Assembly: GCA_963749975.1 (NCBI GenBank)
Contig: CAVVOZ010000009.1
Span: forward strand, 8,923 to 72,922
Direction of reading: 5' to 3'
Source of the DNA: an uncultured Candidatus Rokubacteria bacterium
Lineage (GTDB): Bacteria; Methylomirabilota; Methylomirabilia; Rokubacteriales; DASRDR01
DNA: 64,000 nucleotides
In this document: positions 1 through 64,000 of the stretch, piece after piece
How the letters are laid out: each line of letters starts with the position of its first letter
Numbering within the stretch: position 1 is the stretch's first letter
Notes under the pieces: generated by a model
What the model was told of the DNA's origin: nothing
The model's input: the letters and a program-made list of their open reading frames with translations, nothing else
The model's database searches: none
Program-made: the position numbers and the translations under genes

Positions 1-1184
1 CACGGGGTCCGCTCGAGCCGGACGGGTGGCAGCTCCCGCACGCGTCCGGGAACCAGGCGGCCCACCGTGACGCGAGCCGGCGCGTAGCCGCGGGCGGTGA
101 CCTCCAGGTCGACGCCCTCGACGGGCAGGCCCTTGAACCCGAAGCCACCGCACCGGTTCGAGTCGACCTCGTGTCCGGCCGCCCGGAGGCGTGCCCCGGG
201 CACCGGGTTCCCGCTCGCATCGACCACCCGGCCCTCGACGAAGGCGACGAGGGGCGCGTCGTACACCTGGTCGTTGGCAAAGATCGCGACCCCGCGGAAC
301 CCGGCTCGCGCGCGGAGACCGGCGGCGACCTCGGCCATGGTGGCGCGGAGCGCGGCGACATCCTTCTGCTCGAACGTCGCCAGGCCGATGCGGAGCCCGC
401 GGCCCGGCGGCAGGTTGCGCCAGAGGCGCGCGTCGTCGATGCGGCGCAGGACCGAGGCCGCCGATTCGCCGACCAGCGGGCCGCCCGGATCGCCGTAGAC
501 CATGAGAACGACCTCGTCCAGCTCGACGAGGAACTCGGCCGGTGCGGCGCTCGGCACCTCGGCCGAGAGGTGTCCGAGCCACCACGGCAACGCCGCGCTC
601 AGAGTCAGCGGCGAGGCCGGGGATCCCGCTCGCGTGGCCACCCTTGCCTGGCGGAAGACCTCCTGGAGGCTCCGGGTCGTCGCGGTCCGCTCCTCGGCCG
701 AGGCGCACGGCCAGGCTTCCTCCGAATGGGGCTCGATGTCGAAGTGCAGGCCCGCGAACCCGGGCCGGCCGGCCGCCCGCCGGGCGGCGTGGAAGGCGAC
801 GACGCGCGTCACGCGCTCCACCGCTCCCGCGGGGTCGGCGATCCACGAGGGGTCCTGGAGCAGCATCGCCTCGACCGCGAGCCCGAAGCGCCCGACCGCG
901 CGATCGAGGAGATCGCCGAGGCGCCGGGCGCCGTCGGGGTCGTCGACGAGGAGGCGCGGCCCGTCCTCGACGCTCAGGTAGAGCCGCCCGGCAATCGCGG
1001 CGAAGCGCGCGAGCTGCGCCTCCTGCTCGTCGGGGGTCCAGCGGTTCGCGCCGTACACCCAGATCGCGGCATCCGGCGCCGTCGCCGGCGCGCGCCCGCC
1101 CGGGGCGGGGGCGAGGGGGGCGCAGGCGAGCCCGAGGCCGACGAGCATGAGCGACGCGCCAAGCGCGCCGGGGGTGAGCTGCAC
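1..1184 (-). CDS. secreted hypothetical protein, 3'-partial (runs off window start); C-terminal carboxypeptidase-regulatory-like beta-sandwich
   Basis: Reverse-strand reading from GTG at 1184 (GGAGGG 8 nt upstream; alternative ATG at 1148) gives MQLTPGALGASLMLVGLGLACAPLAPA (signal-like), then ...FHAARRAAGRPGFAGLHFDIEPH... and ...EGRVVDASGNPVPGARL...TARGYAPARVTVG. There is no stop before position 1. It is absent from the ORF track because it is incomplete. Confidence 0.5.
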   Translation of the reverse strand, partial: MQLTPGALGASLMLVGLGLACAPLAPAPGGRAPATAPDAAIWVYGANRWTPDEQEAQLARFAAIAGRLYLSVEDGPRLLVDDPDGARRLGDLLDRAVGRFGLAVEAMLLQDPSWIADPAGAVERVTRVVAFHAARRAAGRPGFAGLHFDIEPHSEEAWPCASAEERTATTRSLQEVFRQARVATRAGSPASPLTLSAALPWWLGHLSAEVPSAAPAEFLVELDEVVLMVYGDPGGPLVGESAASVLRRIDDARLWRNLPPGRGLRIGLATFEQKDVAALRATMAEVAAGLRARAGFRGVAIFANDQVYDAPLVAFVEGRVVDASGNPVPGARLRAAGHEVDSNRCGGFGFKGLPVEGVDLEVTARGYAPARVTVGRLVPGRVRELPPVRLERTP

Positions 1185-1400
1185 GACGGAATCCCTCCAG
1201 TTCCTGGAACTGCGAAGCGGGAACGGGCGTCCAAGACGGCCAAGGCGGCCAAAGCGACGACCAAGGCGAATTGTAGCAAAGGGGGTTCCCGAGACCGCGT
1301 TTTCGGACGGGCGCCCCCTGGGCGCGTCCAGGCCGGTCGAGTAAGATGGTGCCCGCGGCCGCGAGCCGCGTGTGGAACGCCGCGAAGGAGGCCAATCTCT

Positions 1401-3143
1401 GTGGGCGAGCGCGTCGATCCGATCACCGTCTCGGTCATCCAGCACCGGCTCGAGGCCATCGTCCAGGAGATGGGCGAGGCGATGCTCCGCACCTCGTACT
1501 CCCAGATCCTCAACTCGAGCCGGGATTTCTCCACGGCCCTCTGTGACGCCGAGGGCCGGCTCGTGGCCCAGGCCGAGCACGTGCCGATCCACGTCGGCGC
1601 GATTCCCTGGGCCGTCCGGTCCGTGCAGGAGTTTTTCGGAGACCGGGTCCGGCCCGGAGACGTCTATCTCCTGAACGACCCGTATCACGGCAACAACCAC
1701 CTGCCCGACCTCACCGCCTTCGTGCCCGTCTTCGCCCAGCAGCGGCTCGTCTTCTGGTCGATCAACCGCTCTCACCAGAGCGACATCGGCGGCGCGACCC
1801 ACGGCGCCTACAATCCCGGCGCGACCGAGATCTGGCAGGAGGGCCTCCGCATCACGCCGCTTCGCCTGTACGAGGCGGGGGTGGTGCGGGACGACGTGCT
1901 GAAGATGATCGCGACCAACGTCCGCCATCCGCGGGACTTCCAGGGGGACCTCGCCGCGATGATCGGGTCCGCCCGGGTGGGGGAGCGTCGGCTCCTCGCC
2001 CTGCTCGAGGAGTACGGCGCCCCGACCGTCGGGCCGGCGATCGACGCGATCCTCGACGGCGCCGAGCGCCAGGCGCGCGCCTGCATCGCGGCGTGGAAGG
2101 ACGGCGTGTACCGGGGCGAGGCGGTGCTCGACGACGACGGCCACGGGTTCCGGGACATCTACATCCGGGCGAAGGTGACCAAGCGCGGGAGCGACCTCAC
2201 GGTCGATCTCAGCGATTCCCATCGCCAGGTGATCGGCTTCGTGAACTCGTCCTACCCGAACATGCGGTCGGCCGTCGCCATGGCCCTCGCATACCTGATC
2301 GACCCCGAGACGCCGAAGAACGACGGGACGTTCCGCCCGCTCACGGTCATCGCCAAGGCCGGCACGGTCGTGTGGGCGAATCCCCCGGCGCCGCTGACCC
2401 TCTGCACGAACCATTGCGCGCAGGAGATCGCCGAGTCGGTGATCAAGGCCCTGGCGCCCGCCTGCCCGACGCGCGTCCTGGCGGGCTGGGGCCGGCGCTT
2501 CCGCATCGCGATCCAGGGCATGGACCCGCGGAGCGGGCGGCCGTTCATCTGGCACATGTTTCACGCGCGGCCGGGCGGCGGGGCGTCACCGGCGGGCGAC
2601 GGCTGGCCGACCGCAGGGGAGGGCCAGGCGGCCGGCGGCATCAAGTTCGGGAGCGTCGAGGTGACGGAGGTGCGTTTCCCTCTGTTCTTCGCACGACACG
2701 AGTTCCGGCCGGACTCGGGCGGGGACGGGCGGTACCGTGGCGGCCCCGGTTCGATCCTCGAGCTCCATGTGGAGATCGCGGAGCCCGCCCGCGCGAACAC
2801 CGCCGGCGACGGCACGCGCCACGCGCCGTACGGGATCCTCGGCGGGCGGGACGGCCTGCCGCATCGCTACCGGCTGCGCTCCCGCGGGCGCCGAGACCGG
2901 GTGCTCCGGACCAAGGAGGTCGGCGTCGTCGTCCGGCCGGGCGACGTCTTCCTCGTCGAGTCGGGTGGGGGCGGCGGCTACGGCGACCCGCGCCAGCGGG
3001 CGCCCGAGGCCCGCGCCTACGACCGAGAGAACGGCTTCGTCACGCGCCGATCGGCCGCGATCTCGAAGGCGTCCCGCAGGGCTGGGCCGGCGACGGGACC
3101 CGCGCGTCGCAGTCGACGAGTCGCCAAGCGGAAGGCGCGCTGA
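1401..3143 (+). CDS. hyuB: hydantoinase B/oxoprolinase family protein (HyuB-like)
   Basis: GTG at 1401 with AAGGAGG at 1385-1391. N-terminus VGERVDPITVSVIQHRLEAIVQEMGEAMLRTSYSQILNSSRDFSTALCDAEGRLVAQAEHVPIHVGA is typical of HyuB. The 990-aa ORF 171..3143 is an artefactual upstream extension. Confidence 0.85.
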   Translation: MGERVDPITVSVIQHRLEAIVQEMGEAMLRTSYSQILNSSRDFSTALCDAEGRLVAQAEHVPIHVGAIPWAVRSVQEFFGDRVRPGDVYLLNDPYHGNNHLPDLTAFVPVFAQQRLVFWSINRSHQSDIGGATHGAYNPGATEIWQEGLRITPLRLYEAGVVRDDVLKMIATNVRHPRDFQGDLAAMIGSARVGERRLLALLEEYGAPTVGPAIDAILDGAERQARACIAAWKDGVYRGEAVLDDDGHGFRDIYIRAKVTKRGSDLTVDLSDSHRQVIGFVNSSYPNMRSAVAMALAYLIDPETPKNDGTFRPLTVIAKAGTVVWANPPAPLTLCTNHCAQEIAESVIKALAPACPTRVLAGWGRRFRIAIQGMDPRSGRPFIWHMFHARPGGGASPAGDGWPTAGEGQAAGGIKFGSVEVTEVRFPLFFARHEFRPDSGGDGRYRGGPGSILELHVEIAEPARANTAGDGTRHAPYGILGGRDGLPHRYRLRSRGRRDRVLRTKEVGVVVRPGDVFLVESGGGGGYGDPRQRAPEARAYDRENGFVTRRSAAISKASRRAGPATGPARRSRRVAKRKAR

Positions 3144-3144
3144 C

Positions 3145-5188
3145 GTGTACCGGATCGGGATCGACGTCGGCGGTACCTTCACGGACCTGGTCGCCGTGGA
3201 CGAGCGCGGGCGCGTGACCCTCGCGAAGGCGGCCTCGACCCCGCAGGATCAGTCCCTCGGCGTCATGGAGGGGCTCGAGCCTCCTGGCCGCGGCGCTCGG
3301 CTGCGACCGGGCGGCCCTCCTCCGCGACACCGAGCGCATCGTCCACGGGACGACGGTCGCGACCAACGCCCTCCTCGAGCGCAAGGGGGCGCGGGTCGGG
3401 CTCCTCACGACCGCCGGCCACCGCGACGTGATCGAGATGCGGGAGGGGCTCAAGGACGACCGGTACAACCTCCGCATGGCGCCGCCGGAGCCGCTCGTGC
3501 CGCGCGCGCGGCGGCTCGGCATCCGCGAGCGCATGCGCGCCGACGGTCGAGTGGAGACGCCGCTCGATCCCCGCGCCCTCGACCGGGCCATCGCCGACCT
3601 CCGGCGCGCCGGCGTCGAGGCGGTGGCCGTCTGCTACCTGCACGCCTACCGGGACGCGCGGCACGAGCGGGCGACCGAGCGCGCCCTCCGCCGGGCGCTG
3701 CCGGGCGCCTACATCTCGCTCTCCTCGGAGGTCCTGCCCCAGATCAAGGAGTACGAGCGGGTCTGCACGACCGTCGTGAACGCCTACGTCGGACCCGCCC
3801 TCGCGCGCTACCTCTCGCGCCTGGCCGAGCGCCTCGTCCAGACCGGGTACGCGGGGCCCGTGCTCATCATCCAGTCCCACGGCGGCGTGGCCCCGGTTGC
3901 CGACGCCGTGCGCCTCGCCGCCGGGGCGGTCCTGTCCGGACCCGCGGGTGGCGTCGCGGGGAGCCGCTACTGCGCGCGCCTCCTCGGCGAGGGCAATCTG
4001 ATCCCCTTCGACATGGGCGGGACGAGCACCGACATCTCGCTCGTCGAGCACGGCGAGGCGCACCTCTCGCCGGACCGGGCGGTCGCGGGCCAGAAGGTGG
4101 CGCTCCCCAGCCTCGACATCGTGTCGATCGGCGCGGGCGGCGGGTCGATCGCCCGCGTGGACGCCGGCGGCACGCTCCGGGTCGGGCCGGAGAGCGCGGG
4201 CGCCGAGCCGGGCCCAGCGTGCTACGGCAAGGGCGGCACGGCCGCCACCGTGACGGACGCGAACCTGGTCCTGGGCTATCTCGATCCCGGGAACTTCCTG
4301 GGCGGCCGGACACAGCTCGACCTCGGTGCCGCGCAGCGGGCCGTGGACGCGATCGCGGAGCGGCTCGGCACCGAGCGGATGGTCGCGGCCGAGGGCATCC
4401 ACCGGGTCATCAACACGGTGATGGCCGAGGGCATCCGTGTCGTGTCGGTGCGGCGGGGCGTCGATCCCCGGCGGTTCGCGCTGCTCGCCTTCGGCGGGGC
4501 CGCCGCCCTCCACGTGACCGACGTGGCCCGGCGTCTCGAGATCGGGCGCGTCGTCGTGCCGCGGGTCGCGGCCGTGCTCTCGGCCTGGGGGATGCTGGCC
4601 ACCGATCTCCGGTACGAGGCGGTGCGGACCCACATCGGGGACGCGCGACGGGTCGGCGCGGCGCAGCTCCGCCAGGTGTTCGCCGCGATGGAGACCGAGG
4701 GGCGGCGGCGCCTGGCCGAGGCCTTCTCGGGGCCGGTGCGCATCCAGCGCGCCGTGGACATGCGCTACGGCGAGCAGATCTTCGAGGTCAACGTCTCGCT
4801 GGGGGACGTCGACCTCGAGGCGCCCGACGCGATGGCGGAGATCGTCGCGCGCTTCCACAAGCGCCACGAGGAGCTGTACACCTACGCGGCGCCGGACCAG
4901 GAAGTCGTCCTCGTCAACGCGCGCCTGGCGGTGGTGGGAGAGCTGCCGGCGTTGCCCGAGGAGCCCGCGCTTCCCGCGCGGCCGCCCGCGGCGCCCCGCA
5001 GCCGGCGGCGCGTCTACCTCGATGAGTGGCGCGAGGTGCCGGTCTACGATCTCGACGCGGTGGCTCCGGGGCAGGTGATCGCGGGGCCCGCGATCGTCGA
5101 GGCGGCGACGACGACGGCGCTCCTGCGCGCGGGCGAGCGAGCGACCGTGACGCCCCTCGGCTGGCTCGACATCCGCGTCGCGTCGTGA
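3145..5188 (+). CDS. hyuA: hydantoinase A/oxoprolinase family protein (HyuA-like); +1/-2 frameshift near 3278-3285
   Basis: GTG at 3145 gives VYRIGIDVGGTFTDLVAVDERGRV (the HyuA N-terminal motif) in frame 1. The rest (…LAAALGCDRAALLRDTERIVHGTTVATNALLERKG…MGGTSTDISLV…) is in frame 2, ORF 3428..5188. The frames meet at gggctcgagcctcctggcc. Confidence 0.75.
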
Positions 5189-5254
5189 CTCCACCGCGGG
5201 TCCTGTCGCCCGGCCCAGCTCCATGCGGTGGGCGCCCGATGAACGGAGGCTAGG

Positions 5255-6574
5255 ATGGGCACGAAGTTCGACGATCCCGGGTCCCAGTCCCGCGCCTTGT
5301 TCGAGCGGGCGCGGCAGGTCATCCCGGGCGGGACCTCCAAGGCGAACTTCCACGTCCACCCGCACCCGTTCTACCTCGCCGAGGGGCGCGGCTGCCGCGC
5401 GACCGACGTCGACGGGGTCGAGCGGATCGACGCGATCAACAACTTCACGGCGCTGATCCACGGTCACGCCTTCCCCCCGCTCGTCGACGCGGTCAGCCGA
5501 CAGCTCTCGCGCGGCACGGCCTTCGCTGCGTCCACGCCCGAGGAGGTCGCCCTCGCCGAGCTCCTCGTCGAGCGGGTGGCGGGTCTCGAGCGGGTCCGCT
5601 TCGGCAACTCCGGCACCGAGGCGGTGATGATGGCCATCAAGGCGGCGCGGGCCTACACGGGCCGCGACCGCATCGCCAAGTTCGAGGGGGCGTATCACGG
5701 CTACTACGACGACGTCCAGGTGAGCTACAGCTCGCGGCCCGACGACTGGGGGCCGGACGACGCGCCGGCGAGCGTGCCCTCCTCGGGCGGCGTGCCCAAG
5801 CACCGCGTGCTCGAGACGCTGGTCCTGCCCTGGAACGACCCCGACGCCTGCGAGCGGCTCGTGACGCGCCACGCTTCCGAGCTGGCGGCGGTGCTCGTGG
5901 ATCCCCTGGCGAACCGCATGGGGTTCATCCCGCCCGCGGACGGGTTCCTCGCGTTCCTCCGGCAGCTCACCCGGCAGCACGGGGTCCTCCTGGTCTTCGA
6001 CGAGATCATCTCGTTCCGCGTCGGCTACCATGGCGCCCAGGGCCGCTACGGCGGGGATCCGGATCTGACCGCCTTCGGCAAGATCATCGGGGGCGGGTTC
6101 CCCGTCGGCGCCACCGGCGGCCGCGCCGAGGTGATGGAGGTGTTCGACCCCGGAACGCGGGGACCGCGAATCGCCTCCGGAGGGACGTTCAGCGCCAACC
6201 CGGTCAGCATGACGGGCGGGCTCGCGACGATGCGCGCGATGACGCCGGCGGCGTTCGATCGCCTGGAGGCGCTCGGGGCCCGGCTGCGCGCGCGTCTCGG
6301 TGAGGTCTTCCGGGACGCCGGCGTGCCCGGCCAGGTGACCGGCGAGGGCTCTCTCTTCCGGCTCCTCTTCACCGACCGGCCGCTCCGCAGCTACCGCGAC
6401 CTCGACCAGGCGGCCGAGGCGCGCATGGAGCGGCTCTTCCTCGCGCTCCTCGATGCGGGCGTGCTGATCCACACGACGGGGCTCGGCTGCCTCTCGACCC
6501 CGATGGGCGACCGCGAGATCGAGGAGATCGCGGTCGCCGCCGAGCGGGCGCTCGGGGTCGTCGGCCGCGGCTGA
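5255..6574 (+). CDS. class III aminotransferase, glutamate-1-semialdehyde 2,1-aminomutase-like
   Basis: 439 aa: VIPGGTSKANF…GNSGTEAVMMAIKAARAYTGRDRIAKFEGAYHGY…DEIISFRVGYHGAQ…GKIIGGGFPVGATGGRAEVM…GGTFSANPVSMTGGLATM. HemL/AT-III family hallmarks including the PLP-Lys region. Confidence 0.85.
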   Translation: MGTKFDDPGSQSRALFERARQVIPGGTSKANFHVHPHPFYLAEGRGCRATDVDGVERIDAINNFTALIHGHAFPPLVDAVSRQLSRGTAFAASTPEEVALAELLVERVAGLERVRFGNSGTEAVMMAIKAARAYTGRDRIAKFEGAYHGYYDDVQVSYSSRPDDWGPDDAPASVPSSGGVPKHRVLETLVLPWNDPDACERLVTRHASELAAVLVDPLANRMGFIPPADGFLAFLRQLTRQHGVLLVFDEIISFRVGYHGAQGRYGGDPDLTAFGKIIGGGFPVGATGGRAEVMEVFDPGTRGPRIASGGTFSANPVSMTGGLATMRAMTPAAFDRLEALGARLRARLGEVFRDAGVPGQVTGEGSLFRLLFTDRPLRSYRDLDQAAEARMERLFLALLDAGVLIHTTGLGCLSTPMGDREIEEIAVAAERALGVVGRG

Positions 6575-9220
6575 CCGCGGGTCGCCGGACCACTCCAGCG
6601 GGCGCTCGATGCTGCGGTCCGACGCGACCGTGGGCCGCCTGGTGCGATCCCGCCCCGTTCACCTCGCGCTGATCGTCCTCGTGGGGGCGGTGCTCCGCCT
6701 TTGGGGCATCCTCCACGGCCTGGCCGACGGCCTCATCTATCACGCCGACGCCCACCTCGCGGTCTGGAGCGCCTGGCACCTCCACCTCGGGGGGCCGCTC
6801 CGGGCCGCCCGGTTCGGCGGGGCGCACGGGGCCCTCAGCTGGCTCGCGCTGGAAGCGACCGACCTCGTGGGGCGGGGAGTGGGCTACCCGCCGCAGTGGA
6901 GCTTCGCGCTGATCGGGAGCGTGCTCGCGCTTCTCACCGCCGTGATGGGCACGCTGACCATCCCGGCCGTGTACGTCCTGGGCGCGCGCGCCTTCGGCCC
7001 GCGGGTCGGGCTCCTGGCGGCGGCGTTCCTGGCGGTCTCGCCGCTTCACAGCTTTCACTCCCACTACCCGTACCGCGACGTCCCCATGGTGCTGGCGCTC
7101 ACGCTCACCCTGGCGGCGTGCGTGAGCCTGGCCGCGCGTCCCGGCGCCGTCGCCTACATCGGCGCCGCCGTCGGCGCGGGCCTCACGGTCGCGCTCAAGC
7201 CGGCTGGTATGGTCGTCGCGGCGCCGCTGGCCACGGCGCTCGCTCTGGCCTGGCGCCGTCGGCGGGCGCCGTGGGTGCTGATCGCGACGCTCGCCCTCCT
7301 GCTCGTGGTCCTGGTGGGAATGAGCGTGTTCCTGACGGGTCACTCGTTCTCGCCGCTCGTGGGAGTGCGCGACAGGTGGCACTTCGCCCGGAACTTCATC
7401 ACGCGACACGGACCGACAGTCACCCACGGCACGGTGCGCGCCCTCGTGCTTCTCGGGGACTGGCTGGGGTGGCCCGCGTTCCTTGCCTTTGGTGTCGGGC
7501 TCGGTGTGGCGGTCTGGCGGCGGCAGCCCGCGGACCTCGTGCTGGCGGCATTCCTCGTGCCGGCCTTCTTTGCGGCCGCCGCCATTCCGTGGATGGACGA
7601 GCGGTTCTTCGTCTACCTGGTTCCACCGGCTGCGGTCCTGCTCGCGCGCGCCCTCCTCGGCGCGGCGGAGCGCGCCAGGAGCCGGCCGCTCGCGCGGGTC
7701 GCCGTCCTCGCGGTGACGCTGGCGCTCCTGGCCGGGGACCTCGGGCGCTCGGCCTGGCAAGGCGTTCTCCTCAGCCTTCCCGACACGCGGGCTCTGGCCG
7801 GCCGCTGGTTCGAGGCCCACGTTCCACGATCGACGCGGGTGGCGATGGAGGGGTACTTTCCGCTCGGGGTCAACGAATGGCCCCAGGCACGCTTCTTCGA
7901 GCCGCGGCGTCCGCTGCCGGAGGCGCTGGCGGCCGCGGACGTCCTCGTCACGAGCTCCCTCGAGCACGATCGGTACCTCGACCCCCGGACGAGGTCCGGC
8001 CCGGCCCTCGGGGCCTTCTTTCGAGCCCTGCCGCAGGAGGCCTCGCTCATGCGGACGCTCGCCCTCGCGCCGCTCGGCTTCGCTCATCCGAGCATCGCTG
8101 TCTACGCCACGCGTCCGCCGCGCGTGGCGGGGGCCCCGGCTCTGTTCCTGCCCCGGCCCTACGACCACACCTGGAACGGCGGCGTGGCGTTTCTCGACCC
8201 CGGCCCCTACGACCGGGATGACCGCACGCTCTTCCTCGGTGGCGCGCAGGTCCACGATGTGATCCTCGCGGGGCCGGCGGCCGTCGACGAGATCGCCGTG
8301 TTCGTCGCCAACGGGCCCGAGCCGAGCCAGGTCCGCATCGAGGTGGGATGGGCGAGCCGGCGGCGTCCGCTCGAGCCGGGGGAGTGGCGCGCCGTCCACT
8401 TCCGGCCGCGCTGGTGGTGGCCGGCCCGCCCCGTCCTCTACCGGGTGACGGTGGCGCTCCTGCCCGAGGGGCGGAGCGCGCTGGTCCAGATCCGGGCCGG
8501 GGCCCGGGAGATCGGCGAGGCGTATGCGGCGTGGAGACGCTGGGACGCTGCCGTTCCCTACCTCGAGCGAACCCTGGCGGCGCGCCCCGGCGACGGCGAG
8601 CTCCTGCTCCTGCTCGGCACGGCGTACCGTCAGCTCGGCCGGGCGGAGGACGCGCGGCGCGTCGGGGCGCGGCTCGAGGCGGAGGCGCCCGGCTACACCG
8701 CCGCCGTCCGCCAGCTGGGGCAGGGCGCGGCGCGTCCCGAGACCTGGACCCCGGCGTTCGAGCGCGCGACGGGACTCGACGCCGCGCTGCTCACGCCGGC
8801 GCTCACCCGGGAGGTGCGCGTCGACGCGATCCTCGCGCAGGGCCGGCTGGGCGGCGACCCGATGACGCCCGGCGGGGTTGCCGCGGTGTTCGAGCGCGGG
8901 ATCGACCGTCCGGGCGTGGTCCTCAACGGACCACGGGGGCCCCGGCCTCTCGTGTACCTCGCCCCGGGCGCGTACCGGGCGCGGTTCACGCTTCGCGGCG
9001 GGGCGGGCAGCGCGGGCCAGGAGAGCGCGGTGCTTCGCGTCTTCGCCGAGCGCCGGCTGTTGGTGACGCGGCCGGTCACGGCGGAGGAGCTCGGCGACGG
9101 CCGGCGCGTCGTGGAGATCCCGGTGCCCTTCGTCCACGATGGACCGCCGACGCCGATGGCCGTCCAGGTCGAGGCGACGGGGCGCGGGAGCTTCGCGGTC
9201 GACCGCGTGCAGATCGAGCC
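5452..9220 (+). repeat. tandem duplication unit, copy 1 (~3.77 kb)
   Basis: Positions 5452-9220 realign with 9248-13017 at an offset of 3796-3797. Over most of the length the copies are ~99.5% identical, differing by scattered substitutions (QWSF/QWTF, YIGAA/YIDAA, HFARNF/HFAWNF, LDAG/LEAG). Confidence 0.85.
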
Positions 9221-9227
9221 TATATAA
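6609..9227 (+). CDS. GT39/ArnT-PMT-like membrane glycosyltransferase with C-terminal TPR region (copy 1; C-terminus cut by duplication junction)
   Basis: Polytopic N-terminal half (many TM helices, [11 protein letters not shown] loop motif) and a soluble C-terminal half with TPR-like [45 protein letters not shown]. It ends IEPI* directly at the AT-rich filler. Copy 2 continues [21 protein letters not shown]. Confidence 0.6.
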   Translation: MLRSDATVGRLVRSRPVHLALIVLVGAVLRLWGILHGLADGLIYHADAHLAVWSAWHLHLGGPLRAARFGGAHGALSWLALEATDLVGRGVGYPPQWSFALIGSVLALLTAVMGTLTIPAVYVLGARAFGPRVGLLAAAFLAVSPLHSFHSHYPYRDVPMVLALTLTLAACVSLAARPGAVAYIGAAVGAGLTVALKPAGMVVAAPLATALALAWRRRRAPWVLIATLALLLVVLVGMSVFLTGHSFSPLVGVRDRWHFARNFITRHGPTVTHGTVRALVLLGDWLGWPAFLAFGVGLGVAVWRRQPADLVLAAFLVPAFFAAAAIPWMDERFFVYLVPPAAVLLARALLGAAERARSRPLARVAVLAVTLALLAGDLGRSAWQGVLLSLPDTRALAGRWFEAHVPRSTRVAMEGYFPLGVNEWPQARFFEPRRPLPEALAAADVLVTSSLEHDRYLDPRTRSGPALGAFFRALPQEASLMRTLALAPLGFAHPSIAVYATRPPRVAGAPALFLPRPYDHTWNGGVAFLDPGPYDRDDRTLFLGGAQVHDVILAGPAAVDEIAVFVANGPEPSQVRIEVGWASRRRPLEPGEWRAVHFRPRWWWPARPVLYRVTVALLPEGRSALVQIRAGAREIGEAYAAWRRWDAAVPYLERTLAARPGDGELLLLLGTAYRQLGRAEDARRVGARLEAEAPGYTAAVRQLGQGAARPETWTPAFERATGLDAALLTPALTREVRVDAILAQGRLGGDPMTPGGVAAVFERGIDRPGVVLNGPRGPRPLVYLAPGAYRARFTLRGGAGSAGQESAVLRVFAERRLLVTRPVTAEELGDGRRVVEIPVPFVHDGPPTPMAVQVEATGRGSFAVDRVQIEPI

Positions 9228-9247
9228 TATAATAATAAAACTTACGG
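9221..9247. other. 27-bp AT-rich junction filler tatataatataataataaaacttacgg between the two duplication copies
   Basis: ~10% GC in a ~70% GC context. It sits exactly between the end of copy 1 (…gatcgagcc) and the start of copy 2 (gctgatcacggtcacgcc…). Confidence 0.8.
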
Positions 9248-14061
<4,814 letters not shown>

Positions 14062-14089
14062 CGGGCGCCGTCCGCCGGAGGAGCCGGGC

Positions 14090-16030
14090 GTGTGCGGGAT
14101 CGCGGGCCGCCTGAACTTCCGCACCGGGGCGCCGGTGGACCCCGGCATCCTGCACGGCATGGGCGACCTCCTCGCCCACCGGGGCCCCGACGGCGAGGGG
14201 TTCTGGCACCAGGAGGCCGTCGGCCTCGCCCACCGCCGGCTGGCCATCGTCGATCTCAGCGACGCCGCGCGCCAGCCGATGACGGCCGAGGATCCGCGCG
14301 TCAGGGTCGTCTGCAACGGGGAGATCTACAACTTCCGGGAGCTGCGGATCGAGCTGGAATCGCGCGGACACCGGTTCCGCACGCGGTCCGACACCGAGGT
14401 GCTGCTCGCGGCCTACGCCGCCTACGGCATCGACTGCCTGTCGCGTCTCCGCGGCATGTTCGCGTTCGCGCTCTGGGACGGCGGCCGGCGCCGTCTCCTG
14501 CTCGCGCGGGACCGAGCGGGCAAGAAGCCGCTCTACTACCGGCTCGACGGCGACGGGATCGCCTTCGCCTCCGAGCCCAAGGCCTTCCTGGCGGACCCCT
14601 CCTTCGAGGTACGGCCGGACGTGGCGGCGCTGTCCGACTACCTCACGTGCCACTACGTACCGGCTCCCGGGTCGGCGTTCGCCGGCGTCCGGCGGGTCCC
14701 GCCGGCCCACTACCTGGTGGTGGAGGACGGCCAAGTGCGTCTCGAGCGTTACTGGCGCCTCCACTACCAGCCGAAGCGCCAGCTGTCGGAGACGGACGCG
14801 GTGGCGGAGCTCCTGGCGCGCCTCCGGGACGCCGTGCGCTGCCGGCTCGTCGCCGACGTCCCGCTCGGGGCGTTCCTGAGCGGAGGGATCGACTCGAGCA
14901 CCGTCGTGGCGCTCATGGCCGAGGCCGGCGCGGCCCCGGTCCGGACCTTCTCGATCGGCTTCGAGGAGCGGGAGTACGACGAGCTGCCGTACGCGCGGCT
15001 GGTGGCGCGCCGATACGGCACGGACCACCACGAGTTCGTCGTCCGGCCGGAGGCGGTCGACGTCCTTCCCCGGCTGGTCTGGCACTACAACGAGCCCTAT
15101 GCCGACTCGTCGGCGATCCCGACCTTCTACCTGGCCGAGCTCACCCGGCGTCACGTGACCGTCGCGCTGAACGGCGACGGCGGAGACGAGAACCTCGCCG
15201 GGTACCGGCGCCACCTGGCGGGCCGGCTCGCCGAGCGCTACGCGGGCCTCGCCCGCCCCCTCCAGCGGTCGCTCGCGGCGCTGCTCGCGGCCATTCCCGC
15301 GCCGGGACGCGGGATGACCTACGCGCGCCGGTTCCTCGCAGGGCTCGGCGAGCCGCCCGCCCGTCGCTACGCGCGCTGGGCGAGCCACCTCGATCCGGCA
15401 TTGAAGCGGGAGCTCACGACCGAGGACTTCCGCCGGGCGGCGGGTGACCGCGACTCCCTCGAGCATCTGACGGAGGCGTTCCGCCAGGCCGAGGGCGCCG
15501 ACCTGCTCGATGCCACGCTCGCGGGCGACGTCGAGACCTATCTGCCCGACGACCTGCTCGTCAAGGTCGACATCGCGACCATGGCGCACGGGCTCGAGGG
15601 GCGCTCGCCCTTTCTCGACCACGACGTCATGGAGTTCTGCGCCAGCCTGCCGTCCGATCTGAAGCTCCGGGGGCACACGACGAAGTACCTCTTGAAGCGA
15701 GCGGTGCGCGAGCTCCTGCCGGCCCCGGTGGTCGACCGGCCCAAGCAGGGCTTCGGCGTGCCGATCGATCGCTGGTTCCGCGGGGAGCTCCGCACCATGA
15801 TCCACGACGTGTTGCTGGACGCCCGGACGCTCCGGCGCGGCTACTTTCGCGAGCCCGTCGTGCGCCGCCTCCTCGACGAGCACGGGCGCGGCGTGCGGGG
15901 ATGGCACTCCCAGCTGTGGAGCCTCCTCGTGCTGGAGCTCTGGCACCGGATGTTCGTGGACCGGCGCCCCGCGGCGGGCCCCCCTCACGCCTCGGCCGTC
16001 GTCCGCGGGGCCGCGACCGCGGTGCCCTGA
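14090..16030 (+). CDS. asnB: asparagine synthase (glutamine-hydrolysing), AsnB/WbpS-like amidotransferase
   Basis: GTG 14090 followed by Cys2 (MCGIAG Ntn-GATase start), GGAGGAG RBS upstream. …LAHRRLAIVDLS…VCNGEIYNFRELR…SGGIDSSTVVALMAE… is the PP-loop synthetase domain. Confidence 0.85.
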   Translation: MCGIAGRLNFRTGAPVDPGILHGMGDLLAHRGPDGEGFWHQEAVGLAHRRLAIVDLSDAARQPMTAEDPRVRVVCNGEIYNFRELRIELESRGHRFRTRSDTEVLLAAYAAYGIDCLSRLRGMFAFALWDGGRRRLLLARDRAGKKPLYYRLDGDGIAFASEPKAFLADPSFEVRPDVAALSDYLTCHYVPAPGSAFAGVRRVPPAHYLVVEDGQVRLERYWRLHYQPKRQLSETDAVAELLARLRDAVRCRLVADVPLGAFLSGGIDSSTVVALMAEAGAAPVRTFSIGFEEREYDELPYARLVARRYGTDHHEFVVRPEAVDVLPRLVWHYNEPYADSSAIPTFYLAELTRRHVTVALNGDGGDENLAGYRRHLAGRLAERYAGLARPLQRSLAALLAAIPAPGRGMTYARRFLAGLGEPPARRYARWASHLDPALKRELTTEDFRRAAGDRDSLEHLTEAFRQAEGADLLDATLAGDVETYLPDDLLVKVDIATMAHGLEGRSPFLDHDVMEFCASLPSDLKLRGHTTKYLLKRAVRELLPAPVVDRPKQGFGVPIDRWFRGELRTMIHDVLLDARTLRRGYFREPVVRRLLDEHGRGVRGWHSQLWSLLVLELWHRMFVDRRPAAGPPHASAVVRGAATAVP

Positions 16031-16036
16031 CGCCCG

Positions 16037-17075
16037 GTGGGTCCCGTCGGCGTCGCGTTCGTCGTCTCGCTGGCTGTCGCGCTCGTCGCCACGCTCGCCT
16101 GCGAGCGAGTTGCCCCCCGGCTCGGGCTCGTCGTCGCGCCCCGGGCGGACCGCTGGCACCGCCGGCCCGTGGCGCTCCTCGGCGGCGTGGCGATCATGCT
16201 CGGGGTCCTGCCGGCGCTGGTCTGGGCCGGCGGCGGTCTCCGGGGTCGCCTCGCCGAGCTGACGCTCGTCGCCCTCGCGATGGGGACGGTGGGCCTCGTG
16301 GACGACGTCCGGCCGCTGCGTCCGCCGGTCAAGCTGGTGGCCCAGATCGTCCTCGCGGGCCTCCTGGTGGAGCGCGACTTCGTGCTGCGGCTCACCGGGG
16401 TGGCCGTCCTCGACGTGGTGCTGACCCTGATCTGGGTGGTCGGCATCACGAACGCGTTCAACCTGCTCGACAACATGGACGGCCTGGCTGCCGGCATGGC
16501 GGTCATCGCGGGAGGATTCCGGCTGGCCCTCTTCCTCTTCGACGGGGACCTGGCCGCGGCGACGATGACCGCAGGGTTCGTCGGGGCGGTGGTGGGCTTC
16601 CTCGTGCGGAACGCCCCGCCGGCCCGGATCTTCATGGGCGACGCGGGGAGCCTCTTCCTCGGCTTCTTCCTGAGCGGTCTCTGCCTCGTCGTCGACGCCG
16701 CGTACTACTCACGCGGGATCACCGCGGTGCTGGCGGTGCCGGTGCTGCTGGTGCTGATCCCCATCTTCGACACCACCTTCGTGACGGTCACGCGGCTCCT
16801 CCGCGGGCAGCCGGTCTCGCAGGGCGGGCGCGACCACACCTCGCACCGGCTGGTGGCGCTCGGGGGCAGCGAGGGGCGGGCCCTGGCCGTGCTCTACGGG
16901 CTGTCGATCATCGGGGGGGGCGTCGCGCTCCTCACGTACCGGGCCGATCTCGGGACGGCCGTGGTCCTCCTCCCGCTGCTCCTGGTGGGGCTGACGCTCC
17001 TCGGGATCCACCTGAGCCAGGTCGAGGTCGTGCGCGCGGGACCGGCGGCCCCCGGGCCGGGCGGCCGTCCGGCTC
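16037..17075 (+). CDS. glycosyltransferase family 4 polyprenyl-phosphate N-acetylhexosamine-1-phosphate transferase (WecA/WbpL-like); 3' end uncertain
   Basis: VGITNAFNLLDNMDGLAAG…IFMGDAGSLFLGF is the MraY/WecA family motif. There is no in-frame stop before the next gene; frame 2 stays open to 17959. The true C-terminus is near the last TM helix, so a terminal frameshift is possible. Confidence 0.7.
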
Positions 17076-17804
17076 GTGCAGGACTTCCCGTACAAGCGCG
17101 AGGTGGGATCGGTGGCCCTCGATTCGGTCCTCATCGTGGTCGCCTACTACGCGGCGTACCTCCTGCGCTTCGAGGACACATTCGCGGCCAACAAGCCCAT
17201 GCTGATCCGCACGCTGGCGCCGGTCCTCGTGTGCCAGCTCTCCGGGCTGGCCCTCTCGGGGGCGTACCGGGGGATGTGGCGATACACGGGCCTGGGGGAC
17301 GTCCTGCGGCTCGGGCGGGGGATCACGCTGGGCACCGTGGCGAGCGTCCTCTACCTCCTGTTCACGACGCGGTTCGCCGGCCTGTCGCGCGCCGTGTTCG
17401 TGCTCGACTGGGTGTTCCTCGCGATGCTGGTCGGCGCGAGCCGGGTGTCGTTCCGGCTGCTCGGCGAGGCGCTCCGGGCGCCCCGCGCGCGGCCCGGCCG
17501 GTGCTCGTCTACGGTGCGGGCGACGGCGGGGAGCTGGCGCTCCGGGAGCTCCGCAACAACGCCGCGCTCGCTCGGGACGGCGTGGGGTTCATCGACGACG
17601 ACCGGGCGAAGGCGGGCACGCGCATCCACGGGGTGCCCGTGCTGGGCCCGCTCGACGAGCTCGAGGCGCTGCTGCGGGCGCACCCGGTCGAGGAGGTCGT
17701 CGTCGCCTCGCGCAAGATCCCGACCGAGCGGCTCCGTCGCCTGGAGGCGAGCCTGCGCCGCGCACGGGGTGGTGGTGCGGCGCGCATCGATCGAACTCGA
17801 GTGA
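17076..17804 (+). CDS. membrane protein with CoA-binding Rossmann-like domain, homologous to the N-terminal module of PglF/WbpM/CapD or WbaP but lacking any catalytic domain; two frameshifts (~17485, ~17757)
   Basis: GTG 17076. VQDFPYKREVGSVALDSVLIVVAYYAAYLLRFED plus 4 TM helices are in frame 3. VLVYGAGDGGELALRELRNNAALARDGVGFIDDDRAKAGTRIHGVPVLGPLDELEALLRAHPVEEVVVASRKIPTERLRRLEA is in frame 2. The tail ACAAHGVVVRRASIELE* is back in frame 3. Confidence 0.5.
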   Translation: MQDFPYKREVGSVALDSVLIVVAYYAAYLLRFEDTFAANKPMLIRTLAPVLVCQLSGLALSGAYRGMWRYTGLGDVLRLGRGITLGTVASVLYLLFTTRFAGLSRAVFVLDWVFLAMLVGASRVSFRLLGEALRAPRARPGRCSSTVRATAGSWRSGSSATTPRSLGTAWGSSTTTGRRRARASTGCPCWARSTSSRRCCGRTRSRRSSSPRARSRPSGSVAWRRACAAHGVVVRRASIELE

Positions 17805-17876
17805 GCGTGGAGCCGCCGCCCACGCGGCGGGCGCGCGTCCGGGTCACGGGGATCGCCCCGGACACGGAGCGCGTCC
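17574..17876 (+). repeat. diverged direct repeat A (3' end of the CoA-binding-module gene plus a 35-bp segment of a UDP-sugar dehydrogenase N-terminus)
   Basis: 17574-17804 is ~85-90% identical to 20112-20342. 17842-17876 (ggtcacggggatcgccccggacacggagcgcgtcc) matches 20543-20577 with 3 mismatches. Confidence 0.7.
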
Positions 17877-17922
17877 AGGTCCTCCTCCATGACCGGCTGC
17901 GCGCTCAAGGACCGGCCCGGCG

Positions 17923-19689
17923 TCACTCGGCGGCCCGAAACAGCTCCTCGCCGCGCTGAAGACGCAGCGCAATCTGGTACGTCTGACGCAGCGCCCGCGG
18001 GGTCGGGCTGTGCGCCGCCTGGAAGCGCGCCAGGGCGACCAACGCGCGGCGAGCGGACGCCGGACGTGCGGCCTTGAGAGCCCCATACTGGCGCAGCGCG
18101 CCCTCCAGCTCCTGGTAGTCGTGGAACCCCGCGTCCTCCCGCAGGACGGCACGGCCGAGGCTCTCGATCATCGGCCGATCGTCGCGGCCGGGCCGGAGGT
18201 AGGCGTCCACGAGGCGGCCAGCGGAGGTCACCTGCTGCTCTCGATCGAGGAGCTCCAGCAGAGCCGCCGGCGCGTCGGCCGCCCCCGGCGGGACGGCGTC
18301 GACGGGCTCCTCGTCGGGGAGGCGGGTCGGCGGCACGTTCAGGAACCGATCCAGGTAGATCCTCATCGCGGCGTGGAACAGCCCGCGCGCCAGCTCGCGC
18401 GAGGGCGCTCGGAGCAGCGCCTGGTGGAGGGCGTTGCACGAGCTGAACGTGTTGTGGACGGTGTCCCAGTCGCCGAACTCGTTGCTGGTGGGGAACCGGG
18501 CGATCCGGAGGCTGCTGGCATGCGCCACGGCCTGGCCGAGCTCCGCGAGGGCGGCTCCCCGGCGCACGGCCATGAGGAGCCCGTCGACGATGGACTGGGG
18601 CTCGTCTCCCAGCAGAACCGCCACGAGTTCGTCGAATTCACCGGCGCGCAGCGGTGCTCCGCGGCTCGCCTCGTCCTCGGCGAGCGCCCCGAGCGTCTCG
18701 AAGGCGGGCTCCAGGAGGGCGGTCAAGTCGATCGGCCGCCGCCACGCGCTCCGTTCTTCGCTTCGCTCAGCGCGACACAGGCCGCTCACGACGCTCGGCA
18801 AGATCGCCGGCGCCTCGGTCCAGTCGAGATGATCCAGGAGCTCGAAGGCCTTGACGATGAAGTCCAGCGTGTGGCCGGCCTCGACGAAGTAGTGGTCGGT
18901 GACGGCCGCGAACAGAAGATCGGCCACGGCGGCCGGCGACGCCGTCTCGATGGCCGTGCGGAGCGCCCGCTCGGCGCCGTCCGCATCGCGTACCTCCACC
19001 GCGTCCCGGAACCAGGCTTTCAGCCGGGCCGGCGGTAGGCGGGTTGTGGGCAGGGGGTCGACACCGAAGCGCGGCGGCCGTCCGGCGCAGTCCTCGGCCA
19101 CTCGCACGAGCCCGTGGAAGAGCGCGAGCGGCCGCTCGTCCGCGCCCAGCATTGGCAGGACATTCGCCATCGCGGTCAGGATGCTGAGGCCGGGGCCCCA
19201 GCCGGCGGCGCGGTAGCGGGCACCGAAGCGGGCCCCCGCGCGCACGATCTCCCGGAGATCGGCGCCTCCGGCAACGAGGGCGAGGGCGGCCTTGGCCAGC
19301 CCGAGGGCGAGCTGGTCCTCCAGCCCCTGCTCGAGCCGGCGCCGCCACTGCGCTGCCAGATTACCGTCCGGGCTCACCTCGACGAACACGTCGCCGCCTT
19401 CGATGACCGTCGGATAGGGCCGCACGTCCCCCGCGAAGGGATCCAGGGTCCCGCCCGAAGCCAGGTCGAATCGGGCGTGATGCCAGTGGCAGGTCAACAA
19501 CCCGTCACGCACCGTTCCCCGGCTGAGCGGAAAGCCCATGTGCGGGCAACGGTTGTCCACCCCCCACGCTTGGCCCTCGTGCCAGAATACAGCCACGCCG
19601 TGACCGCCGGTGCTGACGATCAAGCACCCCTTCGCCTTCAGTTCGTCGACGGAGCCCGCGCGGACCAGGCGGGACTTGGCCTCACTCAT
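17923..19689 (-). CDS. Rieske [2Fe-2S] domain protein with ~470-aa C-terminal domain of unknown function
   Basis: ATG at 19689 with a GAAGGGGGG purine tract upstream. MSEAKSRLVRAGSVDELKAKGCLIVSTGGHGVAVFWHEGQAWGVDNRCPHMGFPLSRGTVRDGLLTCHWHHARFDLASGG carries the CxH…CxxH Rieske ligands. The remainder is helical with no recognised family. The track ORF 17923..20178 over-extends the N-terminus. Confidence 0.7.
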   Translation of the reverse strand: MSEAKSRLVRAGSVDELKAKGCLIVSTGGHGVAVFWHEGQAWGVDNRCPHMGFPLSRGTVRDGLLTCHWHHARFDLASGGTLDPFAGDVRPYPTVIEGGDVFVEVSPDGNLAAQWRRRLEQGLEDQLALGLAKAALALVAGGADLREIVRAGARFGARYRAAGWGPGLSILTAMANVLPMLGADERPLALFHGLVRVAEDCAGRPPRFGVDPLPTTRLPPARLKAWFRDAVEVRDADGAERALRTAIETASPAAVADLLFAAVTDHYFVEAGHTLDFIVKAFELLDHLDWTEAPAILPSVVSGLCRAERSEERSAWRRPIDLTALLEPAFETLGALAEDEASRGAPLRAGEFDELVAVLLGDEPQSIVDGLLMAVRRGAALAELGQAVAHASSLRIARFPTSNEFGDWDTVHNTFSSCNALHQALLRAPSRELARGLFHAAMRIYLDRFLNVPPTRLPDEEPVDAVPPGAADAPAALLELLDREQQVTSAGRLVDAYLRPGRDDRPMIESLGRAVLREDAGFHDYQELEGALRQYGALKAARPASARRALVALARFQAAHSPTPRALRQTYQIALRLQRGEELFRAAE

Positions 19690-19877
19690 CCGGTCGCCCC
19701 CCTTCAGGGAATGGTACCCCGACAGGACCTCACTCGGTTCCGCCCGCCCCGCGCGGCGGGGCGTCGCTTCGCGCCGGCCTCCACCCAGCCCCGGCGCGAG
19801 CCGCTGCCCGAACTCGCCACCGAGCGGTCCATCGTCCGGTGTCGGACGGACCCGGAGATCCGTTGCCCGCCACGCCG

Positions 19878-20090
19878 TTACGGACGGTCGATGGTGAGAT
19901 CCCGCCGGGCCGGGCCGATCGTCACGGTGAATCCGGCGATCAGGTCGAGGAAACTCGTGACGGTGAGCACCAGGAAGACCCCGGCCCCGGCCGCGTTGAC
20001 CAGCAGAAATTCGGTGAGGTAGGCGGCGAAGACGCCATCGTGGATTTTCCTCCACGCGGCGCTCCCGAACGGCGGCGCAGAGGCTCGCAC
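19878..20090 (-). CDS. small hydrophobic ORF (70 aa), possible membrane peptide or gene remnant
   Basis: MRASAPPFGSAAWRKIHDGVFAAYLTEFLLVNAAGAGVFLVLTVTSFLDLIAGFTVTIGPARRDLTIDRP with a TAA stop. It lies 190 bp upstream of the Rieske gene on the same strand. No family recognised. Confidence 0.25.
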   Translation of the reverse strand: MRASAPPFGSAAWRKIHDGVFAAYLTEFLLVNAAGAGVFLVLTVTSFLDLIAGFTVTIGPARRDLTIDRP

Positions 20091-20111
20091 CGCACCGTCC
20101 CTGGGCGACCC

Positions 20112-20342
20112 GGGACGTGCGGGGGTTCATCGACGACGACCGCACGAAGGCGGGCACGCGCATCCACGGGGTGCCCATGCTGGGCCCGCTCGACGAACTG
20201 GAGGCGCTGCTGGGGGCGCACCCCGGTCGAGGAGGTCGTCGTCGCCTCGCGCAAGATCCCGACCGAGCGGCTGCGCCGTCTCGAGGCGACCTGCCACGCG
20301 GAGGGGGTGTTGATGGTGCGCGCCTCCGTGCGCCTCGAGTGA
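20112..20342 (+). pseudogene. diverged second copy of the 3' end of the CoA-binding-module gene (direct repeat B, part 1)
   Basis: …GFIDDDRTKAGTRIHGVPMLGPLDELEALLGAHP / VEEVVVASRKIPTERLRRLEATCHAEGVLMVRASVRLE* is split over two frames. It has no N-terminal membrane domain. Confidence 0.5.
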
Positions 20343-20414
20343 GGAGCCGGCCGCTAACGGCGAGGCCGGCGCTTCCTTGACACCCCGCAAGGGGCCGTCA
20401 ATAATGACGCGGCG

Positions 20415-20699
20415 ATGACGAACACGGCGCCCCTGGGGGCGTTGGGAGCGCGCTTAACCGACGGACGTGCGGCGATCGGTGTGGCCGGGCACGGCTACGT
20501 GGGGCTGCCCTTGGCCGTGGAGCTTGCGCGCGCAGGATTCTCGGTCACGGACATCGCTCCGGACACGGAGCGCGTCCGGAGCGCCGGCCGGGATGAGAAC
20601 CACGTCGAGTGGCTCGTGACGCACGCCCGGCTCGTGTTCGACACGCCGAACGCCACGCGCGACGTCAGAGTGGCTCGGACCAGGGTCGTCCGGCTCTGA
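20415..20699 (+). pseudogene. N-terminal remnant of a UDP-sugar 6-dehydrogenase (TviB/WbpO/Ugd family)
   Basis: IGVAGHGYVGLPLAVELARAGFSVTDIAPDTERVRSAG matches the NAD-binding N-terminus (GxGYVGL…) of UDP-sugar dehydrogenases. It degenerates after ~60 codons and contains repeat B part 2 (20543-20577). Confidence 0.45.
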
Positions 20700-20716
20700 C
20701 CGGCGCGAGGGCGCGT

Positions 20717-21689
20717 GTGCGAGCGCTGGTGACGGGCGGGGCCGGGTTCATCGGGTCGCACCTCACGGAGGCGCTGCTCGCGGCCGGCCGCGAGGTGGTC
20801 GTCCTGGATGACCTCTCGACGGGGCAACTCGGGAACCTAGCGGGCGTGGCGGGTCACCCCCGTCTCGAGGTGGTCGCGGGGTCGGTCACCGACGAGACCC
20901 TCGTGCGGAAACTCGTGACCGGAGCCGACCTGGTCTACCACCTGGCGGCCGCGGTCGGCGTGCGGCTGATCCTCGATCGGCCGGTGGCGACGATCGAGAC
21001 CAACATCATGGGGACCGAGACCATCCTCCGGGCGGCGCTCGAGGGGCGGCCGCGCGTGGTCCTGGCTTCCACGTCCGAGGTCTATGGCAAGAACGACCGC
21101 GTGCCCCTCTCCGAGGACGACGACCGGCTTCTCGGGCCCACGACGAAGAGCCGCTGGAGCTACGCGTGCTCGAAGGCGATCGATGAGTTCCTAGGGCTGG
21201 CGTACCACCGCGAGCACGGGCTGCCCGTCACCATCGTCCGCTTCTTCAACACGATCGGACCCCGCCAGACGGGCCGGTACGGCATGGTGGTCCCGCGCTT
21301 CGTGCGCCAGGCGCTCGACGGAGGTCCGATCACGGTCTACGGCGACGGCTGCCAGTCCCGGTGCTTCACGGACGTGGAGGACACCGTGCGCGCGACGATC
21401 GCGCTCTCGCTGGCCCCCGCGGCGGTCGGCGAGGTGTTCAACGTGGGGACCACGCACGAGCTGACGATCCGGACGCTCGCCGAGCGCGTGCGCGCGCTGG
21501 CAGGCAGTGACTCACCGATCGTGCTCGTGCCGTACGACGAGGCTTACCAGCCGGGGTTCGAGGACCTGCACCGGCGCGTGCCGGACATCCGGAAGGCGGA
21601 GCGCGTGGTCGGCTACCGGCCCCGCGTGCCGCTCGACGAGACCCTCCAGCGTGTGATCGGCCATCTCCGCGAGCACCGGCCGCAGCTAG
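20717..21689 (+). CDS. NAD-dependent epimerase/dehydratase (TviC/WbpP/UXS-like extended SDR); 3' end uncertain
   Basis: GTG 20717. [36 protein letters not shown]…ASTSEVYG…YACSK…FFNTIGPRQ…GDGCQSRCFTDVED. Homology ends near …LQRVIGHLREHRPQ, but the frame has no stop until 21991. TAG at 21687-21689 is in the adjacent frame, suggesting a terminal indel. Confidence 0.7.
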
Positions 21690-21707
21690 GGAGGAGAGCG
21701 CCGCCGC

Positions 21708-22584
21708 GTGTTCGGTGCCTTGGTCGCCTCGCTCAGGCCGCGCCAGTGGACCAAGAACCTCTTGGTCTTCGCGGGCCTGATCTTCTCGCGGGGCCTCCAC
21801 GAGCCGGCGCTGGTGGCCCGCTCGGGGCTGGCATTCGCCCTCTTCTGCCTCCTCTCGGGGGGCGTGTACCTGATCAACGACGTGGTGGACGCCGAGCGCG
21901 ACCGGGCGCACCCGCAGAAGCGGCACCGCCCCGTCGCCTCGGGCCGCCTGCCCGTGGGGATCGCGCTGGTGGCGTGGGGTCGGCGTCCTGATCGGGACCG
22001 CGGCGGCCGCCTTCTTCCTGTCGGTCTCCTTCGGGATGGTGGCCGTCGCGTACGCGGTCCTGCTCACCGCGTACTCGGCAGGGCTCAAGCACGTGGTCAT
22101 CGTGGACACCCTGATCATCGCGGGCGGGTTCGTGCTGCGCGCCCTGGCCGGGGTGGTCGTGCTCGGGATCGAGCCCTCCTACTGGCTCCTCCTGTGCACG
22201 ATCCTGCTCGCCTTGTTCCTGACCTTCGGCAAGCGGCGCCACGAGCTCCTCGCGCTGGAGGCCGGCGCGACCGACCACCGCCCGATCCTGTCGGAGTACA
22301 CGCCGCAGCTCCTGGACCAGATGATCGCGGTGGTGACCGCGTCGACCTTGATGGCCTACGCGCTCTACACCATGGCGCCGGAGACGCACGTGCGGCTGGG
22401 GACGACGCGCCTGCCGCTCACGATCCCGTTCGTCCTCTACGGGATCTTCCGCTACCTCTATGTCCTCTACCGCCACGACCTGGGGGGCAACCCGTCCGAG
22501 CACTTCCTGACGGACCGGGCGCTCTTGGTCGACGTCGCCCTCTGGGGCGCGACGGTCATCGTCGTCCTCTACGTGGCGCCGTAG
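21708..22584 (+). CDS. UbiA-family prenyltransferase, decaprenyl-phosphate phosphoribosyltransferase-like; 1-bp frameshift ~21965
   Basis: GTG 21708. MFGALVASLRPRQWTKNLLVFAGLIFS…YLINDVVDAERDRAHPQKRHRPVASGRL is in frame 3. It continues …VGVLIGTAAAAFFLSVSFGMVAVAYAVLLTAYSAGLKHVVIVDTL…YVAP* in the ORF 22036..22584 frame. Confidence 0.7.
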
Positions 22585-22594
22585 CGCCCGGCGT

Positions 22595-23224
22595 CTAAGG
22601 CACGGCGACGCCGAACGCCCGCTCGAAGAGCGACCCCACGAGCCACCCGACCAGGGCGGAGCCCAGCGCGACGGAGGCGAACTCGAGGCCGGACCGCAGG
22701 AGGGGGCGGCCGGTGAGGATCCCCTTCAAAATACCCACGCCCAGGAGCACCGCGACCGAGAGCGCCCAGGAGAGGGGCAGGGCGAGCCAGCCCCCCAGCA
22801 GCACGAGGGGGGCGAGGGGAATGGCGGCACCGATGACGAAGGAGAGAAACATCACGACGCCAGCCTTCACCGGCTGGGAGATGTTGGCCGATCCGAGTCC
22901 GAGCACCTTCTCCTGGACCGTGCGGACCAGGAGCTCCCGGTGCCGGGAGAAGATCTGGACGACGCGATACGCCGAGGGGCGGTCGAGCCCTTCCCCGACG
23001 AGTGACTCGAGAAGAGCCTCCTGCGCCAGATACGGCTGGGCTGCCGCCAGCCGTTCCTGGTCGAGCAGCTCCTTCTCGAAGATCTCCTTCTCGGTCCGTG
23101 CCCCGAGGTACGAGCCCGTCGCCATGGAGACGCCGCCCGTGATGGCCGCGGCGATGCCCGTCAGGAGCACGATCGTCCGGTTCTGGGTCGCGGCCGATAC
23201 GCCGCTCAGGAGCCCGACCGTGCT
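22595..23224 (-). CDS. VIT1/CCC1 (vacuolar iron transporter) family membrane protein, N-terminally truncated/possibly pseudogene
   Basis: …[50 protein letters not shown]…GILKGILTGRPLLRSGLEFASVALGSALVGW matches VIT TM1-TM5. The region that should encode the N-terminal cytoplasmic segment overlaps the intact 3' end of the ABC ATPase gene and does not match. The nearest internal start is GTG 23170. Confidence 0.4.
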   Translation of the reverse strand, partial: STVGLLSGVSAATQNRTIVLLTGIAAAITGGVSMATGSYLGARTEKEIFEKELLDQERLAAAQPYLAQEALLESLVGEGLDRPSAYRVVQIFSRHRELLVRTVQEKVLGLGSANISQPVKAGVVMFLSFVIGAAIPLAPLVLLGGWLALPLSWALSVAVLLGVGILKGILTGRPLLRSGLEFASVALGSALVGWLVGSLFERAFGVAVP

Positions 23225-23946
23225 CAGAGGATCTTGCTCAGGAAGGCCTGCGTCCGCGGGTTCTGGGGCCGGTCGAAGATCTCCCCAGGCGAGCCCGCCT
23301 CGACGACCCGGCCCTCGTCCATGAAGACGACGCGGTGGGCGACCTCGCGCGCGAAGCCCATCTCGTGGGTCACGACGAGCATCGTCATTCCCTCGCGCAC
23401 GAGCTGCTTCATGGCGTCCAGGACCTCCCGGACGAGCTCGGGGTCCAGCGCCGACGTGACCTCGTCGAACAGCATGAGCTTCGGCTGCATGGCGAGCGCC
23501 CGCGCGATGGCCACGCGCTGCTGCTGGCCGCCGGACAGCTGCCCCGGGTAGGCGTCCACCTTCTCGGTGAGGCCCACCTTGTCGAGCAGCCGGAGCGCCT
23601 CCTGGCGCACCTCGGCCTCGGGCCGCTTGCGGACGACGATCGGCGCCAGCATCACGTTGCGGAGCGCGGTGAGGTGAGGGAACAGGTTGTAGGACTGGAA
23701 GACGATCCCGACCTCCGCGCGGACCTGGCGGATGTTGGTCCGGTGATGGTCGAGCCGCACGCCGTCGATCCAGATCTCGCCCGACTGCACGGGCTCGAGA
23801 TAGTTGAGGCACCGGAGCAGCGTGCTCTTGCCGGAGCCGCTCGGCCCGATGACCACCACCACCTCGCCGCGCGCGACCTCGAGGGTCACGTCGTCGAGGA
23901 CGTGGAGACGACCGAAGTACTTGTGGACGTGGCTGATCTTAACCAC
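23224..23946 (-). CDS. polar amino acid ABC transporter ATP-binding protein (GlnQ/HisP-like)
   Basis: Walker [10 protein letters not shown], signature [15 protein letters not shown], Walker [14 protein letters not shown]-terminal …[10 protein letters not shown]. Confidence 0.9.
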
Positions 23947-24613
23947 CGAGCTTGAGCCTCCGCTCCGAATAGAGCGCCAGACGCGACAGGGGGTAGCAGA
24001 TGGCGAAGTAGAGCACCGCCACGATTCCGAACACCTGGAAGGACAGGAACGTCTTCTCCATGAGGATCTGGCCCGCGCGGGTGAGCTCGATGTAGCTCAG
24101 CACCGAGACGACGGACGAGTCCTTGACGAGCCCGATGAAGAGCCCCACACCGGGCGGGATCATCACCCGCAGGGCCTGCGGGAGGACGATCCACCGCATG
24201 ATCTGGACGTACCCCATCCCGAGGCTCCGCGCCGCCTCCCACTGGTCCCGTCCCACCGACTGGATCCCCGCCCGGACGATCTCCGCCATGAAGGCGCTGC
24301 CGTTGATGACCAGCGCGGCGACCCCCGCCCAGAATATCGGCACCTCCACCTTCAGGAGAATCGGGAGCGCGAAGAAGATGACGTAGAGCTGCATGAGGAT
24401 CGGCGAGTCGCGGATCACCTCGATGTACGCCGCCGCGGGCACCCAGAGCCAGGGCCGCTTCGACCCGCGGGCGAGCCCGACGGCGAAGGCGATGACGGAT
24501 CCGATCACGAGCCCGAGCGCGCAGAGCCGCAGCGTGTTCCAGAGCCCCTGGGCCAGGAGCAGGGCGTCCCAGAGGTTCAGCTGATCCTGGACGAAGTTCG
24601 GGACGTTGCCCAT
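23939..24613 (-). CDS. amino acid ABC transporter permease (HisM/GlnP family)
   Basis: 224 aa, 5 TM helices, EAA-like loop …[27 protein letters not shown]…. Confidence 0.85.
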
Positions 24614-24614
24614 C

Positions 24615-25283
24615 TCAGGCGGCCTGCCGGAACATGCGCCGACCCAGGAGCTTGAGCGCGGTGGAGATCGTGAGCGTCATCACGACGTACATCGCGGTCA
24701 CCACGATGTAGGTCTCGAACGACCGGAAGTTGCGGGAGATGATCATCTTCCCGCGGAGCGCGAGGTCCTCCACCGCGATCACCGACACCAGGGAGGAGAA
24801 GAGGACGATGCCGACGAACTGGTTGCCGAGGGGCGGATAGATCACGCGGAACGCCTGCGGGAAGATCACGTGGCGCATGCGCTGCGGGTAGCTCATCCCG
24901 AGCGACACGCTCGCGTCGTGCTGACTCTTGGGGATGGCCTCGATTCCCGCCCGCACGATCTCGGTCAGGTAGGCGCCGTTGTTCAGCACGAGGCCGATGA
25001 GGGCGGCCAGGTAGTTGGGGACGTCGATGCTGAGCTGGCCGAGGCCGAAGTAGATGAAGAAGAGCTGGACGAGGAGGGGGGTGTTGCGGACCGCCTCCAC
25101 GTACCAGGTGGCCGGGCGCCGGAGCCACGCGATCCGCGACAGCCGGCACATGGCGCCGAGCGTGCCGATGACGAGGCTCAGGACGAGCGTGAAGAGCGAC
25201 AGGTGGAGCGTCGTGAACGCCCCCTCGAGGAGCGAGGGAAACTCCTGGAACACGAGCCGGAACTGGAAGACGTAGCCGGGCAC
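24615..25283 (-). CDS. amino acid ABC transporter permease (HisQ family)
   Basis: 222 aa. …SVSLGMSYPQRMRHVIFPQAFRVIYPPLGNQFV… is the EAA motif region. Confidence 0.85.
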   Translation of the reverse strand: MPGYVFQFRLVFQEFPSLLEGAFTTLHLSLFTLVLSLVIGTLGAMCRLSRIAWLRRPATWYVEAVRNTPLLVQLFFIYFGLGQLSIDVPNYLAALIGLVLNNGAYLTEIVRAGIEAIPKSQHDASVSLGMSYPQRMRHVIFPQAFRVIYPPLGNQFVGIVLFSSLVSVIAVEDLALRGKMIISRNFRSFETYIVVTAMYVVMTLTISTALKLLGRRMFRQAA

Positions 25284-25367
25284 GGGACGTCAGGGTATCG
25301 GGCGGGACCGCCGGGGCGGTGCCGTCCGGAGCGGGATCCCGCTCCGGACGGCGGGCCCGGGGACCGA

Positions 25368-26192
25368 CTACCAGCTAGGGGAGACCCTGGCCGGCTCGGC
25401 GTTGAACCACTTCTTGTAGAGCTCCTTCATCTTGCCGCTCTGGTGGAGCTTGTAGATGTAGAAGTTCAGGAAGTTGAGCCACTCCTGGTCGCCCTTGCGC
25501 ACCCCGAAGGAGTACGGGTTCAGATCGAACGGCTTCTCGATGAACCCGAGGCTCTTCTTGGGTCGCGGCCCGCGTGGTAGACGGTGTAGGTGTAGTCCTC
25601 GATCTGCGCGTCCGCCTTGCCCTGCTGGACGGCGAGGAGGGCCGCCGAGGCCTGGTCGAACCGAAGGATCTGTGGCCTTCGGCGCCTTCTGCGTCAGGAG
25701 GATCTCGCCGGTGGAGCCGGTCGTGACCGCGACCTTCTTGCCGTTCAGGTCTCGCCAGTCCTTGATCTTCGACGCCTTGTTGTAGATGACGCCGAAGCCG
25801 TCGATCACGTAGGGCTCGGTGAACGTGATGGTCTTCGAGCGCTCGACCGTCGCCGTGAAGTTCGAGATGGCGACGTCGATCTTGCCGGCGACCAGGAAGT
25901 TGATCCGGTCCGGGGCGGTCGGCACCGCCACCAGGGTGAGCTTCACCTTCATCTGCTCGGCGAGATCCTTCGCGATGTCGACGTCCATCCCGACGATGTT
26001 GTTCTGAGCATCGCGGAAGCCCCAGGGAGGAAAGAAGTCGAACGTCCCGACGATCAGCTCGCCCCGCTTGATCACCGACTGCAGCGTGTCCTGCGCCGCT
26101 GGCGCCTGCGCGCTTCCGGTGCTCGGCCAGAGGGCGAGCGCCAGAAGTCCGATCACCGCCAGAGCCCCGATCCGTTTCCTACTCCAGGTCAT
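25368..26192 (-). CDS. periplasmic polar amino acid-binding protein (SBP_bac_3); two compensating frameshifts at ~25570 and ~25676
   Basis: Signal peptide MTWSRKRIGALAVIGLLALALWPSTGSA, then …GELIVGTFDFFPPWGF…VGMDVDIAKDLAEQ…. Between the two indels the alternative frame reads QILRFDQASAALLAVQQGKADAQIEDYTYTVYHAGRDP, which is authentic SBP sequence. Confidence 0.75.
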   Translation of the reverse strand: MTWSRKRIGALAVIGLLALALWPSTGSAQAPAAQDTLQSVIKRGELIVGTFDFFPPWGFRDAQNNIVGMDVDIAKDLAEQMKVKLTLVAVPTAPDRINFLVAGKIDVAISNFTATVERSKTITFTEPYVIDGFGVIYNKASKIKDWRDLNGKKVAVTTGSTGEILLTQKAPKATDPSVRPGLGGPPRRPAGQGGRADRGLHLHRLPRGPRPKKSLGFIEKPFDLNPYSFGVRKGDQEWLNFLNFYIYKLHQSGKMKELYKKWFNAEPARVSPSW

Positions 26193-26411
26193 CTAGGTCC
26201 TCCTGGGTCGACATGCGGCCCATCCCGAGAATGAGTGCGGGCCGCGCGCGCCGCAGTGGCGAACGAGGTCCAACAGTGATCGGACCACACGGGGTATTCG
26301 CTGTCAACGGGATCGCGCGCGGTCCGGCCGCCGATTCTCGCGCCCGTGATGCCGGCGGCGGGCTCCGGCACTCCGGCCCGGCGCCGGGGCGGGCGGTGGT
26401 AGACTTCGTTC

Positions 26412-27485
26412 ATGCCCGCCCGGGTCGCGGTCCTGCGTACCAGTCCCGACACCGTCGTCGGCGACTACGGGCGTCTCATGCGGCTCGCCGGGTACCAGGC
26501 GGTCCTGCCGCGGGACGGAGAGCTCCTCCTCAAGCTCAACCTCTCGTGGACCAAGTACTTTCCCGCGTGCTCGACGCAGCCGTGGCAGCTCGACGGCGTG
26601 GTCCGGACGCTGCTCGAGGACGGGTACCGGCCGGAGCGGATCCATCCGGTCGAGAACAAGACCGTGGTCACCAACCCGCGCAAGGGGGTCGTCGCCAACA
26701 AGTGGGGGCCGATCCTGGACCGTCACGGCCTGCCCTTCATCCCGCTGCCCGAGGTGGAGTGGATCGTCTACCCCTTCAAGAGTCCGCTCCTGAAGCTGAA
26801 CCGCATCTTTCCGGAGGGGATCGAGATTCCCAAGATGTACGTCGGCGCGAGCGTGCTTCACATGCCGACGGTGAAGACGCACGGGCACTCCACGACGACC
26901 GGCGCGGTCAAGAACGCGTTCGGCGGGCTCCTGAAGGAGGTCCGCCACTACGCGCACGAGTTCATCCACGAGGTCCTGGTCGATCTGCTCTACATGCAGC
27001 GGGAGCTCCACCCGGGCGTGTTCGCCGTCATGGACGGCACCGTGGTGGGGGACGGGGCGGGTCCGCGCACCATGCTCCCGCGCGAGGGGAACCTCATCCT
27101 CGCCTCGGCCGACTCCGTGGCGATCGACGCGATCGCGGCGCGCCTCATGGGCTACGACCCGCTCGCCATCCCGTACCTCCGCATGGCCCACGAGCGGGGA
27201 CTCGGGGTGGCCGATCCGCGGGAGATCGAGCTGGTCGGCGACGACGTGGCCGACGTGAACTTCCGATGCCAGACGTCCCGGAGCCTGGTGATCTGGGGAG
27301 ACCAGCTGATCCGGAAGGGCCCGCTCCGACCGCTCAAGCACCTCCTGCTCCACTCGCCCCTGGTGGTCTGGGCGCCGTTCGCCTCGAACGTCTACCACGA
27401 CCTCCTGTGGTACCCGACCGTGGGCCAGAGGCGCATCCGGGCCTTCGCGAACACCGGCTGGGGACGGCTCTTCGCGCGGTACTGA
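26412..27485 (+). CDS. DUF362 domain-containing protein
   Basis: 357 aa. …MYVGASVLHMPTVKTHGHSTTTGAVKNAFGGLL…VMDGTVVGDGAGP… is the DUF362 core. Confidence 0.7.
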   Translation: MPARVAVLRTSPDTVVGDYGRLMRLAGYQAVLPRDGELLLKLNLSWTKYFPACSTQPWQLDGVVRTLLEDGYRPERIHPVENKTVVTNPRKGVVANKWGPILDRHGLPFIPLPEVEWIVYPFKSPLLKLNRIFPEGIEIPKMYVGASVLHMPTVKTHGHSTTTGAVKNAFGGLLKEVRHYAHEFIHEVLVDLLYMQRELHPGVFAVMDGTVVGDGAGPRTMLPREGNLILASADSVAIDAIAARLMGYDPLAIPYLRMAHERGLGVADPREIELVGDDVADVNFRCQTSRSLVIWGDQLIRKGPLRPLKHLLLHSPLVVWAPFASNVYHDLLWYPTVGQRRIRAFANTGWGRLFARY

Positions 27486-27583
27486 CGCGCCGGCCGGGCG
27501 GGCGGGTCCGGGCGGCCTCGGTCGCCCGCCGGCGGGTCCAGGTTCCGCTTTCTTGAGACCAGGGGCCGACTTCCTCTAAAATC

Positions 27584-29043
27584 GTGTCCTCCATGGCAGA
27601 ATCCGTTCGCGTCCGCTTCGCGCCGAGCCCGACCGGGCACCTTCACGTCGGAGGGGCGCGGACGGCGCTCTTCAACTGGCTGTTCGCCCGCCATCACGGC
27701 GGGGTCTTCCTCCTCCGGATCGAGGACACCGACCGCGACCGGTCGACCGACGAGGCGATCCAGCAGATCCTCGGCGCGATGACCTGGCTCGGGCTCGACT
27801 GGGACCCGGAGGGCCCGGAGGACGACGGCGCGTACCGCGGGTACTTCCGGCAGACCAGCCGGTTCGAGATCTACCGGGCCCACGCCGAGCGTCTCCTCGC
27901 CGAGGGCCGGGCCTACCGCTGCTACTGCACGCCGGAGGAGCTTGACGCGCGGCGGGAGGCGGCCCAGGCGCGCGGGGAGACCTTCCGCTACGACGGCCGC
28001 TGCCGCGACCTCCCGCCTCGTCCCGGCGTGCCCGCGGCGCTCCGGCTCCGGATCCCGGACGCGGGCACGACGGTCGTGCCCGATCTGATCCACGGGGACG
28101 TGACGTTCGACCGCGCCACCCTCGACGACTGGATCCTCGTCCGGTCGGACGGGACGCCGACCTACAACTTCTGCGTGGTTGTCGACGACGTCACCACGAA
28201 GATCACCCACGTGATCCGGGGCAACGACCACCTCTCGAACACGCCGAAGCAGATCCTCTGCTACGAGGCGCTCGGGTACGCGCAGCCGGTGTTCGCCCAC
28301 ATCCCGATGATCCTCGGCCCGGACCGGAAGCGCCTGTCCAAGCGCCACGGGGCGACGTCCGTCCTCGCGTTCCGGGACGAGGGGTTCCTGCCCGAGGCGA
28401 TGGTGAACTACTTCGCCCGGCTCGGGTGGGCCCACGGGGACCAGGAGGTCTTCACCCGGGACGAGCTGATCCGCCTCTTCGACCTCCGGCAGGTCGGCGC
28501 CACGCCGGCGATCTTCGACCGGACGAAGCTCGAGTGGCTCAATCAGGTGTGGATGAAGCGGCTCGTCGAGGATCTGTCCGGTCGCAAGCGCCTGGCCGAG
28601 AACTTCTTCATACATCTGCAGGGGGCCGAGATTGAGAATCCGCCAATGCGCTTGGTCGAGAGCGCAGTCGTCAATCTGACGACGCGGGCGACGACGCTCG
28701 CCGCCATGGTCCCGAAGGCGCGGTTCTACTTCGAGGACCCGACGGACTACGACCCGACCGCGTTCGGGAAGCTGGTGACGCCGACGCTCGGGCCGCGCCT
28801 GGACCGGCTCCTCGCTCGCCTGACGAGCCTCGAGCCCTGGGACGGAGACCGAGCTCGAGGGCGCGTGCCGGCAGCTCGTCGGTGAGCTCGGTGTGAAGCT
28901 GGTCGATCTCGCGCAACCGATCCGCCTCGCGCTGACGGGCGAGACCGCGAGCCCCCCCATCTTCGGGATCATGGCCGACCTGGGATCGGGAGACGGCGCT
29001 GCGCCGCCTCCGGGCGTTCCGGGCTCGCGTGCCGCGGGCGTAG
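27584..29043 (+). CDS. gltX: glutamate--tRNA ligase; two frameshifts near 3' end (~28850, ~28988)
   Basis: HIGH motif PSPTGHLHVGGARTALFNW and KMSKS motif KLSKRHG. The C-terminus continues in frame 3 (TELEGACRQLVGELGVKLVDLAQPIRLALTGETASPPIFGIMADLG), then frame 1 (RETALRRLRAFRARVPRA*), with TAG at 29041-29043. Confidence 0.85.
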
Positions 29044-29051
29044 GCGCCACG

Positions 29052-29675
29052 ATGGAGCTCTGGCTGGTGCGGCACGGCGAGTCCACCTGGAACTCGGTCG
29101 GGCGCTTTCAGGGCGGGCTCGACGCCCCGCTGTCGCCCCGCGGCCACGCGCAGGCCGCGGCCCTCGCCGCCGGACTCACCCAGACCCGGTTCGACGCGCT
29201 CTACACGAGCCCGCTCCGCCGCGCGCGCGACACGGCCGGGGCGTGCCGGCCCGCGCTCGGCCTCGAGCCGGTCGCGATGGATGACTTGCGGGAGGTCGGG
29301 CTGGGCGCCTGGGAGGGCCTCACGCTCGAGACGGTGCTGGCGCAGGACGGGGAGCGCTACCGGCGCTGGCTCGAGGCGCCCGTCGACCACCCGCCCCCCG
29401 GCGGTGAGCCCATGGCGGGTCTCGCGACGCGGGTGCGGACCGCGCTCGACGGGCTCTGCCGTCGGCACCCCGAGGGGCGCGTGCTCGTGGTCTCGCATGG
29501 AGGCGCGATCTCGAGCGCCCTCTGCGGGTGGCTCGGCCGGCCGCTCAACGCGATCTGGTCGCTCAGGCTCGACAACGCATCCATCACCCGTGTCGTGCTG
29601 CCGGCGGGCCAGCTGCTCGCGCTGAACGAGACCGGTCACCTGGCCGACGTCGCCAGGGAGACGGTCGCCCCGTGA
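29052..29675 (+). CDS. histidine phosphatase family protein (phosphoglycerate mutase/alpha-ribazole phosphatase-like)
   Basis: MELWLVRHGESTWNSVGRFQGGLDAPLSPRGHAQA…VVSHGGAI carries the RHG catalytic motif. Confidence 0.75.
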   Translation: MELWLVRHGESTWNSVGRFQGGLDAPLSPRGHAQAAALAAGLTQTRFDALYTSPLRRARDTAGACRPALGLEPVAMDDLREVGLGAWEGLTLETVLAQDGERYRRWLEAPVDHPPPGGEPMAGLATRVRTALDGLCRRHPEGRVLVVSHGGAISSALCGWLGRPLNAIWSLRLDNASITRVVLPAGQLLALNETGHLADVARETVAP

Positions 29676-31278
29676 CCTCGCGGCTCCTGATCGTCCTCCT
29701 CGGCGGGATGGCGCTGCTCCTCTACGGGATGCAGCACACCGGGGACGGGCTCCAGCGGCTCGCGGGCGCCCGCCTCCGCCAGGTGCTGACCCATCTGACC
29801 GCGAACCGGTTCGTGGCCCTCCTGACCGGCGCCGCGGCGACCGCCCTGATCCAGTCGTCGACCGCGACCACGATCATGGTGATCGGGTTCGTCCAGGCGG
29901 GGCTTCTCACCCTCTACCAGGCGATGGGCATCATCCTGGGGGCGGACATCGGGACGACGTTCACCGTCCAGCTGCTGGCGTTCCACATCTACGACTACGC
30001 GCTCCTCTTCGTCGGGATCGGGTTCGCGATGACCTTCCTCGGCAAGCGGCGGCTCCTCAAGGATCTCGGGCACGCCGTCCTCGGGTTCGGGCTGATCTTC
30101 CTCGGGTTGAAGCTGATGATCGAGGGGATGGCGCCGCTCAAGGACAACGCCATCCTCGCCCAGGCGCTGCTCGCCTTCGCCGAGACGCCGATCCTCGGCG
30201 TCGCCGCCTCCGCGGCGTTCGCGGCCCTGGTCGCGTCCTCGGCGGCCACGATCGGGCTCGTGATCGCGCTGGCCTCGCACGGGCTCCTCACCCTGCCCGG
30301 CGCGCTCCCGCTCGTCCTGGGCGCCAACATCGGCACCTGCGTGACGGCGCTCACCGCGTCGCTCGGCTCCTCGACGGAGGCGCGGCGGGTCGCCGCGGCC
30401 CACGTGGGCTTCAAGCTCCTCGGGGTGGCGATCGTGCTCCCGTTCCTCGATCCGTTCGTCGGGCTCGTGGCCGCCAGCGCGGCGGATCCCGCGCGCCAGA
30501 TCGCCAACGCCCACACCTTCTTCAACGTGGCGATCTCGCTCCTGTTCCTTCCCTTCCAGCCGCTGGCCGCCCGGGCGATCATCGCGGCCGTGCCGGACCG
30601 GCCGGAAGCGGAGCAGCGCTTCGGCACGCGCTACCTGGACGCGCGGTTCATGGAGCAGCCGAGCCTCGCGATCGGCCAGGCCTCCCGCGAGGCGTCGCGG
30701 ATGGCGGACATCGTCCAGGGGATGCTCCGAGACGCCGCCGGCGTCTTCCGCACCGGAAGCCAGGAGCTCCTCGAGGAAGTGGTGCGGCGCGACGACCAGG
30801 TGGACTACCTCGAGCGGGAGGTCAAGCTGTACCTCACGCGGCTGGACCGCCAGATCATGACCGAGGATCTCGCGCGCCGGGAGATCGCGCTCCTCGGGTT
30901 CATCGGCAACCTCGAGAACATCGGCGACATCATCGACAAGAACCTCATGGAGCTTGCCCGGAAGAAGCTCTACCAGGGCCGCCGCTTCTCGGAGCCCGGC
31001 GAGGCGGAGCTCATGGAGTTCCACGCGCTCGTCTCGAAGAACTTCGAGCGCGCGGTCGTGGCGTTCACGGCCAGCGACCGCACGCTGGCCCACGAGGTCC
31101 TCGACCAGCGGCCCGTGGTCCGCCAGCGGGAGCGGGAGCTCCGGCAGTCCCACATCGACCGTCTCCGGGCCGGGCTGGCCGAGTCCGTCGAGACCTCGGA
31201 GATCCACCTGGACGTCCTCACGAACCTCAAGCGCATCAGCTCCCACGTGACGGCGCTGGTGTATCCGATCGTCGAGCA

Positions 31279-31282
<4 letters not shown>
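29672..31282 (+). CDS. Na/Pi cotransporter family protein with C-terminal PhoU-like domains
   Basis: GTG 29672, overlapping the previous stop as GTGA. Two NptA-type repeats (…QSSTATTIMVIGFV… / …SSAATIGLVIAL…) and PhoU-like helices (…DDQVDYLEREVKLYL…). Confidence 0.85.
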
Positions 31283-33149
<1,867 letters not shown>

Positions 33150-33242
33150 CCCGCCCCTCGCCCCCGGCGTCACGCGCTGGGTGGAGGCGACGGCCGCGCG
33201 GCTCCGGCCTCCCGGCGGGGCCCGCGCGCACGGGGGGGCGAT

Positions 33243-36200
33243 GTGCTGACGGAACACCCGGCCCGCGCGGGGCTCCCGCCGGCCGCCGACTTTCTCGATC
33301 CGGCGGTGCCGCCGCCGGCCTGCCTCGCGGCACTCGGGCATCTGGGCTTCGTCGACCCCGCCGGCGCGCTCGCGAACCTCCGCCGGCTCGCCGAGACGCC
33401 CGACCTGCGCGACCAGGTGGCGGCACTCCTGCCGCGGCTCCTCCACCACCTGGGCGCCTCGGCCGATCCCGACATGGCGCTCAACAACCTCGAGCGCCTC
33501 GCCGCGGCCGCGCTCGACCGGCGCGGCTTCTATGCCCTGCTCGCCGCCCACCCGGAGGCCATCCCGATCCTGACGACGCTCGTCGCGACGAGCCAGTTCC
33601 TGGCCGACGCGCTGATCCGCTCCCCGCAGACGGTTCCCTGGCTCCTCGATCCTGGCGTGATGCGGACGCGCTCTCGCGAGGCGATGCACGCGGAGGTGGC
33701 CGGCGCCTGCCGTCCGTTCCGGACCGACGAGGCACGGCTCAACGCGCTCCGGCGGGTGAAGCGCCGCGAGCTGTGCCGGATCGGCCTCCGGGACCTGCTC
33801 GGGGACGCGGATCTCGTGACGACCACCCAGGAGCTGTCGGAGCTGGCCGACGCGTGTCTGGCGCAGGCCCGGGCGATGGTGGAGCCGGCTCTCCACGCGC
33901 GCTACGGGCGGCCGGCGCACGTCGCCCCGGACGGCCAGCGGATGCCCACCGGGTTCGCGGTGATCGCGCTCGGCAAGCACGGGGGCGCCGAGCTCAACTA
34001 CTCGTCCGACATCGACCTCTGCTTCGTCTACGAGGACGAGGGCGAGACGGACGGGCCGGAGGTCGTGTCGAGCCGGGCGTACTTCGCGCGCCTGGCCGAG
34101 CATCTGGTGGGGGCGCTGACCGCGATGACGGAGGAGGGCACGGTCTACCGGGTCGACCTCCGGCTCCGGCCCGAGGGGACCGGCGGCCCGCTGGCGCTCC
34201 CGCTCGCCGCCTACCGCGCCTACCATGCGACGCGCGGGGCCCTCTGGGAGCGCCAGGCGCTGATCAAGGCACGGATGGCCACCGGGGACGAGCGGGTGGG
34301 GCAGGCGTTTCTCGATCTGGCGCGCGAGATCGTCTACCGACCCGGGCTCGAGCGCGAGGCGCTCGGAGAGATCCGGGCGATGAAGAACCGGATCGACCGG
34401 CGTCTGCGCGCGCGGGGACAGCAGGAGCGCCACGTCAAGCTCGGCGTGGGCGGGATCCGCGACATCGAGTTCCACATCCAGGCCCTCCAGCTCCTCTACG
34501 GCGGGCAGGATCCCTGGCTCCGCGAGCGGAACAGCTTGCGGGCCCTCCACCGGCTCGCCGAGCGCGGCTACCTGTCCTGGGAGGAGTCGGGGCGGCTCGC
34601 GCACGGCTACGTCTTCCTGCGGACGATCGAGCACCGCCTCCAGATCCTCCACGCGCTCCAGACACACACGCTGCCTGCCGATCCGAACGAGCTCGCGAAG
34701 CTGGCGCGGCGCCTCGGCTACACGGGGGACCGGGAGGCCGTCGCGCGCACGTTCCTCCTCGACTACGACCGGACGCGCCGGACGGTCCGCACCGCGTTCG
34801 AGGGGTTCTTCGACGCTCCTGGGCGGGAGGTGCCGGAGGCGCCGCCGTGGGACGCGGCGGCCGTCGCCGCGGTCGGCTTCGCCGATCCCGAGCGCGCGCG
34901 TCAGAACCTCCGGCTCCTCTGGGAAGGTCCGGCGCTGGTGGCGGTCCCTGCGGCTGTCCGGACCGCGCTCCGCACGCTGCTCCCCGCCACGCTCGCCGCG
35001 CTCGGGACGGTGCCGGATCCGGACGCGGCCCTCGATGCGCTCGAGCGCTTCGTCGCCACCGCGGGGCCGCGGACGGCCTACCTCGCCCGGCTGGCCTCGA
35101 CCCCGGCGCTGCTCGGCGGGATGCTCACGTTCTTCACGCGGTCGGAGCGGCTCGCGCAGACGCTGATCTCGCGGCCGGAGCTGCTCGACGCGCTGGGCCC
35201 GGCGGCCGGGACCCGGCCCCGGTCCGCGCGCCTTCTCCGGGCGGCGTTCCGCGAGTTCGCCGCCCCGGGGGCGGACGCCGCCGACCGGCTCCGGCTCTTC
35301 AAGCAGCGGGAGGAGCTCGAGATCGCCTGGCGCGACCTCGTCCTCGGCGAGCGGCCGACCCGGGTCGCGTGGGCGCTCGGCGAGCTGGCCGAGGCGAGCG
35401 TCGGCATCGCCTGGGAGCTTGCCGTCGCCGAGGCTCGAGCCGCCCGGGGCGAGCCCCTGGTCGACGGGCGACCCGTGCCGGCGCTGGTCGTCGGCATGGG
35501 CAAGCTCGGGGGCCGTGAGCTCGACTACGGGTCCGACCTCGACCTGGTCGTCCTCTACGACGGGCCGCGTGAGACCGACCCGGAGGCGCACGTCTACTTC
35601 GACCGGGTGGTCGACCGCCTCTACACCATCCTGACCGCGATCACGCGGACGGGCCAGGTGTTCCGCGTGGACCTCCGCCTCCGCCAGGGCGGCAAGGCCA
35701 CGGCGCTCGCTCACTCCCTGGAGACGCTCGACCGCTACCTCCGGGAGGAGGCGGCCCTCTGGGAGCGCCAGGCGCTCGTGCGCGCCCGGCCGATCCTCGG
35801 CGACCCGACGCTCGCCCGGCGCTTCATGGCGCTCCGCCGCACGCGGGTCTTCGGCCCCGGGCTCTCGGAGGACGAGCGCGCGGAGATCCACCACGTCCGG
35901 ATGCGCATGGAGCGGGAGCTCGGGCGGGAGGGGCCCGGGCGCATCCACCTCAAGTTCGGCGCCGGCGGGCTCGTGGACGTCGAGTTCCTGGTCCAGGTCC
36001 TCCAGCTGACCCACGGCGCGCGCCACGGGACGCTCCGGACGCCGTCGACGCGCCTCGCCCTCGCGCGTCTCGGCGCGCTCGGACTCCTGCCGGATGCCAC
36101 CGCCCGCGGGCTCCTGGAAGCCTACGAGTTCCTTCGCCGGCTCCTCCGGTCGCTGCGCCTCGGCCAGGCGCGGCCGGCCGACTGTCTCCCGACGACGGGC

Positions 36201-36326
36201 CACGTGCTCGCGCGGCTCGCGCGGGAGGCCGGCCTCGATGGCGGCCGGGCGCTCCTCGCGCGCCACCGCGAGGTGGCGGAGTTCGTACGGGCGGAGTATT
36301 TTCGGGTCGTGGGAGGGGACGCGTGA
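33243..36326 (+). CDS. glnE: bifunctional glutamine synthetase adenylyltransferase/adenylyl-removing enzyme
   Basis: 1027 aa. Two GlnE nucleotidyltransferase repeats (…ALGKHGGAELNYSSDIDLCFVYED… / …MGKLGGRELDYGSDLDLVVLYDG…) each followed by a GlnD_UR_UTase-like helical domain. Immediately downstream of glnB. Confidence 0.85.
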   Translation: MLTEHPARAGLPPAADFLDPAVPPPACLAALGHLGFVDPAGALANLRRLAETPDLRDQVAALLPRLLHHLGASADPDMALNNLERLAAAALDRRGFYALLAAHPEAIPILTTLVATSQFLADALIRSPQTVPWLLDPGVMRTRSREAMHAEVAGACRPFRTDEARLNALRRVKRRELCRIGLRDLLGDADLVTTTQELSELADACLAQARAMVEPALHARYGRPAHVAPDGQRMPTGFAVIALGKHGGAELNYSSDIDLCFVYEDEGETDGPEVVSSRAYFARLAEHLVGALTAMTEEGTVYRVDLRLRPEGTGGPLALPLAAYRAYHATRGALWERQALIKARMATGDERVGQAFLDLAREIVYRPGLEREALGEIRAMKNRIDRRLRARGQQERHVKLGVGGIRDIEFHIQALQLLYGGQDPWLRERNSLRALHRLAERGYLSWEESGRLAHGYVFLRTIEHRLQILHALQTHTLPADPNELAKLARRLGYTGDREAVARTFLLDYDRTRRTVRTAFEGFFDAPGREVPEAPPWDAAAVAAVGFADPERARQNLRLLWEGPALVAVPAAVRTALRTLLPATLAALGTVPDPDAALDALERFVATAGPRTAYLARLASTPALLGGMLTFFTRSERLAQTLISRPELLDALGPAAGTRPRSARLLRAAFREFAAPGADAADRLRLFKQREELEIAWRDLVLGERPTRVAWALGELAEASVGIAWELAVAEARAARGEPLVDGRPVPALVVGMGKLGGRELDYGSDLDLVVLYDGPRETDPEAHVYFDRVVDRLYTILTAITRTGQVFRVDLRLRQGGKATALAHSLETLDRYLREEAALWERQALVRARPILGDPTLARRFMALRRTRVFGPGLSEDERAEIHHVRMRMERELGREGPGRIHLKFGAGGLVDVEFLVQVLQLTHGARHGTLRTPSTRLALARLGALGLLPDATARGLLEAYEFLRRLLRSLRLGQARPADCLPTTGHVLARLAREAGLDGGRALLARHREVAEFVRAEYFRVVGGDA

Positions 36327-36369
36327 GCCCGCAGGCCGAAGGCCGTCCGCAAGCGAAGGCTCGAGCCCA

Positions 36370-38979
36370 GTGAGCGAGTCGGGGCCGGAGCGCTTCTATC
36401 TCGTGGACGGCCCGTCGTACCTCTATCGCGCCTACCACGCCATCGGCCATCTCTCGACGTCGCGCGGCCTGCCGACCAACGCGACGCTCGGGATGACCAT
36501 GATGCTCTGGAAGCTTCTCCGCGAGGACCGGCCGACCTACATGGGGATCGCCTGGGACGCGCCGGGCCCCACCTTCCGGCACCAGCAGTTCGAGGCCTAC
36601 AAGCTCCAGCGCCCCGGGATGCCGAAGGACCTGGTCGAGCAGATCCCGTGGGTCCGCCGGTCGCTGGAGGCGATGGGTCTCCCGCTGCTCGAGGTGCCGG
36701 GGTACGAGGCGGACGACATCCTGGCGACCGCCGCCCGCCGTCTCCGCGACACGGCGATCGACCTGGTGCTGGTCACGGCCGACAAGGACGCCCTTCAGCT
36801 CGTCGACCCGCGCGTCACGGTGCTCTCGGTCCTCGGCCGCACCGGGGAGCGCGTCCTCTACGACGCCGCGAAGGTCGAGGAGCGCTGGGGCGTCCCGCCG
36901 GCGCGCATCCCCGACATCCTCGCGCTGATGGGCGACTCGATCGACAACATCCCGGGGGTGCCCGGGGTGGGGGAGGTGACGGCGCAGAAGCTCCTGCGGG
37001 AGTTCGGGAGCCTCGAGGCGCTCTACGCGAACCTCGCGGTCGTCACCGGACCGAAGCTCCGCGAGGCGCTGGCGCGTCACCGCGACCAGGCCTTCCTCTC
37101 GCGCCAGCTGGCGGTCCTGGAGGGTGCGCTCCCCATCGAGCTCGACCTGGAGAGCTTCCGGGTCCGGGAGCCCGAGTGGGAGCGTCTGCGCGCGCTCTGG
37201 ACCGAGCTCGAGTTCTCCGCGCTTCTCCGTCAGATCCCGGCGCGTGCCGTGGCCCTGCCCGCCGAGACCGTGCCGGTGGTCGACGGGGCGGGGTGGCGCG
37301 ACTTCCTCGCCCGCGCCGGCGGGCGCCTGGCCGTCGAGCCCGTCCTCGGGGGGAGCGCGCCCGAGTTCACCCTCCACGGGGTGGCGGCGTACGCGCCGGC
37401 GGCCGGCGCGTGCTACCACGTGGGCTGGCCGGAGATCCCCGCCGAGGTGAAGCTGGTGGGGCACGACACCAAGGCCCTCGTCGGCTGGGCGCGGGGCGCG
37501 GAGGTCGCCCTGGGCGCGGGGGGTGTCGACGACACGGCCGTGGCAGCGTATCTCCTCAACTCCGGCCGGAGCGGGTACCCGCTCGACCAGCTGGCGGCCG
37601 AGGCGGGGGGACCCGCCGTGCCCGGCGCGCTCGAGACGCTCCTCGCCGGCGCGCCGGTGAGCGACGCGGATCCGGCGCGGCTCGCCGCGTGGACCGGCGC
37701 CCGGGCGGAGGGCGTGTGGCGGCTCGCCGAGTCCCAGGCGCCGTTGCTCCGCGAGCACGGGCTCAGGCACCTCTACGAGACGCTCGAGGTGCCGCTCGTC
37801 CCCATCCTCGCCGACATGGAGCGGCTCGGGATCCGGGCCGATCCCGAGCGCCTGGGTCAGCTGGCGAAGGAGCTCGACACGCAGCTCGACGCGCTCCTGC
37901 GGGAGATCCATCAGCTCGCCGGCGAGGCGGTCAACCCGAACTCGCCGAAGCAGCTGGCGGTCGTGCTCTTCGAGAAGCTGAAGCTGCCGCCGCTCAAGCG
38001 CACGAAGACCGGCTACTCCACCGACGTGGACGTGCTGGAGGAGCTGGCGCTCGGGCACGCGCTCCCGGGGAAGGTCCTGGAGTACCGCCAGCTCGCCAAG
38101 CTCAAGGGCACGTACGCGGACGCGCTCCCGGCGCTCATCCATCCGCGGACGGGGCGCATCCACACCTCGTTCAACCAGCTGGTCGCCGCGACGGGGCGGC
38201 TGTCGTCGTCGAACCCGAATCTCCAGAACATCCCGATCCGCACCGAGCTCGGCCGGCGCATCCGCCAGGCGTTCGTCCCGGAGGACGGGTGGCGCTTCGT
38301 GGCCGCCGACTACTCGCAGATCGAGCTGCGGATCCTCGCGCACTTCTCGGAGGAGCCGGCCCTGGTCGAGGCGTTCCAGCGGGGAGAGGACATCCACACG
38401 CGCACCGCCGCGCAGATCATGGGCGCGGCGCCCGAGGCGGTCACGTCGGAGATGCGGCGCCTGGCCAAGGTGGTCAACTTCGGCATCCTCTACGGTCTCT
38501 CCGGATTCGGGCTCTCCCAGGCCGTGTCGATCGGCCGGGCCGAGGCCCAGCGCTTCATCGACGACTACTTCGCGACTCACCCGCGCGTGCGGGCCTACAT
38601 CGACCGCGTGGTGGCCGAGGGCCGGGTGCAGGGGTACGTCACGACCCTTCTCGGGCGGCGCCGCTACCTGCCGGAGCTGGGCGCGCGGAATCCGGTGGCC
38701 CGGAACGCCGCCGAGCGGATGGCCGCCAACGCGCCGATCCAGGGCACCGCGTCCGACATCATCAAGCTCGCGATGGTGCGCCTCGCGGCGGCGCTCGCCG
38801 CGCGGGGGCTCCGCAGCCGGATGCTGCTCCAGGTCCACGACGAGCTCCTCCTCGAGGTGCCGGACGCCGAGACGGCGGCCGTGCGGGAGCTCCTGCCCGA
38901 GATCATGGAGGCCGTCGTGGCGCTGACCGTGCCCCTGCGGGTCGACGTCAAGGAGGGCCGCGACTGGGCCGAGGTCTAG
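36370..38979 (+). CDS. polA: DNA polymerase I
   Basis: GTG 36370. 5'-3' exonuclease N-terminus (…FYLVDGPSYLYRAYHA…EADDILAT…), motifs A (…ADYSQIELRILAH…) and B (…RRLAKVVNFGILYG…) and …LLQVHDELLLE…. 870 aa. Confidence 0.9.
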   Translation: MSESGPERFYLVDGPSYLYRAYHAIGHLSTSRGLPTNATLGMTMMLWKLLREDRPTYMGIAWDAPGPTFRHQQFEAYKLQRPGMPKDLVEQIPWVRRSLEAMGLPLLEVPGYEADDILATAARRLRDTAIDLVLVTADKDALQLVDPRVTVLSVLGRTGERVLYDAAKVEERWGVPPARIPDILALMGDSIDNIPGVPGVGEVTAQKLLREFGSLEALYANLAVVTGPKLREALARHRDQAFLSRQLAVLEGALPIELDLESFRVREPEWERLRALWTELEFSALLRQIPARAVALPAETVPVVDGAGWRDFLARAGGRLAVEPVLGGSAPEFTLHGVAAYAPAAGACYHVGWPEIPAEVKLVGHDTKALVGWARGAEVALGAGGVDDTAVAAYLLNSGRSGYPLDQLAAEAGGPAVPGALETLLAGAPVSDADPARLAAWTGARAEGVWRLAESQAPLLREHGLRHLYETLEVPLVPILADMERLGIRADPERLGQLAKELDTQLDALLREIHQLAGEAVNPNSPKQLAVVLFEKLKLPPLKRTKTGYSTDVDVLEELALGHALPGKVLEYRQLAKLKGTYADALPALIHPRTGRIHTSFNQLVAATGRLSSSNPNLQNIPIRTELGRRIRQAFVPEDGWRFVAADYSQIELRILAHFSEEPALVEAFQRGEDIHTRTAAQIMGAAPEAVTSEMRRLAKVVNFGILYGLSGFGLSQAVSIGRAEAQRFIDDYFATHPRVRAYIDRVVAEGRVQGYVTTLLGRRRYLPELGARNPVARNAAERMAANAPIQGTASDIIKLAMVRLAAALAARGLRSRMLLQVHDELLLEVPDAETAAVRELLPEIMEAVVALTVPLRVDVKEGRDWAEV

Positions 38980-39149
38980 GGCGCGGCCGATGACCGGCGC
39001 AGCCCGGCGTCCTCGGCCCGCGCCCATCCTCGACGTACAGGAGTACGTCTCCGGTGCGCGCGGGCCTGCGTCCTTGGGCTGCTTGGTCCTCGGCCACGCC
39101 CAAGGTGACGGGTCGATTTGGCGGGTCGAGGGTTCTTGGGGGGAATGGG

Positions 39150-40001
39150 ATGCCTGAGTTCCGCTACGTGATCTGCGACGTCTTCACGGATCGCCCGCTC
39201 GAGGGGAACCCGCTCGCCGTCTTCACGGACGCGCGCGCGATCCCGGACGCGCTCCTCCAGCCCCTCGCCCGCGAGATGCACCTGTCGGAAACGGTCTTCT
39301 GCTATCCGGCGCGTGCGGGCGGCCACGTGCGCATCCGGATCTTCACTCCTGGGCACGAGCTGCCGTTCGCAGGGCATCCGGTCCTGGGGGCCGCCTTCGT
39401 CCTGGCGGCGCCGCTCCAGCTCCCGGAGATCGTCCTCGAGACGGGCGTCGGGCCCGTGCCCGTCCGGATCGAGCGGGACGGCCCGCGGATCGTCTTCGGC
39501 CGGATGGTGCAGCCCGTGCCGCGAGTCGAGGCGGTCGCGGACCCGGCCGCCCTCCTCCGCGCGCTCGGGGTCGCGCGGGCCGCGCTTCCCGTGGAGCTCT
39601 ACGACAACGGCCCGCGCCACGTCTTCGTGGCCCTCGACAGCGAGGCTCAGGTGGCCGCGCTCCAGCCGGATTTCCAGGCGCTCGCGCGTCTGCTCCCGCG
39701 CGGGACGACGAACTGCTTCGCGGGGGAGGGGCGTCGCTGGAAGACGCGCGCCTTCGCCCCCGGCGCCGGCGTGCTGGAGGACCCGGCCACCGGCTCCGCC
39801 GCCGGGCCGCTCGCCTGCCACCTGGCGCGCCACGGCCGCATCCCCTTCGGCGAGGAGATCGAGATTCGCCAGGGCGCCGAGATCCACCGCCCGAGCGTCC
39901 TCTTCGCGCGCGCCGACGGCACCGCCGCCGCAATCGAGCGCGTGGAGGTGGGCGGCTCCGCCGTGACCGTCGCCCGCGGCGAGTTCCGGCTTCCCGGCTG
40001 A
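39150..40001 (+). CDS. PhzF family phenazine biosynthesis-like isomerase
   Basis: ATG 39150. [25 protein letters not shown]…HLSETVFCY…[10 protein letters not shown]…. Confidence 0.8.
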
Positions 40002-40003
40002 GG

Positions 40004-40690
40004 GTGGTCGTCAGCCATGCGGTGGAGATGACCGGCCCCCCGTCGACGCGCCCCTTCCTTCTCGTGGGGCTCACCGGCGGGATCGCGTCGGGGAAGTCCA
40101 CCGTGGGCCGGCAGCTGGTGGAGCTGGGCTGTCGCCTGGTCGACGCCGACGTGCTGGCCCGCGAGGTCGTCGCGCCGGGTGAGCCGGCCTGGCGGGCCAT
40201 CGTCGAGACATTTGGCTCTGACGTCACGATGCCCGACGGCCAGCTCGACCGAAAGCGTCTCGGGGCTCTCGTCTTCGCCGATCCCGCGCGCCGGAAGGTC
40301 CTCGAGGCGATCACCCATCCCGCGATCATGGCCCGGCGGCAGGCGATCCTCGACGCCTGGGCGGCCGAGGGCTTCAACGGGATCGTCGTGCTCGACATCC
40401 CGCTCCTCATCGAGATCGGCGCCGCGGCGCACGTGGACCGCGTGGTCCTGGTCTACGCCGAGCGCGACGTCCAGCTGGAACGGCTCATGGCGCGGGACGG
40501 CTTCGACCGCGCCGAGGCCGAGCGGCGCGTCGCGAGCCAGATGCCGCTCGCCGAGAAGGTGCGACACGCTCACTACGTGATCGACAGCTCCGGCATGCGG
40601 GAGGAAACGGCCGCCCAGGTGCGAGCGGTGCACGCCGCCCTTCTCGCGGAGCATCGCGCCCGGCGGACCGCGGGCGGCCCGGCCTCGTGA
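40004..40690 (+). CDS. coaE: dephospho-CoA kinase
   Basis: …LVGLTGGIASGKSTVGRQLVELGCRLVDADVLAREVV…ITHPAI…. The start is either GTG 40004 or ATG 40028. Confidence 0.8.
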   Translation: MVVSHAVEMTGPPSTRPFLLVGLTGGIASGKSTVGRQLVELGCRLVDADVLAREVVAPGEPAWRAIVETFGSDVTMPDGQLDRKRLGALVFADPARRKVLEAITHPAIMARRQAILDAWAAEGFNGIVVLDIPLLIEIGAAAHVDRVVLVYAERDVQLERLMARDGFDRAEAERRVASQMPLAEKVRHAHYVIDSSGMREETAAQVRAVHAALLAEHRARRTAGGPAS

Positions 40691-41560
40691 CCGGCGGCCC
40701 GGGCGGCCCGCGCGGGCGCGTGCCCCGGATCACGGGCCACCGGCGGCGGGCGCTCGGCCAGCACTTCCTGGTCGATCCGGGCGTCGCGGCGCGGATCGTG
40801 GACGCCGTCGGTGCGACCCGCGCCGACGTCGTCTGCGAGATCGGCGCCGGCCCGGGCACCTTGACGTGGGCCCTCGCGGCGCGGGTCGGACGTCTGGTCG
40901 CGCTCGAGATCGATCCGGCGCTCCAGGCCCGGCTGTCCGAGGCCGCGCGGACCTGGCCGGATGCCGCGCGCGTCGAGATCCTGCTGGCCGATGCGCGCGC
41001 GTTCGCCTACGAGGAGCTCGGCGCGCTCCGCCCCGCCCCGGCCGGCCGGGTGCTCGTCGTCGGCAACCTCCCGTACAGCGTGTCCAAGCCCATCCTGGGA
41101 CGCCTCCTCGACGCTCGCGCGACGCTCGACGCCGCGGTCCTCATGCTCCAGCGCGAGGTGGCGGAGCGGATCACCGCGTCCCCGGGAGGGCGCGACTACG
41201 GGGCGCTCTCGATCTTCTGGCAGCGCTGGGCCGACGTGACCCAGCTCGAGGTCGTCCCCCCCGTCGCCTTCCGGCCGCCGCCGGCCGTCGAGTCCGCCGT
41301 GATCCGGGTCGGGTTCCGGTCCACGCCGCGGGTCGAGGTCCGGCGACGAGGCCTCGTTCACGCGCGTGGTCCGGGCCGCCTTCGGCCAGCGCCGGAAGAC
41401 CCTGGGGAACGCCCTTCGCGGGGGGGGCCTCGGAGGCCCCGAGCGTGTCACGGCCGCCCTGGCCGAGGCGGCGATCGACGGCGGGCGCCGCGCCGAGACC
41501 CTCTCGCTCGAGGAGTTCGCCCGGCTGGCCGACGCGCTCGGCCGCGCCCCGGCTGGCTGA
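40687..41560 (+). CDS. rsmA: 16S rRNA (adenine1518/1519-N6)-dimethyltransferase; frameshift ~41340
   Basis: …[19 protein letters not shown]…[12 protein letters not shown]…[14 protein letters not shown]… in frame 3. The C-terminus ([24 protein letters not shown]…) is in the ORF 41366..41560 frame. Confidence 0.8.
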
Positions 41561-41639
41561 CGTCGCCCGCTCCGGTCGTTTTCCGCCGTGGCCCGGTTTT
41601 TAGGGGCCTCCGGGGCCGCGTGATACGCTACGCCCAAGT

Positions 41640-43356
41640 ATGACCGACCGCGTCATCCCGGCCAGCGCTCCGGCCGGGGCTCCGGGCGACCCTGCGATCG
41701 AGCCCAGCGTTCGCATCCTCCCGCTCGGCGGCCTCGGGGAGATCGGTCTCAACATGATGCTGCTCGAGTCGGGCGAGGATCTCCTGGCCGTCGACTGCGG
41801 GCTCATGTTCCCGGACGACGAGATGCCCGGGGTGGACTACGTCATCCCGGACTTCTCGTACCTCCTGGCGAGGCGCGAGCAGGTGCGCGGGGTCATCCTC
41901 ACCCACGCCCACGAGGACCACATCGGGGCGCTCCCGTACCTCCTGCGCGAGCTCGACGTCCCGGTGTACGGGCCCCGGATGGCGCTCGCCCTGGCCGGCG
42001 AGCGCCTGCGCGAGCACGGCCTCCTGGACCGCGCCCGGCTCGTTCCGGTCGAGCCCCGGCGCGCGTTCGACGTCGGCGGCTTCCGGGTGGAGCCGATCCG
42101 GGTGACCCACTCGGTCGTCGACGGCCTCGGCTACGGCATCGAGACGCCGGTCGGCACCCTCGTCCACACGGGAGACTTCAAGTTCGATTCGAACCCGATC
42201 GACGGCGAGCGCTCGGACTATCATCGCCTCGCCGAGCTCGGCGAGCGCGGCGTCCTCTGCCTGATGGCCGACTCCACGAACGTCGACCGGCCGGGCACCA
42301 CGCCGTCCGAGCACGAGGTCGGGCGCGCGCTGGGCGACCGGTTTCGCCGCGCCCCCGGGCGCGTCATCGTCGCGACCTTCGCCTCGCACGTCCACCGCAT
42401 CCAGCAGGTCCTCGACCTCGCCGCCACCTTCGGGCGCAAGGTCGCGCTCCTCGGGCGGAGCATGGAGACCAACGTGCGCCTGGCCGCGGAGCTGGGCTAC
42501 CTCCGCGTGCCCGACGGGACGCTCCTGTCCCTCGAGGACCTGTCGGCGCTGCCGCCCTACCGACAGGTGATCATCTCCACGGGGAGCCAGGGCGAGCCGA
42601 ACTCGGCCTTGGCCCTCATGGCGGCCGCGGAGCACAAGTACCTGCGCGTGGGCGAGGGTGACCTCGTGATCCTCTCCGCCCGCGTCATTCCGGGCCACGA
42701 GCGCACGGTCACGCGCGTGGTCAACCAGCTCCTCCGCCAGGGCGCCGAGGTCCTGTGGGAGGAGGTGGCGTTCGTCCACGTCTCGGGCCACGCGTCGCAG
42801 GACGAGCTCCGGCTCATGCTGAGCCTCGTCCGGCCGCAGTTCTTCATCCCGGTCCACGGCGAGTACCGGCACCTCCTGGCCCACGGCCGCCTGGCGCAGG
42901 AGGTGGGGCTCCCGGCCGAGCACGTCTTCGTCGTCGAGGACGGGCAGGGGCTCGAGCTCACCAAGACCGGCGCGCGCGCGCTCGAGCGCGTTCCCCTCGC
43001 CCGCGTGCTGGTCGACGGGAAAGGGGTCGGCGACGTGGGGCCGGTGGTGCTCCGTGACCGCCAGCTCCTCGCCGAGGACGGGATGGTCGTCGTCGCCGTG
43101 ACCGTGGATCGCGCGCACCGGCGCGCTCGTCGCGGGGCCGGAGATCGTCTCGCGGGGCTGGGTCTACGAGCGCGAGGCCGAGGCCGTGCTGGAGGAGGCG
43201 AAGACGGCGGTCCGGGAGGCCCTCGCCGCGGAGCGGAGCGAGTCGCCGCTCGGGCGCGAGGCCCTGGTCGCTCTCCTCCGCGGCACGCTCCGCCGCTTCA
43301 TCACCCAGCGGTACGACCGGAAGCCGATCGTGCTGCCGGTGGTCCTGGACGCCTGA
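41640..43356 (+). CDS. rnj: ribonuclease J; 1-bp insertion frameshift ~43110
   Basis: …VRILPLGGLGEIGLNMMLLE…ILTHAHEDHIGALPYL… (MBL fold), …VHVSGHASQDEL… (RMMBL). The C-terminus resumes in another frame (…TGALVAGPEIVSRGWVYEREAEAVLEEAK…VVLDA*) and ends at TGA 43354-43356. Confidence 0.85.
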
Positions 43357-45618
43357 TGGCGAAGGCCCGGCCCCCCAAGCCCAAGATCGCCGCGCGGTGG
43401 CTCCGCGAGGCCCAGGGCGTCGTCGCCCTCGGGCTCGCCGCGTACCTGGGCGTCGCGCTCCTGTCCTACGACCCGGCGCTCCGCTGGGTGGACCAGGAGG
43501 CCCGCGTCGGTGTCGTGGGGCTCTGGGTGGGATGGGCGCTCTTCACGACCGTCGGCTACGCCGCCTACCTCGTTCCGGTGATGCTGATGGTGTGGGCGTT
43601 CGCGGCGTTCACGCGGCCGCTCGCCGTGGGGACGCTCTCGATCTCGCGTCGGGGCCGCGCTCGGGCTCCTGGCCGTCACGGGACTCCTGGCCCAGCTCTC
43701 GGGGCCGGTGCGCGGCGTCTGGCTCCACCGGGGCGGGTGGCTCGGCTGGGCCGTGGCGGGGACGCTCCGCCGCACCCTGGGTGACGTGGGCGCGCTGGTG
43801 TTGCTCCTCACGCTCATGGCGGTCGCGGGCCTGTGCATCACCCAGGCATCCTACGCGGGCCTCTCGCGGGCATTGATCACCCGCCTGTCCGGGCTCGCGC
43901 GTCTCGGCCGGGGGCGCCGGCCGGCGGCTCGCGCCGCGGCCCCCGCCGCGCCGGCCCCGGTCGTCGTCGAGCCGCGTCCGGCGCCGCCGCCGCCCGCCAT
44001 CGCGCTGCCCCCCGAGCTGCCGCCGCCGGTGGCCGCGGAGCGCCTGCCGGACCGCGCGCGCGCCCGGAGCGAGGAGCGGCCGCGGCCATCGGCGGACCGG
44101 GCGGCGGCGGGCGAGGAGCGGCCCCGCTCGGCGGAGGCCCGCCGCGCGAAGCAGGAGATCTTCGGGTTCGCCCGCCCCGGCGCCACGTTCCAGCTGCCGC
44201 CCGTGTCGCTCCTCAAGGCGCCGGTGGCAGGAGAGCGTCGGCGCACCGAGAGCGAGGAGGAGCTCCGCCAGAACGCCGAGCACCTCCGGAAGCGGCTCGA
44301 GGACTTCGGGGTCAAGGGGCACATCGCGCGGATCAACCCGGGGCCGGTCATCACGGGGTACGAGTTCGAGCCGGGGCCCGGGATCAAGGTGAACCAGGTG
44401 GTGAACCTGGCGGACGACCTCGCGCTCGCGATGAAGGCCGGCGCGGTCCGCGTCTTCGGGCCGGTGCCCGGGCGGGGGAGCGTCGCCATCGAGGTGCCGA
44501 ATGCCGAGCCCTCCACCGTGTCCCTCCGCGAGATCCTCCTCTCGAAGGAGTTCAAGGAGTCGAAGGCCCCGCTGGCCCTCGCGCTCGGGCGCGACGCGAT
44601 CGGCCAGCCGGCCGTCGCGGACCTCGCGTCGATGCCGCACCTCCTCGTCGCCGGGGCGACGGGGGCGGGCAAGTCGGCCGGGCTCAACGCGATGATCTGC
44701 TCGATCCTCTTCCGCCGCACCCCCGCCGAGGCGCGCCTCCTCATGATCGATCCGAAGCGCCTGGAGCTCGGGATGTACGAGGGGATCCCGCACCTCCTGG
44801 CGCCGGTCGTGACCGATGCCAAGGAAGCCGCCTCCCGCCTCCGGTGGATCGTCGGCCGGATGGACGATCGCTACAAGCTCCTCGCGGAGAAGTCGGTCCG
44901 GAACATCGAAGGCTACAACCAGGCGGTCGAGCCGGCCGAGCGCCTGCCCTACTGGATCATCATCGTGGACGAGCTGGCCGACCTGATGATGGTCTCGGCC
45001 GGGGAGGTGGAGACCTCGCTCGCGCGGCTGGCACAGATCGCCCGCGCGGTGGGGATCCACCTGATCATCGCGACGCAGCGCCCCTCGGTCGACGTGATCA
45101 CGGGTCTCATCAAGGCGAACTTCCCGGCGCGGATCGCCTTCCAGGCGGCGTCGAAGGTGGACTCGCGCACGATCCTCGACCAGAACGGCGCCGAGCAGCT
45201 CATCGGCCGCGGCGACATGCTCTTCGTGCCGCCGGCCACCTCCCGCCCGGTCCGGATCCACGGGGCGTGGGTCTCGGAGCCGGAGGTCCGCGAGGTGGTC
45301 CGCTTCCTCAAGGAGCAGGGCCAGGCGGTCTTCGAGGAGGGCCTGGTCAAGCCCATCCGCGACGAGCGGGGCGGCAACGGGGGCGGCGGCGAGGACGACC
45401 GCGACGACACCTACTGGCGCGCGGTCGAGCTGATCGTGAGCCAGAAGCAGGCGTCGATCAGCTTCATCCAGCGCCGCATGGGGCTCGGCTACCCGAAGGC
45501 GGCGCGCTTCATCGACCTCATGGAGCAGGATCGCATCATCGGTCCCGGCGACGGCGCCAAGCCGCGCCAGATCCTCGTCGGTCCCGAGTACCTGCTGCGC
45601 CGCTCCGGCTCCCACTGA
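43356..45618 (+). CDS. ftsK: DNA translocase FtsK; 1-bp deletion frameshift ~43648
   Basis: ATG 43356, overlapping the rnj stop as TGATG. N-terminal TM region, Pro/Ala-rich linker, then …LVAGATGAGKSAGLNAMI… (Walker A) …IIVDELADLMMV… (Walker B) and the C-terminal gamma domain …YWRAVELIVSQKQASISFIQRRMGLGYPKAARFID…. Confidence 0.85.
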
Positions 45619-45765
45619 CCCGCGCCCGCGGACCCACGCGACAGGGGCCCTCCTTCCGCAGAGCCACGACGGGTGGTGTAGCCGGACGAATGCCAGAGTG
45701 ACACGCCCAGTTCTTCCTCAAGTGGTTGACAGTGCCCGGGCCGCTCGGGCATCGTATGGAACGCG

Positions 45766-46098
45766 ATGAAGCTCAGCGAGTTTCTGCGACAGAGCACGCG
45801 CCCGCAGGCGTTCGGCACGTTGACGGACGGTGATCGCGCGTGCGCCGTCGCCCAGATGTTCGAGGAGGCCTTCGGCGTGCCGACCCAGCGCGTGGGGGTC
45901 CGCCGGGAGAGCCAGCTCCTGCGGTGGGTGATCCAGACCTATCGCATCGAGATCCCGACCCGTCAGGAGTGGTGCCGGAAGTGCGAGATCCCCTTCCAGC
46001 TCCCCGACGGGCTGTCCGGCTACCTCATCCACCTGAACGATGTCCACCTCGCGTCGAAGGGCGTCATCGTGGAGGCCCTCGAGGAGCTCGGACTCTAG
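45766..46098 (+). CDS. hypothetical protein (110 aa)
   Basis: Clean ORF with genome-typical GC3 between ftsK and lolA. MKLSEFLRQSTRPQAFGTLTDGDRACAVAQMFEE…WCRKCEIPFQLPDGLSGYLIHLNDVHL…. No family recognised. Confidence 0.4.
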   Translation: MKLSEFLRQSTRPQAFGTLTDGDRACAVAQMFEEAFGVPTQRVGVRRESQLLRWVIQTYRIEIPTRQEWCRKCEIPFQLPDGLSGYLIHLNDVHLASKGVIVEALEELGL

Positions 46099-46138
46099 GC
46101 CGGACGCCGGCCCCGGCCGGCGTCGCCCCGCTGCTGCG

Positions 46139-46807
46139 ATGCGTACGCGACCTTCTGCGCTCTGCCTGATCCTGGTCCTCGCCGGCGTCCTGGCGCTCGC
46201 CGCGGGCGCGACCGCCGCGCCGACGCTCGACGAGGCCGTGAGCGCCCTCGAGCAGGCCCAGCGGCGGGTGACCGACCTCAAGGCGCCGTTCCGGCAGGCG
46301 GCGCACAACAAGGCGCTCAACCAGACCATCGACGCCCGCGGCACGCTCTATCTGAAGAAGCCCGGGCGCCTGCGCTGGGAATACCAGACCCCGACGCCCC
46401 AGGAGATCGTCTCCGACGGCACGCGGCTCTGGATCTACACGCCCGAGCTCAAGCAGGTGAACGTGAGCGCCGCCCCGGCGGCCCTCGCCGGGCCCGCCGG
46501 GAGCTTCCTCCAGGGGCTCGGGCAGGTGCGGGAGCACTTCGACGCGCGCTTCCTCAACCCCGCCCAGCCGACCGACGCCGACGGGCTCGTCGTCCTCGAC
46601 CTCGCGCCGAAGCGCCCCCAGCCGCTCCTGGCGCGCCTGATCGTCTCGGTCGACCCCCGGAGCTGGCTCGTGCGGCAGGCGATCGTCCACGACGAGCTCG
46701 GGAACACCGTGACCGTGCGCTTCGGGGACACGGCGGTGAACTCGGGGCTCTCCGACGCGCTGTTCGTCTTCGTGCCCCCGCCGGGCGTCGCGGTCGTCCA
46801 GCACTGA
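46139..46807 (+). CDS. lolA: outer-membrane lipoprotein carrier protein LolA
   Basis: ATG 46139. Signal peptide MRTRPSALCLILVLAGVLALAAGATAA, then …LKAPFRQ…GTLYLKKPGRLRWEYQTP…RLWIYTPELKQV…. Confidence 0.75.
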   Translation: MRTRPSALCLILVLAGVLALAAGATAAPTLDEAVSALEQAQRRVTDLKAPFRQAAHNKALNQTIDARGTLYLKKPGRLRWEYQTPTPQEIVSDGTRLWIYTPELKQVNVSAAPAALAGPAGSFLQGLGQVREHFDARFLNPAQPTDADGLVVLDLAPKRPQPLLARLIVSVDPRSWLVRQAIVHDELGNTVTVRFGDTAVNSGLSDALFVFVPPPGVAVVQH

Positions 46808-46819
46808 CGCCGGGAGAGG

Positions 46820-47323
46820 ATGATGGCCAAGGCTGAGAACTCCTTCGACGTCGCGTGCAAGGTCGACCCGCAGGCAGTCACCGACGCGGTCCACCAGGCG
46901 ACCCGCGAGATCCAGACGCGCTACGACCTCAAGCAGACCAAGACCGAGCTCGGGCTGGAGAAGGACGCGATCACCGTCCACACGGACAACGACTACGTCC
47001 TGAAGCAGGTCCTCGACGTGCTCCAGTCGAAGCTCCACCGCCGGGGCGTGCCGCTGAAGGCGCTCACCTACGGGAAGGTCGAGCCCGCCGCGAGCGGCAC
47101 CGTGCGCCAGCGGATCGACGTCCAGCAGGGCATCCCGATGGAGAAGGCGAAGGAGATCGTCCGCCTGATCAAGGACACGAAGCTCAAGGTGCAGGCCCAG
47201 ATCCAGGAGGACCAGGTCCGGGTGTTCGGCAAGAACCGGGACGACCTCCAGGCGGTGATCAAGCTGCTCCGGGAGCAGGATCTGGGCATCGAGATGCAGT
47301 TCACGAACTACCGCTCGGAGTAG
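46820..47323 (+). CDS. yajQ: YajQ family cyclic-di-GMP-binding protein (UPF0234)
   Basis: [38 protein letters not shown]…[28 protein letters not shown]…. Confidence 0.8.
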
Positions 47324-47412
47324 CCGCCCGCGACGCCCTCCCGGCCGTGTGGTCGCTCCGCAGGCGACTCCGCTCGGCCGGGCTCGGCGGATCGACCGGC
47401 TATAATGCCGTC

Positions 47413-47745
47413 GTGGCAGAGCGAGCCGTCGCGCCCGCGGTGGACCCCGAGGTGCTGGCGATCGCCCGACAGGTCGCCGGGATCGTGCGACGAGTGCTGG
47501 GCGACCCCGCGTACCGCGTGTACCTCTTCGGCTCCTGGGTGGCGGGAGGAGCCGCTCCCCGCTCTGACATCGACATCGGCATCGAGGGCCCTGCGCCCGT
47601 ACCGCCGGCGGCGATGGTGACCATCCGCGACGCCTGTGAGGCCTTGCCCACGCTGCGCACCGTGGATCTGGTCGATCTCGCTCGGGTCGCTGCGGACTTC
47701 CGGGGGGGCCTTGTCGCGCGGTTGGTGGAGTCCGAGCCGTCGTGA
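47413..47745 (+). CDS. minimal nucleotidyltransferase (MNT) of an NTase/HEPN pair
   Basis: GTG 47413, immediately downstream of a perfect TATAAT at 47401-47406 (possibly leaderless). …RVYLFGSWVAGGAAPRSDIDIGIEG… is the GS…D.D NTase motif. Confidence 0.65.
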   Translation: MAERAVAPAVDPEVLAIARQVAGIVRRVLGDPAYRVYLFGSWVAGGAAPRSDIDIGIEGPAPVPPAAMVTIRDACEALPTLRTVDLVDLARVAADFRGGLVARLVESEPS

Positions 47746-48135
47746 CCGAGGGGAGCACCGCGCGTCGAATCGCCATCTTCTCCCAGGCCCTGGCTCGGTT
47801 GGAGCAGGCCTTGAGCATCCCCGAGGATCGCCATCGTCCGGGACGCCTGCATTCAGCGCTTCGAGTTCACGTTCGAGATGGCCTGGAAGGCCATCCAGGC
47901 GCACGCTCGGGTCCAGGGTATTCCGTGCGTGTCCCCTCGGGATTGCCTTCGCACGGCCTTTCGGCTCGGCCTCGTGGAGGACGACCCCGCGTGGATGGCG
48001 ATGGTGGAGGATCGAAATCGCACCACGCACACCTACGATGAGGCCAGCGCGCGTGCGATCTACGTCGCCCTGCCGGGCCACGCCCGGTTGCTGGCGACCC
48101 TCCTCGGCCGCTTGCGCGAACCGTCGGGGTCCTGA
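47742..48135 (+). CDS. HEPN / nucleotidyltransferase substrate-binding (HI0074-like) partner protein; frameshift ~47832
   Basis: GTG 47742 overlaps the MNT stop as GTGA. MTEGSTARRIAIFSQALARLEQALSIPEDR is in one frame. Then IVRDACIQRFEFTFEMAWKAIQAHARVQGI…WMAMVEDRNRTTHTYDEASARAIY (the R…H HEPN-like motif) is in the ORF 47878..48135 frame. Confidence 0.6.
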
Positions 48136-48483
48136 GCCCGGCTGGCCGAGACCTCGCCAGGACGCCGTGGAGGTGACAGCCGTGGGACGGCGCGTGCCCG
48201 GGCGAGAGACCACGGCTCCGAGTGCGATTAGGATCAGAAGGCGGTCTTTCTTTTCGCGGAGGTCGCGGTCGGTCGCCCCGCGGGCCACGCCGCGGAACGC
48301 CCGCATCGGCCGGTCGGGAACGAGGAAGATGACCCTCTCTTTGGCGAGCACGATGAGCTTCATCCCGGGCTGGAGCCGGAGTTGTTCGCGGACGGCTTCG
48401 TGGCAGCACGAGCCGGTACTTCCTGGACAGGGTCACCGTCTCCATCGTCTTACGAGGAGCGTAGTTCAAGCACGTTCCACCGC

Positions 48484-49110
48484 CTACTCGAGCCAGCGGG
48501 GGTCGCGGCCCGGGACCGCGCCGCCCGCGGTGGCGGCCGTCGGCCCGAGCCGGGCGAGGAAGTTCCCGAGGAGCGCCTTCCCCGACACGGTCAGGATCGA
48601 CTCCGGATGAAACTGGACGCCCTCGACCGGGAGCGTGCGGTGGCGAAGCCCCATGACCAGCCCGTCCTCGCTCTCCGCCGACACCTCGAGGCAGGCGGGC
48701 AGTCCCGCCCGACGCACCACGAGCGAGTGGTAGCGCGTCGCCTCGAAGGGGCTCGGCAGCCCCGCGAAGACCCCGCGTCCGTCGTGGTGGATCCAGGCCG
48801 TCTTGCCGTGGACGGGCACCGGCCCGCGCTCGACGATGCCGCCGAAGACCTCGCCGATGGCCTGATGCCCGAGACAGACGCCGAGGATCGGGACGCGCGC
48901 CGCGCACCGGCGGATGACCTCGACCGACACGCCCGCGTCGCGCGGGGCGCCCGGCCCCGGCGACACGACGATGCCCGCCGGCGCGAGCCGCTCGACCTCG
49001 TCCACCGTGATCGCGTCGTTCCGGTAGACCTCGAGCTCGGCGCCCAGCTCGCCGAGGTACTGGACGAGGTTGTAGGTGAAGGAGTCGTAGTTGTCGATCA
49101 TGAGCAGCAT
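48484..49110 (-). CDS. trpG: anthranilate synthase component II (glutamine amidotransferase)
   Basis: [23 protein letters not shown]…PGPGAP…[17 protein letters not shown]…GVQFHPESI carries the Cys-His-Glu GATase triad. Confidence 0.85.
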
Positions 49111-50612
49111 CACGGCCTCCCGCCGGTCCGGCCGGCCCGCTCGATCGCCGCCATGAGGGCCCGCGCCTTGGCGACGCATTCCTCCTGCTCCCGCTCCGGC
49201 ACCGAGTCGTAGACGACGCCGGCGCCGGCCTGGACGTAGGCGGTGCCCCGCCGCACGAGCACGGTACGGATCGTGATCGCCGTGTTGAGCGACCCGTCGA
49301 AGCCGAAGTAGCCGACGCACCCGGCGTAGGGCCCCCGGGCCACGGGCTCCAGGGCGTCGATGATCTCCATCGCCCGCACCTTCGGCGCCCCGCTCACGGT
49401 GCCGTGCGGGAACACCGCCTGGAGCACCTCCCACGGTGACCGGCCCGGGGCGAGGGTGCCCTCGACGTGGGAGACCAGGTGCATCACGTGGGAGTAGCGC
49501 TCGATCGACAGGAGCTCGCTCACCCGGACCGAGCCGTACCGCGCGACGCGGCCCACGTCGTTCCGGGTGAGGTCGACGAGCATCACGTGCTCGGCGCGCT
49601 CCTTCGGGTCGGCGAGGAGCGCGCGGGCGTGCGCCTCGTCCTCCTCGCGGTCGCGGCCGCGCGGGCGCGTGCCCGCGAGCGGCCGCATCTCGATCCGGCC
49701 GTCCTCGAGCCGGACGAGGCGCTCGGGGGACGAGCCCACGAGCGTCGCCCCGTCCCCGGCGTCGAGGAGGAACATGTAGGGCGAGGGATTCACCACGCGG
49801 AGGGCGCGGTAGATGGCGAGGGGATCGAGCCCGGGGACCGGCGTCGCGAAGCGCTGCGAGAGGATCACCTGGTAGATGTCGCCGGCGCGGATGTGCTCCT
49901 GGGCGCGCTCCACGGCCGCGCAGTAGGCGTCGGGGGCCCAGTTCGACCGGGGCGCCAGTGTCGTCGCCACCGCCGCCGGCTCGGGCGGCCGGGGACTCCG
50001 GAGCCGATCGAGGACCTGCTCGATCCGCTCGCGCGCTCGCGCCTCGGCCGCCTCGGCGCCCCCGTCCTCGTCGAGGAAGGCGTTCGCGACGATGCGCATC
50101 GTGTGGCGCCGGTGGTCGAACGCCACGATGGTGTCCATGAGCGCCAGGCGGAAGACCGGAAGGCCGAGGTCGTCGGGCGGCCGGCCGGGCAGTCGCTCCC
50201 ACAGGCGCACCGCGTCGTACGCGAGGTAGCCGAGGAAGCCGCCGGTGAAGGGCGGGAGCTCCGGATCCCGCGCCGCGCGGTAGCGCCCGAGATACCGCTC
50301 GAGCGTCTCGAGGGGGCGCCCCCGCTCGAGCAGGGTGCCGTCGGGCCGGAGGACCCGCACCTCCGCGCCGTCACACTCCAGCACGAGGCGGGGATCCCCG
50401 CCGAGGACCGAGAAGCGCGCGACCTGCTCTGGCCCTTCCACGCTCTCGAGGAGGAAGCTCGAGGGGAGGTCGCGGAGGCGCAGGTAGGCGGAGATGGGGG
50501 TCTCCAGGTCGGCGAGCAGCTCGCGCGAGACGGGCACCACGTTGGGAGCGCCCGCCCCCACGGCGCGCGCGCCCGGGGCGGAGGCCGACGGCAGCTCGGC
50601 ACGGGTCGACAT
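49110..50612 (-). CDS. trpE: anthranilate synthase component I
   Basis: ATG 50612 with AAGGAG 6 nt upstream. …LLESVEGP… (Trp-feedback LLES motif) …PYMFLLD…GTRPRG…[13 protein letters not shown]…GAPKVRAME…. The stop overlaps the trpG start (ATGA). Confidence 0.9.
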
Positions 50613-50640
50613 CGAGAGCTCCTTTCGCGTCACAGAAACC

Positions 50641-50682
50641 AAAAAAGCCGGGGCTCGCGGGGACCGTCCCGCTCACCTCGGC
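50641..50682 (-). terminator. putative trp attenuator terminator (GC-rich stem-loops followed by U6)
   Basis: Reverse-strand RNA …GCCGAGGUGAGCGGGACGGUCCCCGCGAGCCCCGGCUUUUUUGG. The outer stem GCCGAGG/CCCCGGC (one mismatch) encloses the hairpin GCGGG-ACGGUC-CCCGC. U6 lies 29 nt upstream of the trpE start codon. Confidence 0.45.
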
Positions 50683-50717
50683 TCTGACTGTCCTGCTCTC
50701 GCTACGTTCGGTGATTG

Positions 50718-50807
50718 CTACGCGGGTCCGGGTCCCTCCTGGGCGTACGGACGCCACCAGCGCCAAACCCACCAGTGCTGACCGGTGGCTCGAGGGGATC
50801 CCCGCAT
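50718..50807 (-). CDS. trpL: trp operon leader peptide (29 aa, 5 Trp codons in 7)
   Basis: Reverse strand: ATG CGG GGA TCC CCT CGA GCC ACC GGT CAG CAC TGG TGG GTT TGG CGC TGG TGG CGT CCG TAC GCC CAG GAG GGA CCC GGA CCC GCG TAG = MRGSPRATGQHWWVWRWWRPYAQEGPGPA*. GAGG lies before the ATG, and an in-frame ATG 12 nt upstream (50819) would give MLRGM…. Confidence 0.6.
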   Translation of the reverse strand: MRGSPRATGQHWWVWRWWRPYAQEGPGPA

Positions 50808-50829
50808 GCCTCGTAGCATCGTGCCGGCC

Positions 50830-50858
50830 ACGATAGTGGGCACGGCGCACCGTGTCAA
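50830..50858 (-). promoter_or_regulatory. sigma70-like promoter of the trpL-trpE-trpG operon
   Basis: Reverse strand TTGACA (50858-50853), 17-nt spacer, TATCGT (50835-50830). Predicted TSS ~50823, just upstream of the leader peptide. Confidence 0.4.
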
Positions 50859-50884
50859 GGGCGCCGTTCCAAGGCGGCGACGCC

Positions 50885-51337
50885 TCACCCCTGCTCCTCC
50901 TCCAACCGCTCCAAGTCCGCCAGGTCCCGGAGTCGCCCGGTCGCGCGCTTGTTCCGGATGAGTGTCTCGCGATCGAGGAAGGGGATATCGAGTGACCCGA
51001 CCCGATGCAGTACACGCGCGCCCCAGGCGCTCTCAAAGTCGACCCCGGTCAACCCCGTGAGGATGTCGATGCGACGGGGAGGCAGCCCGATCTGCAGGAC
51101 GATGCCGGGCCGGGTCAGATCGCCGGGCACCGCGCCGAGCGTCTCCATCGGGGCACCGAAGCGTCGCAGCGCCTCCCAGATCCGCTCGGCGTTGACCGCA
51201 TCCGCGAGGACCCAAATGTCGAGATCCCCCGTGGCGCGGACCACCCCGTGGACCGCCAGGGCGTGGGCGCCGACGACCAGGAAGCGCGCGCCGCTCGCCA
51301 GGAGGGCCGCGAGCATGTCCTGGAAGTCTTGGTTCAC
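50885..51337 (-). CDS. hypothetical protein (~150 aa), possible nucleotidyltransferase-like fold
   Basis: GTG 51337 with GGAGG 14 nt upstream. MNQDFQDMLAALLASGARFLVVGAHALAVHGVVRATGDLDIWV…DILTGLTGVDFESAWGAR…. The long upstream extension in ORF 50885..51541 is Arg/Pro-rich junk. Confidence 0.4.
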   Translation of the reverse strand: MNQDFQDMLAALLASGARFLVVGAHALAVHGVVRATGDLDIWVLADAVNAERIWEALRRFGAPMETLGAVPGDLTRPGIVLQIGLPPRRIDILTGLTGVDFESAWGARVLHRVGSLDIPFLDRETLIRNKRATGRLRDLADLERLEEEQG

Positions 51338-51772
51338 GCGGGGCTCGCGGGCCTCCGACGATCGAGCCGGCAGAGCCGGAGGGGAGTCGCGGTCCGCGGG
51401 TAATTGGGCATCGGCCGACCGCTCAGCGCCCAGGCCTCCACCGTGAGGGACCAGACCATCGCCAGGCGCTCTTCGGGCGTGGCCAATCGGTCGACGTGAT
51501 CCTGGGGCTCGGCCCCGAGGGCGACGAGCCGCACAGGCCACGTGCGGCGGGACGCCGCCCTGGACACCGTCCCCGCAGCCTCGCCTTCCGGCATGCCGGG
51601 ATTATAGTCCAGGGGACTCCTGAGAGCACCGATTCCGCGGTTTGCCCCGGCGCTATAATGGCGCCGCCTTCAGACCCGTCCGAGACTGCGGCGGACCAGG
51701 CGCGCCGAGCGAGGGCCCGCCGGAACGAGCGAGCGCAGCGGATCGGCGCGACGACGGGTCGCAGTCGGTCCG

Positions 51773-54571
<2,799 letters not shown>

Positions 54572-54616
54572 TCGAGGGAGCCGCGCGGAGCCACCGCGCG
54601 CGGCGAGGAGCGGAGC

Positions 54617-54982
54617 GTGGCCAAGCGCATCCTGGTCGTCGAGGATCACGAGGAGAATCGCCAGATCATGCGCGATCTCCTGACGCACGCGGGCTACGAG
54701 ATGGTCGAGGCCCACACCGGGGAGGACGGCGTGATCGCCGCCGGCCGCGAGCGCCCGGATCTCATCCTCATGGACATCCAGCTGCCGGGAATCGACGGCT
54801 ACGAGACGACCCGGCGAATCAAGGCGGACCCAGCGCTCCGCGCGATCCCGATCATCGCCGTCACGTCCTACGCGCTCTCCGGCGACGACCAGAAAGCCCT
54901 CGCCGCCGGCTGCGACGCGTACGTGACGAAGCCCTTCAGCCCGCGTGCCCTGCTGGGAAAGATCCGCGGGTACCTCGGATGA
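54617..54982 (+). CDS. response regulator, single receiver domain (CheY-like)
   Basis: GTG 54617 with AGGAG upstream. ILVVEDHEENRQIMRDLL…DLILMDIQLPGIDGYETTRRIK…IPIIAVTSYALSGD…AAGCDAYVTKP. Confidence 0.85.
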   Translation: MAKRILVVEDHEENRQIMRDLLTHAGYEMVEAHTGEDGVIAAGRERPDLILMDIQLPGIDGYETTRRIKADPALRAIPIIAVTSYALSGDDQKALAAGCDAYVTKPFSPRALLGKIRGYLG

Positions 54983-54986
54983 CGCG

Positions 54987-56101
54987 GTGAGGACGCCGCC
55001 GCGCCTCCTGATCGCGGACGACAACCCGCTCAACGTCGACATCCTCCGGACCCGACTCGCCACCCAGGGCTACGAGGTGCTCACGGCGAGCGATGGCGAA
55101 GCGGCGCTGGCACTCGCGCGCGCGCAGCAGCCCGATCTCCTCCTCCTCGACATCATGATGCCGGGGCTCGATGGGCTCGAGGTGTGCCGCCGCCTGAAGG
55201 GCGACCCCACGCTCCCGTTCATGCCGGTCATTCTCGTCACCGCCAAGGCCGACTCGCGGGACGTCGTGGCCGGCCTCGACGCGGGCGCGGACGAGTACCT
55301 GACGAAGCCGGTGGACCAGGCGGCGCTGGTCTCGCGGGTGAAGTCCATGCTCCGGATCAAGGCGCTCCACGACACGGTCGAGGAGCAGGCGTCGGCCCTC
55401 GGCGAGTGGAACCGCACCCTCGAGAGCCGCGTGCGCCAGCAGGTCGAGGAGCTCGAGCGGCTGGGGCGGCTGAAGCGCTTCTTCTCGCCGCAGCTCGCCG
55501 ACGCGATCGTCCAGGGCGGCGCCGAGGATCCTCTCCGGTCGCACCGGCGCGAGGTGACGGTGGTCTTCGCCGACTTGCGGGGGTTCACGGCCTTCGCCGA
55601 GGCGGCCGAGCCCGAGGAGGTCATGGCGGTCCTCCGCGAGTACCACGGCGAGATGGGCCGGCTCATCCTGGCTCACGAGGGCACGCTCGAGCGGTTCACG
55701 GGCGACGGGCTCATGGTGTTCTTCAACGATCCGATTCCCGTGCCCGACGCCCCGGAGCGCGCGGTGCGCATGGCGGTCGCCATGCGGGATCGCGTCGCCG
55801 AGCTCGCCGCGAAGTGGCGCCGCGAGGGGTACGAGCTCGACCTCGGCCTCGGCATCGCCCGGGGCTACGCGACGCTCGGCGCGATCGGCTTCGAGGGACG
55901 CTGGGACTACGCGGCGCTCGGGACGGTGACCAACCTGGCGGCGCGGCTCTGCGGCGAGGCCCGACCGGGCCAGATCCTCGTCGCCCACCGTGTCCTGGCG
56001 GCGCTGGACGAGCTGGTGGACGTGGAGCCGCTGGGGGAGGTCGCCCTCAAGGGCTTCCTCCGCCCGTCCCCGTCTTCAGCGTGCTGCGACTGCGGTCGTA
56101 G
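54987..56101 (+). CDS. response-regulator receiver / class III adenylate-guanylate cyclase fusion; 1-bp deletion frameshift ~56063
   Basis: GTG 54987. Receiver (LLIADDNPLNVDILRTRL…LLLLDIMMPGLDG…ILVTAKAD…DEYLTKP), coiled-coil linker, then cyclase homology domain (REVTVVFADLRGFT…FTGDGLMVFFN…GIARGYATLGAIGFEGRWDYAALGTVTNLAARL). The true C-terminus …GFLRPVPVFSVLRLRS* is in the ORF 55184..56101 frame. Confidence 0.8.
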
Positions 56102-56552
56102 GGTCTTCCGGATCGTGGGACCGGCCCGGTGCCCTTGGCGTGCGAGCGCCCGTCCGGAGCGCTCGCGCCACGGCGAGCTTCTGGGGGGGCCGTGGTCCGC
56201 GAGGTCGAGCTCGCCTCGTAGAACGTGCCGAGATGCCGGGAGTCAACCATCAGGACGCAGTGCGAGCCCTGGAGACGGCAGGCTAACGAATCGTCCGGCA
56301 GGGGAAGCACATCGTGAGAGCGACGGGGTCCGGATCGTGACCATTCCAAGGACAGGTCGATTCTTCACCTGCTGACGAGGTTACCCCGGACCGGTCGGAC
56401 AGTGCGACGCCCACGGGCGCTCGACGGCCCAGCCCACGCAGCTCTTCGCGGGACGCCTGTCCGGTCCGCCGGCCACGGGGGGTGGAGACTTCGGGTCCCC
56501 AACCCTGGCCTCTTAGGCGACGCTAACGGGGGCTCGCGGGCTTTCCCCGACT

Positions 56553-57357
56553 GTGGCATGGTATGGCGTCATGCAGCCGCCCGCGGAGGCCCCGCCGTCC
56601 TTCTGGGATGATGTCGGGGCGAACTTCCCGTCGCTCAAGGGGGCGGTGTCCACCGCCTACTACTTCGACTGCGAGCGCTGGCTCTTCGAGACGTACCTCC
56701 CCAAGCTTCGAGACCTCGTCGTCTTCAAGACCGACCTCTGGGACGAGGCGAAGAACACCGAGATCCTGCGCTGGGCGGCCGATCGCGGCGCCCGTCCGAT
56801 GGGTGTCGACGTGTCGATCGACGTCGTGCGGGAAGCGGGCAAGGTGCTCGACGCCCATCGCCCGGGCTTCGTGGTCGGCGACGTGCGGGCGATCCCGTTC
56901 CGGGACGGCGCGGTTGACGCGGTCTACTCGATGGGAACGATCGAGCACTTCGAGGAATACGCCCAGGCGGTCCGGGAGATCTTCCGGATCCTCAAGCCCG
57001 GCGGCACGGCGATCGTCGGCGTGCCCAACAAGCTCGACCCGTTCCTCAGGCCGCTCATGGTCCACGTGCTGAACGCCGACGGGTCTGTACGGCTACGGGA
57101 TGGAGAAGTCGTTCACGCCCGGCGCCCTCCAGCGCCTGCTGGAGTCGGCCGGCTTCCGGGTCACCGCGCGGACGGGCATCCTCTTCATCCCCGGCTGGCT
57201 CCGGATGCTGGAGCTGTGGCTCTACACGCGGCGCGTCCCGGCTCACCGGCGTCATCACCTCCGGCCCGTCCGCCTGTTCGCCTGGCTGTACCGGCGGTTC
57301 CCCGCCGTCCGGCGCCACGGGTACCTGACCGTCTGCGTGGCGGAGCGCCCGGACTGA
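56553..57357 (+). CDS. class I SAM-dependent methyltransferase; 1-bp insertion frameshift ~57082
   Basis: GTG 56553. …VVGDVRAIPFRDGAVDAVYSMGTIEHFEEY…ILKPGGTAIVGVPNKLDPFLRP… The C-terminus (…GYGMEKSFTPGALQRLLESAGFRVTARTGILFIPGW…TVCVAERPD*) is in the ORF 57100..57357 frame. Confidence 0.7.
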
Positions 57358-57450
57358 CGCACCTCGGGACCCGGCGGCGCGCTCGCGCGGCGTGATCGCG
57401 GGCCCGCGCGGCCGGCCGCGCGGGGCCCGATGCTATACTCGATTCCTGCC

Positions 57451-58782
57451 ATGAACGTCCACCTCGTGAGCCTCGGCTGCCCCAAGAACCAGGTCGACGG
57501 CGAGCTGATGCTCGGGCTGCTCGCCAGGGACGGGGTGGCCCCGGTGGCCGAGGCCGAGGCCGCCGACTGCGTCGTCGTGAACACCTGTGCGTTCATCGAC
57601 CGGGCCAAGCAGGAGTCGATCGAGACGATCCTCGAGCTGGCGGCGTGGAAGGCCCGGGTCCCGGGCCGGCGCCTGGTCGTCACCGGCTGCCTGCCCCAGC
57701 GTTACGGCGCCGAGCTCCTGTCCGAGATGCCGGAGATCGACGCGCTCGTCGGGACCGGGGAGCTGCCGCGCATCGTGGACGTGGTCCGCCGGCTGGACAC
57801 GCGCGACGCCTGGGTCGCGGGAGCCCCGCCGGGATACGTGTACCGCGCCGACGCCCCGCGGGTGCGTCTCGGTCAGGTGCCGTACGCCTACGTGAAGATC
57901 GCCGAGGGCTGCAACATGGGCTGCACCTTCTGCGCGATCCCCCTCATGCGCGGCCGTCACCGGAGCCGTCCGCTCGCCGACGTCGTGGCCGAGGTGGAGG
58001 CGCTCGCGCGGGACGGCGTCCAGGAGGTGGTGCTGGTCTCCCAGGACACCCTCGCGTGGGGGAAGGACCTGCCCGGCGGGCCGGGGCGATCGGACTTCGG
58101 CGACCTGCTCCTCGCGCTCTCCGAGACGGCGGTCCCGTGGCTCCGCTATCTCTATCTCCACCCGGCGCACGTGACGGACGGGCTCGTCCGGAAGCTCGGC
58201 CGGGCCCGGGCGCTCCCGTACGTGGACATGCCGATCCAGCACGCCGACGACGGCGTGCTCCGCGCCATGCGGCGCGGGGTGACGCAGCGGCGCATGGCGG
58301 AGATCGTCGCGACGCTCCGGGACGCCATCCCGGACGCGACGCTCCGGACGACCGTCCTCGTCGGCTTCCCCGGCGAGACCGAGGCGGCCTTCGAGACGCT
58401 CCTCGCGTTCCTGGACGACACGCGCTTCGATCGCGTCGGGAGCTTCGTCTATTCCGCCGAGGAGGGCACGCCGGCGGCCGCGCTGCCGGCTCCGGTGCCG
58501 GTGGAGGTTGCCGAGGAGCGGGCGCGGCTGGTCCAGGAGACCCAGGACCGCCTGGCCTGGGAGCGCCAGGCCGCGCTGCTGGGCTCGGTCCACGAGGTGC
58601 TGATCGACGGCCCGAGCGAGGATCCGGCCTTTGCGTGGGAGGGCCGGACGGCCGCGCAGGCGCCGGAGATCGACGGGGTCGTGTATCTCCGGGATCGGGA
58701 CCTCGCCCCCGGCCGTCGCGTCCCCGTGGAGATCGTCGAGGTCGACGGCTACGATCTTGTCGGGACCCTCGCCCGCCGCTGA
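57451..58782 (+). CDS. rimO: ribosomal protein S12 methylthiotransferase
   Basis: MNVHLVSLGCPKNQVDGE… (MTTase N domain), radical-SAM CNMGCTFC, C-terminal TRAM domain. Confidence 0.9.
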   Translation: MNVHLVSLGCPKNQVDGELMLGLLARDGVAPVAEAEAADCVVVNTCAFIDRAKQESIETILELAAWKARVPGRRLVVTGCLPQRYGAELLSEMPEIDALVGTGELPRIVDVVRRLDTRDAWVAGAPPGYVYRADAPRVRLGQVPYAYVKIAEGCNMGCTFCAIPLMRGRHRSRPLADVVAEVEALARDGVQEVVLVSQDTLAWGKDLPGGPGRSDFGDLLLALSETAVPWLRYLYLHPAHVTDGLVRKLGRARALPYVDMPIQHADDGVLRAMRRGVTQRRMAEIVATLRDAIPDATLRTTVLVGFPGETEAAFETLLAFLDDTRFDRVGSFVYSAEEGTPAAALPAPVPVEVAEERARLVQETQDRLAWERQAALLGSVHEVLIDGPSEDPAFAWEGRTAAQAPEIDGVVYLRDRDLAPGRRVPVEIVEVDGYDLVGTLARR

Positions 58783-59245
58783 GAAGCCCGCGCCGGCGGG
58801 CCTCGGTTCGCAGCTGGCCCGCTGGATCGCGACCGTCGGAGGGCTCGGTTACGCGCCCTTCGCTCCCGGCACCGTCACCAGCCTTCCCGTCGCCCTCGCT
58901 GTCTGGTGGTTCCGGCCCGGCGATGTGGCCCTGCTCGGGGCGACGGCGGTGGTGTCGGCGATCGGGATCTGGGCGGCCGGCCGGGAGGAGGCACGCGTCG
59001 GGTCGAAGGATCCGCGGGCCATCGTCATCGACGAGGTCGCCGGGATGCTGATCGCCTGCTACGGGCACCCGCGCACCCTGCCCTGGGTCCTCGGGCTGTT
59101 TCTGGCCTTCCGGGTGTTCGACGTCGTGAAGCCGCTCGGCATCGCCAAGCTGCAGGATCTGCCCGGTGGGCTCGGCGTGGTGGCGGACGATCTGCTCGCC
59201 GGCATCTATGTGAGCCTCCTCGGTCAGCTGCGCCATCTCGTCTGA
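58757..59245 (+). CDS. pgpA: phosphatidylglycerophosphatase A
   Basis: …IATVGGLGYAPFAPGTVTSLPVALAVWW…DPRAIVIDEVAGMLIA…FRVFDVVKPLGIAKLQDLPGGLGVVADDLLAGIY…. No ATG/GTG is suitably placed. TTG 58757, overlapping the rimO 3' end, is the best candidate start, so the start is uncertain. Confidence 0.65.
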   Translation: MSGPSPAAEKPAPAGLGSQLARWIATVGGLGYAPFAPGTVTSLPVALAVWWFRPGDVALLGATAVVSAIGIWAAGREEARVGSKDPRAIVIDEVAGMLIACYGHPRTLPWVLGLFLAFRVFDVVKPLGIAKLQDLPGGLGVVADDLLAGIYVSLLGQLRHLV

Positions 59246-59248
59246 CCC

Positions 59249-60481
59249 GTGCTGACCGCCGAGCTGGTGACCGTGTCCGCCGATCCCGCGGGGACGGGCG
59301 CTGACGCGGCGCAGGCGGTGGGCCGCGTCCTCGAGCGCGCGGGGTGCCCGGTCCGTGCCCGCCGCGCCGTGCCTGCCGAGGAAGAGGCGGTCGAGCGCGC
59401 GCTCCGCCAGGCCGTGGCCGAGGGCGGTCTCGTCGTGGCGGTGGGCGAGGGCGACGGCGCCGGGACACTCCGGCAGGCCCTCGCGCGGTGCCTCGGGAGC
59501 CGCCTCGTCCTGAGCGGCCGCGCCCTCGAGGCCCTCACGAGCGCCTACGCGGCGCGCGGGCAGGCCGTGCCCGGGCGGGCGGAGCAGCTGGCGCTCGTGC
59601 CTCAGGGGGCGACGGTCGTTGTCCCGGCTGAGGCCGGTGAGCCCGGGCTCCTCGCGGAGATGGGGAGCACGGTGATTCTCGTGCTACCCGCCGCCCCGGC
59701 GGCCGCGGTGGCGCTGGCACGGACGCACCTCCTCCCGCGACTCACGCAGGCGGGCGCGGGGCCGGTCGTTCAGGTCCGCACGCTCCGGCTCGTCGGGCTC
59801 GACGTGGGCACTGCGGAGGCCCAGCTCCAGGCGGCGCTTCGCGGGACGGAGGGCGTGAGCGGCCACGTGGTCGACACCGGGGAGGAGTGCTGGGCGCGCG
59901 TCAGGCTTCGCGCGGACTCGCCGGTCCGGGCCGATGCGGCGTTCGGCGCGCTCGAGCCTGCCCTCCGCGGGGCCTTCGGCGCTGCCTGGTACGGTGTCGA
60001 CGACGAGGCGCTCGAGGTCGTGGTCGGCCGCCTCCTCCGCGCGCGGGGCTTGACCGTCGCTCTCGCCGAGTCCTGTACCGGCGGCCTCGTGGGCCACCGG
60101 CTGACCCAGGTTGCCGGCAGCTCGGCCTACTTCGAGCGGGGGTTCGTCGTCTACTCGAACGAGGCGAAGCAGGCGCTCCTGGGCGTGCCGGCGGCCGTGC
60201 TGCGGGAGCACGGTGCGGTCTCGGCGGCCTGTGCCGAGGCGATGGCGCGTGGCGCGCGCGAGCGCGCGGGCACCGACATCGGGGTTTCCGTCACCGGCAT
60301 CGCCGGCCCCGACGGCGGCACGCCGACGAAGCCGGTCGGCACCGTGTTCGTCGGCCTCGCGGACCGGCAGGGCGCCGTCGTCGAGCGCCACCGCTTCGAC
60401 CGGGACCGGGAAGGCAACAAGGCGCTCTCCGCGGTGCGGGCCCTGGATCTCCTCCGTCGCCGCTGTCTCGAGGCGACCTGA
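59249..60481 (+). CDS. cinA: competence/damage-inducible protein CinA (MoCF-binding domain + NMN amidohydrolase PncC domain)
   Basis: GTG 59249. C-terminal …TVALAESCTGGLVGHRLTQVAGSSAYFERGFVVYSNEAKQALLGVP…GVSVTGIAGPDGGTPTKPVGTVFVGLAD…. Confidence 0.85.
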   Translation: MLTAELVTVSADPAGTGADAAQAVGRVLERAGCPVRARRAVPAEEEAVERALRQAVAEGGLVVAVGEGDGAGTLRQALARCLGSRLVLSGRALEALTSAYAARGQAVPGRAEQLALVPQGATVVVPAEAGEPGLLAEMGSTVILVLPAAPAAAVALARTHLLPRLTQAGAGPVVQVRTLRLVGLDVGTAEAQLQAALRGTEGVSGHVVDTGEECWARVRLRADSPVRADAAFGALEPALRGAFGAAWYGVDDEALEVVVGRLLRARGLTVALAESCTGGLVGHRLTQVAGSSAYFERGFVVYSNEAKQALLGVPAAVLREHGAVSAACAEAMARGARERAGTDIGVSVTGIAGPDGGTPTKPVGTVFVGLADRQGAVVERHRFDRDREGNKALSAVRALDLLRRRCLEAT

Positions 60482-60703
60482 GCTGATCGCGCCTAGGCCT
60501 GCCGTCCGGCGTGTCTCTCTCCGGGGTCATCCCGTATGCGCGCGGTGCCGGCTCGGGGTGCCGTGTCGCTGTCGTGGCCGCCTGAACGTGCCGGCACACC
60601 GCGTCTCCGTGGCTCACAGGGCGATCCGCGACAGGTGGCACCACGGTTGCTCCGATCCTGAGGCGAATGGGAGCCAGCGAGCGCGCGAACTGGGGATGCC
60701 TCG

Positions 60704-61309
60704 ATGAGCGAGGGGGCGGTCCGAAGTTTCGTCGCGGTGCTGCTGCCGGATCGCGTGCGAGCTGGTCTGGCTGCGGTGAGTGCGGAGCTTCGCGGACAGG
60801 CGCGGGGGCTTGCGTGGGTGCGGGCGGACAATCTCCATCTCACGCTCCGGTTCCTGGGCGAGATCGAGCCGACGATGCTCGAGCCGGTCCGGGAAGCGGT
60901 GGCGGCCGCCGCGGCGGCCATCCCGCCGTTCACGGTCAGTCTCGGGGGGCTCGGAGGCTTTCCGTCGGGGCGCGCGCCGCGGGTGCTGTGGGCCAGCGTC
61001 GCTGCCGGGGGCAAGGAGCTCGAGATGCTCTACGCCGCGCTCGAGGCGGCGCTGGTTGCGCGGGGCATGCCGGGGGAGAGCCGGCCTTTCCATCCCCACG
61101 TCACGCTCGCCCGGGCCCGGGATCCACGCGGGGCTGGCGACCTGGCGAACGTGCTGGGAGCGGGGCCCGCATTCGGCGAGGTCCGGGTCGGGGCGCTCCA
61201 CCTGATGCGGTCGGACCTCGGGCCGGGCGGGTCGCGATACAGCGTCCTGGCCGAGGCCCCCCTTGGGCGATCCATCGGGGGTCAACTGACCGATGACCGC
61301 AACCGGTAG
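60704..61309 (+). CDS. thpR: RNA 2',3'-cyclic phosphodiesterase (2H phosphoesterase, ThpR/LigT)
   Basis: Two H-x-T-L motifs: [10 protein letters not shown] and HPHVTLARA. Confidence 0.8.
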
Positions 61310-61419
61310 CGTACTCATCTTCTGTTGACATGTCGAGCACGCCCCCTCTAGAATGGCGCCGACATGGAGCGAAACCCGCGGCGACCCGGAAGTCGCGCGG
61401 AGACGAACGGAGGGACGTG

Positions 61420-62481
61420 ATGGCAGAGTCCAAGGCTGAATCCAGGGCGGAGTCGAAGTCCGAATCGAAGGCCGACAAGGACCGGCGGCAAGCGCTCGAG
61501 CTGGCGCTCTCCCAGATCGAGCGCCAGTTCGGCAAGGGCGCCGTGATGAAGCTCGGCGCGTCGGGCGCGCTCGAGGAGACGGCCGTCATCCCGACCGGCG
61601 CGCTCACCATCGACGTGGCGCTCGGCATCGGCGGGATCCCCCGCGGGCGGGTGACGGAGATCTACGGGCCGGAGTCCTCCGGGAAGACCACGCTCGCCCT
61701 CCACGTGATCGCGGAGGCCCAGCGCTCGGGCGGCTACGCGGCGTTCGTCGACGCCGAGCACGCCCTCGACGCGGCCTACGCCAAGCGGCTCGGCGTGAAC
61801 ATCGACGAGCTCCTGATCTCGCAGCCCGACACGGGCGAGCAGGCGCTCGAGATCACCGAGCACCTGGTCCGCTCGGGCGCGATCGACGTCATCGTGATCG
61901 ACTCCGTCGCGGCGCTCGTGCCGAAGGCCGAGCTCGAGGGCGAGATGGGCGAGTCGCTGCCGGGGCTCCAGGCGCGGCTCATGTCGCAGGCCCTCCGGAA
62001 GCTCACCGCCGCGATCGCGCGCTCCGGCACCGCCGTGATCTTCATCAATCAGATCCGCGAGAAGATCGGCGTCATGTTCGGCAGCCCCGAGACGACGTCG
62101 GGGGGCCGCGCGCTGAAGTTCTACGCCTCGATTCGCCTGGACATCCGGCGGATGGACGCCCTCAAGCAGGGGACGGAATCGGTCGGCGTCCACACGAAGG
62201 TCAAGGTGGTGAAGAACAAGCTCGCGTCGCCGTTCCGGGAGGCCGAGTTCGACGTGATGTACGGCGAGGGCATCTCCCGCGAAGCCAACGTGCTCGACCT
62301 CGCGGTGGTGCAGGGGATCGTCGAGAAGAGCGGCACGTGGTTCTCGTACCGCGACCAGCGGATCGGCCAGGGCCGGGACAACGCCCGGAAGTTCCTCAAG
62401 GAGAACCCGAAGATGCTGGCCGAGATGGAGACGGCGGTCCGCCACGCCGTCGGTCTCAAGCCCGTCGCGAGCGAGGCCTGA
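61420..62481 (+). CDS. recA: recombinase RecA
   Basis: ATG 61420 with GGAGGG 7 nt upstream. …[39 protein letters not shown]…[10 protein letters not shown]…[20 protein letters not shown]…. Confidence 0.95.
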
Positions 62482-62516
62482 CGGTCGGCGCGGAGTTACC
62501 GCTCGGGATCACTCCG

Positions 62517-63050
62517 GTGACCGCGTTCCGGCGAGCTTCGCCGGCGGGGGCCCGGCCCGCGCTCGACGCGCGTCGCGCGCGGACCGTGGCCCTCGATCTG
62601 CTCGCCCGGAAGCCCTGGACGCGGCAGGAGCTCACGGGCCGTCTCCGCCGCCGCGGCGCGCCCGCGGACGTGGCCGAGGTCGTGGTGGCCGAGCTCGAGG
62701 CGCGCGGCTACGTGGACGATCGCGCCTTCGCCGCCGCCTGGGCCGAGTCCCGGGCGCGGGGCCGATCGCTCGGGCGCCAGCGCCTGCGCGAGGAGCTTCG
62801 GGCGCGCGGCGTGGCGCGCCCCCTCGTGGAGGCCGCGATCGACCGCGCGTTCGAGGACACGAGTGAGCTGGCCCGGGCGCAGGTCGCCGCGGTGCGGCGC
62901 CTGGCGATCCTCCGGCGCCAGGCTCCCGACCAGGTCGCGCGCCGGCTCCATGACTATCTCCGGCGCCGAGGGTATCCTGGGGACGTCGTGCGGCAGGTGC
63001 TCCGGGCGCTCTGTCGCGACACCGTCCCGGAGGCGGCCGTCGAGGCGTAG
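62517..63050 (+). CDS. recX: recombination regulator RecX
   Basis: Immediately downstream of recA. …ARTVALDLLARKPWTRQELTGRLRRRGAPADVAEVVVAELEARGYVDDRAFAAAWAESR… The start is uncertain (GTG 62517). Confidence 0.75.
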   Translation: MTAFRRASPAGARPALDARRARTVALDLLARKPWTRQELTGRLRRRGAPADVAEVVVAELEARGYVDDRAFAAAWAESRARGRSLGRQRLREELRARGVARPLVEAAIDRAFEDTSELARAQVAAVRRLAILRRQAPDQVARRLHDYLRRRGYPGDVVRQVLRALCRDTVPEAAVEA

Positions 63051-63158
63051 CGAGGGAGGGACAGGGCTGGATCCTCGATCTGGCGCGCCTGCGTGACGGC
63101 GCCACCCGGGCGCGAGACGACCGGGACGCGCGCATCCCCACCCACTCAGGAGGCGCTC

Positions 63159-63644
63159 ATGACCCCCGCGGAACGGCAGAGCCTGATCGCGACGTACAAG
63201 GCGGGCTACGACGAGGTGGTGCGCGCGCTGGCGGGGATCGCCCCCGACGAGCGGGACTGGCGCCCCGCGCCGGGCGAGTGGAGCGCGCGCGAGGTCGTGC
63301 ATCACCTCGCGGACAGCGAGACGATCTCCGGCATCCGGCTCCGGCGGCTCCTGATCGAGGACAACCCGGTCATCCAGGGCTACGACGAGGCCGACTACGC
63401 GCGCCGCTTCCGTTACCAGGAGCGCCCGTGGGAGCCCGCCCTCCGCGCGTTCGAGGCCGCCCGGGCGACGACGGCGCAGCTCCTCGAGTCCATGACGGAC
63501 GCGGACTGGCGCCGCGCGGGGACGCACTCGGAGAGCGGTGCGTACTCCACCGAGAAGTGGCTCCGCATCTACGCCGACCACGGCAACGTCCACGCCGACC
63601 AGATCCGGAAGAACCGGGCGGGCTGGGCGGCTCGGCCGCGCTGA
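63159..63644 (+). CDS. DinB/YfiT-like (DinB_2 superfamily) putative metal-dependent hydrolase
   Basis: ATG 63159 with CAGGAGG upstream. …DWRPAPGEWSAREVVHHLADSE…RLRRLL…. Confidence 0.65.
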   Translation: MTPAERQSLIATYKAGYDEVVRALAGIAPDERDWRPAPGEWSAREVVHHLADSETISGIRLRRLLIEDNPVIQGYDEADYARRFRYQERPWEPALRAFEAARATTAQLLESMTDADWRRAGTHSESGAYSTEKWLRIYADHGNVHADQIRKNRAGWAARPR

Positions 63645-63646
63645 CC

Positions 63647-64000
63647 GTGTCGCGGGCGGACGCCGTGTCGGACGGTGGGCGGACCGAGCTGGTGGCGCGG
63701 TACCGGGCGGGCTACGGGGTGCTTCTCGCGGCGCTGGACGGGCTCACGCCCGACGAGCTCGACTGGCGGCCGAGCCCGGAGGCGTGGAGCGTGCGAGACG
63801 TGGTCCACCACCTGGAGGACGCGGAGCTGACGGGGGCGGTCCGGCTGCGGCGCCTTCTCACGGAGGACGCGCCCTTCCTTCCGGCCTTCGACGAGGAGGT
63901 CTACCGCCAGCGTCTCGCGTACGCGGCGCGGCCCATCGAGCCTGCCCTCGACGCCATCCGCGCGGCCCACGGGACGACGGCCGAGCTGCTCGACCGGCTC
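63647..64000 (+). CDS. second DinB_2-family paralog, 3'-partial (runs off window end)
   Basis: GTG 63647. …LDWRPSPEAWSVRDVVHHLEDAELTGAVRLRRLLTED… is the same architecture as the preceding gene. Confidence 0.55.
   Translation, partial: MSRADAVSDGGRTELVARYRAGYGVLLAALDGLTPDELDWRPSPEAWSVRDVVHHLEDAELTGAVRLRRLLTEDAPFLPAFDEEVYRQRLAYAARPIEPALDAIRAAHGTTAELLDRL

Follow-up and report, generated by a model that had tools for sequence, protein, structure and literature searches.

Single-base frameshifts in a Rokubacteria metagenome contig as probable consensus errors of the deposited sequence

Frameshifted Genes in the Window

The window, i.e., the whole 64 kb stretch of DNA analysed here, comes from a Methylomirabilota (Rokubacteria) bacterium, has a GC content of 73%, and carries about 54 genes, 14 of which (~26%) are broken by frameshift. 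Four single-copy housekeeping genes, gltX, ftsK, rnj, and rsmA, are among them. This density has a P of ~3e-12 for a pseudogene rate of 2%, a rate that is our own assumption, and the events are mildly clustered along the window (permutation P ~0.045). Frame changes were traced by a codon-usage frame tracker and by tblastn with orthologous proteins of close relatives (Table 1). The tracker gives a transition at or near every coordinate listed in an initial annotation of this DNA, and all 16 sites of that list were located within ~25 bases, although one of them, ‘~53230’, is not the 1-bp change it was taken for. Past each shift, the coding signal goes on in the new frame.

Table 1. Frame changes and associated features in the window, with the gene products obtained after correction.
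Feature	Position	Strand	Event and evidence	Product after correction
hyuA	3277..3282	+	probable extra C, GAG[C]CTC; frame tracker and Pfam, without near-identical reference	680 aa, Hydant_A_N 1–174 in one stretch
AT-only 20-mer TATATAATATAATAATAAAA	9221..9240	.	links tandem copies 5441–9220 and 9239–13017	
GT39 (PMT_2) copy 2	12912	+	inserted C, GGA[C]GAT, relative to copy 1	889-aa ORF, end at 13075
Glycos_transf_4 + CoA_binding_3 fusion gene (wecA-like)	17047	+	inserted G relative to L165; tblastn switch 17049–17056	588-aa ORF with both Pfam domains (all three edits)
Glycos_transf_4 + CoA_binding_3 fusion gene	17477..17502	+	net −1 deletion, put at 17496 by the aligner; context diverged	
Glycos_transf_4 + CoA_binding_3 fusion gene	17751	+	inserted G, GCGA[G]CC, relative to L162 and L165	
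NAD-dependent epimerase	21673	+	inserted G, GCGA[G]CA, relative to L082, L162, and L165	323 aa, same as relatives
UbiA prenyltransferase	21975	+	inserted T, GGCG[T]GGGG, relative to L082, L162, and L165; tblastn switch 21974/21976	291 aa
SBP_bac_3 binding protein	25560	-	one base missing (C on + strand), relative to L162	274 aa, as in L162 and L169 (both edits)
SBP_bac_3 binding protein	25673	-	inserted T (+ strand)	
gltX	28839..28841	+	inserted G (GG to GGG), relative to L162 and L165; tblastn switch 28842–28861	482 aa, as in P0137 and P0144
gltX	28986	+	inserted T, GGGA[T]CGGG, relative to L162 and L165; tblastn switch 28985	
rsmA (RrnaAD)	41340	+	inserted C or G beside substitution, relative to L001; tblastn switch ~41340	290 aa, as in L001
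rnj (RNase J)	43115	+	inserted G, GCGC[G]CACC, relative to L001; tblastn switch ~43117	571 aa; closest database RNase J proteins usually 570–571 aa
ftsK	43647	+	inserted C, CTCG[C]GTCGG, relative to L001; tblastn switch 43647/43648	753 aa, as in L001
HEPN / NTase_sub_bind gene	47828	+	inserted T, GAGGA[T]CGCC, relative to L001; tblastn switch 47821–47828	130 aa
GAF histidine kinase	53213..53215	+	out-of-frame junction with TAG at join	
GAF histidine kinase	53590	+	inserted G, CCC[G]ATGCAG, aligned to L168; tblastn switch 53561–53589	
Response-regulator adenylate/guanylate cyclase	56063	+	one C lost (CCCC to CCC), relative to L167; three-frame reading and tblastn switch 56072	371 aa; modal length of closest homologues 370–371 aa
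SAM methyltransferase	57085	+	inserted T, GGG[T]CTGTAC, relative to L168; tblastn switch 57082/57083	261 aa, as in L168

In hyuA, 45 residues of the upstream frame match Hydant_A_N positions 1–44, and the longest uncorrected ORF begins at position 91. Glycos_transf_4 and CoA_binding_3 form a single fused gene of 587 or 534 aa in relatives. The wecA-like gene and the epimerase gene had been described as devoid of in-frame stops, and each carries a further 1-bp insertion: the inserted G at 17047 accounts for the first case, and the insertion at 21673 lies 4–5 codons ahead of the true TAG stop of the epimerase gene (21687–21689). The two events in the SBP_bac_3 gene together put ~38 codons out of frame, the third frame of gltX reads RETALRRLRAFRARVPRA and a stop, and the deletion in the cyclase gene is placed 10 codons ahead of its stop. 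The window ORF 41640–43784 is identical to P0053, a 714-aa rnj-ftsK fusion (NCBI, ENA; 192,571-bp contig), and thus the deposited record itself carries the frameshifts.

Comparison with Relatives

Among the close relatives are L001 (96.8% DNA identity to the window), L162 (97.4%), and L165 (blocks of 91–97%). Their orthologues are intact at every frameshift site of the window that they cover, and intact orthologues are also found in L082, in the MEGAHIT-named contig L164, and in the JGI contigs L163 and L168. Close relatives with intact genes thus lack the indels in their orthologous DNA. For 13 sites the comparison was with near-identical DNA (L001, L082, L162, L165, or GT39 copy 1), and for 53590, 56063, and 57085 with more distant orthologues (L167, L168); the hyuA event was judged on the Pfam profile only, and the ~17496 deletion is placed approximately. 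With one edit per site, the ORFs of rnj, ftsK, rsmA, gltX, UbiA, the epimerase, SBP, the HEPN gene, and the methyltransferase become exactly as long as their orthologues. The edited cyclase is of the length most common among its closest homologues, and the edited fusion gene is within one residue of its orthologue. Past the shifts, identity to relatives by tblastn is 98% over 656 aa for FtsK, 99% for the RNase J C-terminus, and 93% for the HEPN gene. No in-frame stop codon was found in the conserved genes of the window.

Indel Spectrum and Sequence Context

Insertions prevail over deletions by 15 to 3 among the 18 events. Sixteen could be resolved to the base against near-identical references, and 12 of these fall in non-repeat context. 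Two double a single base, and only two (28839 and 56063) alter an existing run of at least 2 bases. The view of the initial annotation that the indels lie mostly in G/C homopolymers does not agree with these figures, nor with the proximity of the sites to G/C runs: 11 of the 18 are within 5 nt of a run of at least 3, compared to 46% of window positions (P = 0.15), and a second test of G/C-run proximity gave no enrichment either (P = 0.19). The homopolymer-length error model on which that annotation relied was rejected for this reason. Four of the 15 insertions are located between A and C of GAC (post hoc P ~4e-4), which hints at a systematic context effect. Several of the indels, those at 41340, 21673, and 21975, lie beside bases at which the window and its closest relative differ by substitution.

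Frameshifts in Sibling Assemblies

Five sibling ENA assemblies (L001, L162, L165, L166, and L167) have private frameshifts at places where the window is intact. There are two in polA of L001, whereas polA of the window is intact; in L162, gltX is hit twice and the His_Phos gene four times; asnB is split in L165; and TrpE, RecA, RimO, PgpA, and the GAF kinase are fragmented in L166 and L167, the assemblies with denser frameshifts. By a conservative count, the five siblings show 0.6–8.4 frame switches per 10 kb of coding sequence and L163 shows 0. The queries for L163, the sole independent control in this count, were the proteins of L164, an identical contig that was assembled independently. Called genes are full length in L164 and L168. 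Among the clean contigs, a probable short-read origin is indicated by name (k141) for L164 only. The five siblings come from ENA analyses ERZ25039469 to ERZ25039596 and bear ‘contig_N’ names, which are typical of Flye output. Flye assemblies made from Nanopore reads only and given one round of Medaka polishing have been described, with a screen for errors by lowered coding density (PMC12313526), and the need for indel correction in long-read metagenome assemblies has been reported (PMC9262707).

Larger Structural Features

The tandem copies in the GT39 region are 99.1% identical, and the C at 12912 is the sole indel in 3017 aligned bases of GT39 copy 2 against copy 1. The linker that joins the tandem copies is the sole AT-rich island in the 64 kb and is followed by six indels at 9243–9381 in the truncated second copy of the aminotransferase gene; errors are densest beside it. 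The duplication was looked for in the relatives L164 and L165 and is absent from both. Chimeric-read or concatemer misassemblies are known to create false tandem duplications in long-read assemblies, and the near-identical units, the short non-genomic filler, the indel burst after the join, and the lack of the duplication in relatives are all similar here, whereas the filler TATATAATATAATAATAAAA is not known to match an adapter sequence. The duplication looks like an assembly artefact, probably originating from a chimeric read.

In the GAF histidine kinase, tblastn matches on the two sides of the 53215 junction pass from residues 3–477 to residues 1488–1612 of the 1938-aa L168 orthologue. About 1000 residues of GAF repeats are thus absent from the window, and the start of one GAF module runs directly into the end of the next. 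The proposed 1-bp indel at ‘~53230’ was discarded, being the junction of this gap. The loss is best read as a collapse of repeats, but the junction could also be a genuine structural difference; a genuine rearrangement at the strain level might, less probably, lie behind both this loss and the GT39 tandem duplication.

Two remnants in the glycan locus that are common to independent assemblies, namely a duplicated 3' gene end (20111–20343) and a UDP-glucose dehydrogenase fragment (20415–20699), could likewise be genuine structural differences. The suggestion that this locus might be undergoing real decay holds in part, for these remnants and not for its 1-bp events at 17047, ~17496, 17751, 21673, and 21975, which behave like the others.

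Interpretation and Alternatives

We think, from comparison of sequences, that the frameshifts are very probably consensus errors in the deposited contig and not mutations of the organism (probability of about 0.9), and that the single-base indels are almost certainly a data-quality problem of long-read metagenome assembly rather than biology. That most of them are sequencing or assembly errors had been proposed from the start, and this fits the orthologues, the siblings, the conservation, the absence of nonsense codons, and the indel spectrum. A consensus built from few error-prone reads would retain sporadic single-base insertions, fewer deletions, and, at times, local bursts. Stop codons are rare in the wrong frames at 73% GC, so that errors yield long fused or extended ORFs instead of obvious truncations and slip more easily past gene calling and coding-density checks.

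The likeness to known indel errors of long-read metagenomes lies in the single-base indels that break conserved genes, with a private set in each assembly. The classic errors differ in being homopolymer-length changes, mostly deletions, and homopolymer deletions are also the textbook signature of Nanopore data; here, 15 of 18 events are insertions, mostly outside homopolymers. This difference makes the technology uncertain. The contig appears to be of low-accuracy long-read style, and low read depth with a Nanopore/Flye/Medaka origin would be a plausible source.

A minority of the events might still be real, which we consider unlikely. The gltX 3' end could be a true indel hot spot, as frameshifts are present there also in L162 (twice) and L169 (once), within ~80 nt of those of the window, or the GA^C insertions could arise by way of a DNA modification motif. 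If such a motif derailed basecalling at GA^C, it would indirectly reveal a methylation system of the lineage.

Very unlikely, too, is strain mixing, with co-occurring strains merged into a mosaic contig and indels made by the polisher where haplotypes disagree; the cause would then be this mixing and not raw read error at low depth. The tandem ‘copies’ are 0.8% apart, like strain variants, with the non-genomic AT-only linker between them; several indels adjoin substitutions, as at 41340, 21673, and 21975; and many near-identical relatives occur in the same sample series. However, with 3–4% divergence, many sites should have a substitution close by through chance alone, and at the level of the consensus such mixing would look like plain low-depth error. 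It is, moreover, one form of the artefact explanation, and in practice its consequence would be no different.

Genuine pseudogenisation, in which the frameshifts are real and fixed in the population by genome decay, is very unlikely, marginally more so than strain mixing. The frameshifts do stand in the public record, the glycan locus holds true remnants common to independent assemblies, and gene content varies among close relatives: in L165, the ABC transporter is absent and the Rieske gene mostly so. Yet decay would inactivate four single-copy housekeeping genes at once with no nonsense codons in conserved genes and 93–99% identity to relatives past the shifts. In bacteria, indels are more often deletions and gather in repeats; the spectrum observed is insertion-biased and not tied to repeats. 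In addition, the set of broken genes differs in each sibling assembly, and three contigs of related bacteria, the MEGAHIT one and two from JGI, have no broken genes. The mixed lesions and relaxed constraint of decay were looked for and not found, the possible real exceptions being 20111–20343, 20415–20699, and 53215. Mass pseudogenisation is known from Mycobacterium leprae or recent host-restricted bacteria. The fraction of disrupted genes is similarly high (~26%) here, but there is no nonsense and no relaxed conservation, essential genes are affected, and close relatives are intact; this lineage is also common in soil and sediment metagenomes and has many intact database homologues.

Programmed ribosomal frameshifting or transcriptional slippage restoring the frames in vivo, which had been suggested for a minority of sites, can practically be dismissed: nothing specific favours it beyond the coding signal that continues across the frame change, as it must and as in the +1/−1 shifts of prfB and dnaX, while orthologues at 91–99% identity are unshifted at every site examined (which leaves the suggestion without support), up to three shifts of mixed sign fall in one gene (17047, ~17496, 17751), insertion contexts vary from site to site, and no prfB-type in-frame stop or common motif was seen at the base-resolved sites when the contexts were inspected by eye.

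Implications for Annotation

If the frameshifts are consensus errors, 14 of the ~54 genes of the window would be mis-annotated as truncated, fused, or without stops, and the 714-aa rnj-ftsK chimera is already present in public protein databases. Any work that relies on these gene models calls for corrected sequences, including work on the GT39 duplication, the wecA-like/CoA-module split, the short GAF kinase, and the ‘compensating’ frameshifts. The significance is, in our opinion, limited to an annotation warning. Unlike the lowered coding density for which the published screen was designed (PMC12313526), the effect at 73% GC is one of fused and extended ORFs; in very GC-rich genomes, frameshift errors keep ORFs open, so that quality screens that rely on coding density or on ORF length can overlook such errors.

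Location of genes and reference contigs

The GC content is 73% along the entire window and long open stretches are present in all six frames, so that ORF lists alone are uninformative. Genes were located by a third-position GC plot and by a tracker of codon-usage log-odds, for which the most clear-cut ORFs served as training set. The nearest named relatives of the RNase J, GltX and cyclase proteins are Methylomirabilota or Candidatus Rokubacteria metagenome bins. A hand-corrected RNase J used as query retrieved two database proteins, P0001 and P0053, the former being intact, with 571 aa and 99% identity to the corrected protein. Searching genome contigs with gltX gave relatives of at most 66% identity among the matches listed, and searching metagenomes with UbiA gave one usable near contig, L082 (JGI, 2.2 kb, 91% DNA identity).

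The contigs fetched for comparison are carriers of intact orthologues. Among the closest are L001 (ENA ERZ25039490, 96.8% DNA identity across 33040-50862), L162 (ENA ERZ25039502, 97.4% across 23224-38887) and L165 (ENA and NCBI, ERZ25039545, DNA blocks of 91-97% and most proteins at 96-99%). At the protein level, L163 (JGI) and L164 (a contig named k141_) reach about 88-98% identity, and L168 (JGI, 181 kb) mostly 80-96%.

Frame changes and their correction

The frame changes listed by the initial annotation were recovered by the tracker, which switches frame at or beside each one with no stop and start in between, and all coordinates of that annotation fall within about 25 bases of the indel positions resolved at base level. 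When both sides of a junction are translated, the same protein resumes across it, as in hyuA (VYRIGIDVGGTFTD...MEGLE before the shift, LLAAALGCDRAALL... after it), UbiA (...RPVASGRLPVGIALVA, then GVGVLIGTAAAAFF...), rsmA (...TPRVEV, then 22 further residues) and RNase J (...VVVAVTVD, then ...TGALVAGPEIVSRGWVYE...). For hyuA the evidence is profile-based: taken by themselves, the 45 residues of the upstream frame cover Hydant_A_N positions 1-44 (E = 5e-12), the match of the longest uncorrected ORF starts only at position 91, and removal of one base gives a single stretch matching positions 1-174.

Alignment to the references gives 15 single-base insertions, counting the probable one at 3281, and 3 deletions. 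Undoing one base per site yields unbroken ORFs that match their orthologues, for most genes exactly.

Single-base indels in the window and lengths of the corrected products
Gene	Inserted base (position)	Deletion (position)	Corrected length (aa)
HyuA	C (3281, probable)		680
GT39 copy 2	C (12912)		889
GT4-CoA fusion	G (17047), G (17751)	~17496	588
Epimerase	G (21673)		323
UbiA	T (21975)		291
SBP	T (25673)	25560	274
GltX	G (28839), T (28986)		482
RsmA	C (41340)		290
RNase J	G (43115)		571
FtsK	C (43647)		753
HEPN	T (47828)		130
GAF kinase	G (53590)		
Cyclase		56063	371
MTase	T (57085)		261

The wecA-like and epimerase genes, described initially as lacking in-frame stops, are each explained by one further insertion. 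Relatives have one fused Glycos_transf_4 + CoA_binding_3 gene (534 aa in L165, 587 aa in both L163 and L164) in place of a separate wecA-like gene and CoA module, and the G inserted at 17047 splits this gene in the window; the epimerase lost its TAG stop through the G at 21673. Several other candidates were discarded. Compensating pairs had been suspected in GT39 copy 2 and rnj from their open ORFs; only one frameshift is present in each, the wrong frame staying open because of the 73% GC. The apparent switch at TrpE/TrpG (49.1 kb) is an ordinary gene boundary.

Artefact or biology

The frameshifts are almost certainly an artefact of sequence quality and have little biological interest. The reading of the initial annotation as assembly or sequencing errors is supported by intact orthologues, errors in sibling assemblies, absent signs of decay and the indel spectrum. 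Orthologues of the frameshifted genes are intact in relatives that are just 3-4% diverged, and the genes affected include the single-copy housekeeping genes gltX, ftsK, rnj and rsmA. No in-frame stops were found in the conserved genes of the window, and identity past the shift remains high (98% over 656 residues in FtsK, 99% in the RNase J tail, 93% in the HEPN gene).

Each of the five sibling contigs, which belong to ENA analyses ERZ25039469 to ERZ25039596 and bear "contig_N" names, has frameshifts of its own at places where the window is intact. The polA indels at 38503 and 38805 belong to L001 (two frameshifts, L001 6862 and 7165) and not to the window, and the split of asnB, through a T missing at window 14201 and a C run that differs at 15256, belongs to L165 (L165 1606 and 2487). 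L162 has two frameshifts in gltX and four within 750 nt in a histidine-phosphatase gene (L162 11218-11975). L166 and L167 have errors throughout, with TrpE, RecA, RimO, PgpA and the GAF kinase fragmented, and L166 carries an MTase-RimO fusion of 759 aa. A conservative automated count of frame switches puts the siblings and the window at 0.6-8.4 per 10 kb of coding sequence. No switches were counted in L163 when queried with the proteins of the identical, independently assembled L164; L164 and L168 were compared with their own proteins only, and there the evidence is that called genes are full length.

The spectrum points the same way. The 15:3 bias towards insertions, mostly outside repeats, is opposite to what is known of natural bacterial indels. 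Programmed frameshifting was rejected, the shift sites being unconserved among orthologues and one gene having three shifts of mixed sign.

The 3' part of gltX (28790-28850) is also shifted within about 80 nt of 28839 in L162 (twice) and in L169 (once, giving the 430-aa P0217), two contigs that are themselves error-prone assemblies. The coincidence may reflect locally difficult sequence, or chance. P0217, a truncated JGI GltX, was not accepted as separate evidence that a gltX frameshift is real, since L169 has several other split genes.

Sequence context and source technology

The initial annotation placed the indels mostly in G/C homopolymers, which does not hold: 12 of the 16 base-resolved events lie in non-repeat context, such as GGA[T]CG, CGA[G]CC or CTCG[C]GT. 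A run of at least two bases is changed only at 28839 (GG to GGG) and 56063 (CCCC to CCC), and two further events turn a single base into a doublet. The impression arises from the frequency of G/C runs of at least 3 in the window (42 per kb, with 46% of all positions within 5 nt of one). No enrichment was found near such runs (11 of 18 sites, P = 0.15) or directly adjacent to them (6 of 18 sites against 22%, P = 0.19). The events are mildly clustered (P ~0.045), as expected of local low-quality consensus.

Four of the 15 insertions (17751, 21673, 28986 and 47828) fall between the A and the C of GAC, a motif at 2.4% of positions (P ~4e-4, post hoc); that at 12912 follows GGA, and two of the four turn GGACG into GATC. 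The excess may come from a systematic effect of sequence context on basecalling, perhaps tied to DNA modification.

The Microflora Danica long-read project deposited Nanopore-only Flye assemblies, polished with one Medaka round, in ENA together with MAGs, and screened Nanopore errors via coding density (PMC12313526). Such a screen would be insensitive for this contig, in which the 73% GC keeps wrong frames open. A text search linking the ERZ accessions to the project gave no match, and Nanopore, Flye and Medaka are a possible lead to the source technology of the contig.

Larger apparent rearrangements

The change at ~53230, listed as a 1-bp indel in the GAF histidine kinase (~51.8-54.57 kb), proved to be something else. 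Aligned to the L168 kinase (1938 aa), the window sequence leaps at 53215 from about residue 477 of that protein to its residue 1488, and the reading frame switches at 53213-53215 with a TAG at the join. The window kinase is short of some 1000 residues of GAF repeats (the L001 orthologue has 2056 aa), lost either in a real recombination or through collapse of the repeats during assembly.

The tandem GT39 duplication is probably not biological but a join of two strain variants through a chimeric read. Its units (5441-9220 and 9239-13017, each the 3' part of an aminotransferase plus GT39) are 99.1% identical and joined by an AT-only 20-mer, TATATAATATAATAATAAAA, at 9221-9240, which is the sole AT-rich island in the 64 kb. 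This filler supplies the stop codon of GT39 copy 1, the join is followed within 140 nt by six indels (9243-9381), and the second copy of the aminotransferase is without its first 186 nt. The units differ at 25 places, of which 16 have A/T in copy 1 and G/C in copy 2. The duplication is absent from L163, L164 and L165: the first two have one GT39 gene adjoining the epimerase, and in L165 the space between aminotransferase and epimerase contains only ~310 nt from the GT39 5' end.

Other features of the glycan locus might be genuine. A 233-nt second copy of the GT4-CoA gene 3' end (20111-20343, compare 17575-17806) lies downstream of the Rieske gene (17926-19689, minus strand). This copy shares 90% identity with the end of the L165 gene, carries an extra C of its own at 20221, and probably represents either a genuine remnant or a direct repeat flanking the Rieske segment. 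The short UDP-glucose/GDP-mannose dehydrogenase fragment at 20415-20699 looks like a genuine gene loss common to several relatives, UDP-glucose dehydrogenase being present as fragments only in L164 and L165 and full-length in L169.

Between UbiA and an ABC-transporter ATPase, ~640 nt (22590-23223) hold a truncated minus-strand ORF which, judged by eye, resembles the VIT1/CCC1 type. The segment is without counterpart in L082 and L162, L165 has a similar 160-aa ORF, and the ABC transporter (23.2-26.3 kb) is missing from L165. The region is mosaic among near relatives.

Spread into databases

P0053 (714 aa), which NCBI and ENA carry on a contig of 192,571 bp, is identical to the window ORF 41640-43784, an rnj-ftsK fusion made by the frameshifts, which are therefore part of the public record. 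It even has a precomputed FtsK_4TM Pfam match. P0053 is an example of assembly errors entering databases, and the artefact matters to anyone annotating the contig.

Follow-up and report, generated by a model that had tools for sequence, protein, structure and literature searches.

The most A/T-rich segment of the analysed window (that is, the whole 64,000 nt stretch of DNA), at positions 9,221–9,247, is most likely a technical artefact rather than a biological feature. With a rough probability of 80%, the copies of a false tandem duplication meet at this segment, in an error-prone and probably long-read metagenome assembly of a Rokubacteria/Methylomirabilota genome, where we infer both the platform and the falseness of the join. 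If so, then the actual genome would contain a single aminotransferase-GT39 unit, and two overlapping pieces of this one locus, most likely derived from two co-occurring strains, would have been set end to end without being merged. A chimeric or under-split long read and an unmerged contig overlap are both possible routes to such an arrangement. The second piece would open with the start of a read or contig that was badly base-called, and polishing would have failed at the join because genuine reads would not span it. In the actual genome, position 9,220 would continue into GGATCTGCCC, and CCGTTC into TACCTCGCCGAGG.

As read directly from the window, positions 9,221–9,247 are tatataatataataataaaacttacgg, and the join region as written (within 9,150–9,300) is TATATAATATAATAATAAAA. 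The 27-mer contains four G or C (4/27, 14.8%), and the 20 nt at 9,221–9,240 consist of A and T only (0% GC). The 500-nt flanks have GC contents of 77% (left) and 73% (right), in a window with a GC content of approximately 73% (66–77% across 1-kb bins). No other 27-mer of the window is as low in GC, with the next non-overlapping site holding ten G or C. A TAA at 9,225–9,227, inside the A/T stretch, closes the reading frame of the first GT39 copy (...VQIEPI, then stop). An earlier note on this DNA had described an AT-rich 27-mer at a duplication join, unmatched elsewhere in the window and supplying the stop of that gene; all three descriptions hold, and the sequence that it gave is exact.

The duplication is a tandem direct repeat of approximately 3.8 kb, and it and all features of the locus described below are on the forward strand. 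Copy 1 (5,372–9,220; 3,849 bp) begins at codon 40 of a class-III aminotransferase gene and stops 20 codons short of the native end of a GT39/TPR gene, and copy 2 is recognisable from 9,239 and ends at 13,017. Offsets of 3,795–3,797 nt give long identical runs from 5,459 to 9,220. A gapped alignment of the copies over 3,776 aligned nt contains 31 mismatches and seven 1-bp indels, and the copies are approximately 99.2% identical (0.8% divergence). Microhomology at the join does not exceed 1 nt (a C at both 5,371 and 9,220).

Comparison with copy 1 accounts for the segment in full: it is a corrupted version of the opening ~70 nt of copy 2 and holds no foreign base. All 33 nt at 9,221–9,253 occur in the same order within the 87 nt at 5,372–5,458, of which they form an exact subsequence; the 54 bases left out are G or C without exception, and each A and T is preserved in its order. 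When all G and C were removed from the copy-1 upstream sequence and the remainder was compared with the skeleton of the filler, the A/T skeleton of 5,372–5,458, TATATAATATAATAATAAAATTATAT, was the same in 26/26 letters as that of 9,221–9,253. This 26-letter skeleton has a single match in the window, both strands considered (chance expectation ~4e-4 per window), and this sole match lies directly against the repeat unit, at the very place where a continuation of the repeat is expected. The G/C-stripped stretch proper (9,221–9,240), which holds the TAA, corresponds to 5,372–5,442 minus all 51 G and C. The last 9 nt of the 27-mer, aacttacgg, equal copy 1 at 5,441–5,450 minus one C and, in the alignment, are part of a copy-2 start (aacttacgg-gctgatc-acgg) that equals AACTTCACGGCGCTGATCCACGG of copy 1 minus three C. 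The template (5,372–5,458) is aminotransferase coding sequence (…YLAEGRGCRATDVDGVERIDAINNFTALI…) that is conserved in the relatives, with 96.6% identity to the relative L001, and thus the genuine version is the one that contains G and C. The earlier note had placed a filler between the repeat copies; its position at the join stands, but it is not a separate insert, since its last 9 nt belong to copy 2 and the rest, before aacttacgg, derives from 5,372–5,440 of copy 1.

The defects form a one-sided gradient. Left of the join the sequence is clean, with the final 278 nt of copy 1 identical to copy 2, and copy 1 keeps its frame over its whole length and is colinear with the relatives. Right of the join, 51/51 G and C are lost over template positions 5,372–5,442, followed by three C in 13 nt (single-C deletions within 9,241–9,253), so that the G/C loss drops abruptly from 100% to ~20%. 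The degraded start of copy 2 (9,241–9,381) differs from copy 1 and from the relatives by indels and a substitution: farther right of the join, there are three indels (1 bp each, at 9,287, ~9,346, and 9,381) and one substitution in ~130 nt, after which the sequence is indel-free for 3,530 nt. The substitution, at 9,377, is nonsynonymous, and all relatives side with copy 1. The clean body of copy 2 (9,382–13,017) carries 30 substitutions relative to copy 1, and its only indel is a 1-bp insertion at 12,912. Overall, the quality of copy 2 recovers over ~160 nt to the right of the join, and at all seven indels it is copy 2 that is aberrant and copy 1 that agrees in frame with the relatives. The gradient looks like the start of a badly called read or contig.

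Based on Pfam domains and GC3, the locus encodes, in order, hydantoinase B (171–3,143), hydantoinase A, a class-III aminotransferase, a PMT_2/GT39 protein with TPR, an NAD-dependent epimerase (start ATG at 13,114), and asparagine synthase. The aminotransferase gene at 5,255–6,574 (PF00202) is intact, and its second copy (9,254–10,370) is 5'-truncated and frameshifted. The first copy of the GT39-like (PMT_2) + TPR gene (6,609–9,227) ends prematurely in the A/T stretch, whereas the second (10,405–13,075) has the native C-terminus but is shifted out of frame by the insertion at 12,912, an additional C that turns GTGGAGATCCC into GTGGACGATCCC. As written, there is no intact copy of GT39, the first being short by 20 aa and the second frameshifted. 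The native end, ...ALGG followed by a stop, is found both in the relatives and, when the frame is shifted, in copy 2 (TGA, 13,073–13,075). An ORF of 1,218 aa spanning PMT_2, TPR, and epimerase (10,405–14,061) was considered as a true fusion and rejected, since it is produced by the 12,912 insertion and the genes are separate in the relatives. Similarly, the ORF at 2,737–5,025 was not accepted as encoding hydantoinase A, since a 1-bp insertion at ~3,279 makes it read through mostly out of frame; the true frame continues at 3,428–5,188.

Related sequences carry the locus once. In a genome scan, seven Candidatus Rokubacteria/Methylomirabilota MAG contigs matched the GT39 protein with 74–91% amino acid identity, and the order HydB-HydA-AT-GT39-epimerase-AsnB is single-copy and colinear in 7/7 of these loci, except that L004 has no aminotransferase match and L007 has no epimerase match. 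In a metagenome scan, five contigs share the 24-mer immediately left of the join; all five run on into the native GT39 C-terminus, and in none of them is the 24-mer followed by the A/T stretch. The closest of the five (L012; 96% nucleotide identity) aligns to copy 1 without gaps and therefore lacks the extra base at 12,912. The duplication is thus present in 0/12 of the related contigs (7 MAG and 5 metagenome), none of which is from the same strain. The join sequence itself was not found in metagenome, genome, and viral collections, which do not include the source sample, and exact look-ups of four proteins of the window gave no match.

The differences between the copies point to allelic variation under purifying selection, that is, to two natural alleles. 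Among the 30 coding differences, 18 are synonymous, compared to 26–28% expected at random (P = 2e-4), and third codon positions account for 18 (binomial P = 0.0025). These excesses indicate alleles rather than error or the decay of a redundant copy, and, given the excess of synonymous sites, the 31 substitutions cannot be put down to random sequencing error. Polarisation with six relatives places the ancestral-like base in copy 2 at 20 sites and in copy 1 at five. The 20 sites that are derived in copy 1 are mostly GC-to-AT changes, and 13 are synonymous; within the GT39 gene, 10 of 16 copy-1-derived changes are synonymous (P = 0.004). In bacteria, RecA-dependent recombination removes or homogenises tandem duplications of several kb, and therefore a divergence of 0.8% between adjacent copies is unexpected for a true duplication.

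In another reading, the segment would be foreign (adapter, linker, or vector-derived sequence) or non-templated or captured filler from NHEJ or template switching, and it might act on the copy-2 genes as a promoter or by unwinding the DNA; the earlier note had suggested foreign, adapter, or scaffold-derived sequence, a footprint of these two mechanisms, or such an element. Its A/T content is extreme and unique in the window, and a sigma-70-like match (TCGACC-18-TATAAT, 10/12) lies at 9,199–9,228. However, 33/33 bases are explained by the window's own 5,372–5,458 with G/C deletions alone, and therefore an adapter has nothing to explain. The best local score against 12 adapters and linkers was 9, which is the level of shuffled sequences (mean 8.7, maximum 13); plasmid BLAST gave chance-level matches only, to AT-rich bacterial plasmids (E >= 0.06), and no match to the segment was found among viral contigs. 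The sigma-70-like match arises trivially because the string is A/T-only, and it is moot if the sequence is not genomic; additionally, what lies downstream is an aminotransferase fragment, 5'-truncated and frameshifted, which leaves no meaningful gene to promote. A foreign or promoter-like nature of the 27-mer is therefore highly improbable. A designed six-frame stop linker was also rejected, since one forward frame is free of stops and the sequence is fully explained by 5,372–5,458, as was a consensus blend of sequences colliding at a false join, since the A/T skeleton after 13,017, as read by eye, is unlike the filler. Genuine junction filler is either non-templated or a faithful copy of a template, and what is found here is a copy of 5,372–5,458 minus 54 G and C. 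We know of no repair or replication process that copies a template while skipping all 51 G and C and keeping all A and T, and this argues against the suggested NHEJ or template-switch filler. It is barely credible that the A/T stretch is truly genomic, a polymerase having copied ~70 nt while skipping G and C (e.g., with only dATP and dTTP available); if true, a templated filler with its G and C deleted would be an unknown mutational signature. To our knowledge, no failure of a base-caller or polisher that deletes all G and C and keeps all A and T over ~70 nt has been documented, and channel-specific signal dropout on particular platforms was considered as the cause of the loss but is unsubstantiated. 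What does find support is the broader idea of the earlier note that this segment does not belong to the genuine genome and requires confirmation in the reads.

There are two further explanations. It is unlikely, although conceivable, that 5,372–9,220 was truly duplicated in tandem in this strain and that only the first ~160 nt of copy 2 were mis-called, polishing at a real join having failed because reads map ambiguously to copies that are nearly identical; this join would connect ...GATCGAGCC to ...TACCTCGCCGAGG. The repeat is a clean head-to-tail tandem with one join, the copy differences are genuine biological variants, and the relatives, at no more than 91% amino acid identity, are too distant to exclude a recent strain-specific event. 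A real duplication with a mis-called join would also yield the subsequence relation, the one-sided gradient, and copy 2 as the aberrant copy. Genuine bacterial tandem duplications with junction filler are similarly head-to-tail, with a novel join inside two genes and microhomology of at most 1 nt. They differ from the present case in that the join here is a template copy without G and C, the copies have diverged by 0.8%, and the relatives (0/12 contigs) lack the duplication. Moreover, a true join would have full-depth spanning reads and would polish like the remaining sequence; the combination of 0.8% divergence and purifying selection is unlike an unstable tandem, and is seen even in the truncated GT39 copy (10/16, P = 0.004); and the locus as written has no intact GT39. 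Alternatively, the repeat could come from a circular or merged contig whose overlapping ends were left untrimmed when it was rotated or concatenated, with the degraded part being a low-coverage contig start. The one-sided quality gradient, which starts exactly at the join, and the long-read-type indel errors in the window are in line with this. Nevertheless, a single read pool predicts random consensus errors between the copies, and an enrichment of synonymous differences was found instead (P = 2e-4). A contig overlap of this kind, which we regard as very unlikely, would be a sub-variant of a false duplication rather than a separate class.

A false duplication that joins two strain variants has counterparts among known assembly errors. 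Strain-type variants separate the copies, the join sequence is defective, and the locus is single-copy in related assemblies, which is supportive only. One documented kind of assembly error is the false "heterotype" duplication, in which two alleles or haplotypes end up as neighbouring paralogues (Ko et al. 2022, PMC9516828), and the present case resembles it in its adjacent copies of ~99.2% identity, allele-like differences, defective join, and spurious extra and truncated genes. The published cases concern diploid vertebrates and have N-gaps, whereas here the variants would be those of metagenome strains and the join is stripped of G and C; it has no N-gap and consists of 20 G/C-free nt followed by ~140 indel-rich nt. 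Nanopore reads that are under-split yield chimeras (PMC6596899). Long reads that merge two molecules, whether chimeric or under-split (White et al. 2017, cited in PMC6596899), would create exactly such a direct repeat if two overlapping molecules of one locus were joined head to tail, and the second molecule would open at poor quality; an adapter remnant, however, is absent from the join described here. For ligation chimeras, the abstract of PMC13141652 stresses inverted repeats, whereas the repeat in the window is direct.

Indel errors are not limited to the repeat. At least eight frameshifts are present in the window, some of them in essential genes, and 1-bp frameshifts relative to the intact ORFs of relatives were found at ~3,279, 12,912, ~17,053, ~17,490, and ~21,975. 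Since essential genes would not all be broken in a living cell, these point to residual indel errors such as an unpolished long-read consensus leaves behind. The frameshift at ~3,279 is an extra C in the hydantoinase A/oxoprolinase gene (GAGCCTCC, compared to GAG-CTCC in four relatives aligned at the base level), and the change of frame is evident against five relatives. Those at ~17,053, ~17,490, and ~21,975 are single-base frameshifts judged against three or more relatives, the first being in a homopolymer (C5 in the window, C4 in the relatives). In the RNase J/FtsK region (41,640–45,618), Pfam domains are split across frames at ~43.1 and ~43.7 kb: the RNase J C-terminal domain is cut off, the same ORF enters the FtsK 4TM domain, and the remaining FtsK lies in an overlapping frame. 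Similarly, the anticodon-binding end of an aminoacyl-tRNA synthetase is found at the start of the next ORF (28,893–29,675), with the break at ~28.9 kb. These splits are probable further frameshift errors in essential genes. One of the related MAG contigs (L007; CAVUVU010000002.1, the nanopore-derived Rokubacteria MAG MFD05567) has its aminotransferase in two HSPs and its GT39 in four, as frame-shifted pieces, and appears to have similar residual indel errors.

A second direct repeat is present in the window, at 17,573–17,876 and 20,111–20,577, with arms that are 80–94% identical and contain the 3' end of a GT4/CoA-binding-domain gene twice. Both arms align to the same ~200–300 bp of the relatives, and the ~2.3 kb between them (about 17,880–20,110) are missing at that place in the relatives L002–L007. 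This insert includes an ORF on the minus strand (17,923–20,178) with a Rieske [2Fe-2S] domain. The second repeat may be a true insertion with a duplicated gene end, or a chimeric join with a more distant strain.

In high-GC genomes, comparing the A/T skeleton of an odd low-GC insert with that of its flanks is a simple way to tell damaged native sequence and foreign DNA apart. Should the selective loss of G and C be traced to a particular base-caller or polisher, it would be worth reporting to the authors of that tool. The contig should be flagged as containing a probable false duplication and frequent frameshifts. For the biology of this Rokubacteria locus, the truncated GT39 gene, the aminotransferase fragment, and the 1,218-aa "fusion" should not be taken as a gene gain, a gene fusion, or a new promoter.

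Follow-up and report, generated by a model that had tools for sequence, protein, structure and literature searches.

A 2.2-kb island carrying a Rieske gene (R) lies between two sugar-pathway genes (X and ugd) in an uncultured soil bacterium of the Rokubacteria/Methylomirabilota, and the duplicated junction flanking it is a real recombination scar, of a fairly ordinary kind, in a cell-surface-sugar locus that is very changeable. The locus belongs to a conserved envelope-glycan operon of Rokubacteria, forming its variable part, and the ancestral gene order of that operon is PMT2/TPR, fcl-like, AsnB, gene X, ugd, epimerase and UbiA-type phosphoribosyltransferase. Besides R, the cassette between X and ugd holds the truncated gene of a small membrane protein (M'), and it is bracketed by two copies of a ~467-bp X/ugd junction segment comprising the last 77 codons of X, an intergenic hairpin, a promoter and ugd nt 1–166. 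The left copy was afterwards reduced to the pieces A1 and B1 by loss of the hairpin, the promoter and ~98 nt at the start of ugd. In the right copy, a separate in-frame deletion removed ~1,038 bp from ugd at a CGAG microhomology and so gutted the gene. Positions are those of the window, the whole 64,000-nucleotide stretch analysed (CAVVOZ010000009.1:8923-72922), and related loci are referred to by number. A sequence-only reading of the window had described the Rieske segment as an insertion at the gene X/ugd junction, and so it proves: the state is derived, with a duplicated target segment on both sides.

The duplicated X/ugd junction

Gene X (16037–17804, plus strand) combines a GT4 transferase domain with a membrane module and a CoA_binding_3 module (PF00953, Glycos_transf_4, E=1.6e-31, plus PF13727) and is predicted to be a polyprenyl-phosphate sugar-1-P transferase of the WecA/MraY-like kind, with the NCBIfam WecA and MraY models matching the intact L001 orthologue below their cut-offs. 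It shares 96.4% nucleotide identity with L008 across its first 1,530 nt. Its ancestral stop lies at 17802–17804, and the present reading frame continues to 17959.

The 3' end of gene X occurs twice on the plus strand, as its last 77 codons and stop (A1, 17573–17806) and as a non-functional copy (A2, 20111–20344). The copies are 86.7% identical over the full 234–236 nt including the TGA stop (MAFFT), in keeping with the 85–90% estimated from sequence alone, and a repeat search returned two gapless blocks: 113 nt at 91% (17573–17685 versus 20111–20223) and 68 nt at 94% (17683–17750 versus 20222–20289). Each copy has a 1-bp indel of its own, in A1 an added G near 17748 and in A2 an added, frameshifting C near 20225, and both recur in L002. 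A1 carries the L008/L009 state at 8 of 9 informative sites, and its unique substitutions are concentrated past the +1 frameshift at 17748, a pattern that marks it as the resident-type copy, under purifying selection until that frameshift. A2 is of foreign type, with the L001/L007 state at 7 of 9 sites, and 11 of its 15 unique substitutions fall at codon positions 1 or 2, so it is decaying neutrally. Divergence between a resident copy and a decaying foreign one therefore gives no date for the event, and the earlier conclusion that the event is not recent does not follow from it.

A piece of ugd follows each A copy. The 35-bp core noticed previously (17842–17876 versus 20543–20577) is identical at 32 positions, with a local-alignment score of 55 that none of 300 shuffles reached (mean 23, sd 2.9). 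The left piece, B1 (17811–17879, plus strand), is longer than this core and starts 6 bp past the gene X stop; it is a stray copy that aligns to L007 ugd nt ~99–166 at 55 of 68 positions, scoring 68 against L007 and 55 against L008, again with none of 300 shuffles reaching either value. Its counterpart B2 (~20512–20580, plus strand) lies inside the ugd remnant ORF. B1 thus duplicates a stretch that the remnant still contains, and the view of the two pieces as complementary fragments of one dehydrogenase has to be given up. Together, A1–B1 and A2–B2 bracket 17880–20110 as direct repeats of homologous target around heterologous DNA.

Between X codon ~512 and ugd nt ~195, the right copy follows the ancestral sequence collinearly. 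Downstream of A2, the ancestral intergenic region (20345–20405, plus strand) comprises a hairpin-forming stretch and then a promoter-like site, TTGACA-17-AATAAT (20377–20405), which ends 9 nt ahead of the ugd ATG, has 11 of 12 matches against 0.0 expected in shuffles, and is kept in all Rokubacteria orthologues. Because this copy runs unbroken from the X 3' end through the promoter into ugd nt 1–195, the insertion did not split ugd, as had been supposed; the gene was lost by its separate deletion. What survives is a 94-aa ORF (20415–20699, plus strand) in which codons 1–65 are fused in frame to the last ~30 codons at the CGAG microhomology (20606–20609), 1,038 nt being missing relative to the intact ugd of L003. 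The promoter, the start codon and the stop codon upstream of the epimerase were all retained.

A nucleotide-sugar dehydrogenase of this family (UDPG_MGDP_dh; TIGR03026) has N-terminal NAD-binding, central and C-terminal domains in ~430–440 aa, and the 440-aa product of L003 scores 424.9 bits on TIGR03026. The window ORF matches PF03721 at positions 2–45 only and, judged by its domain content, is a remnant and not a functional enzyme. Apart from 16 unique substitutions, its 5' part follows the L008/L009 type, and the right-copy promoter and ugd 5' end together are 87% identical to that type versus 76–77% to other lineages. Independent internal ugd deletions occur in L001 and in L048, the latter a locus without a Rieske gene.

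The next gene in the conserved ugd-epimerase-UbiA block encodes an SDR epimerase/dehydratase (20717–21690, plus strand; PF01370, E=7e-57), 95.7% identical at the nucleotide level to L003 and L008, whose stop codon is removed in the window only by a private +1 indel near 21671. The TviB- and TviC-like names given to this gene pair are loosely apt at best: ugd is a generic NDP-sugar dehydrogenase by TIGR03026, and for the epimerase LegB- and UXS-like SDR models score best, all below their cut-offs.

Contents of the island

As reported from the sequence, a convergent Rieske gene and a small hydrophobic ORF lie between the repeats, both on the minus strand. The left junction (17880–17922) consists of a 16-bp filler (17880–17895) and a 27-bp stretch of R 3' flank conserved with L001. 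R itself (17923–19689) is convergent with gene X and encodes 588 aa, with a Rieske [2Fe-2S] ferredoxin-like domain at the N-terminus (PF00355, E=5.6e-13) followed by a ~480-aa all-alpha domain. The CXH...CXXH cluster-binding motif (C48-P-H50, C67-H-W-H70) is invariant among 35 homologues, and the C-terminal domain has six invariant histidines (192, 266, 273, 439, 523 and 560) and two invariant lysines (133 and 280).

The hydrophobic ORF (70 aa, 19878–20090) is present but is not a whole gene. It corresponds to M', the surviving 3' half of M, a gene for a membrane protein of 136 aa; M' and the R-M spacer together occupy 19690–20040 on the minus strand. M is intact in L057, which is homologous to window 17917–20033 at 87.8%, and L057 M residues 67–136 match window 20090–19881 at 70% identity (tblastn, E=7e-23). 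The GC3 frame signal of the M' region fits a former coding sequence, and the remnant has no Pfam match. A right-junction filler of ~65–70 bp (20041–20110) separates truncated M' from A2 and matches no fetched locus except L002.

Comparison with related loci

At least five related Rokubacteria with the PMT2-fcl-AsnB-geneX-ugd-epimerase-UbiA arrangement have no R, from which it follows that the Rieske segment is derived. X, ugd and the epimerase are directly adjacent in L006, L007, L008, L009 and L014, the synteny that had been predicted for relatives, and four to five further loci (L011, L012, L015, L017 and L048) have the same order without R, an extra membrane-protein gene separating X from ugd in L011. 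Even L008, whose gene X, epimerase and UbiA match those of the window at ~96% identity, has no R. The sequence-only reading would also have been contradicted by a relative that combines the Rieske gene with an intact dehydrogenase, and this is partly what L003 shows, with R directly upstream of its 440-aa ugd.

The R alleles do not follow their surroundings. R is 90.6% identical to that of L001 and only 85.1% to that of L003, despite window-L003 flanks that are 96–97% identical, so the island is decoupled from its flanks. L001, L057 and L003 also have R in roughly this position, with junctions that differ: a ~10-bp repeat in L001, the only locus with such a short flanking repeat around R, and remnants of the PMT2 and AsnB 3' ends in L003.

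The whole arrangement, including both repeat pairs, recurs in L002, an independent assembly (ENA ERZ25039490 contig_46027) that is 97.2% identical to window 15000–23000, which makes a one-off mis-assembly unlikely. Elsewhere in the window is a suspicious 3.8-kb tandem duplication, 99% identical, with an AT-rich, junk-like junction (9221–9238). That duplication and private single-base indels of the long-read-error type (12913, +1 at 17047, −1 at 17487, ~21671 and ~21975) mean that the window assembly is imperfect; by comparison, the +1 at 17748 in gene X is common to L002.

Origin of the island

We lean, somewhat beyond an even chance, toward a cassette that came from a diverged lineage by homology-dependent integration, with homologous recombination then decoupling the island from its flanks. 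A circularised fragment could have entered by a single crossover, or a linear one by alternative pairing on sister chromosomes; both routes would duplicate the homologous target, and experiments have shown a tandem duplication arising when a short donor fragment recombines (PMC3784515). The copies form a mosaic: A1 is resident, A2 is foreign, and the right-copy promoter and ugd 5' end are resident (L008/L009 type) again. The abutment of an L001/L007-type A2 on an L008/L009-type promoter places a recombination breakpoint at about the right-copy X stop. B1 is nearly tied between lineages (55/77 to L007 and L003 versus 54/77 to L008), so the reciprocal mosaic predicted by a single crossover is seen for only one repeat pair of two. 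Microhomologies at the deletion joints also count in favour of this origin. Counting against it are the long-read-type indels and tandem duplication in the window. The different R junctions of L001, L057 and L003 also count against it, since they suggest a longer, multi-step history, and so does the outcome of genome, metagenome and protein-context searches for a donor with permuted junctions (ugd 5' end joined to R, or M' joined to the X 3' end), which returned only the window and L002. The second promoter copy was perhaps deleted since it would fire antisense into convergent R, a speculative point.

Among the alternatives, a much larger ancestral duplication around R (PMT2 3' end-fcl-AsnB-X-ugd 5' end, at least 5.5 kb), trimmed by lineage-specific deletions, would make A2 the leftover of a whole second gene X and derive the window, L001 and L003 alleles from one ancient allele. 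L003 lends this some substance: between R and intact ugd it has a 123–180-bp PMT2 3'-end remnant (83% to window 12955–13077 and 89% to L001) and a ~100-bp AsnB 3'-end remnant, then the X-downstream stretch and promoter, in correct order and orientation. Deletions are moreover rampant at the locus, where L001 has lost AsnB and M and ugd was deleted three times independently. We nevertheless judge it unlikely, since two full copies are seen in no locus, the 2.5–5.4 kb upstream of PMT2 in L006, L007 and L009 contains no R, and extra recombination is needed anyway because R alleles differ by 9–15% and the window-L003 flanks by 3–4%. Slightly less probable again is in-situ replicative template switching (MMBIR/FoSTeS-like) from ugd nt ~166 to an R-M template and back at X codon ~512, which would copy 2.2 kb, produce a second 467-bp interval and account for the short fillers; homologous recombination with L008-like strains would afterwards have overwritten the flanks. 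In favour of such an event are the fillers of 16 bp and ~65 bp, the left joint with its GTCC-type microhomology, and the lack of element ends; an old resident copy would also have the foreign type of A2 had replacement been confined to the functional copy A1 and the flanks. It requires at least two further recombination replacements with breakpoints exactly at the island edges, however, and the promoter and ugd 5' end abutting A2 are already of L008/L009 type.

A transposable-element or integron-cassette insertion that left the repeats as its target-site duplication is very improbable. Target-site duplications of insertion sequences and transposons are short, 2–14 bp, and the ~467-bp duplication far exceeds them; there is no transposase or integrase in the insert or among called genes within ±10 kb in L001 and L002, the insert ends (17877–17976 versus the reverse complement of 20011–20110) score 15 against a shuffle mean of 15.2 for terminal inverted repeats, and the inner flanks differ in every lineage. 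The insert was accordingly rejected as an insertion sequence or transposon. An integron cassette would call for an integron integrase and attI close by and an attC at its 3' end. The idea draws on the 2.46-kb R segment of L001, which is framed, precisely at the −35 box, by CG(C/G)TTCCTTG direct repeats of ~10 bp, on an R homologue (P0006, 87% identity) that adjoins a 72-aa Phage_integrase fragment, and on R homology between lineages that stops, cassette-like, within 10–27 bp of the ORF, and on the 3' side 6–27 bp past the stop codon. We would give equally little credence to an artefact in which a long-read metagenome assembly fused two strains, or two paralogous loci, into a chimera. The private indels and tandem duplication described above speak for it; yet both junctions, the A1 +1 and the A2 +C are all in L002 from another sample, the short-read JGI contig L057 independently joins the X 3' end, R and M, and copies 87% identical would not collapse or mis-join.

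Comparison with known systems

Homology-dependent integration finds its closest likeness in Campbell-type single crossover and alternative-pairing merodiploidy (Johnston et al. 2013, PMC3784515), in which heterologous DNA likewise lies within direct repeats of the target, the repeats can be donor/recipient hybrids, and no dedicated recombinase or element ends are needed. The present case differs in the shortness of the duplicated interval (~467 bp), in the later loss of ~145 bp from one repeat copy, and in that only one of the two repeat pairs is typed as donor versus recipient.

Homology-facilitated illegitimate recombination is established in naturally transformable bacteria. It has also been seen in E. 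coli conjugation (PMC3240628). In the island, the join of A2 to resident intergenic sequence resembles a homologous crossover, and the opposite end, made up of B1, the 16-bp filler and the R flank, has an illegitimate appearance, with microhomology; classical events of this type replace or delete recipient DNA, whereas the window event duplicates it.

R was considered and rejected as the alpha subunit of a classical Rieske non-haem-iron oxygenase: the catalytic domain of those enzymes is START/Bet v1-like with a 2-His-1-carboxylate iron site, and that of R is all-alpha. Outside the Rieske domain, R has no Pfam, NCBIfam or PDB sequence match. Compared with the atypical, questin-oxidase-like non-haem-iron dioxygenases BTG13, BruN and PaD, it is only 10% identical to BTG13, and Foldseek did not recover a link to that protein; the BTG13/BruN metal site, which binds iron, consists of four histidines and a carboxy-lysine (PMC11575538).

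At the scale of the locus, the likeness is to hypervariable O-antigen, capsule and EPS clusters: next to a conserved right block (ugd-epimerase-UbiA and beyond, with 96–97% identity between the window, L003 and L008) lies a mosaic left side rich in alleles, recombination breakpoints fall inside ugd, and pseudogenes and gene remnants are frequent. The differences are that the host is an uncultured member of the Methylomirabilota and that the imported gene encodes a redox protein and not a glycosyltransferase or sugar-pathway enzyme.

Structure of the duplicated junction

Gene X (GT4, 16037-17804) ends in one of two direct repeats, and the ~230-bp duplication described in the sequence-only reading is real: the 3' end of the gene occurs as A1 (17573-17806) and A2 (20111-20344), each ~234 bp, which match in gapless blocks of 113 nt at 91% and 68 nt at 94%, and at 86.7% over the whole repeat including the TGA stop. 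Each copy is followed by a piece of the 5' end of ugd, a nucleotide-sugar dehydrogenase gene. The shared 35 bp (17842-17876 versus 20543-20577) agree at 32/35 positions; their local alignment scores 55, where shuffles average 23 and 0/300 come as high. The left-hand piece, B1, is longer than first reported, as 17811-17879 aligns with nt ~99-166 of the intact orthologue at 55/68 positions; a reading of 17811-17836 as a diverged form of the hairpin downstream of X was dropped because this stretch aligns better as ugd nt ~99-125.

By aligning both window copies to the ancestral X-3'end/intergenic/ugd-5' sequence, we found that the right-hand copy (20111-20609) is collinear with it from end to end, running from the last 77 codons of X through a stretch able to form a hairpin and a promoter-like site to ugd nt 1-195. 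The left-hand copy consists of A1, 6 bp and B1, and lacks about 145 bp in which hairpin, promoter and the opening ~98 nt of ugd would lie. The promoter-like site, TTGACA-17-AATAAT (20377-20405), has 11/12 consensus matches where shuffles are expected to give none, ends 9 nt 5' of the ugd ATG and is kept in every orthologue. This near-consensus promoter of sigma-70 type is shared by the window, L001, L003, L006-L009 and L014 across Rokubacteria species, and its position implies that the ugd-E-UbiA transcript would be leaderless or nearly so. An Rfam scan of 15000-23000 at E<=0.1 returned nothing.

The two copies are separated by an insert (17880-20110) that starts with 16 bp of filler and a conserved 3' flank of R (27 bp), continues with R, a 188-bp spacer and a small ORF region, and closes with ~65-70 bp of filler. 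As the sequence-only reading proposed, it holds a Rieske-domain gene (R, 17923-19689, 588 aa) and a small hydrophobic ORF (19878-20090, 70 aa), both on the minus strand. The insert bears no mobile-element hallmarks, with no terminal inverted repeats at its ends and no transposase or integrase genes within it, nor within 10 kb in L001 and in the sister assembly L002. A short-read JGI contig whose R is 91% identical at the amino acid level (L057) is homologous to window 17917-20033 and reveals the hydrophobic ORF to be truncated (M'): in L057 R is preceded by M, a complete membrane-protein gene of 136 aa, and the ORF corresponds to its 3' half (residues 67-136, 70% identity). The M protein has no Pfam match, and M was found in no other R locus. 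Searches with window 19700-20110 and the 384-bp and 290-bp R flanks of L001 against all fetched loci (blastn, tblastx) matched only L002 and, later, L057. A reading of the L057 left flank as a degenerate promoter and ugd start was dropped, since its alignment score does not exceed that of shuffles.

Ancestral gene order and recurrent loss of ugd

Named matches and related loci assign the window to Candidatus Rokubacteria/Methylomirabilota. Species-representative genomes were scanned with the intact L003 dehydrogenase as query, and matches were placed by tblastn. The scan uncovered a conserved co-directional cluster, P-F-N-X-ugd-E-U, encoding a PMT_2/TPR glycosyltransferase (P), an fcl-like SDR (F), an asparagine synthase (N), a GT4 WecA-like protein with CoA_binding_3 (X), a nucleotide-sugar dehydrogenase (ugd), an SDR epimerase/dehydratase (E) and a UbiA-family decaprenyl-phosphate phosphoribosyltransferase-like protein (U). 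In L006, L007, L008, L009 and L014, ugd directly follows X without a Rieske gene, and the order X-ugd-E without this gene also occurs in L011, L012, L015, L017 and L048; in L011, X and ugd are separated by an extra membrane-protein gene, again with the Rieske gene absent. Nucleotide identity between the window and L008 is 96.4% for X, 95.8% for E and 96.3% for U. Given these relatives, including one that is ~96% identical, a Rieske gene between X and ugd is the derived state, which bears out the proposal that the segment was inserted at this junction. On the sequences compared, its presence is polymorphic among very close relatives.

The additional L011 gene (8154-10001), from a more distant Rokubacteria genome, encodes a 615-aa multi-pass membrane protein and is another sign that the X/ugd junction is a preferred site of gene gain. 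U (21708-22598) closes the operon; its L001 orthologue scores 281 bits against the NCBIfam cut-off of 234 for decaprenyl-phosphate phosphoribosyltransferase, and this match suggests a lipid-linked pentose (arabinan-type) branch in the glycan pathway. The E-U spacer holds a ~11-bp tandem unit (GGCCACGGCTA-like) whose copies differ between close relatives, with about 1 in the window (~21685-21700), about 5 in L008 (~6450-6510) and about 3 in L003 (~6330-6370).

The insertion had been thought to interrupt ugd and leave it in two fragments, and neither part of this account holds. The right-hand copy is collinear through ugd nt 195, and a separate deletion follows: compared with the intact gene of L003, the window ugd lacks 1,038 nt (346 codons, in frame), and the deletion joint, ...CACGTCGAG abutting TGGCTCGTG..., falls within a CGAG microhomology at 20606-20609. 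The remnant ORF (20415-20699, plus strand) covers no more than the first ~45 positions of the model for the NAD-binding domain. Because the B1 stretch is also present inside this remnant, as B2, the two ugd pieces are not complementary. Synteny gave a divided answer: relatives with X-ugd-E and no Rieske gene were found as predicted, but in L003 R lies immediately upstream of an intact 440-aa ugd, divergently oriented. In L001, R separates X from a ugd remnant that arose by a different deletion (codons ~30-315 gone), and L048 (X-ugd'-E) carries yet another internal ugd deletion with R absent. Three separate internal deletions are thus found in three lineages (L001 9138-9709, L048 10001-10498, window 20415-20699), all of which spare the promoter, the start codon and the 3' end adjoining the epimerase gene. 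The intact gene beside R in L003, together with the deletions in L001 and L048, indicates that ugd loss is recurrent and independent of R. L003 has also lost fcl, most of AsnB and all of X between R and ugd, and at 8709-8993, within its 350-bp R-ugd spacer, are 3'-end remnants of PMT_2 (83-89% identity) and AsnB (~75%).

Lineage of the repeats

Divergence between the repeats had been read as a sign of an old event, a conclusion that site-by-site typing undercuts. A1 carries L008/L009 states at 8/9 informative sites, and A2 carries L001/L007 states at 7/9. A2 has 15 substitutions absent from every reference, 11 of them at codon positions 1 or 2, a pattern that on this count is that of a non-coding remnant. 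The unique changes of A1 cluster 3' of a +1 frameshift at 17748 that is also present in L002 and gives X a different set of 19 final codons. The case cautions that divergence of flanking repeats can stem from different lineage origins and neutral decay, not from age.

The promoter and ugd 5' end of the right-hand copy are of L008/L009 type (87% versus 76-77% for other lineages, with 16 unique substitutions), and as the adjacent A2 is of foreign type, the right-hand copy switches lineage type near the X stop. The R gene shares 90.6% identity with that of L001 and 85.1% with that of L003, yet E and U are 96-97% identical between the window and L003; on these alignments the island (R, M' and A2) has a history that differs from that of its flanks. 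B1 matches L007 and L003 at 55/77 positions and L008 at 54/77, and its assignment to a foreign type was dropped as ambiguous after the references had all been compared on one set of columns. In L002 (repeats at 11889-12123 and 9347-9582), A1 has A2-type bases at seven sites and A2 has A1-type bases at three, which suggests gene conversion between the A copies, or else cross-talk in polishing through reads mapped to the wrong copy.

Proposed mechanism of integration

The best-supported reading is homology-dependent duplicative integration of a foreign R-M' fragment. The fragment may have been circularised and integrated by a Campbell-type single crossover, or it may have been linear and captured by interchromatid 'alternative pairing', which has been demonstrated by experiment for pneumococcal merodiploids (PMC3784515); either route would have duplicated a ~467-bp target and produced hybrid repeats. 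A microhomology deletion later removed the promoter-bearing part of the left-hand copy, and ugd underwent its own, separate deletion. The comparisons show the older gene order, the duplication, the collinear right-hand copy, the separate ugd deletion, the truncated M, the lack of mobile-element hallmarks and the differing histories of island and flanks; we infer the mode of integration and the donor, and likewise any selective reason for loss of the second promoter.

The junctions of R in other lineages argue against a simple one-step story. The 2.46-kb R segment of L001 has lost M and sits precisely at the -35 box between the two copies of a ~10-bp repeat, CG(C/G)TTCCTTG. In L003, the stretch from R to ugd holds what is left of the 3' ends of PMT_2 and AsnB, in that order. 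These differing junctions leave room for a rival reading, a much larger duplication trimmed differently in each lineage. A template switch whose flanks were overwritten later is another possible route. A tandem duplication with R originally upstream of PMT2 was rejected, as there is no R in the 2.5-5.4 kb upstream in L006, L007 and L009; the L003 remnants keep the larger duplication alive in modified form.

The event at this junction is an instance of an already known kind, the recombinational remodelling of a hypervariable glycan locus. The scar records base by base how a surface-glycan locus is remodelled in an uncultured soil phylum: the arrival of a foreign gene left its target duplicated, the promoter copy that had become redundant disappeared, and microhomology deletions repeatedly disabled ugd in independent events while leaving the promoter of the downstream operon intact. 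Within a group of ~96% identity, three structural alleles stand side by side.

A Rieske-fusion protein family

The R protein family is a more consequential lead than the scar. R carries a CXH...CXXH motif, and its matches to Pfam, NCBIfam and PDB are limited to the first ~105 residues. An AlphaFold2 model built from 35 homologues (pLDDT 88, pTM 0.89) predicts an all-alpha domain at residues 111-578. An exact-sequence look-up of the window protein found no record, and a literature search for Rieske and DUF4243 returned no papers. Homologues number in the thousands, in soil Rokubacteria and Chloroflexota, and the family is without a characterised member. Across lineages, homology extends no more than 10 bp beyond the ORF on its upstream side and 27 bp on its downstream side. 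One speculative and rather improbable reading is that R represents an undescribed, self-contained oxygenase class linked to glycan clusters, in which a Rieske [2Fe-2S] domain is fused to an all-alpha BTG13/PaD-like non-haem-iron dioxygenase and which, in Rokubacteria, may move as a cassette among envelope-glycan clusters. On the same reading, its placement in such clusters and its overlaps with glycosyltransferase genes raise the prospect that R could oxidise a glycan or a lipid-linked intermediate.

Among close relatives (at least 78% identity), R is part of a glycan cluster or adjoins one in the window, L001, L003, L004, L057, L053/54 and L137, and outside them in L055 and the contig of the homologue P0006. 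The R start overlaps the upstream glycosyltransferase gene by 13 bp in L053 (5598-7403) and L054 (1919-3724), and in L137 (1269-3038) it is the R stop that shares 4 bp with a GT2 gene downstream; this arrangement hints at co-expression with glycan genes. A general association of R with these glycan genes was rejected, as cluster genes are near R in only 2/84 more distant loci and away from it in 82/84, making the link clade-specific. P0006 itself is a Rieske homologue of 87% identity on a contig (JGI 3300056388; genes 485-703 and 1301-3127) where a Phage_integrase fragment of 72 aa precedes it by 600 bp and the surroundings (glyoxalase, cellulase) are not those of a glycan cluster.

Assembly support and consensus quality

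L002 (ENA ERZ25039490) was assembled independently from a different sample and agrees with the window at 97.2% over 8 kb. It reproduces the repeats, the junctions and both indels within A1 and A2, and a one-off mis-assembly is unlikely. Contigs related to the window bear names in the style of long-read metagenomes. Single-base indels private to the window occur at 12913, 17047, 17487, ~21671 and ~21975, hitting PMT_2 copy 2, gene X (+1 then -1, which shifts the frame of 147 codons), the stop codon of the epimerase gene and the gene for UbiA. As they are absent from L002, L003 and L008, they are probably consensus errors, and window-private frameshifts should not be taken as pseudogenisation; only the +1 at 17748 and a +C near 20225 are common to L002.

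The window also contains a 3.78-kb tandem direct duplication (5441-9220 and 9239-13017; 99.0% identical, with 31 mismatches and 7 gaps) of the 3' two-thirds of a class-III aminotransferase gene and the whole PMT_2/TPR gene. The copies are joined at 9221-9238 by an AT-rich string (CTATATAATATAATAATAAAACTTACGG...) in a genome of 72-75% GC, and L002 has a single copy of the unit. The duplication is either very recent, with filler DNA at its joint, or a long-read assembly artefact.

Follow-up and report, generated by a model that had tools for sequence, protein, structure and literature searches.

Gene content and the insertion in the glycan locus

The DNA stretch analysed here (the window, 64 kb) carries on the minus strand, at positions 17923–19689, a complete gene of 588 codons and a TGA stop, which encodes a Rieske domain followed by a large helical domain. 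The protein is identical to a database entry (P0001, NCBI/ENA). The initial annotation had reported this open reading frame without giving its strand; the frame is genuine, and a ribosome-binding site, GAAGGGGGG, can be read from the sequence at 19697–19705 on the minus strand, with a 7-nt spacer to the ATG at 19687–19689. The peptides then quoted from it were all recovered: CPHMGFPL (residues 48–55) and CHWHHARF (67–74) in the Rieske part, and those starting ILTAMANVLPML (170–206) and HYFVEAGHTLDF (266–290) in the helical part. An Rfam scan of the 64-kb window found no RNA elements.

The gene is flanked by a GT4/CoA_binding_3 glycosyl-1-phosphate transferase gene on one side and by an Ugd remnant, epimerase and UbiA genes on the other. 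It lies within a segment bounded by a direct duplication of about 235 nt. The GT4/CoA_binding_3 gene has its genuine 3′ end in the left repeat copy (17573–17810, plus strand), while the right one (20111–20350, plus strand) is an orphan duplicate of this GT4 3′ end, separated from the start of the Rieske gene by a 420-nt upstream region (19690–20110) that is part of the insert. The copies are 91–94% identical; compared with the relative L001, the left copy has a 1-nt insertion, and the right copy has a different one. A 92% identical relative is found in the same genomic place. GC content of the insert (0.724) shows no difference from the flanks. Taken together, the opposite strand, the duplicated GT4 3′ end and the degraded Ugd indicate an insertion scar and not an operon. 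Thus, the earlier description of a gene on an inserted segment stands, now with its flanking duplication, but the position inside a glycan locus is incidental, and the function of the protein is unrelated to the glycan genes around the insertion.

The N-terminal Rieske domain

Residues 8–106 (19372–19668, minus strand) form a Rieske [2Fe-2S] ferredoxin-type domain, in agreement with the first description. PF00355 matches residues 10–82 (E-value 5.6e-13; score 49.1 bits, curated cut-off 20.3), the Rieske beta-sandwich fold is present, and the closest PDB relatives are Rieske ferredoxins. The cluster-ligand motifs are C48-P-H50 (19540–19548, minus strand), invariant in 242 family sequences, and C67-H-W-H70 (19480–19491, minus strand); none of the four CxH...CxxH ligands C48, H50, C67 and H70 varies in this set. 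The disulfide cysteines of bc1/b6f Rieske subunits (CxHxGC...CxCH) were not found, the motifs of the window protein being CPHMGF and CHWHH, and their absence assigns the domain to the low-potential ferredoxin/oxygenase type. The N-terminus, MSEAKSRLVRAGSVDELK, contains neither a twin-arginine motif nor a hydrophobic stretch that could serve as a Tat signal or membrane anchor, which bears out the earlier statement that this is not a bc1/b6f subunit. The motifs identify the N-terminal part as a Rieske [2Fe-2S] ferredoxin domain of the low-potential type, in which cluster occupancy is predicted.

The helical domain and its internal duplication

The part C-terminal to the Rieske domain comprises 478 residues (111–588) and is all-helical. 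AlphaFold2 predicted 23 helices for it with high confidence, both within the full-length protein (pLDDT 93.8, pTM 0.93) and in a separate prediction of the C-domain (pLDDT 91.6, pTM 0.92), close to the roughly 470 helical residues estimated initially. No match to residues 111–588 was obtained in Pfam (E ≤ 10), NCBIfam or PDB sequences (phmmer and two family profiles), and Pfam searches at the same threshold with 1, 17 and 63 members of the family brought up sub-threshold MgsA_C hits only, so that the profile search recommended in the initial annotation gave no confident hit to any characterised family. By sequence models the region thus stays unassigned, as it was initially. The only global structural relatives of the domain are the BTG13/PaD (DUF4243) non-heme-iron dioxygenases, a family first described in 2022, whose all-alpha fold of about 22 helices it displays; MgsA is not a global match. 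The relationship is distant: identity to BTG13, PaD, GedK and BruN (DUF4243, the ‘questin oxidase’ family) is about 10%, neither the window protein nor any of 63 homologues matches PF14027 (E ≤ 10), the family profiles do not match 7y3w or 8z4q, and the top 50 Foldseek hits in the PDB are all Rieske matches, with BTG13 not among them.

The helical domain is an internal tandem duplication with two MgsA_C-like modules. The first half (residues 111–345; 18655–19359, minus strand) contains W164, H192 and a module at about residues 236–310, in which H273, D276, K280 and E283 share one helix face. The second half (residues 346–588; 17926–18654, minus strand) contains W408, H439 and a module at about residues 485–575 bearing E518, D519, H523, Q526 and E529. 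Alignment of the halves by hhalign (E-value 1.4e-4, 144 columns) pairs W164 with W408 and H192 with H439, while in the global alignment the second part is ambiguous. In Pfam coordinates H273 and H523 fall at most 2 residues from one common MgsA_C profile position; their equivalence is derived from the local alignment register and transitive MgsA_C mapping, with a precision of within 2 residues. The window protein gives no match to MgsA_C (PF12002) at the gathering cut-off of 27 bits. Sub-threshold matches occur in 14 of 63 homologues in two different regions (best E-value 5.6e-5), an MgsA_C match in the homologue P0138 maps onto the first half, and the five-helix post-AAA+ fold of MgsA_C is recognisable; an AAA+ ATPase domain was not found in the window protein by Pfam. 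About 30 polar residues of the helical domain are invariant or nearly so across Bacteria and Archaea, among them H273, D276, K280, E283, E311, E312, R395, N403, D407, W408, R448, N451, E518, D519, H523, Q526 and R555.

Distribution, fusions and gene neighbourhood of the family

The family, at about 50% identity, is present in at least 597 species of Bacteria and Archaea. More than 7,900 database matches were obtained, well beyond what chance would give, of which the top 120 are all full-length and 56–100% identical. When the C-domain alone was used as a query, it returned 1,633 cluster representatives (clustered at 50% identity), and nearly all full-length matches start at about residues 110–130 of proteins of about 585 residues. 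Fusion of a Rieske domain to this helical domain is thus the rule, a strictly conserved architecture. The hosts are mostly aerobes (cyanobacteria, haloarchaea, Thermomicrobia), and some genomes encode paralogues. Family members are currently annotated as ‘Rieske (2Fe-2S) protein’ or, misleadingly, as ‘nitrite reductase/ring-hydroxylating ferredoxin subunit’, and 80% of their length is without a Pfam model.

The module is also found joined to signalling outputs. In 14 clusters (775–870 residues, 53–68% identity) ECF sigma-70 regions r2 and r4 are fused N-terminally to it, and in 28 clusters (705–762 residues, 54–88% identity) a class III adenylate/guanylate cyclase follows it C-terminally; according to Pfam, the window protein has neither. 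One operon (locus L085) encodes a sigma-fused copy together with a stand-alone paralogue. Our literature search turned up no report that connects Rieske domains with extensions of ECF sigma factors.

Clustering of the neighbours at 84 homologous loci, a check that had been suggested at the outset, revealed no conserved partner and no conserved metabolic operon; no reductase gene is linked. TetR or MerR genes adjoin some copies of the module gene. Several other neighbours were considered as partners and rejected as lineage synteny: an SDR gene, which lies directly upstream in only five Dehalococcoidia loci and adjacent downstream in one more (L068), luciferase-like genes (near 12 loci) and 2-hydroxyacid dehydrogenase genes (10 loci).

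A candidate metal site

Four histidines of the helical domain are candidate metal ligands. H192 (19114–19116, minus strand) is His in 56% and Gln in 25% of weighted sequences; H273 (18871–18873, minus strand) is 98% conserved; H439 (18373–18375, minus strand), the internal-repeat partner of H192, is His in 71% and Asp in 27%; H523 belongs to the H523-D-Y-Q526 motif (18112–18123, minus strand). Substitutions at positions 192 and 439, His to Gln and His to Asp, are ligand-like and affect about a quarter of the family. At position 526 all 242 sequences have Gln, and the equivalent position after H273 is occupied by Asp. In C-domain numbering the candidates are 82/163/329/413(+416), compared with iron ligands H63/H166/H317/H394(+K397) in PaD (PMC11371914) and H63/H166/H308/H386(+K389) in BruN (PMC11575538). 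The order of the iron ligands in the BTG13 family is therefore kept, with roughly similar spacing. We infer a four-His site from order, spacing, conservation and internal symmetry rather than from residue-level superposition. There are two differences: BTG13, PaD and BruN have a carboxylated Lys at +3 from the fourth His where the window family has the invariant Q526, a correspondence based on position and motif and not on structure alignment, and the first His (H192) is only partly conserved, unlike in the DUF4243 ligand set.

The fusions provide a separate view of these residues. Every site residue is intact in all 28 cyclase fusions, whereas H273, H523 or Q526 is lost in half of the sigma fusions and never in stand-alone proteins. 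Among 75 positions that are each at least 95% conserved, non-conservative relaxation in the ECF-sigma fusions was detected only at H273 (P-value 4e-5), Q526 (P-value 8e-5) and H523 (P-value 6e-3). This joint relaxation marks the three residues as one functional unit. Weak MI-APC couplings (242 sequences, Neff about 127, low power) join the four His-bearing helices and serve as hints of helix contacts only: R196–Y525 takes rank 16 among 168,490 pairs, and L188, Y267 and L528 each show coupling to H439. Co-occurrence of the Gln and Asp substitutions at H192 and H439 was rejected as covariation evidence, since it does not exceed the phylogenetic background (MIp z 1.2).

Proposed function and alternative explanations

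With about even confidence, we propose that the protein is a soluble, self-contained two-centre redox protein with a putative mononuclear site fed by the Rieske cluster. H192 and H273 from one half and H439 and H523 from the other, together with Q526, would bind a mononuclear metal, probably iron, at the pseudo-dimer centre, in a site homologous to the four-His site of BTG13 minus the carboxylated lysine. A general cellular reductase would reduce the Rieske cluster, which in turn may deliver electrons to the metal site or re-reduce it. The presumed O2-dependent reaction would oxidise reactive oxygen species or a small molecule that probably resembles a hydroquinone or phenol, so that the overall logic would be that of a Rieske oxygenase with a different catalytic fold. 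In other lineages the module may act as a signal-input domain, with the site intact in cyclase fusions and partly degraded in ECF sigma fusions. The solitary occurrence of the gene, without a conserved neighbour and with paralogues in some genomes, fits a self-sufficient enzyme, and the mostly aerobic hosts also favour the proposal. Against it we count the absence of a linked reductase gene, the Foldseek and PF14027 results, the missing Lys, the limited conservation of H192 and the background-level covariation of positions 192 and 439.

The BTG13 relatives differ from the window family in further respects. Known DUF4243 members, characterised by Fe(II)- and O2-dependent cleavage of hydroquinone rings or C–C bonds, are single-domain proteins, mostly from fungal secondary metabolism, while the window family carries a fused Rieske domain, is bacterial and archaeal, and is not clustered with pathway genes. 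The known members do not need external electrons (PMC12173810), and thus a role for a Rieske domain has no precedent in the DUF4243 family. A more far-reaching reading, which we regard as less likely than not, is that the family connects a Rieske cluster with a mononuclear non-heme metal in a third, structurally distinct and so far overlooked way, through a pseudo-dimeric His4(+Gln) centre of BTG13 fold without the carboxylated lysine. The unit would react with O2, reactive oxygen species or quinones and would serve both as a stand-alone enzyme, in hundreds of aerobic species of Bacteria and Archaea, and as a new class of sensory input for ECF sigma factors and class III cyclases.

The module could instead be primarily a sensor of redox state, of O2 or reactive oxygen species, or of a small aromatic ligand, with the stand-alone protein regulating through protein–protein contacts. 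Its recurrent fusion to two unrelated signalling outputs and the full set of site residues in the cyclase fusions fit a sensor at least as well as an enzyme, and the TetR and MerR neighbours and the lack of a metabolic operon point in the same direction. Yet the stand-alone form would then require a partner, and none is conserved next to it at the 84 loci; the characterised structural relatives are all enzymes; and, to our knowledge, Rieske ferredoxin-type domains act as electron carriers, not as sensors. Loss of H273, H523 or Q526 in sigma fusions and never in stand-alone proteins is the pattern expected for a sensor derived from an enzyme, and the L085 operon suggests a sensor/enzyme pair. 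We consider a primary sensor role less likely than an enzyme. Alternatively, the protein could be an electron carrier without a second active site, with the helical part as a scaffold or oligomerisation platform for docking the Rieske ferredoxin onto other enzymes; in RarA, MgsA_C serves for tetramerisation. This appears improbable, as the conserved polar residues go far beyond the needs of a scaffold and the global structural match is to dioxygenases and not to MgsA. Hardly credible is a role in the surrounding glycan/polyprenyl-sugar pathway as a tailoring oxygenase, such as a sugar or lipid-carrier hydroxylase: the flanking genes and the relative at the same location would favour it, but the gene lies in an insertion scar, and homologues in more than 80 other genomes occur in unrelated contexts with no shared glycan gene. 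Thus, of the initial annotation, which saw a candidate novel redox enzyme or sensor in a glycan locus, the observation is confirmed and the interpretation is supported in part.

Comparison with known systems

Rieske non-heme iron oxygenase alpha subunits (naphthalene dioxygenase, KshA, DdmC) likewise combine an N-terminal low-potential Rieske domain with a larger domain, and share with the window protein the proposed logic of electron flow from the Rieske cluster to a mononuclear iron and to O2. Their C-terminal Bet v 1/START-like catalytic domain (Ring_hydroxyl_A and relatives) was not found in the window protein, which is therefore, as originally noted, not a typical alpha subunit. In these oxygenases a 2-His-1-carboxylate iron site is bridged to the Rieske cluster by a conserved Asp; no motif in that arrangement was seen, but candidate His and Asp residues are present (H273, H439/D, H523). 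Free Rieske ferredoxins (BphF/BphA3, T4moC and the ferredoxins of NDO and carbazole dioxygenase) are unfused, whereas that of the window protein is covalently joined to its presumed client. XylT-type ferredoxins, which re-reduce the inactivated iron of a dioxygenase, offer an analogy. In contrast to MgsA/RarA (PF12002) and clamp-loader C-terminal domains, the window protein lacks an AAA+ ATPase, and its modules occur in duplicate inside a larger domain of catalytic appearance. With ECF41/ECF42-type sigma extensions and sensor-fused class III cyclases the link is through sister sub-families that carry the same module, the window protein itself having no output domain. In 2Fe-superoxide reductase (desulfoferrodoxin) a small iron-sulfur domain for electron transfer is fused at the N-terminus to a domain whose mononuclear iron, of His4 type, reacts with oxygen species; the folds are unrelated, and this is a mechanistic precedent only, with no homology implied.

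Among the enzymes of aromatic degradation and natural-product chemistry, Rieske-dependent oxygenases form a major class, and all those known to us use one Bet v 1-like catalytic fold. If our proposal is true, a Rieske domain hard-wired to a BTG13-like metal domain would broaden this class, and the BTG13/DUF4243 family would reach beyond fungal secondary metabolism into a widespread prokaryotic family of at least 597 species. The fusions may establish an input domain based on an iron-sulfur cluster that is new to bacterial signalling, and those to sigma factors and cyclases offer a directly testable way to the signal or substrate. Members of the family occur in cultivable Nostoc, Fischerella and haloarchaea.

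Architecture of the Rieske protein

The Rieske gene is a 588-codon open reading frame on the minus strand (17923–19689), with GAAGGGGGG seven bases 5′ of its ATG (19687–19689); all peptides quoted for it in the initial annotation were found in this frame. The N-terminal Rieske domain claimed there was confirmed by the sole Pfam assignment obtained, PF00355 (Rieske; residues 10–82, E 5.6e-13, 49.1 bits against a cut-off of 20.3). In searches of NCBIfam and PDB sequences it fell among free Rieske ferredoxins and NirD-type proteins, the named relatives being BphA3, naphthalene dioxygenase ferredoxin, and T4moC. Its cluster-ligand motifs are C48-P-H50 and C67-H-W-H70. High-potential bc1/b6f Rieske proteins carry two extra cysteines. 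Reading of the sequence revealed neither these cysteines in the ligand motifs nor a Tat signal or membrane anchor at the N-terminus, which rules out a bc1/b6f Rieske subunit, in line with the initial annotation. A typical Rieske oxygenase alpha subunit, likewise rejected initially, is excluded by the predicted C-terminal fold, which differs from the catalytic fold of that class.

The C-terminal region (residues 111–588) had been described as helical and not assignable to a known family. It has no match in Pfam, NCBIfam, or PDB sequences, even at E ≤ 10 in the suggested HMM search and when family profiles of 17 or 63 homologues were used, and no Pfam or NCBIfam model covers it. AlphaFold2 (full length, 51-sequence alignment; pLDDT 93.8, pTM 0.93) predicted 23 helices after a beta-rich Rieske domain, in agreement with the earlier description; the C-terminal domain modelled independently on its own, from a different alignment of 17 sequences, reached pLDDT 91.6 and pTM 0.92. 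Judging by this model, BTG13-type dioxygenases are the only global structural relatives of the helical domain: the only structures aligning with it globally were questin oxidase BTG13 (7y3w) and hydroquinone dioxygenase PaD (8z4q), at ~10% identity each.

Profile-profile comparison of residues 111–345 with residues 346–588 (242 family sequences) produced a 144-column local alignment (E 1.4e-4), indicating that the helical domain is an internal duplication; W164 is paired with W408 and H192 with H439. Both halves terminate in an MgsA_C-like module: sub-threshold PF12002 (MgsA_C) matches, found for 14 of 63 homologues, fall in two separate regions (best E 5.6e-5). In PF12002 coordinates R241 and R492 share profile position 9, while A262 and A514 share position 31; this mapping places H273 and H523 at most two positions apart, with D276 opposite Q526. 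Since the second part of the half-versus-half comparison is ambiguous in its global version, equivalence of H273 and H523 across the two halves is supported but not proven.

Family size and distribution

Among 5.8 billion proteins searched, more than 7,900 matched the Rieske protein. The best 120 of these are all full-length (56–100% identity) and carry no annotation beyond ‘Rieske (2Fe-2S) protein’ or ‘nitrite reductase/ring-hydroxylating ferredoxin subunit’. The C-terminal domain alone had 1,633 matches among 1.84 billion cluster representatives (265 at E ≤ 1e-30), and nearly all complete ones begin around residue 110–130 of ~585-aa proteins. Fusion to a Rieske domain is thus the rule, and the ferredoxin-type domain is joined to the duplicated helical domain in a fixed architecture.

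Relatives occur in at least 597 species (scan of one genome per species). Among the matches listed, the top one comes from a Candidatus Rokubacteria MAG (84% identity), probably reflecting the lineage of the window; other hosts, at 46–56% identity, include many Chloroflexota (Dehalococcoidia, Thermomicrobia, Nitrolancea), cyanobacteria (Nostoc, Fischerella, Scytonema), haloarchaea (Halogranum, Halogeometricum, a Haladaptatus plasmid), Gemmatimonadota, Armatimonadota, Poribacteria, and Actinomycetota. Planctomycetes were recovered in a later search. The family is very strongly conserved, in bacteria and archaea alike. Two copies (L021 and L027) lie on one contig (CBDBDT010000002.1) of a single Dehalococcoidia genome, and such paralogy is common in these lineages.

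Genomic context

The neighbouring genes confirm the proposed glycan-locus setting. On one side of the Rieske gene are a PMT_2/TPR glycosyltransferase and an epimerase (inside the 10405–14061 reading frame), an AsnB-type asparagine synthase of 741 aa (13805–16030, plus strand) between this epimerase and the next gene, and a GT4 + CoA_binding_3 transferase (from 16037). The Rieske gene lies on the opposite strand to the glycan genes and is followed by a UDP-glucose/GDP-mannose dehydrogenase (Ugd) remnant (20415–20699; Pfam matches only ~45 residues of its NAD-binding N-terminus), an epimerase (inside ORF 20609–21991), UbiA (inside ORF 21708–22598), and VIT1 on the opposite strand (22595–23812).

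A direct repeat (17573–17810 and 20111–20350, 91–94% identical) flanks the segment made up of the Rieske gene and the 420 nt upstream of it; an additional 50-nt match lies at 17827–17876 and 20528–20577. The repeat contains the 3′ end of the GT4/CoA_binding_3 gene and the start of the Ugd region, and looks like the duplication scar of an insertion. In L001, the locus encoding a 92%-identical protein, the Rieske gene occupies the same place with a single repeat copy, the right-hand one being missing; a 77-aa gene stands in the position of the absent asparagine synthase, and a different Ugd piece, a 159-aa C-terminal fragment, is retained, indicating that after the insertion Ugd decayed differently in the two genomes. 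In L005, from a Rokubacteria genome (84% identity), the only nearby gene in common with the window is asparagine synthase, ~5 kb from the Rieske gene. Insertion between GT4 and Ugd thus took place in an ancestor of the clade. The initial impression of an inserted segment is therefore borne out by the flanking repeat, the L001 comparison, and the Ugd remnant; GC content of the insert (0.724) is similar to that of its flanks.

Compared with L001, the GT4 gene of the window has a 1-nt insertion (extra G near 17751) 54 nt before the normal stop at 17804, so that its ORF extends as far as 17959, giving a 37-nt overlap with the 3′ end of the Rieske gene (17740–17959); the orphan repeat copy has a different 1-nt insertion near 20222. 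Both could be either real frameshifts or assembly errors. A near-consensus sigma-70 promoter (20377–20405, plus strand; TTGACA, 17 nt, AATAAT; 11 of 12 matches, in 73%-GC DNA) lies shortly before the Ugd remnant, epimerase, and UbiA genes; shuffled sequence contained 0.0 such sites. An amino-acid-type ABC transporter operon (~23224–26192, minus strand; ATPase, two permeases, periplasmic binding protein) has a GC content of 0.657–0.69 against 0.73–0.75 elsewhere and may have been horizontally acquired. A second GC dip (0.678) is found at 52001–54000.

Across 84 loci outside the window's clade no neighbour is common to all. The commonest, SDR, occurs in 13 loci (directly upstream in five Dehalococcoidia loci and adjacent downstream in L068), luciferase-like genes in 12, and 2-hydroxyacid dehydrogenase in 10, all confined to related lineages. 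The Rieske gene travels alone, and its glycan context, once considered telling, is incidental.

A candidate second metal site

BTG13, PaD, GedK, and BruN are DUF4243 enzymes, all-alpha non-heme-iron dioxygenases (22 helices in PaD) that cleave hydroquinones and bind iron through four histidines, a carboxylated lysine, and water (PMC12173810, PMC11371914, PMC11575538). The ligands are H63, H166, H317, H394, and K397 in PaD (PMC11371914) and H63, H166, H308, H386, and Kcx389 in BruN (PMC11575538). In the helical domain, H192, H273, H439, and H523 (+Q526), or 82, 163, 329, and 413 (+416) in C-domain numbering, follow the identical order with spacing similar to PaD 63, 166, 317, and 394 (+397). 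The His-x-x-X motif is common to both, but where the family-defining carboxylated lysine would be expected there is an invariant Gln (Q526). Lacking that lysine position and any HMM match, the protein falls outside DUF4243 as now defined.

In 242 sequences His is found in 98% at both 273 and 523 and Gln in 100% at 526; position 439 is His in 71% and Asp in 27%, and position 192 His in 56% and Gln in 25%. In the AlphaFold2 model H273, D276, K280, and E283 share one face of one helix, as do H523, Q526, and E529 of another. Near-invariance extends to about 30 further polar residues, among them E311, E312, R395, N403, D407, W408, R448, N451, E518, D519, and R555. Mutual-information analysis, of low power (Neff ~127), connects the four His-bearing helices: R196-Y525 ranked 16 of 168,490 pairs, and H439 is linked with L188, Y267, and L528. 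Co-occurrence of H192Q and H439D did not exceed the phylogenetic background (z 1.2) and was discounted as evidence. From these sequence patterns we infer a putative mononuclear His4(+Gln) metal site in the helical domain. The divergent member P0212 (33% identity) carries Gln at both 273 and 523 and Leu at 526, and represents a second lineage, apart from the sigma fusions, in which the candidate site is lost.

Fusions to sigma factors and cyclases

In two sister sub-families, the Rieske-helical module is found behind an N-terminal ECF sigma factor (r2+r4; 14 clusters, 775–870 aa, 53–68% identity) and with a C-terminal class III cyclase (28 clusters, 705–762 aa, 54–88% identity), both as uninterrupted ORFs in several independent assemblies. 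The module has thus been recruited repeatedly for signal input. No conserved residue is lost in any of the 28 cyclase fusions: H273, H523, and Q526 are intact, and position 439 is Asp throughout. When 75 positions conserved in ≥95% of the family were compared in 12 complete sigma fusions, non-conservative relaxation was limited to H273 (kept in 8 of 12, p 4e-5), Q526 (9 of 12, p 8e-5), and H523 (10 of 12, p 6e-3). Other significant deviations were the conservative D45E and A574V; R241 was kept in 10 of 12 (p 6e-3), the exceptions being one Gly and one alignment gap. The three positions thus act as a single functional unit, dispensable in some sigma-fused copies, the pattern of enzyme-derived sensors.

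The Rieske protein has, in our estimate, an even chance of being a two-centre redox enzyme in which the Rieske cluster would serve the His4(+Gln) site, the stand-alone protein being the presumed catalyst; it would plausibly work like a hybrid of a Rieske-oxygenase alpha subunit and a DUF4243 enzyme. A primarily sensory or regulatory role, to which the signalling fusions may point, is considered less likely. Given the near-invariant polar residues of the helical domain, a ferredoxin carrying a scaffold domain is improbable. Glycan tailoring, which the surroundings in the window might suggest, is highly improbable, as homologues occupy 84 other loci without a shared neighbour. The initial proposal of a novel redox enzyme or sensor is thus retained in both its readings, and the glycan location offered as its reason is not. 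A literature search found no description of the Rieske-helical architecture, a Rieske-DUF4243 link, or Rieske-containing ECF extensions. The new aspect, of moderately high interest, would be non-heme metal chemistry that is coupled to a Rieske cluster but uses a different fold.

ECF sigma fusions are encoded at L085 (1519–6885), L087 (6001–8523), and L088 (6001–8328), and look like a C-terminal ECF extension of a type not yet described. The L085 operon lies on one contig and comprises, in order, the sigma fusion, a SnoaL-like gene, a gene of unknown function, and a stand-alone paralogue as the second family member. SRPBCC/polyketide-cyclase-like, O-methyltransferase, and nitronate-monooxygenase genes are found near other sigma fusions, faintly hinting at aromatic small-molecule metabolism. 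Fusions to class III adenylate/guanylate cyclases, with the candidate site residues intact, are found at L086 (789–2993), where a MerR gene lies divergently upstream, and at L089 (5001–7250), followed downstream by DUF2330 and cupredoxin genes.

What the first reader, a model, noticed from the sequence alone, without database searches (positions are those of the whole stretch)
47395..48135. MNT/HEPN nucleotidyltransferase pair next to the trp operon, with a TATAAT-adjacent start and a frameshifted HEPN partner
A 110-aa minimal nucleotidyltransferase (GSxxxDxD motif) and a HI0074-type HEPN / NTase-substrate-binding protein overlap by GTGA. This is the classic two-gene MNT-HEPN module, type VII toxin-antitoxin-like, where MNT modifies HEPN.

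A perfect TATAAT at 47401-47406 lies 6 nt upstream of the MNT GTG, suggesting a leaderless transcript. The HEPN gene carries a 1-bp insertion at ~47832, so the putative toxin may be inactivated if the indel is real. Alternatively this is another homopolymer error.
Basis: partly seen in the sequence, partly recalled or inferred. Interest (0 to 1): 0.5.

Follow-up and report, generated by a model that had tools for sequence, protein, structure and literature searches.

The report
Ordinary MNT-HEPN toxin-antitoxin pair; frameshift likely artefact
This is a standard two-gene MNT/HEPN toxin-antitoxin module kept at the same chromosomal spot in a group of Methylomirabilia bacteria, and the apparent break in its toxin gene is most likely one of many single-base sequence errors in this window.

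Summary
A 110-aa minimal nucleotidyltransferase (47413-47745) overlaps a HI0074-type HEPN gene (47742-48135) by GTGA. A perfect TATAAT lies 6 nt before the MNT start. One extra base at 47828/47829 breaks the HEPN frame.

Pfam and NCBIfam support both assignments. The catalytic motifs are present: GSX10DXD in MNT and RX4HXY in HEPN.

The module sits between yajQ and trpG-trpE in at least nine related contigs. Both genes are under purifying selection there (dN/dS 0.13-0.28). TATAAT-N6-(A/G)TG is invariant although the rest of the spacer has diverged, which fits a leaderless start.

The frameshift is probably not biological. The same kind of single-base insertion splits rsmA, RNase J, ftsK and a methyltransferase in this window. 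Close relatives are intact at every one of these sites, including the closest HEPN (97% nt). The insertion is not in a homopolymer.

Separately, four related assemblies share a 2-bp deletion near the start of HEPN, so toxin disruption may occur in this lineage at a different site.

Verdict: a new member of a well-known kind, of low interest.

The parts
47401..47406 (+). Perfect TATAAT, the putative -10 box, 6 nt upstream of the MNT start codon
   Evidence: Read directly. CGGCTATAATGC is invariant in nine syntenic loci while the flanking spacer has diverged and, in L085, carries a ~780-bp insertion. There are 5 TATAAT sites in the window against 0.22 expected. No -35 match was found by the sigma-70 scan.
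47413..47745 (+). MNT gene: minimal nucleotidyltransferase, the putative antitoxin, 110 aa. The GSX10DXD motif spans G40 to D54 (47530-47574).
   Evidence: PF18765 29.6 bits and PF01909 27.8 bits, both above cut-off. HI0073 (PDB 1NO5) E=1.9e-5. The start is ATG at the same position in L085 and L087-L091, and the differences in codons 2-14 from L087-L090 are all synonymous third-position changes. dN/dS 0.20-0.28.
47742..48135 (+). HEPN gene, HI0074 / NTase_sub_bind type, the putative RNase toxin. It is 130 aa once the extra base is removed. The RX4HXY motif is R91, H96, Y98 (48013-48036).
   Evidence: Repaired protein: PF08780 110.7 bits and TIGR01987 97.1 bits. PDB matches: TTHA0048 1e-32, Legionella HEPN toxin 8XDJ 1e-14, HI0074 6e-12. 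R91, H96 and Y98 are invariant in 26 homologues. dN/dS 0.13-0.20 between distant loci, up to 0.33 between the closest pairs.
47828..47829 (+). One extra base (T or C) that shifts the HEPN frame after codon 29
   Evidence: Absent from L001, L081-L084 and L093, and from all protein homologues, which read PEDAIVRD.
47742..47745 (+). GTGA overlap: HEPN start GTG and MNT stop TGA, consistent with translational coupling
   Evidence: Read directly. Gene calls in L085, L087-L091 and two contigs without DNA show the same 4-nt overlap.

Best explanation
**What it is.** The locus is a chromosomally fixed, probably functional MNT-HEPN toxin-antitoxin operon of the HI0073/HI0074 subtype. This subtype is related to the type VII HepT/MntA systems.

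**Where it sits.** It lies between yajQ and the convergent trpG-trpE pair in a Methylomirabilia (NC10/Rokubacteria-related) lineage.

**How it most likely works (inferred by homology).**
- The HEPN protein would be a dimeric RNase that uses R91 and H96 of its RX4HXY motif.
- The 110-aa MNT, with a GSX10DXD active site, would transfer AMP to Tyr98 of that motif and so switch the RNase off.
- Loss of MNT activity or of ATP would free the RNase and arrest translation.

**Expression (inferred).** The two genes are translationally coupled through the GTGA overlap. They are probably transcribed from a conserved TATAAT placed so that transcription starts at or within a few bases of the MNT start codon, giving a leaderless mRNA.

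**The frameshift.** The single extra base at 47828/47829 is most likely a sequencing or assembly error, not a mutation of the organism.

**Shown versus inferred.**
- Shown here: domain membership, motifs, gene overlap, conserved synteny, purifying selection, the conserved -10 box, and the fact that the window carries equivalent insertions in housekeeping genes.
- Inferred: RNase toxicity, AMPylation, the leaderless start, and that the indel is an error.
For: **Family and motifs.**
- HEPN: PF08780 110.7 bits; TIGR01987 97.1 bits (cut-off 55.8).
- MNT: PF18765 and PF01909 both above cut-off.
- R91, H96 and Y98 are invariant in 26 homologues. They align with RNQTSHTY of the Legionella HEPN toxin 8XDJ. 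In that protein R98 and H103 belong to the RX4HXY motif and Y105 is AMPylated by the cognate short MNT (PMC11586414).

**Conservation.**
- The order yajQ | MNT-HEPN | ... | trpG trpE is the same in L001, L081, L085, L087-L091 and two JGI contigs.
- dN/dS is 0.13-0.20 for HEPN between distant loci (up to 0.33 between the closest pairs) and 0.20-0.28 for MNT, at dS up to 0.9.

**Promoter.**
- CGGCTATAATGC plus 4 nt plus (A/G)TG is invariant in nine loci.
- TATAAT is 20-fold enriched in the window and avoids the segments called coding.
- GTG or ATG at the 5' end is enough for leaderless translation in mycobacteria (PMC6448022).

**Artefact.**
- Compared with L081 and L001, the window has +1 insertions that split rsmA (41340), RNase J (43115), ftsK (43645: aa 1-97 in frame 3, aa 98-749 in frame 1) and a methyltransferase (~57083).
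- L081 and L001 differ from each other by only two indels in 8.7 kb.
- The closest relative, L093 (97% nt identity over HEPN), has an intact HEPN.
- With the extra base removed, the window's HEPN shows dN/dS 0.17 against L001.
Against: - No reads are available, so the error cannot be shown directly.
- The insertion is not in a homopolymer, so it does not fit the commonest long-read error mode.
- Four related assemblies carry a different frame-breaking lesion in the same gene. Real HEPN disruption may therefore occur in this lineage.
- The NCBIfam equivalog models for MntA (36.9 bits, cut-off 60) and HepT (16.1 bits, cut-off 60) are not reached. The mechanism is therefore transferred from a sister subfamily.
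- No -35 element was found and there are no TSS data.
Confidence: 0.8

Rival explanations
1. The +1 insertion is a real mutation. In this strain the HEPN toxin is a recent pseudogene, and MNT is left as an orphan antitoxin in a decaying toxin-antitoxin hotspot.
For: - L081 to L084 (one NCBI MAG and three Logan assemblies) share a 2-bp deletion after HEPN codon 5. It is the only non-3n indel between L081 and L001 in 8.7 kb.
- The neighbouring MazE-like gene is also broken in the window.
- The PIN partner present in L091/L092 is missing here.
Against: - Identical-looking single-base insertions interrupt ftsK, RNase J, rsmA and a methyltransferase in the same window. That is implausible for a viable cell.
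- The closest relative, L093, is intact.
- There is no excess of amino-acid changes in the window's HEPN (dN/dS 0.17 against L001).
Confidence: 0.12
2. The pair is not a toxin-antitoxin system. It is a two-subunit nucleotidyltransferase in which the HI0074-type protein is a substrate-binding subunit for some other target. This is the older annotation of HI0073/HI0074.
For: - NCBIfam and JGI name the family "nucleotidyltransferase substrate-binding subunit".
- The MntA and HepT equivalog cut-offs are not reached.
- The module is vertically inherited at a fixed chromosomal site rather than on a mobile element.
Against: - The RNase motif residues R91, H96 and Y98 are invariant.
- A PDB homologue of the same subfamily (8XDJ, E=1e-14) is an experimentally shown RNase toxin that its MNT AMPylates on the motif tyrosine (PMC11586414).
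Confidence: 0.06
3. The frame change is a programmed +1 ribosomal frameshift that regulates the toxin dose.
For: None beyond the existence of the frame change.
Against: - All twelve sequenced relatives that cover this site lack the extra base.
- There is no slippery or stop-codon-stalled motif at GAG GAT CGC.
- The same type of insertion occurs in unrelated genes.
Confidence: 0.01

Closest known systems
Legionella pneumophila HEPN-MNT (lpg2920/lpg2921; PDB 8XDJ, 8XEH, 8XEM), a type VII toxin-antitoxin system
   Same: - The HEPN is of the same sequence subfamily (phmmer E=1.2e-14).
- The RX4HXY motif aligns: RNRTTHTY here against RNQTSHTY there.
- The two genes overlap.
- That paper describes its MNT as short, lacking the long C-terminal helix (PMC11586414). 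The MNT here is also short (110 aa), but I did not compare the two MNTs.
   Different: - HEPN identity is only about 30-35%.
- The overlap there is 8 bp, against 4 bp (GTGA) here.
- Nothing is known here about oligomeric state, metal dependence or RNA targets.
Haemophilus influenzae HI0073/HI0074 (PDB 1NO5, 1JOG) and Thermus thermophilus TTHA0048 (1WTY)
   Same: - Founding members of the families PF08780 / TIGR01987 (HEPN) and minimal NTase.
- The window's HEPN matches TTHA0048 at E=1e-32 and HI0074 at 6e-12. The MNT matches HI0073 at 2e-5.
   Different: - The PDB entries name these proteins only as hypothetical proteins. I did not look for functional studies of them.
- The window pair comes from a 72.5% G+C Methylomirabilia genome and sits at a conserved chromosomal site.
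Shewanella oneidensis HepT/MntA (SO_3166/SO_3165), the prototype type VII system
   Same: - Same logic: a GSX10DXD nucleotidyltransferase polyadenylylates the tyrosine next to the RX4H RNase motif (PMC7641770).
- Same gene order, with MNT first.
   Different: - That toxin belongs to PF01934 (DUF86). The window's HEPN scores only 24.9 bits on PF01934 and 16.1 bits on the HepT equivalog.
- The MntA chain in the PDB is 139 aa and matches the window's MNT only at E~1.

Membership tests
HI0074 / NTase_sub_bind HEPN family (PF08780, TIGR01987) | Profile score above the curated cut-off over the full domain | tested here: met
   The repaired 130-aa protein scores 110.7 bits on PF08780 (cut-off 31.8; profile positions 2-124 of 126) and 97.1 bits on TIGR01987 (cut-off 55.8). 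The 3' fragment alone scores 66.3 bits.
HI0074 / NTase_sub_bind HEPN family (PF08780, TIGR01987) | Uninterrupted reading frame | tested here: not met
   As written, the window has one extra base at 47828/47829. Whether this is true of the organism is undecided; an artefact is favoured.
Type VII HEPN-MNT (HepT/MntA-like) toxin-antitoxin system | Adjacent co-oriented MNT and HEPN genes in one operon | tested here: met
   4-nt GTGA overlap at 47742-47745. The same arrangement is seen in at least nine related loci.
Type VII HEPN-MNT (HepT/MntA-like) toxin-antitoxin system | MNT with a Pol-beta-type fold and a GSX10DXD catalytic motif | tested here: met
   PF18765 29.6 bits and PF01909 27.8 bits. 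The sequence G40-S41-WVAGGAAPRS-D52-I-D54 was read. The motif definition is taken from PMC11586414.
Type VII HEPN-MNT (HepT/MntA-like) toxin-antitoxin system | HEPN with an RX4HXY motif that includes the acceptor tyrosine | tested here: met
   R91-NRTT-H96-T-Y98. All three residues are invariant in 26 homologues and align with the motif of 8XDJ.
Type VII HEPN-MNT (HepT/MntA-like) toxin-antitoxin system | NCBIfam equivalog models MntA_antitoxin (NF047752) and HepT_toxin (NF047751) reached | tested here: not met
   36.9 bits and 16.1 bits, against cut-offs of 60. The pair is a sister subfamily, not an equivalog of the Shewanella proteins.
Type VII HEPN-MNT (HepT/MntA-like) toxin-antitoxin system | HEPN is a growth-inhibiting RNase that its cognate MNT neutralises by AMPylation | not testable with these tools
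   Needs expression, RNase and mass-spectrometry assays.
Leaderless transcript | A -10 element 5-9 nt upstream of the start codon, with no room for a Shine-Dalgarno sequence | tested here: met
   TATAAT at 47401-47406, a 6-nt spacer, then GTG at 47413. The arrangement is invariant in nine loci, with ATG in the more distant ones.
Leaderless transcript | Mapped transcription start at the first base of the start codon | not testable with these tools
   No transcriptome data are available.

The most novel reading that the evidence does not exclude
The HEPN toxin gene may be hit repeatedly by frame-breaking mutations in this lineage: +1 at codon 29 in this strain and -2 at codon 6 in the L081-type strains. 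A chromosomally fixed MNT-HEPN module would then be caught while losing or remodelling its toxin.

In the L081-type allele the deletion places HEPN in the MNT frame, separated only by the MNT TGA stop. Stop-codon read-through would then give a fused MNT-HEPN protein. That would be a possible intermediate towards the fused FhepTA architecture described in 2026 (PMC13000451).
Probability: 0.08. Interest if true: 0.35.

Novelty: new member of a known kind. Interest (0 to 1): 0.13.

Why it matters
It matters little beyond annotation. MNT-HEPN is described as the most abundant predicted toxin-antitoxin module in prokaryotes (PMC7641770), and this pair has all the family hallmarks.

There are three practical points:

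- **Sequence quality.** This window carries many single-base insertions that split essential genes. "Pseudogenes" called from it should not be trusted without reads.
- **Conservation.** The module is vertically conserved and under purifying selection at one chromosomal site in Methylomirabilia. That is unusual for a class normally thought of as mobile.
- **Testable promoter.** The conserved TATAAT-N6-start gives a clean candidate for leaderless expression in a phylum for which I know of no transcription-start data.

Tried and rejected
- **Full sigma-70 promoter and intrinsic terminator scan of 46700-48700.** Nothing was found. The TATAAT has no recognisable -35 and no TGn extension.
- **Fold of the yajQ-MNT spacer.** It gives a hairpin of -44.3 kcal/mol, but z = -1.7 against shuffles. 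I did not treat it as a terminator.
- **Rfam on the whole window.** No family reached its gathering score.
- **Exact DNA pattern around the indel, with an optional base, in the metagenome collection.** 0 hits.
- **Protein-guided scan of the same collection.** It returned only relatives of 75% identity or less, so it says nothing about the indel.
- **Programmed frameshifting.** Rejected, because every relative is in a single frame at this site.
- **Homopolymer error.** Rejected as a description. The context is GGA-T-CGC, and the other insertions are mostly not in homopolymers either.
- **Alternative MNT start at GTG 47440, used by the L081 gene call.** Rejected for two reasons. The differences from L087-L090 between 47413 and 47440 are all synonymous third-position changes. 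Distant relatives also have ATG at the 47413 position.
- **Pfam on the second TATAAT-linked ORF pair (86 aa and 150 aa).** No hits.
- **-10-like boxes next to the MNT start in more distant loci.** A survey found suggestive cases (L117, L018, L116) but no consistent pattern.

Full report
**1. What is in the sequence**

The window has 72.5% G+C. Between yajQ (46820-47323, +) and a convergent trpG-trpE pair (48487-50612, -) lie two overlapping + strand genes.

The first gene runs from GTG 47413 to TGA 47745 and encodes 110 aa. The second starts at GTG 47742, inside the GTGA that contains the first gene's stop. It reads VTEGSTARRIAIFSQALARLEQALSIPED for 29 codons. The recognisable protein then continues in the next frame (IVRDACIQRFEFTFEMAWK...) to TGA 48135. 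A perfect TATAAT occupies 47401-47406, 6 nt before the first GTG.

**2. Identity of the two proteins**

- **MNT.** The 110-aa protein passes the Pfam cut-offs for Polbeta (PF18765, 29.6 bits) and NTP_transf_2 (PF01909, 27.8 bits). It carries G40-S41-X10-D52-x-D54. It matches HI0073 (PDB 1NO5) at E=1.9e-5.
- **HEPN.** With one base removed, the second gene encodes 130 aa. This protein scores 110.7 bits on PF08780 (NTase_sub_bind) and 97.1 bits on TIGR01987 (HI0074 family).
- **Solved relatives of HEPN**:
  - TTHA0048, E=1e-32.
  - TTHA0636, E=6e-26.
  - The Legionella pneumophila "HEPN toxin" 8XDJ, E=1e-14.
  - HI0074, E=6e-12.
- **Catalytic motif.** The window's RNRTTHTY (R91, H96, Y98) aligns with RNQTSHTY of the Legionella protein. 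In that protein R98 and H103 belong to the RX4HXY motif, and Y105 is AMPylated by the cognate short MNT (PMC11586414). R91, H96 and Y98 are invariant in an alignment of 26 homologues of 58-96% identity.
- **Limit of the assignment.** The NCBIfam equivalog models for the Shewanella-type MntA and HepT are not reached (36.9 and 16.1 bits, against cut-offs of 60). The pair belongs to the HI0073/HI0074 sister subfamily rather than to HepT/MntA proper.

**3. The frameshift**

Close protein homologues (81-96% identity, most of them 130 aa) all read PEDAIVRD or PEDPIVRD. At the DNA level, L001 (a Candidatus Methylomirabilia MAG), L081 (GCA_041493215.1), three Logan assemblies and L093 read GAGGA-CGCCATC. 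The window reads GAGGATCGCCATC. L093 is the closest relative, at 97% nt identity over HEPN. The window thus has one extra base at 47828/47829, in a non-homopolymer context.

To decide whether this is biology or error, I compared the window with L081 and L001 over 8.4-10.7 kb of shared synteny (about 95% identity). The window carries further single-base insertions inside housekeeping genes at sites where the two relatives agree with each other. tblastn confirms that each gene is split between two frames in the window:

| Gene | Position in window | Split |
|---|---|---|
| rsmA/ksgA | 41340 | frame 1 to frame 2 |
| RNase J | 43115 | frame 3 to frame 1 |
| ftsK | 43645 | aa 1-97 in frame 3, aa 98-749 in frame 1 |
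| UbiE-like methyltransferase | ~57083 | frame 3 to frame 1 |

Three further points bear on the question:

- L081 and L001 differ from each other by only two indels in 8.7 kb.
- A GC3-based frame HMM placed its frame switches within 7 nt of all four verified sites. It also suggests several more candidates elsewhere in the window.
- A cell with broken ftsK, rnj and rsmA is implausible. The downstream parts of these genes are still 91-96% identical to relatives.

The simplest reading is that the window's sequence carries scattered single-base insertion errors, roughly one per 2 kb in the compared stretch. The HEPN frameshift is one of them. With the extra base removed, the window's HEPN shows dN/dS 0.17 against L001, with no sign of decay.

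**4. Conservation and selection**

The order yajQ | MNT (110 aa) - HEPN (130-132 aa, 4-nt overlap) | ... | trpG trpE recurs in L001, L081, L085, L087-L091 and two JGI contigs. HEPN identity to the window in these loci ranges from 81% to 96%.

The DNA between HEPN and trpG varies:

- a MazE-like gene alone (window, L081);
- MazE plus a class-I Trp/Tyr tRNA synthetase gene (L090);
- PIN plus MazE plus the synthetase (L091, L092);
- the synthetase alone (L088);
- in L085, an extra PIN-containing pair lies between yajQ and MNT.

The site is therefore a small toxin-antitoxin hotspot in which MNT-HEPN is the constant element.

Pairwise dN/dS between distant loci is 0.13-0.20 for HEPN and 0.20-0.28 for MNT, at dS 0.4-0.9. 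The values for yajQ are 0.07-0.35. Both proteins are therefore maintained by selection. Their GC3 (0.8-0.88) is lower than that of the neighbouring core genes (0.93-1.0). That is consistent with foreign origin or weaker codon adaptation.

**5. Expression signal**

- **Footprint.** In an alignment of the yajQ-MNT spacer from nine loci, CGGCTATAATGC, 4 variable bases and the start codon are conserved. The rest of the spacer has diverged and, in L085, is interrupted by about 780 bp.
- **Start codon.** It is GTG in the window's close group and ATG in L085 and L087-L091. The differences in codons 2-14 from L087-L090 are all third-position synonymous changes. Position 47413 is therefore the true start, not the GTG at 47440 used by one gene caller.
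- **Enrichment.** TATAAT occurs 5 times in the window against 0.22 expected, and avoids the segments the frame-plot HMM calls coding. A second copy (51606-51601, -) is also followed by 6 nt and an ATG.
- **Geometry.** From general knowledge, bacterial RNA polymerase usually starts about 7 nt after the -10 hexamer. This geometry therefore predicts a leaderless or nearly leaderless mRNA. ATG or GTG at the 5' end suffices for leaderless translation in mycobacteria (PMC6448022).
- **Caveats.** This remains an inference. No -35 was found and there are no TSS data.

**6. Mechanism proposed**

The mechanism is transferred by homology from the Legionella and Shewanella systems (PMC11586414, PMC7641770). 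HEPN would be an RNase toxin. MNT would AMPylate Tyr98 beside the catalytic R91/H96 and so neutralise it. The toxin would become active when MNT or ATP is limiting. The domains, motifs and operon structure are shown here. The enzymology is not.

**7. A real polymorphism nearby**

L081 and three Logan assemblies from other read sets share a 2-bp deletion after HEPN codon 5. It is the only non-3n indel between L081 and L001. It puts the rest of HEPN in the MNT frame directly after the MNT TGA (...ESEPS*PRGAARRIAIFSQ...). Gene callers then start the gene at an internal TTG and give 107 aa.

This suggests that disruption or remodelling of the toxin may really occur in the lineage, though at a different site from the one flagged. 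It keeps a modest probability on the pseudogene reading for the window. It also raises a speculative link to the fused MNT-HEPN proteins (PMC13000451).

**8. Verdict**

- The family assignment and the operon logic are correct.
- The leaderless idea is plausible and now has phylogenetic-footprint support.
- The "inactivated toxin" idea is most likely an artefact of sequence quality.
- The system is a new member of a well-known kind. Interest is low.

Noticed in passing
L081:5144-5863, also L082, L083, L084: Four related assemblies share a 2-bp deletion after HEPN codon 5. It leaves HEPN in the MNT reading frame, separated only by the MNT TGA stop. It is the only non-3n indel between L081 and L001 in 8.7 kb.
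   Followed up: partly
window 41340, 43115, 43645, ~57083: Single-base insertions split rsmA/ksgA, RNase J, ftsK and a UbiE-like methyltransferase in the window, while relatives are intact. Frame-plot analysis suggests more candidates near 3279, 17032/17475, 20221, 21695, 21977, 25560/25672 and 53568.
   Followed up: partly
window 48238-48448 (-): This is a MazE/AbrB-type antitoxin gene (PF04014, 29 bits after repair). It is split by an extra base at 48396, and another extra base at 48236 removes its stop. Relatives L091/L092 have a PIN gene on the same strand beyond MazE, so this looks like the remnant of a VapBC-like module.
   Followed up: partly
window 48166-48205 and 48464-48485: In the HEPN-MazE spacer, about 40 nt carry nine single-base insertions relative to all relatives. 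Near the trpG end, about 17 nt are missing. Both stretches are far more divergent than the surrounding DNA.
   Followed up: no
window 51606-51334 (-) and 51337-50894 (-): There is a second TATAAT-N6-ATG arrangement, in front of an 86-aa ORF. It is followed by a 150-aa ORF that is conserved in L085 (84% identity). Neither ORF has a Pfam match.
   Followed up: partly
window 51337-56592: The window holds about 5 kb more than L085 between the conserved 150-aa gene and the methyltransferase gene. This stretch includes a 966-nt low-GC3 segment (51357-52322) and two TATAAT boxes.
   Followed up: no
window 45766-46098 (+): A 110-aa ORF lies between ftsK and lolA. It is conserved in every syntenic relative (97% identity to L081) and has no Pfam family.
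   Followed up: no
window 46820-47323 compared with 47413-48135: GC3 is 0.97-1.00 across most of yajQ but only 0.80-0.88 in the MNT-HEPN genes. This suggests foreign origin or weaker codon adaptation of the module.
   Followed up: no
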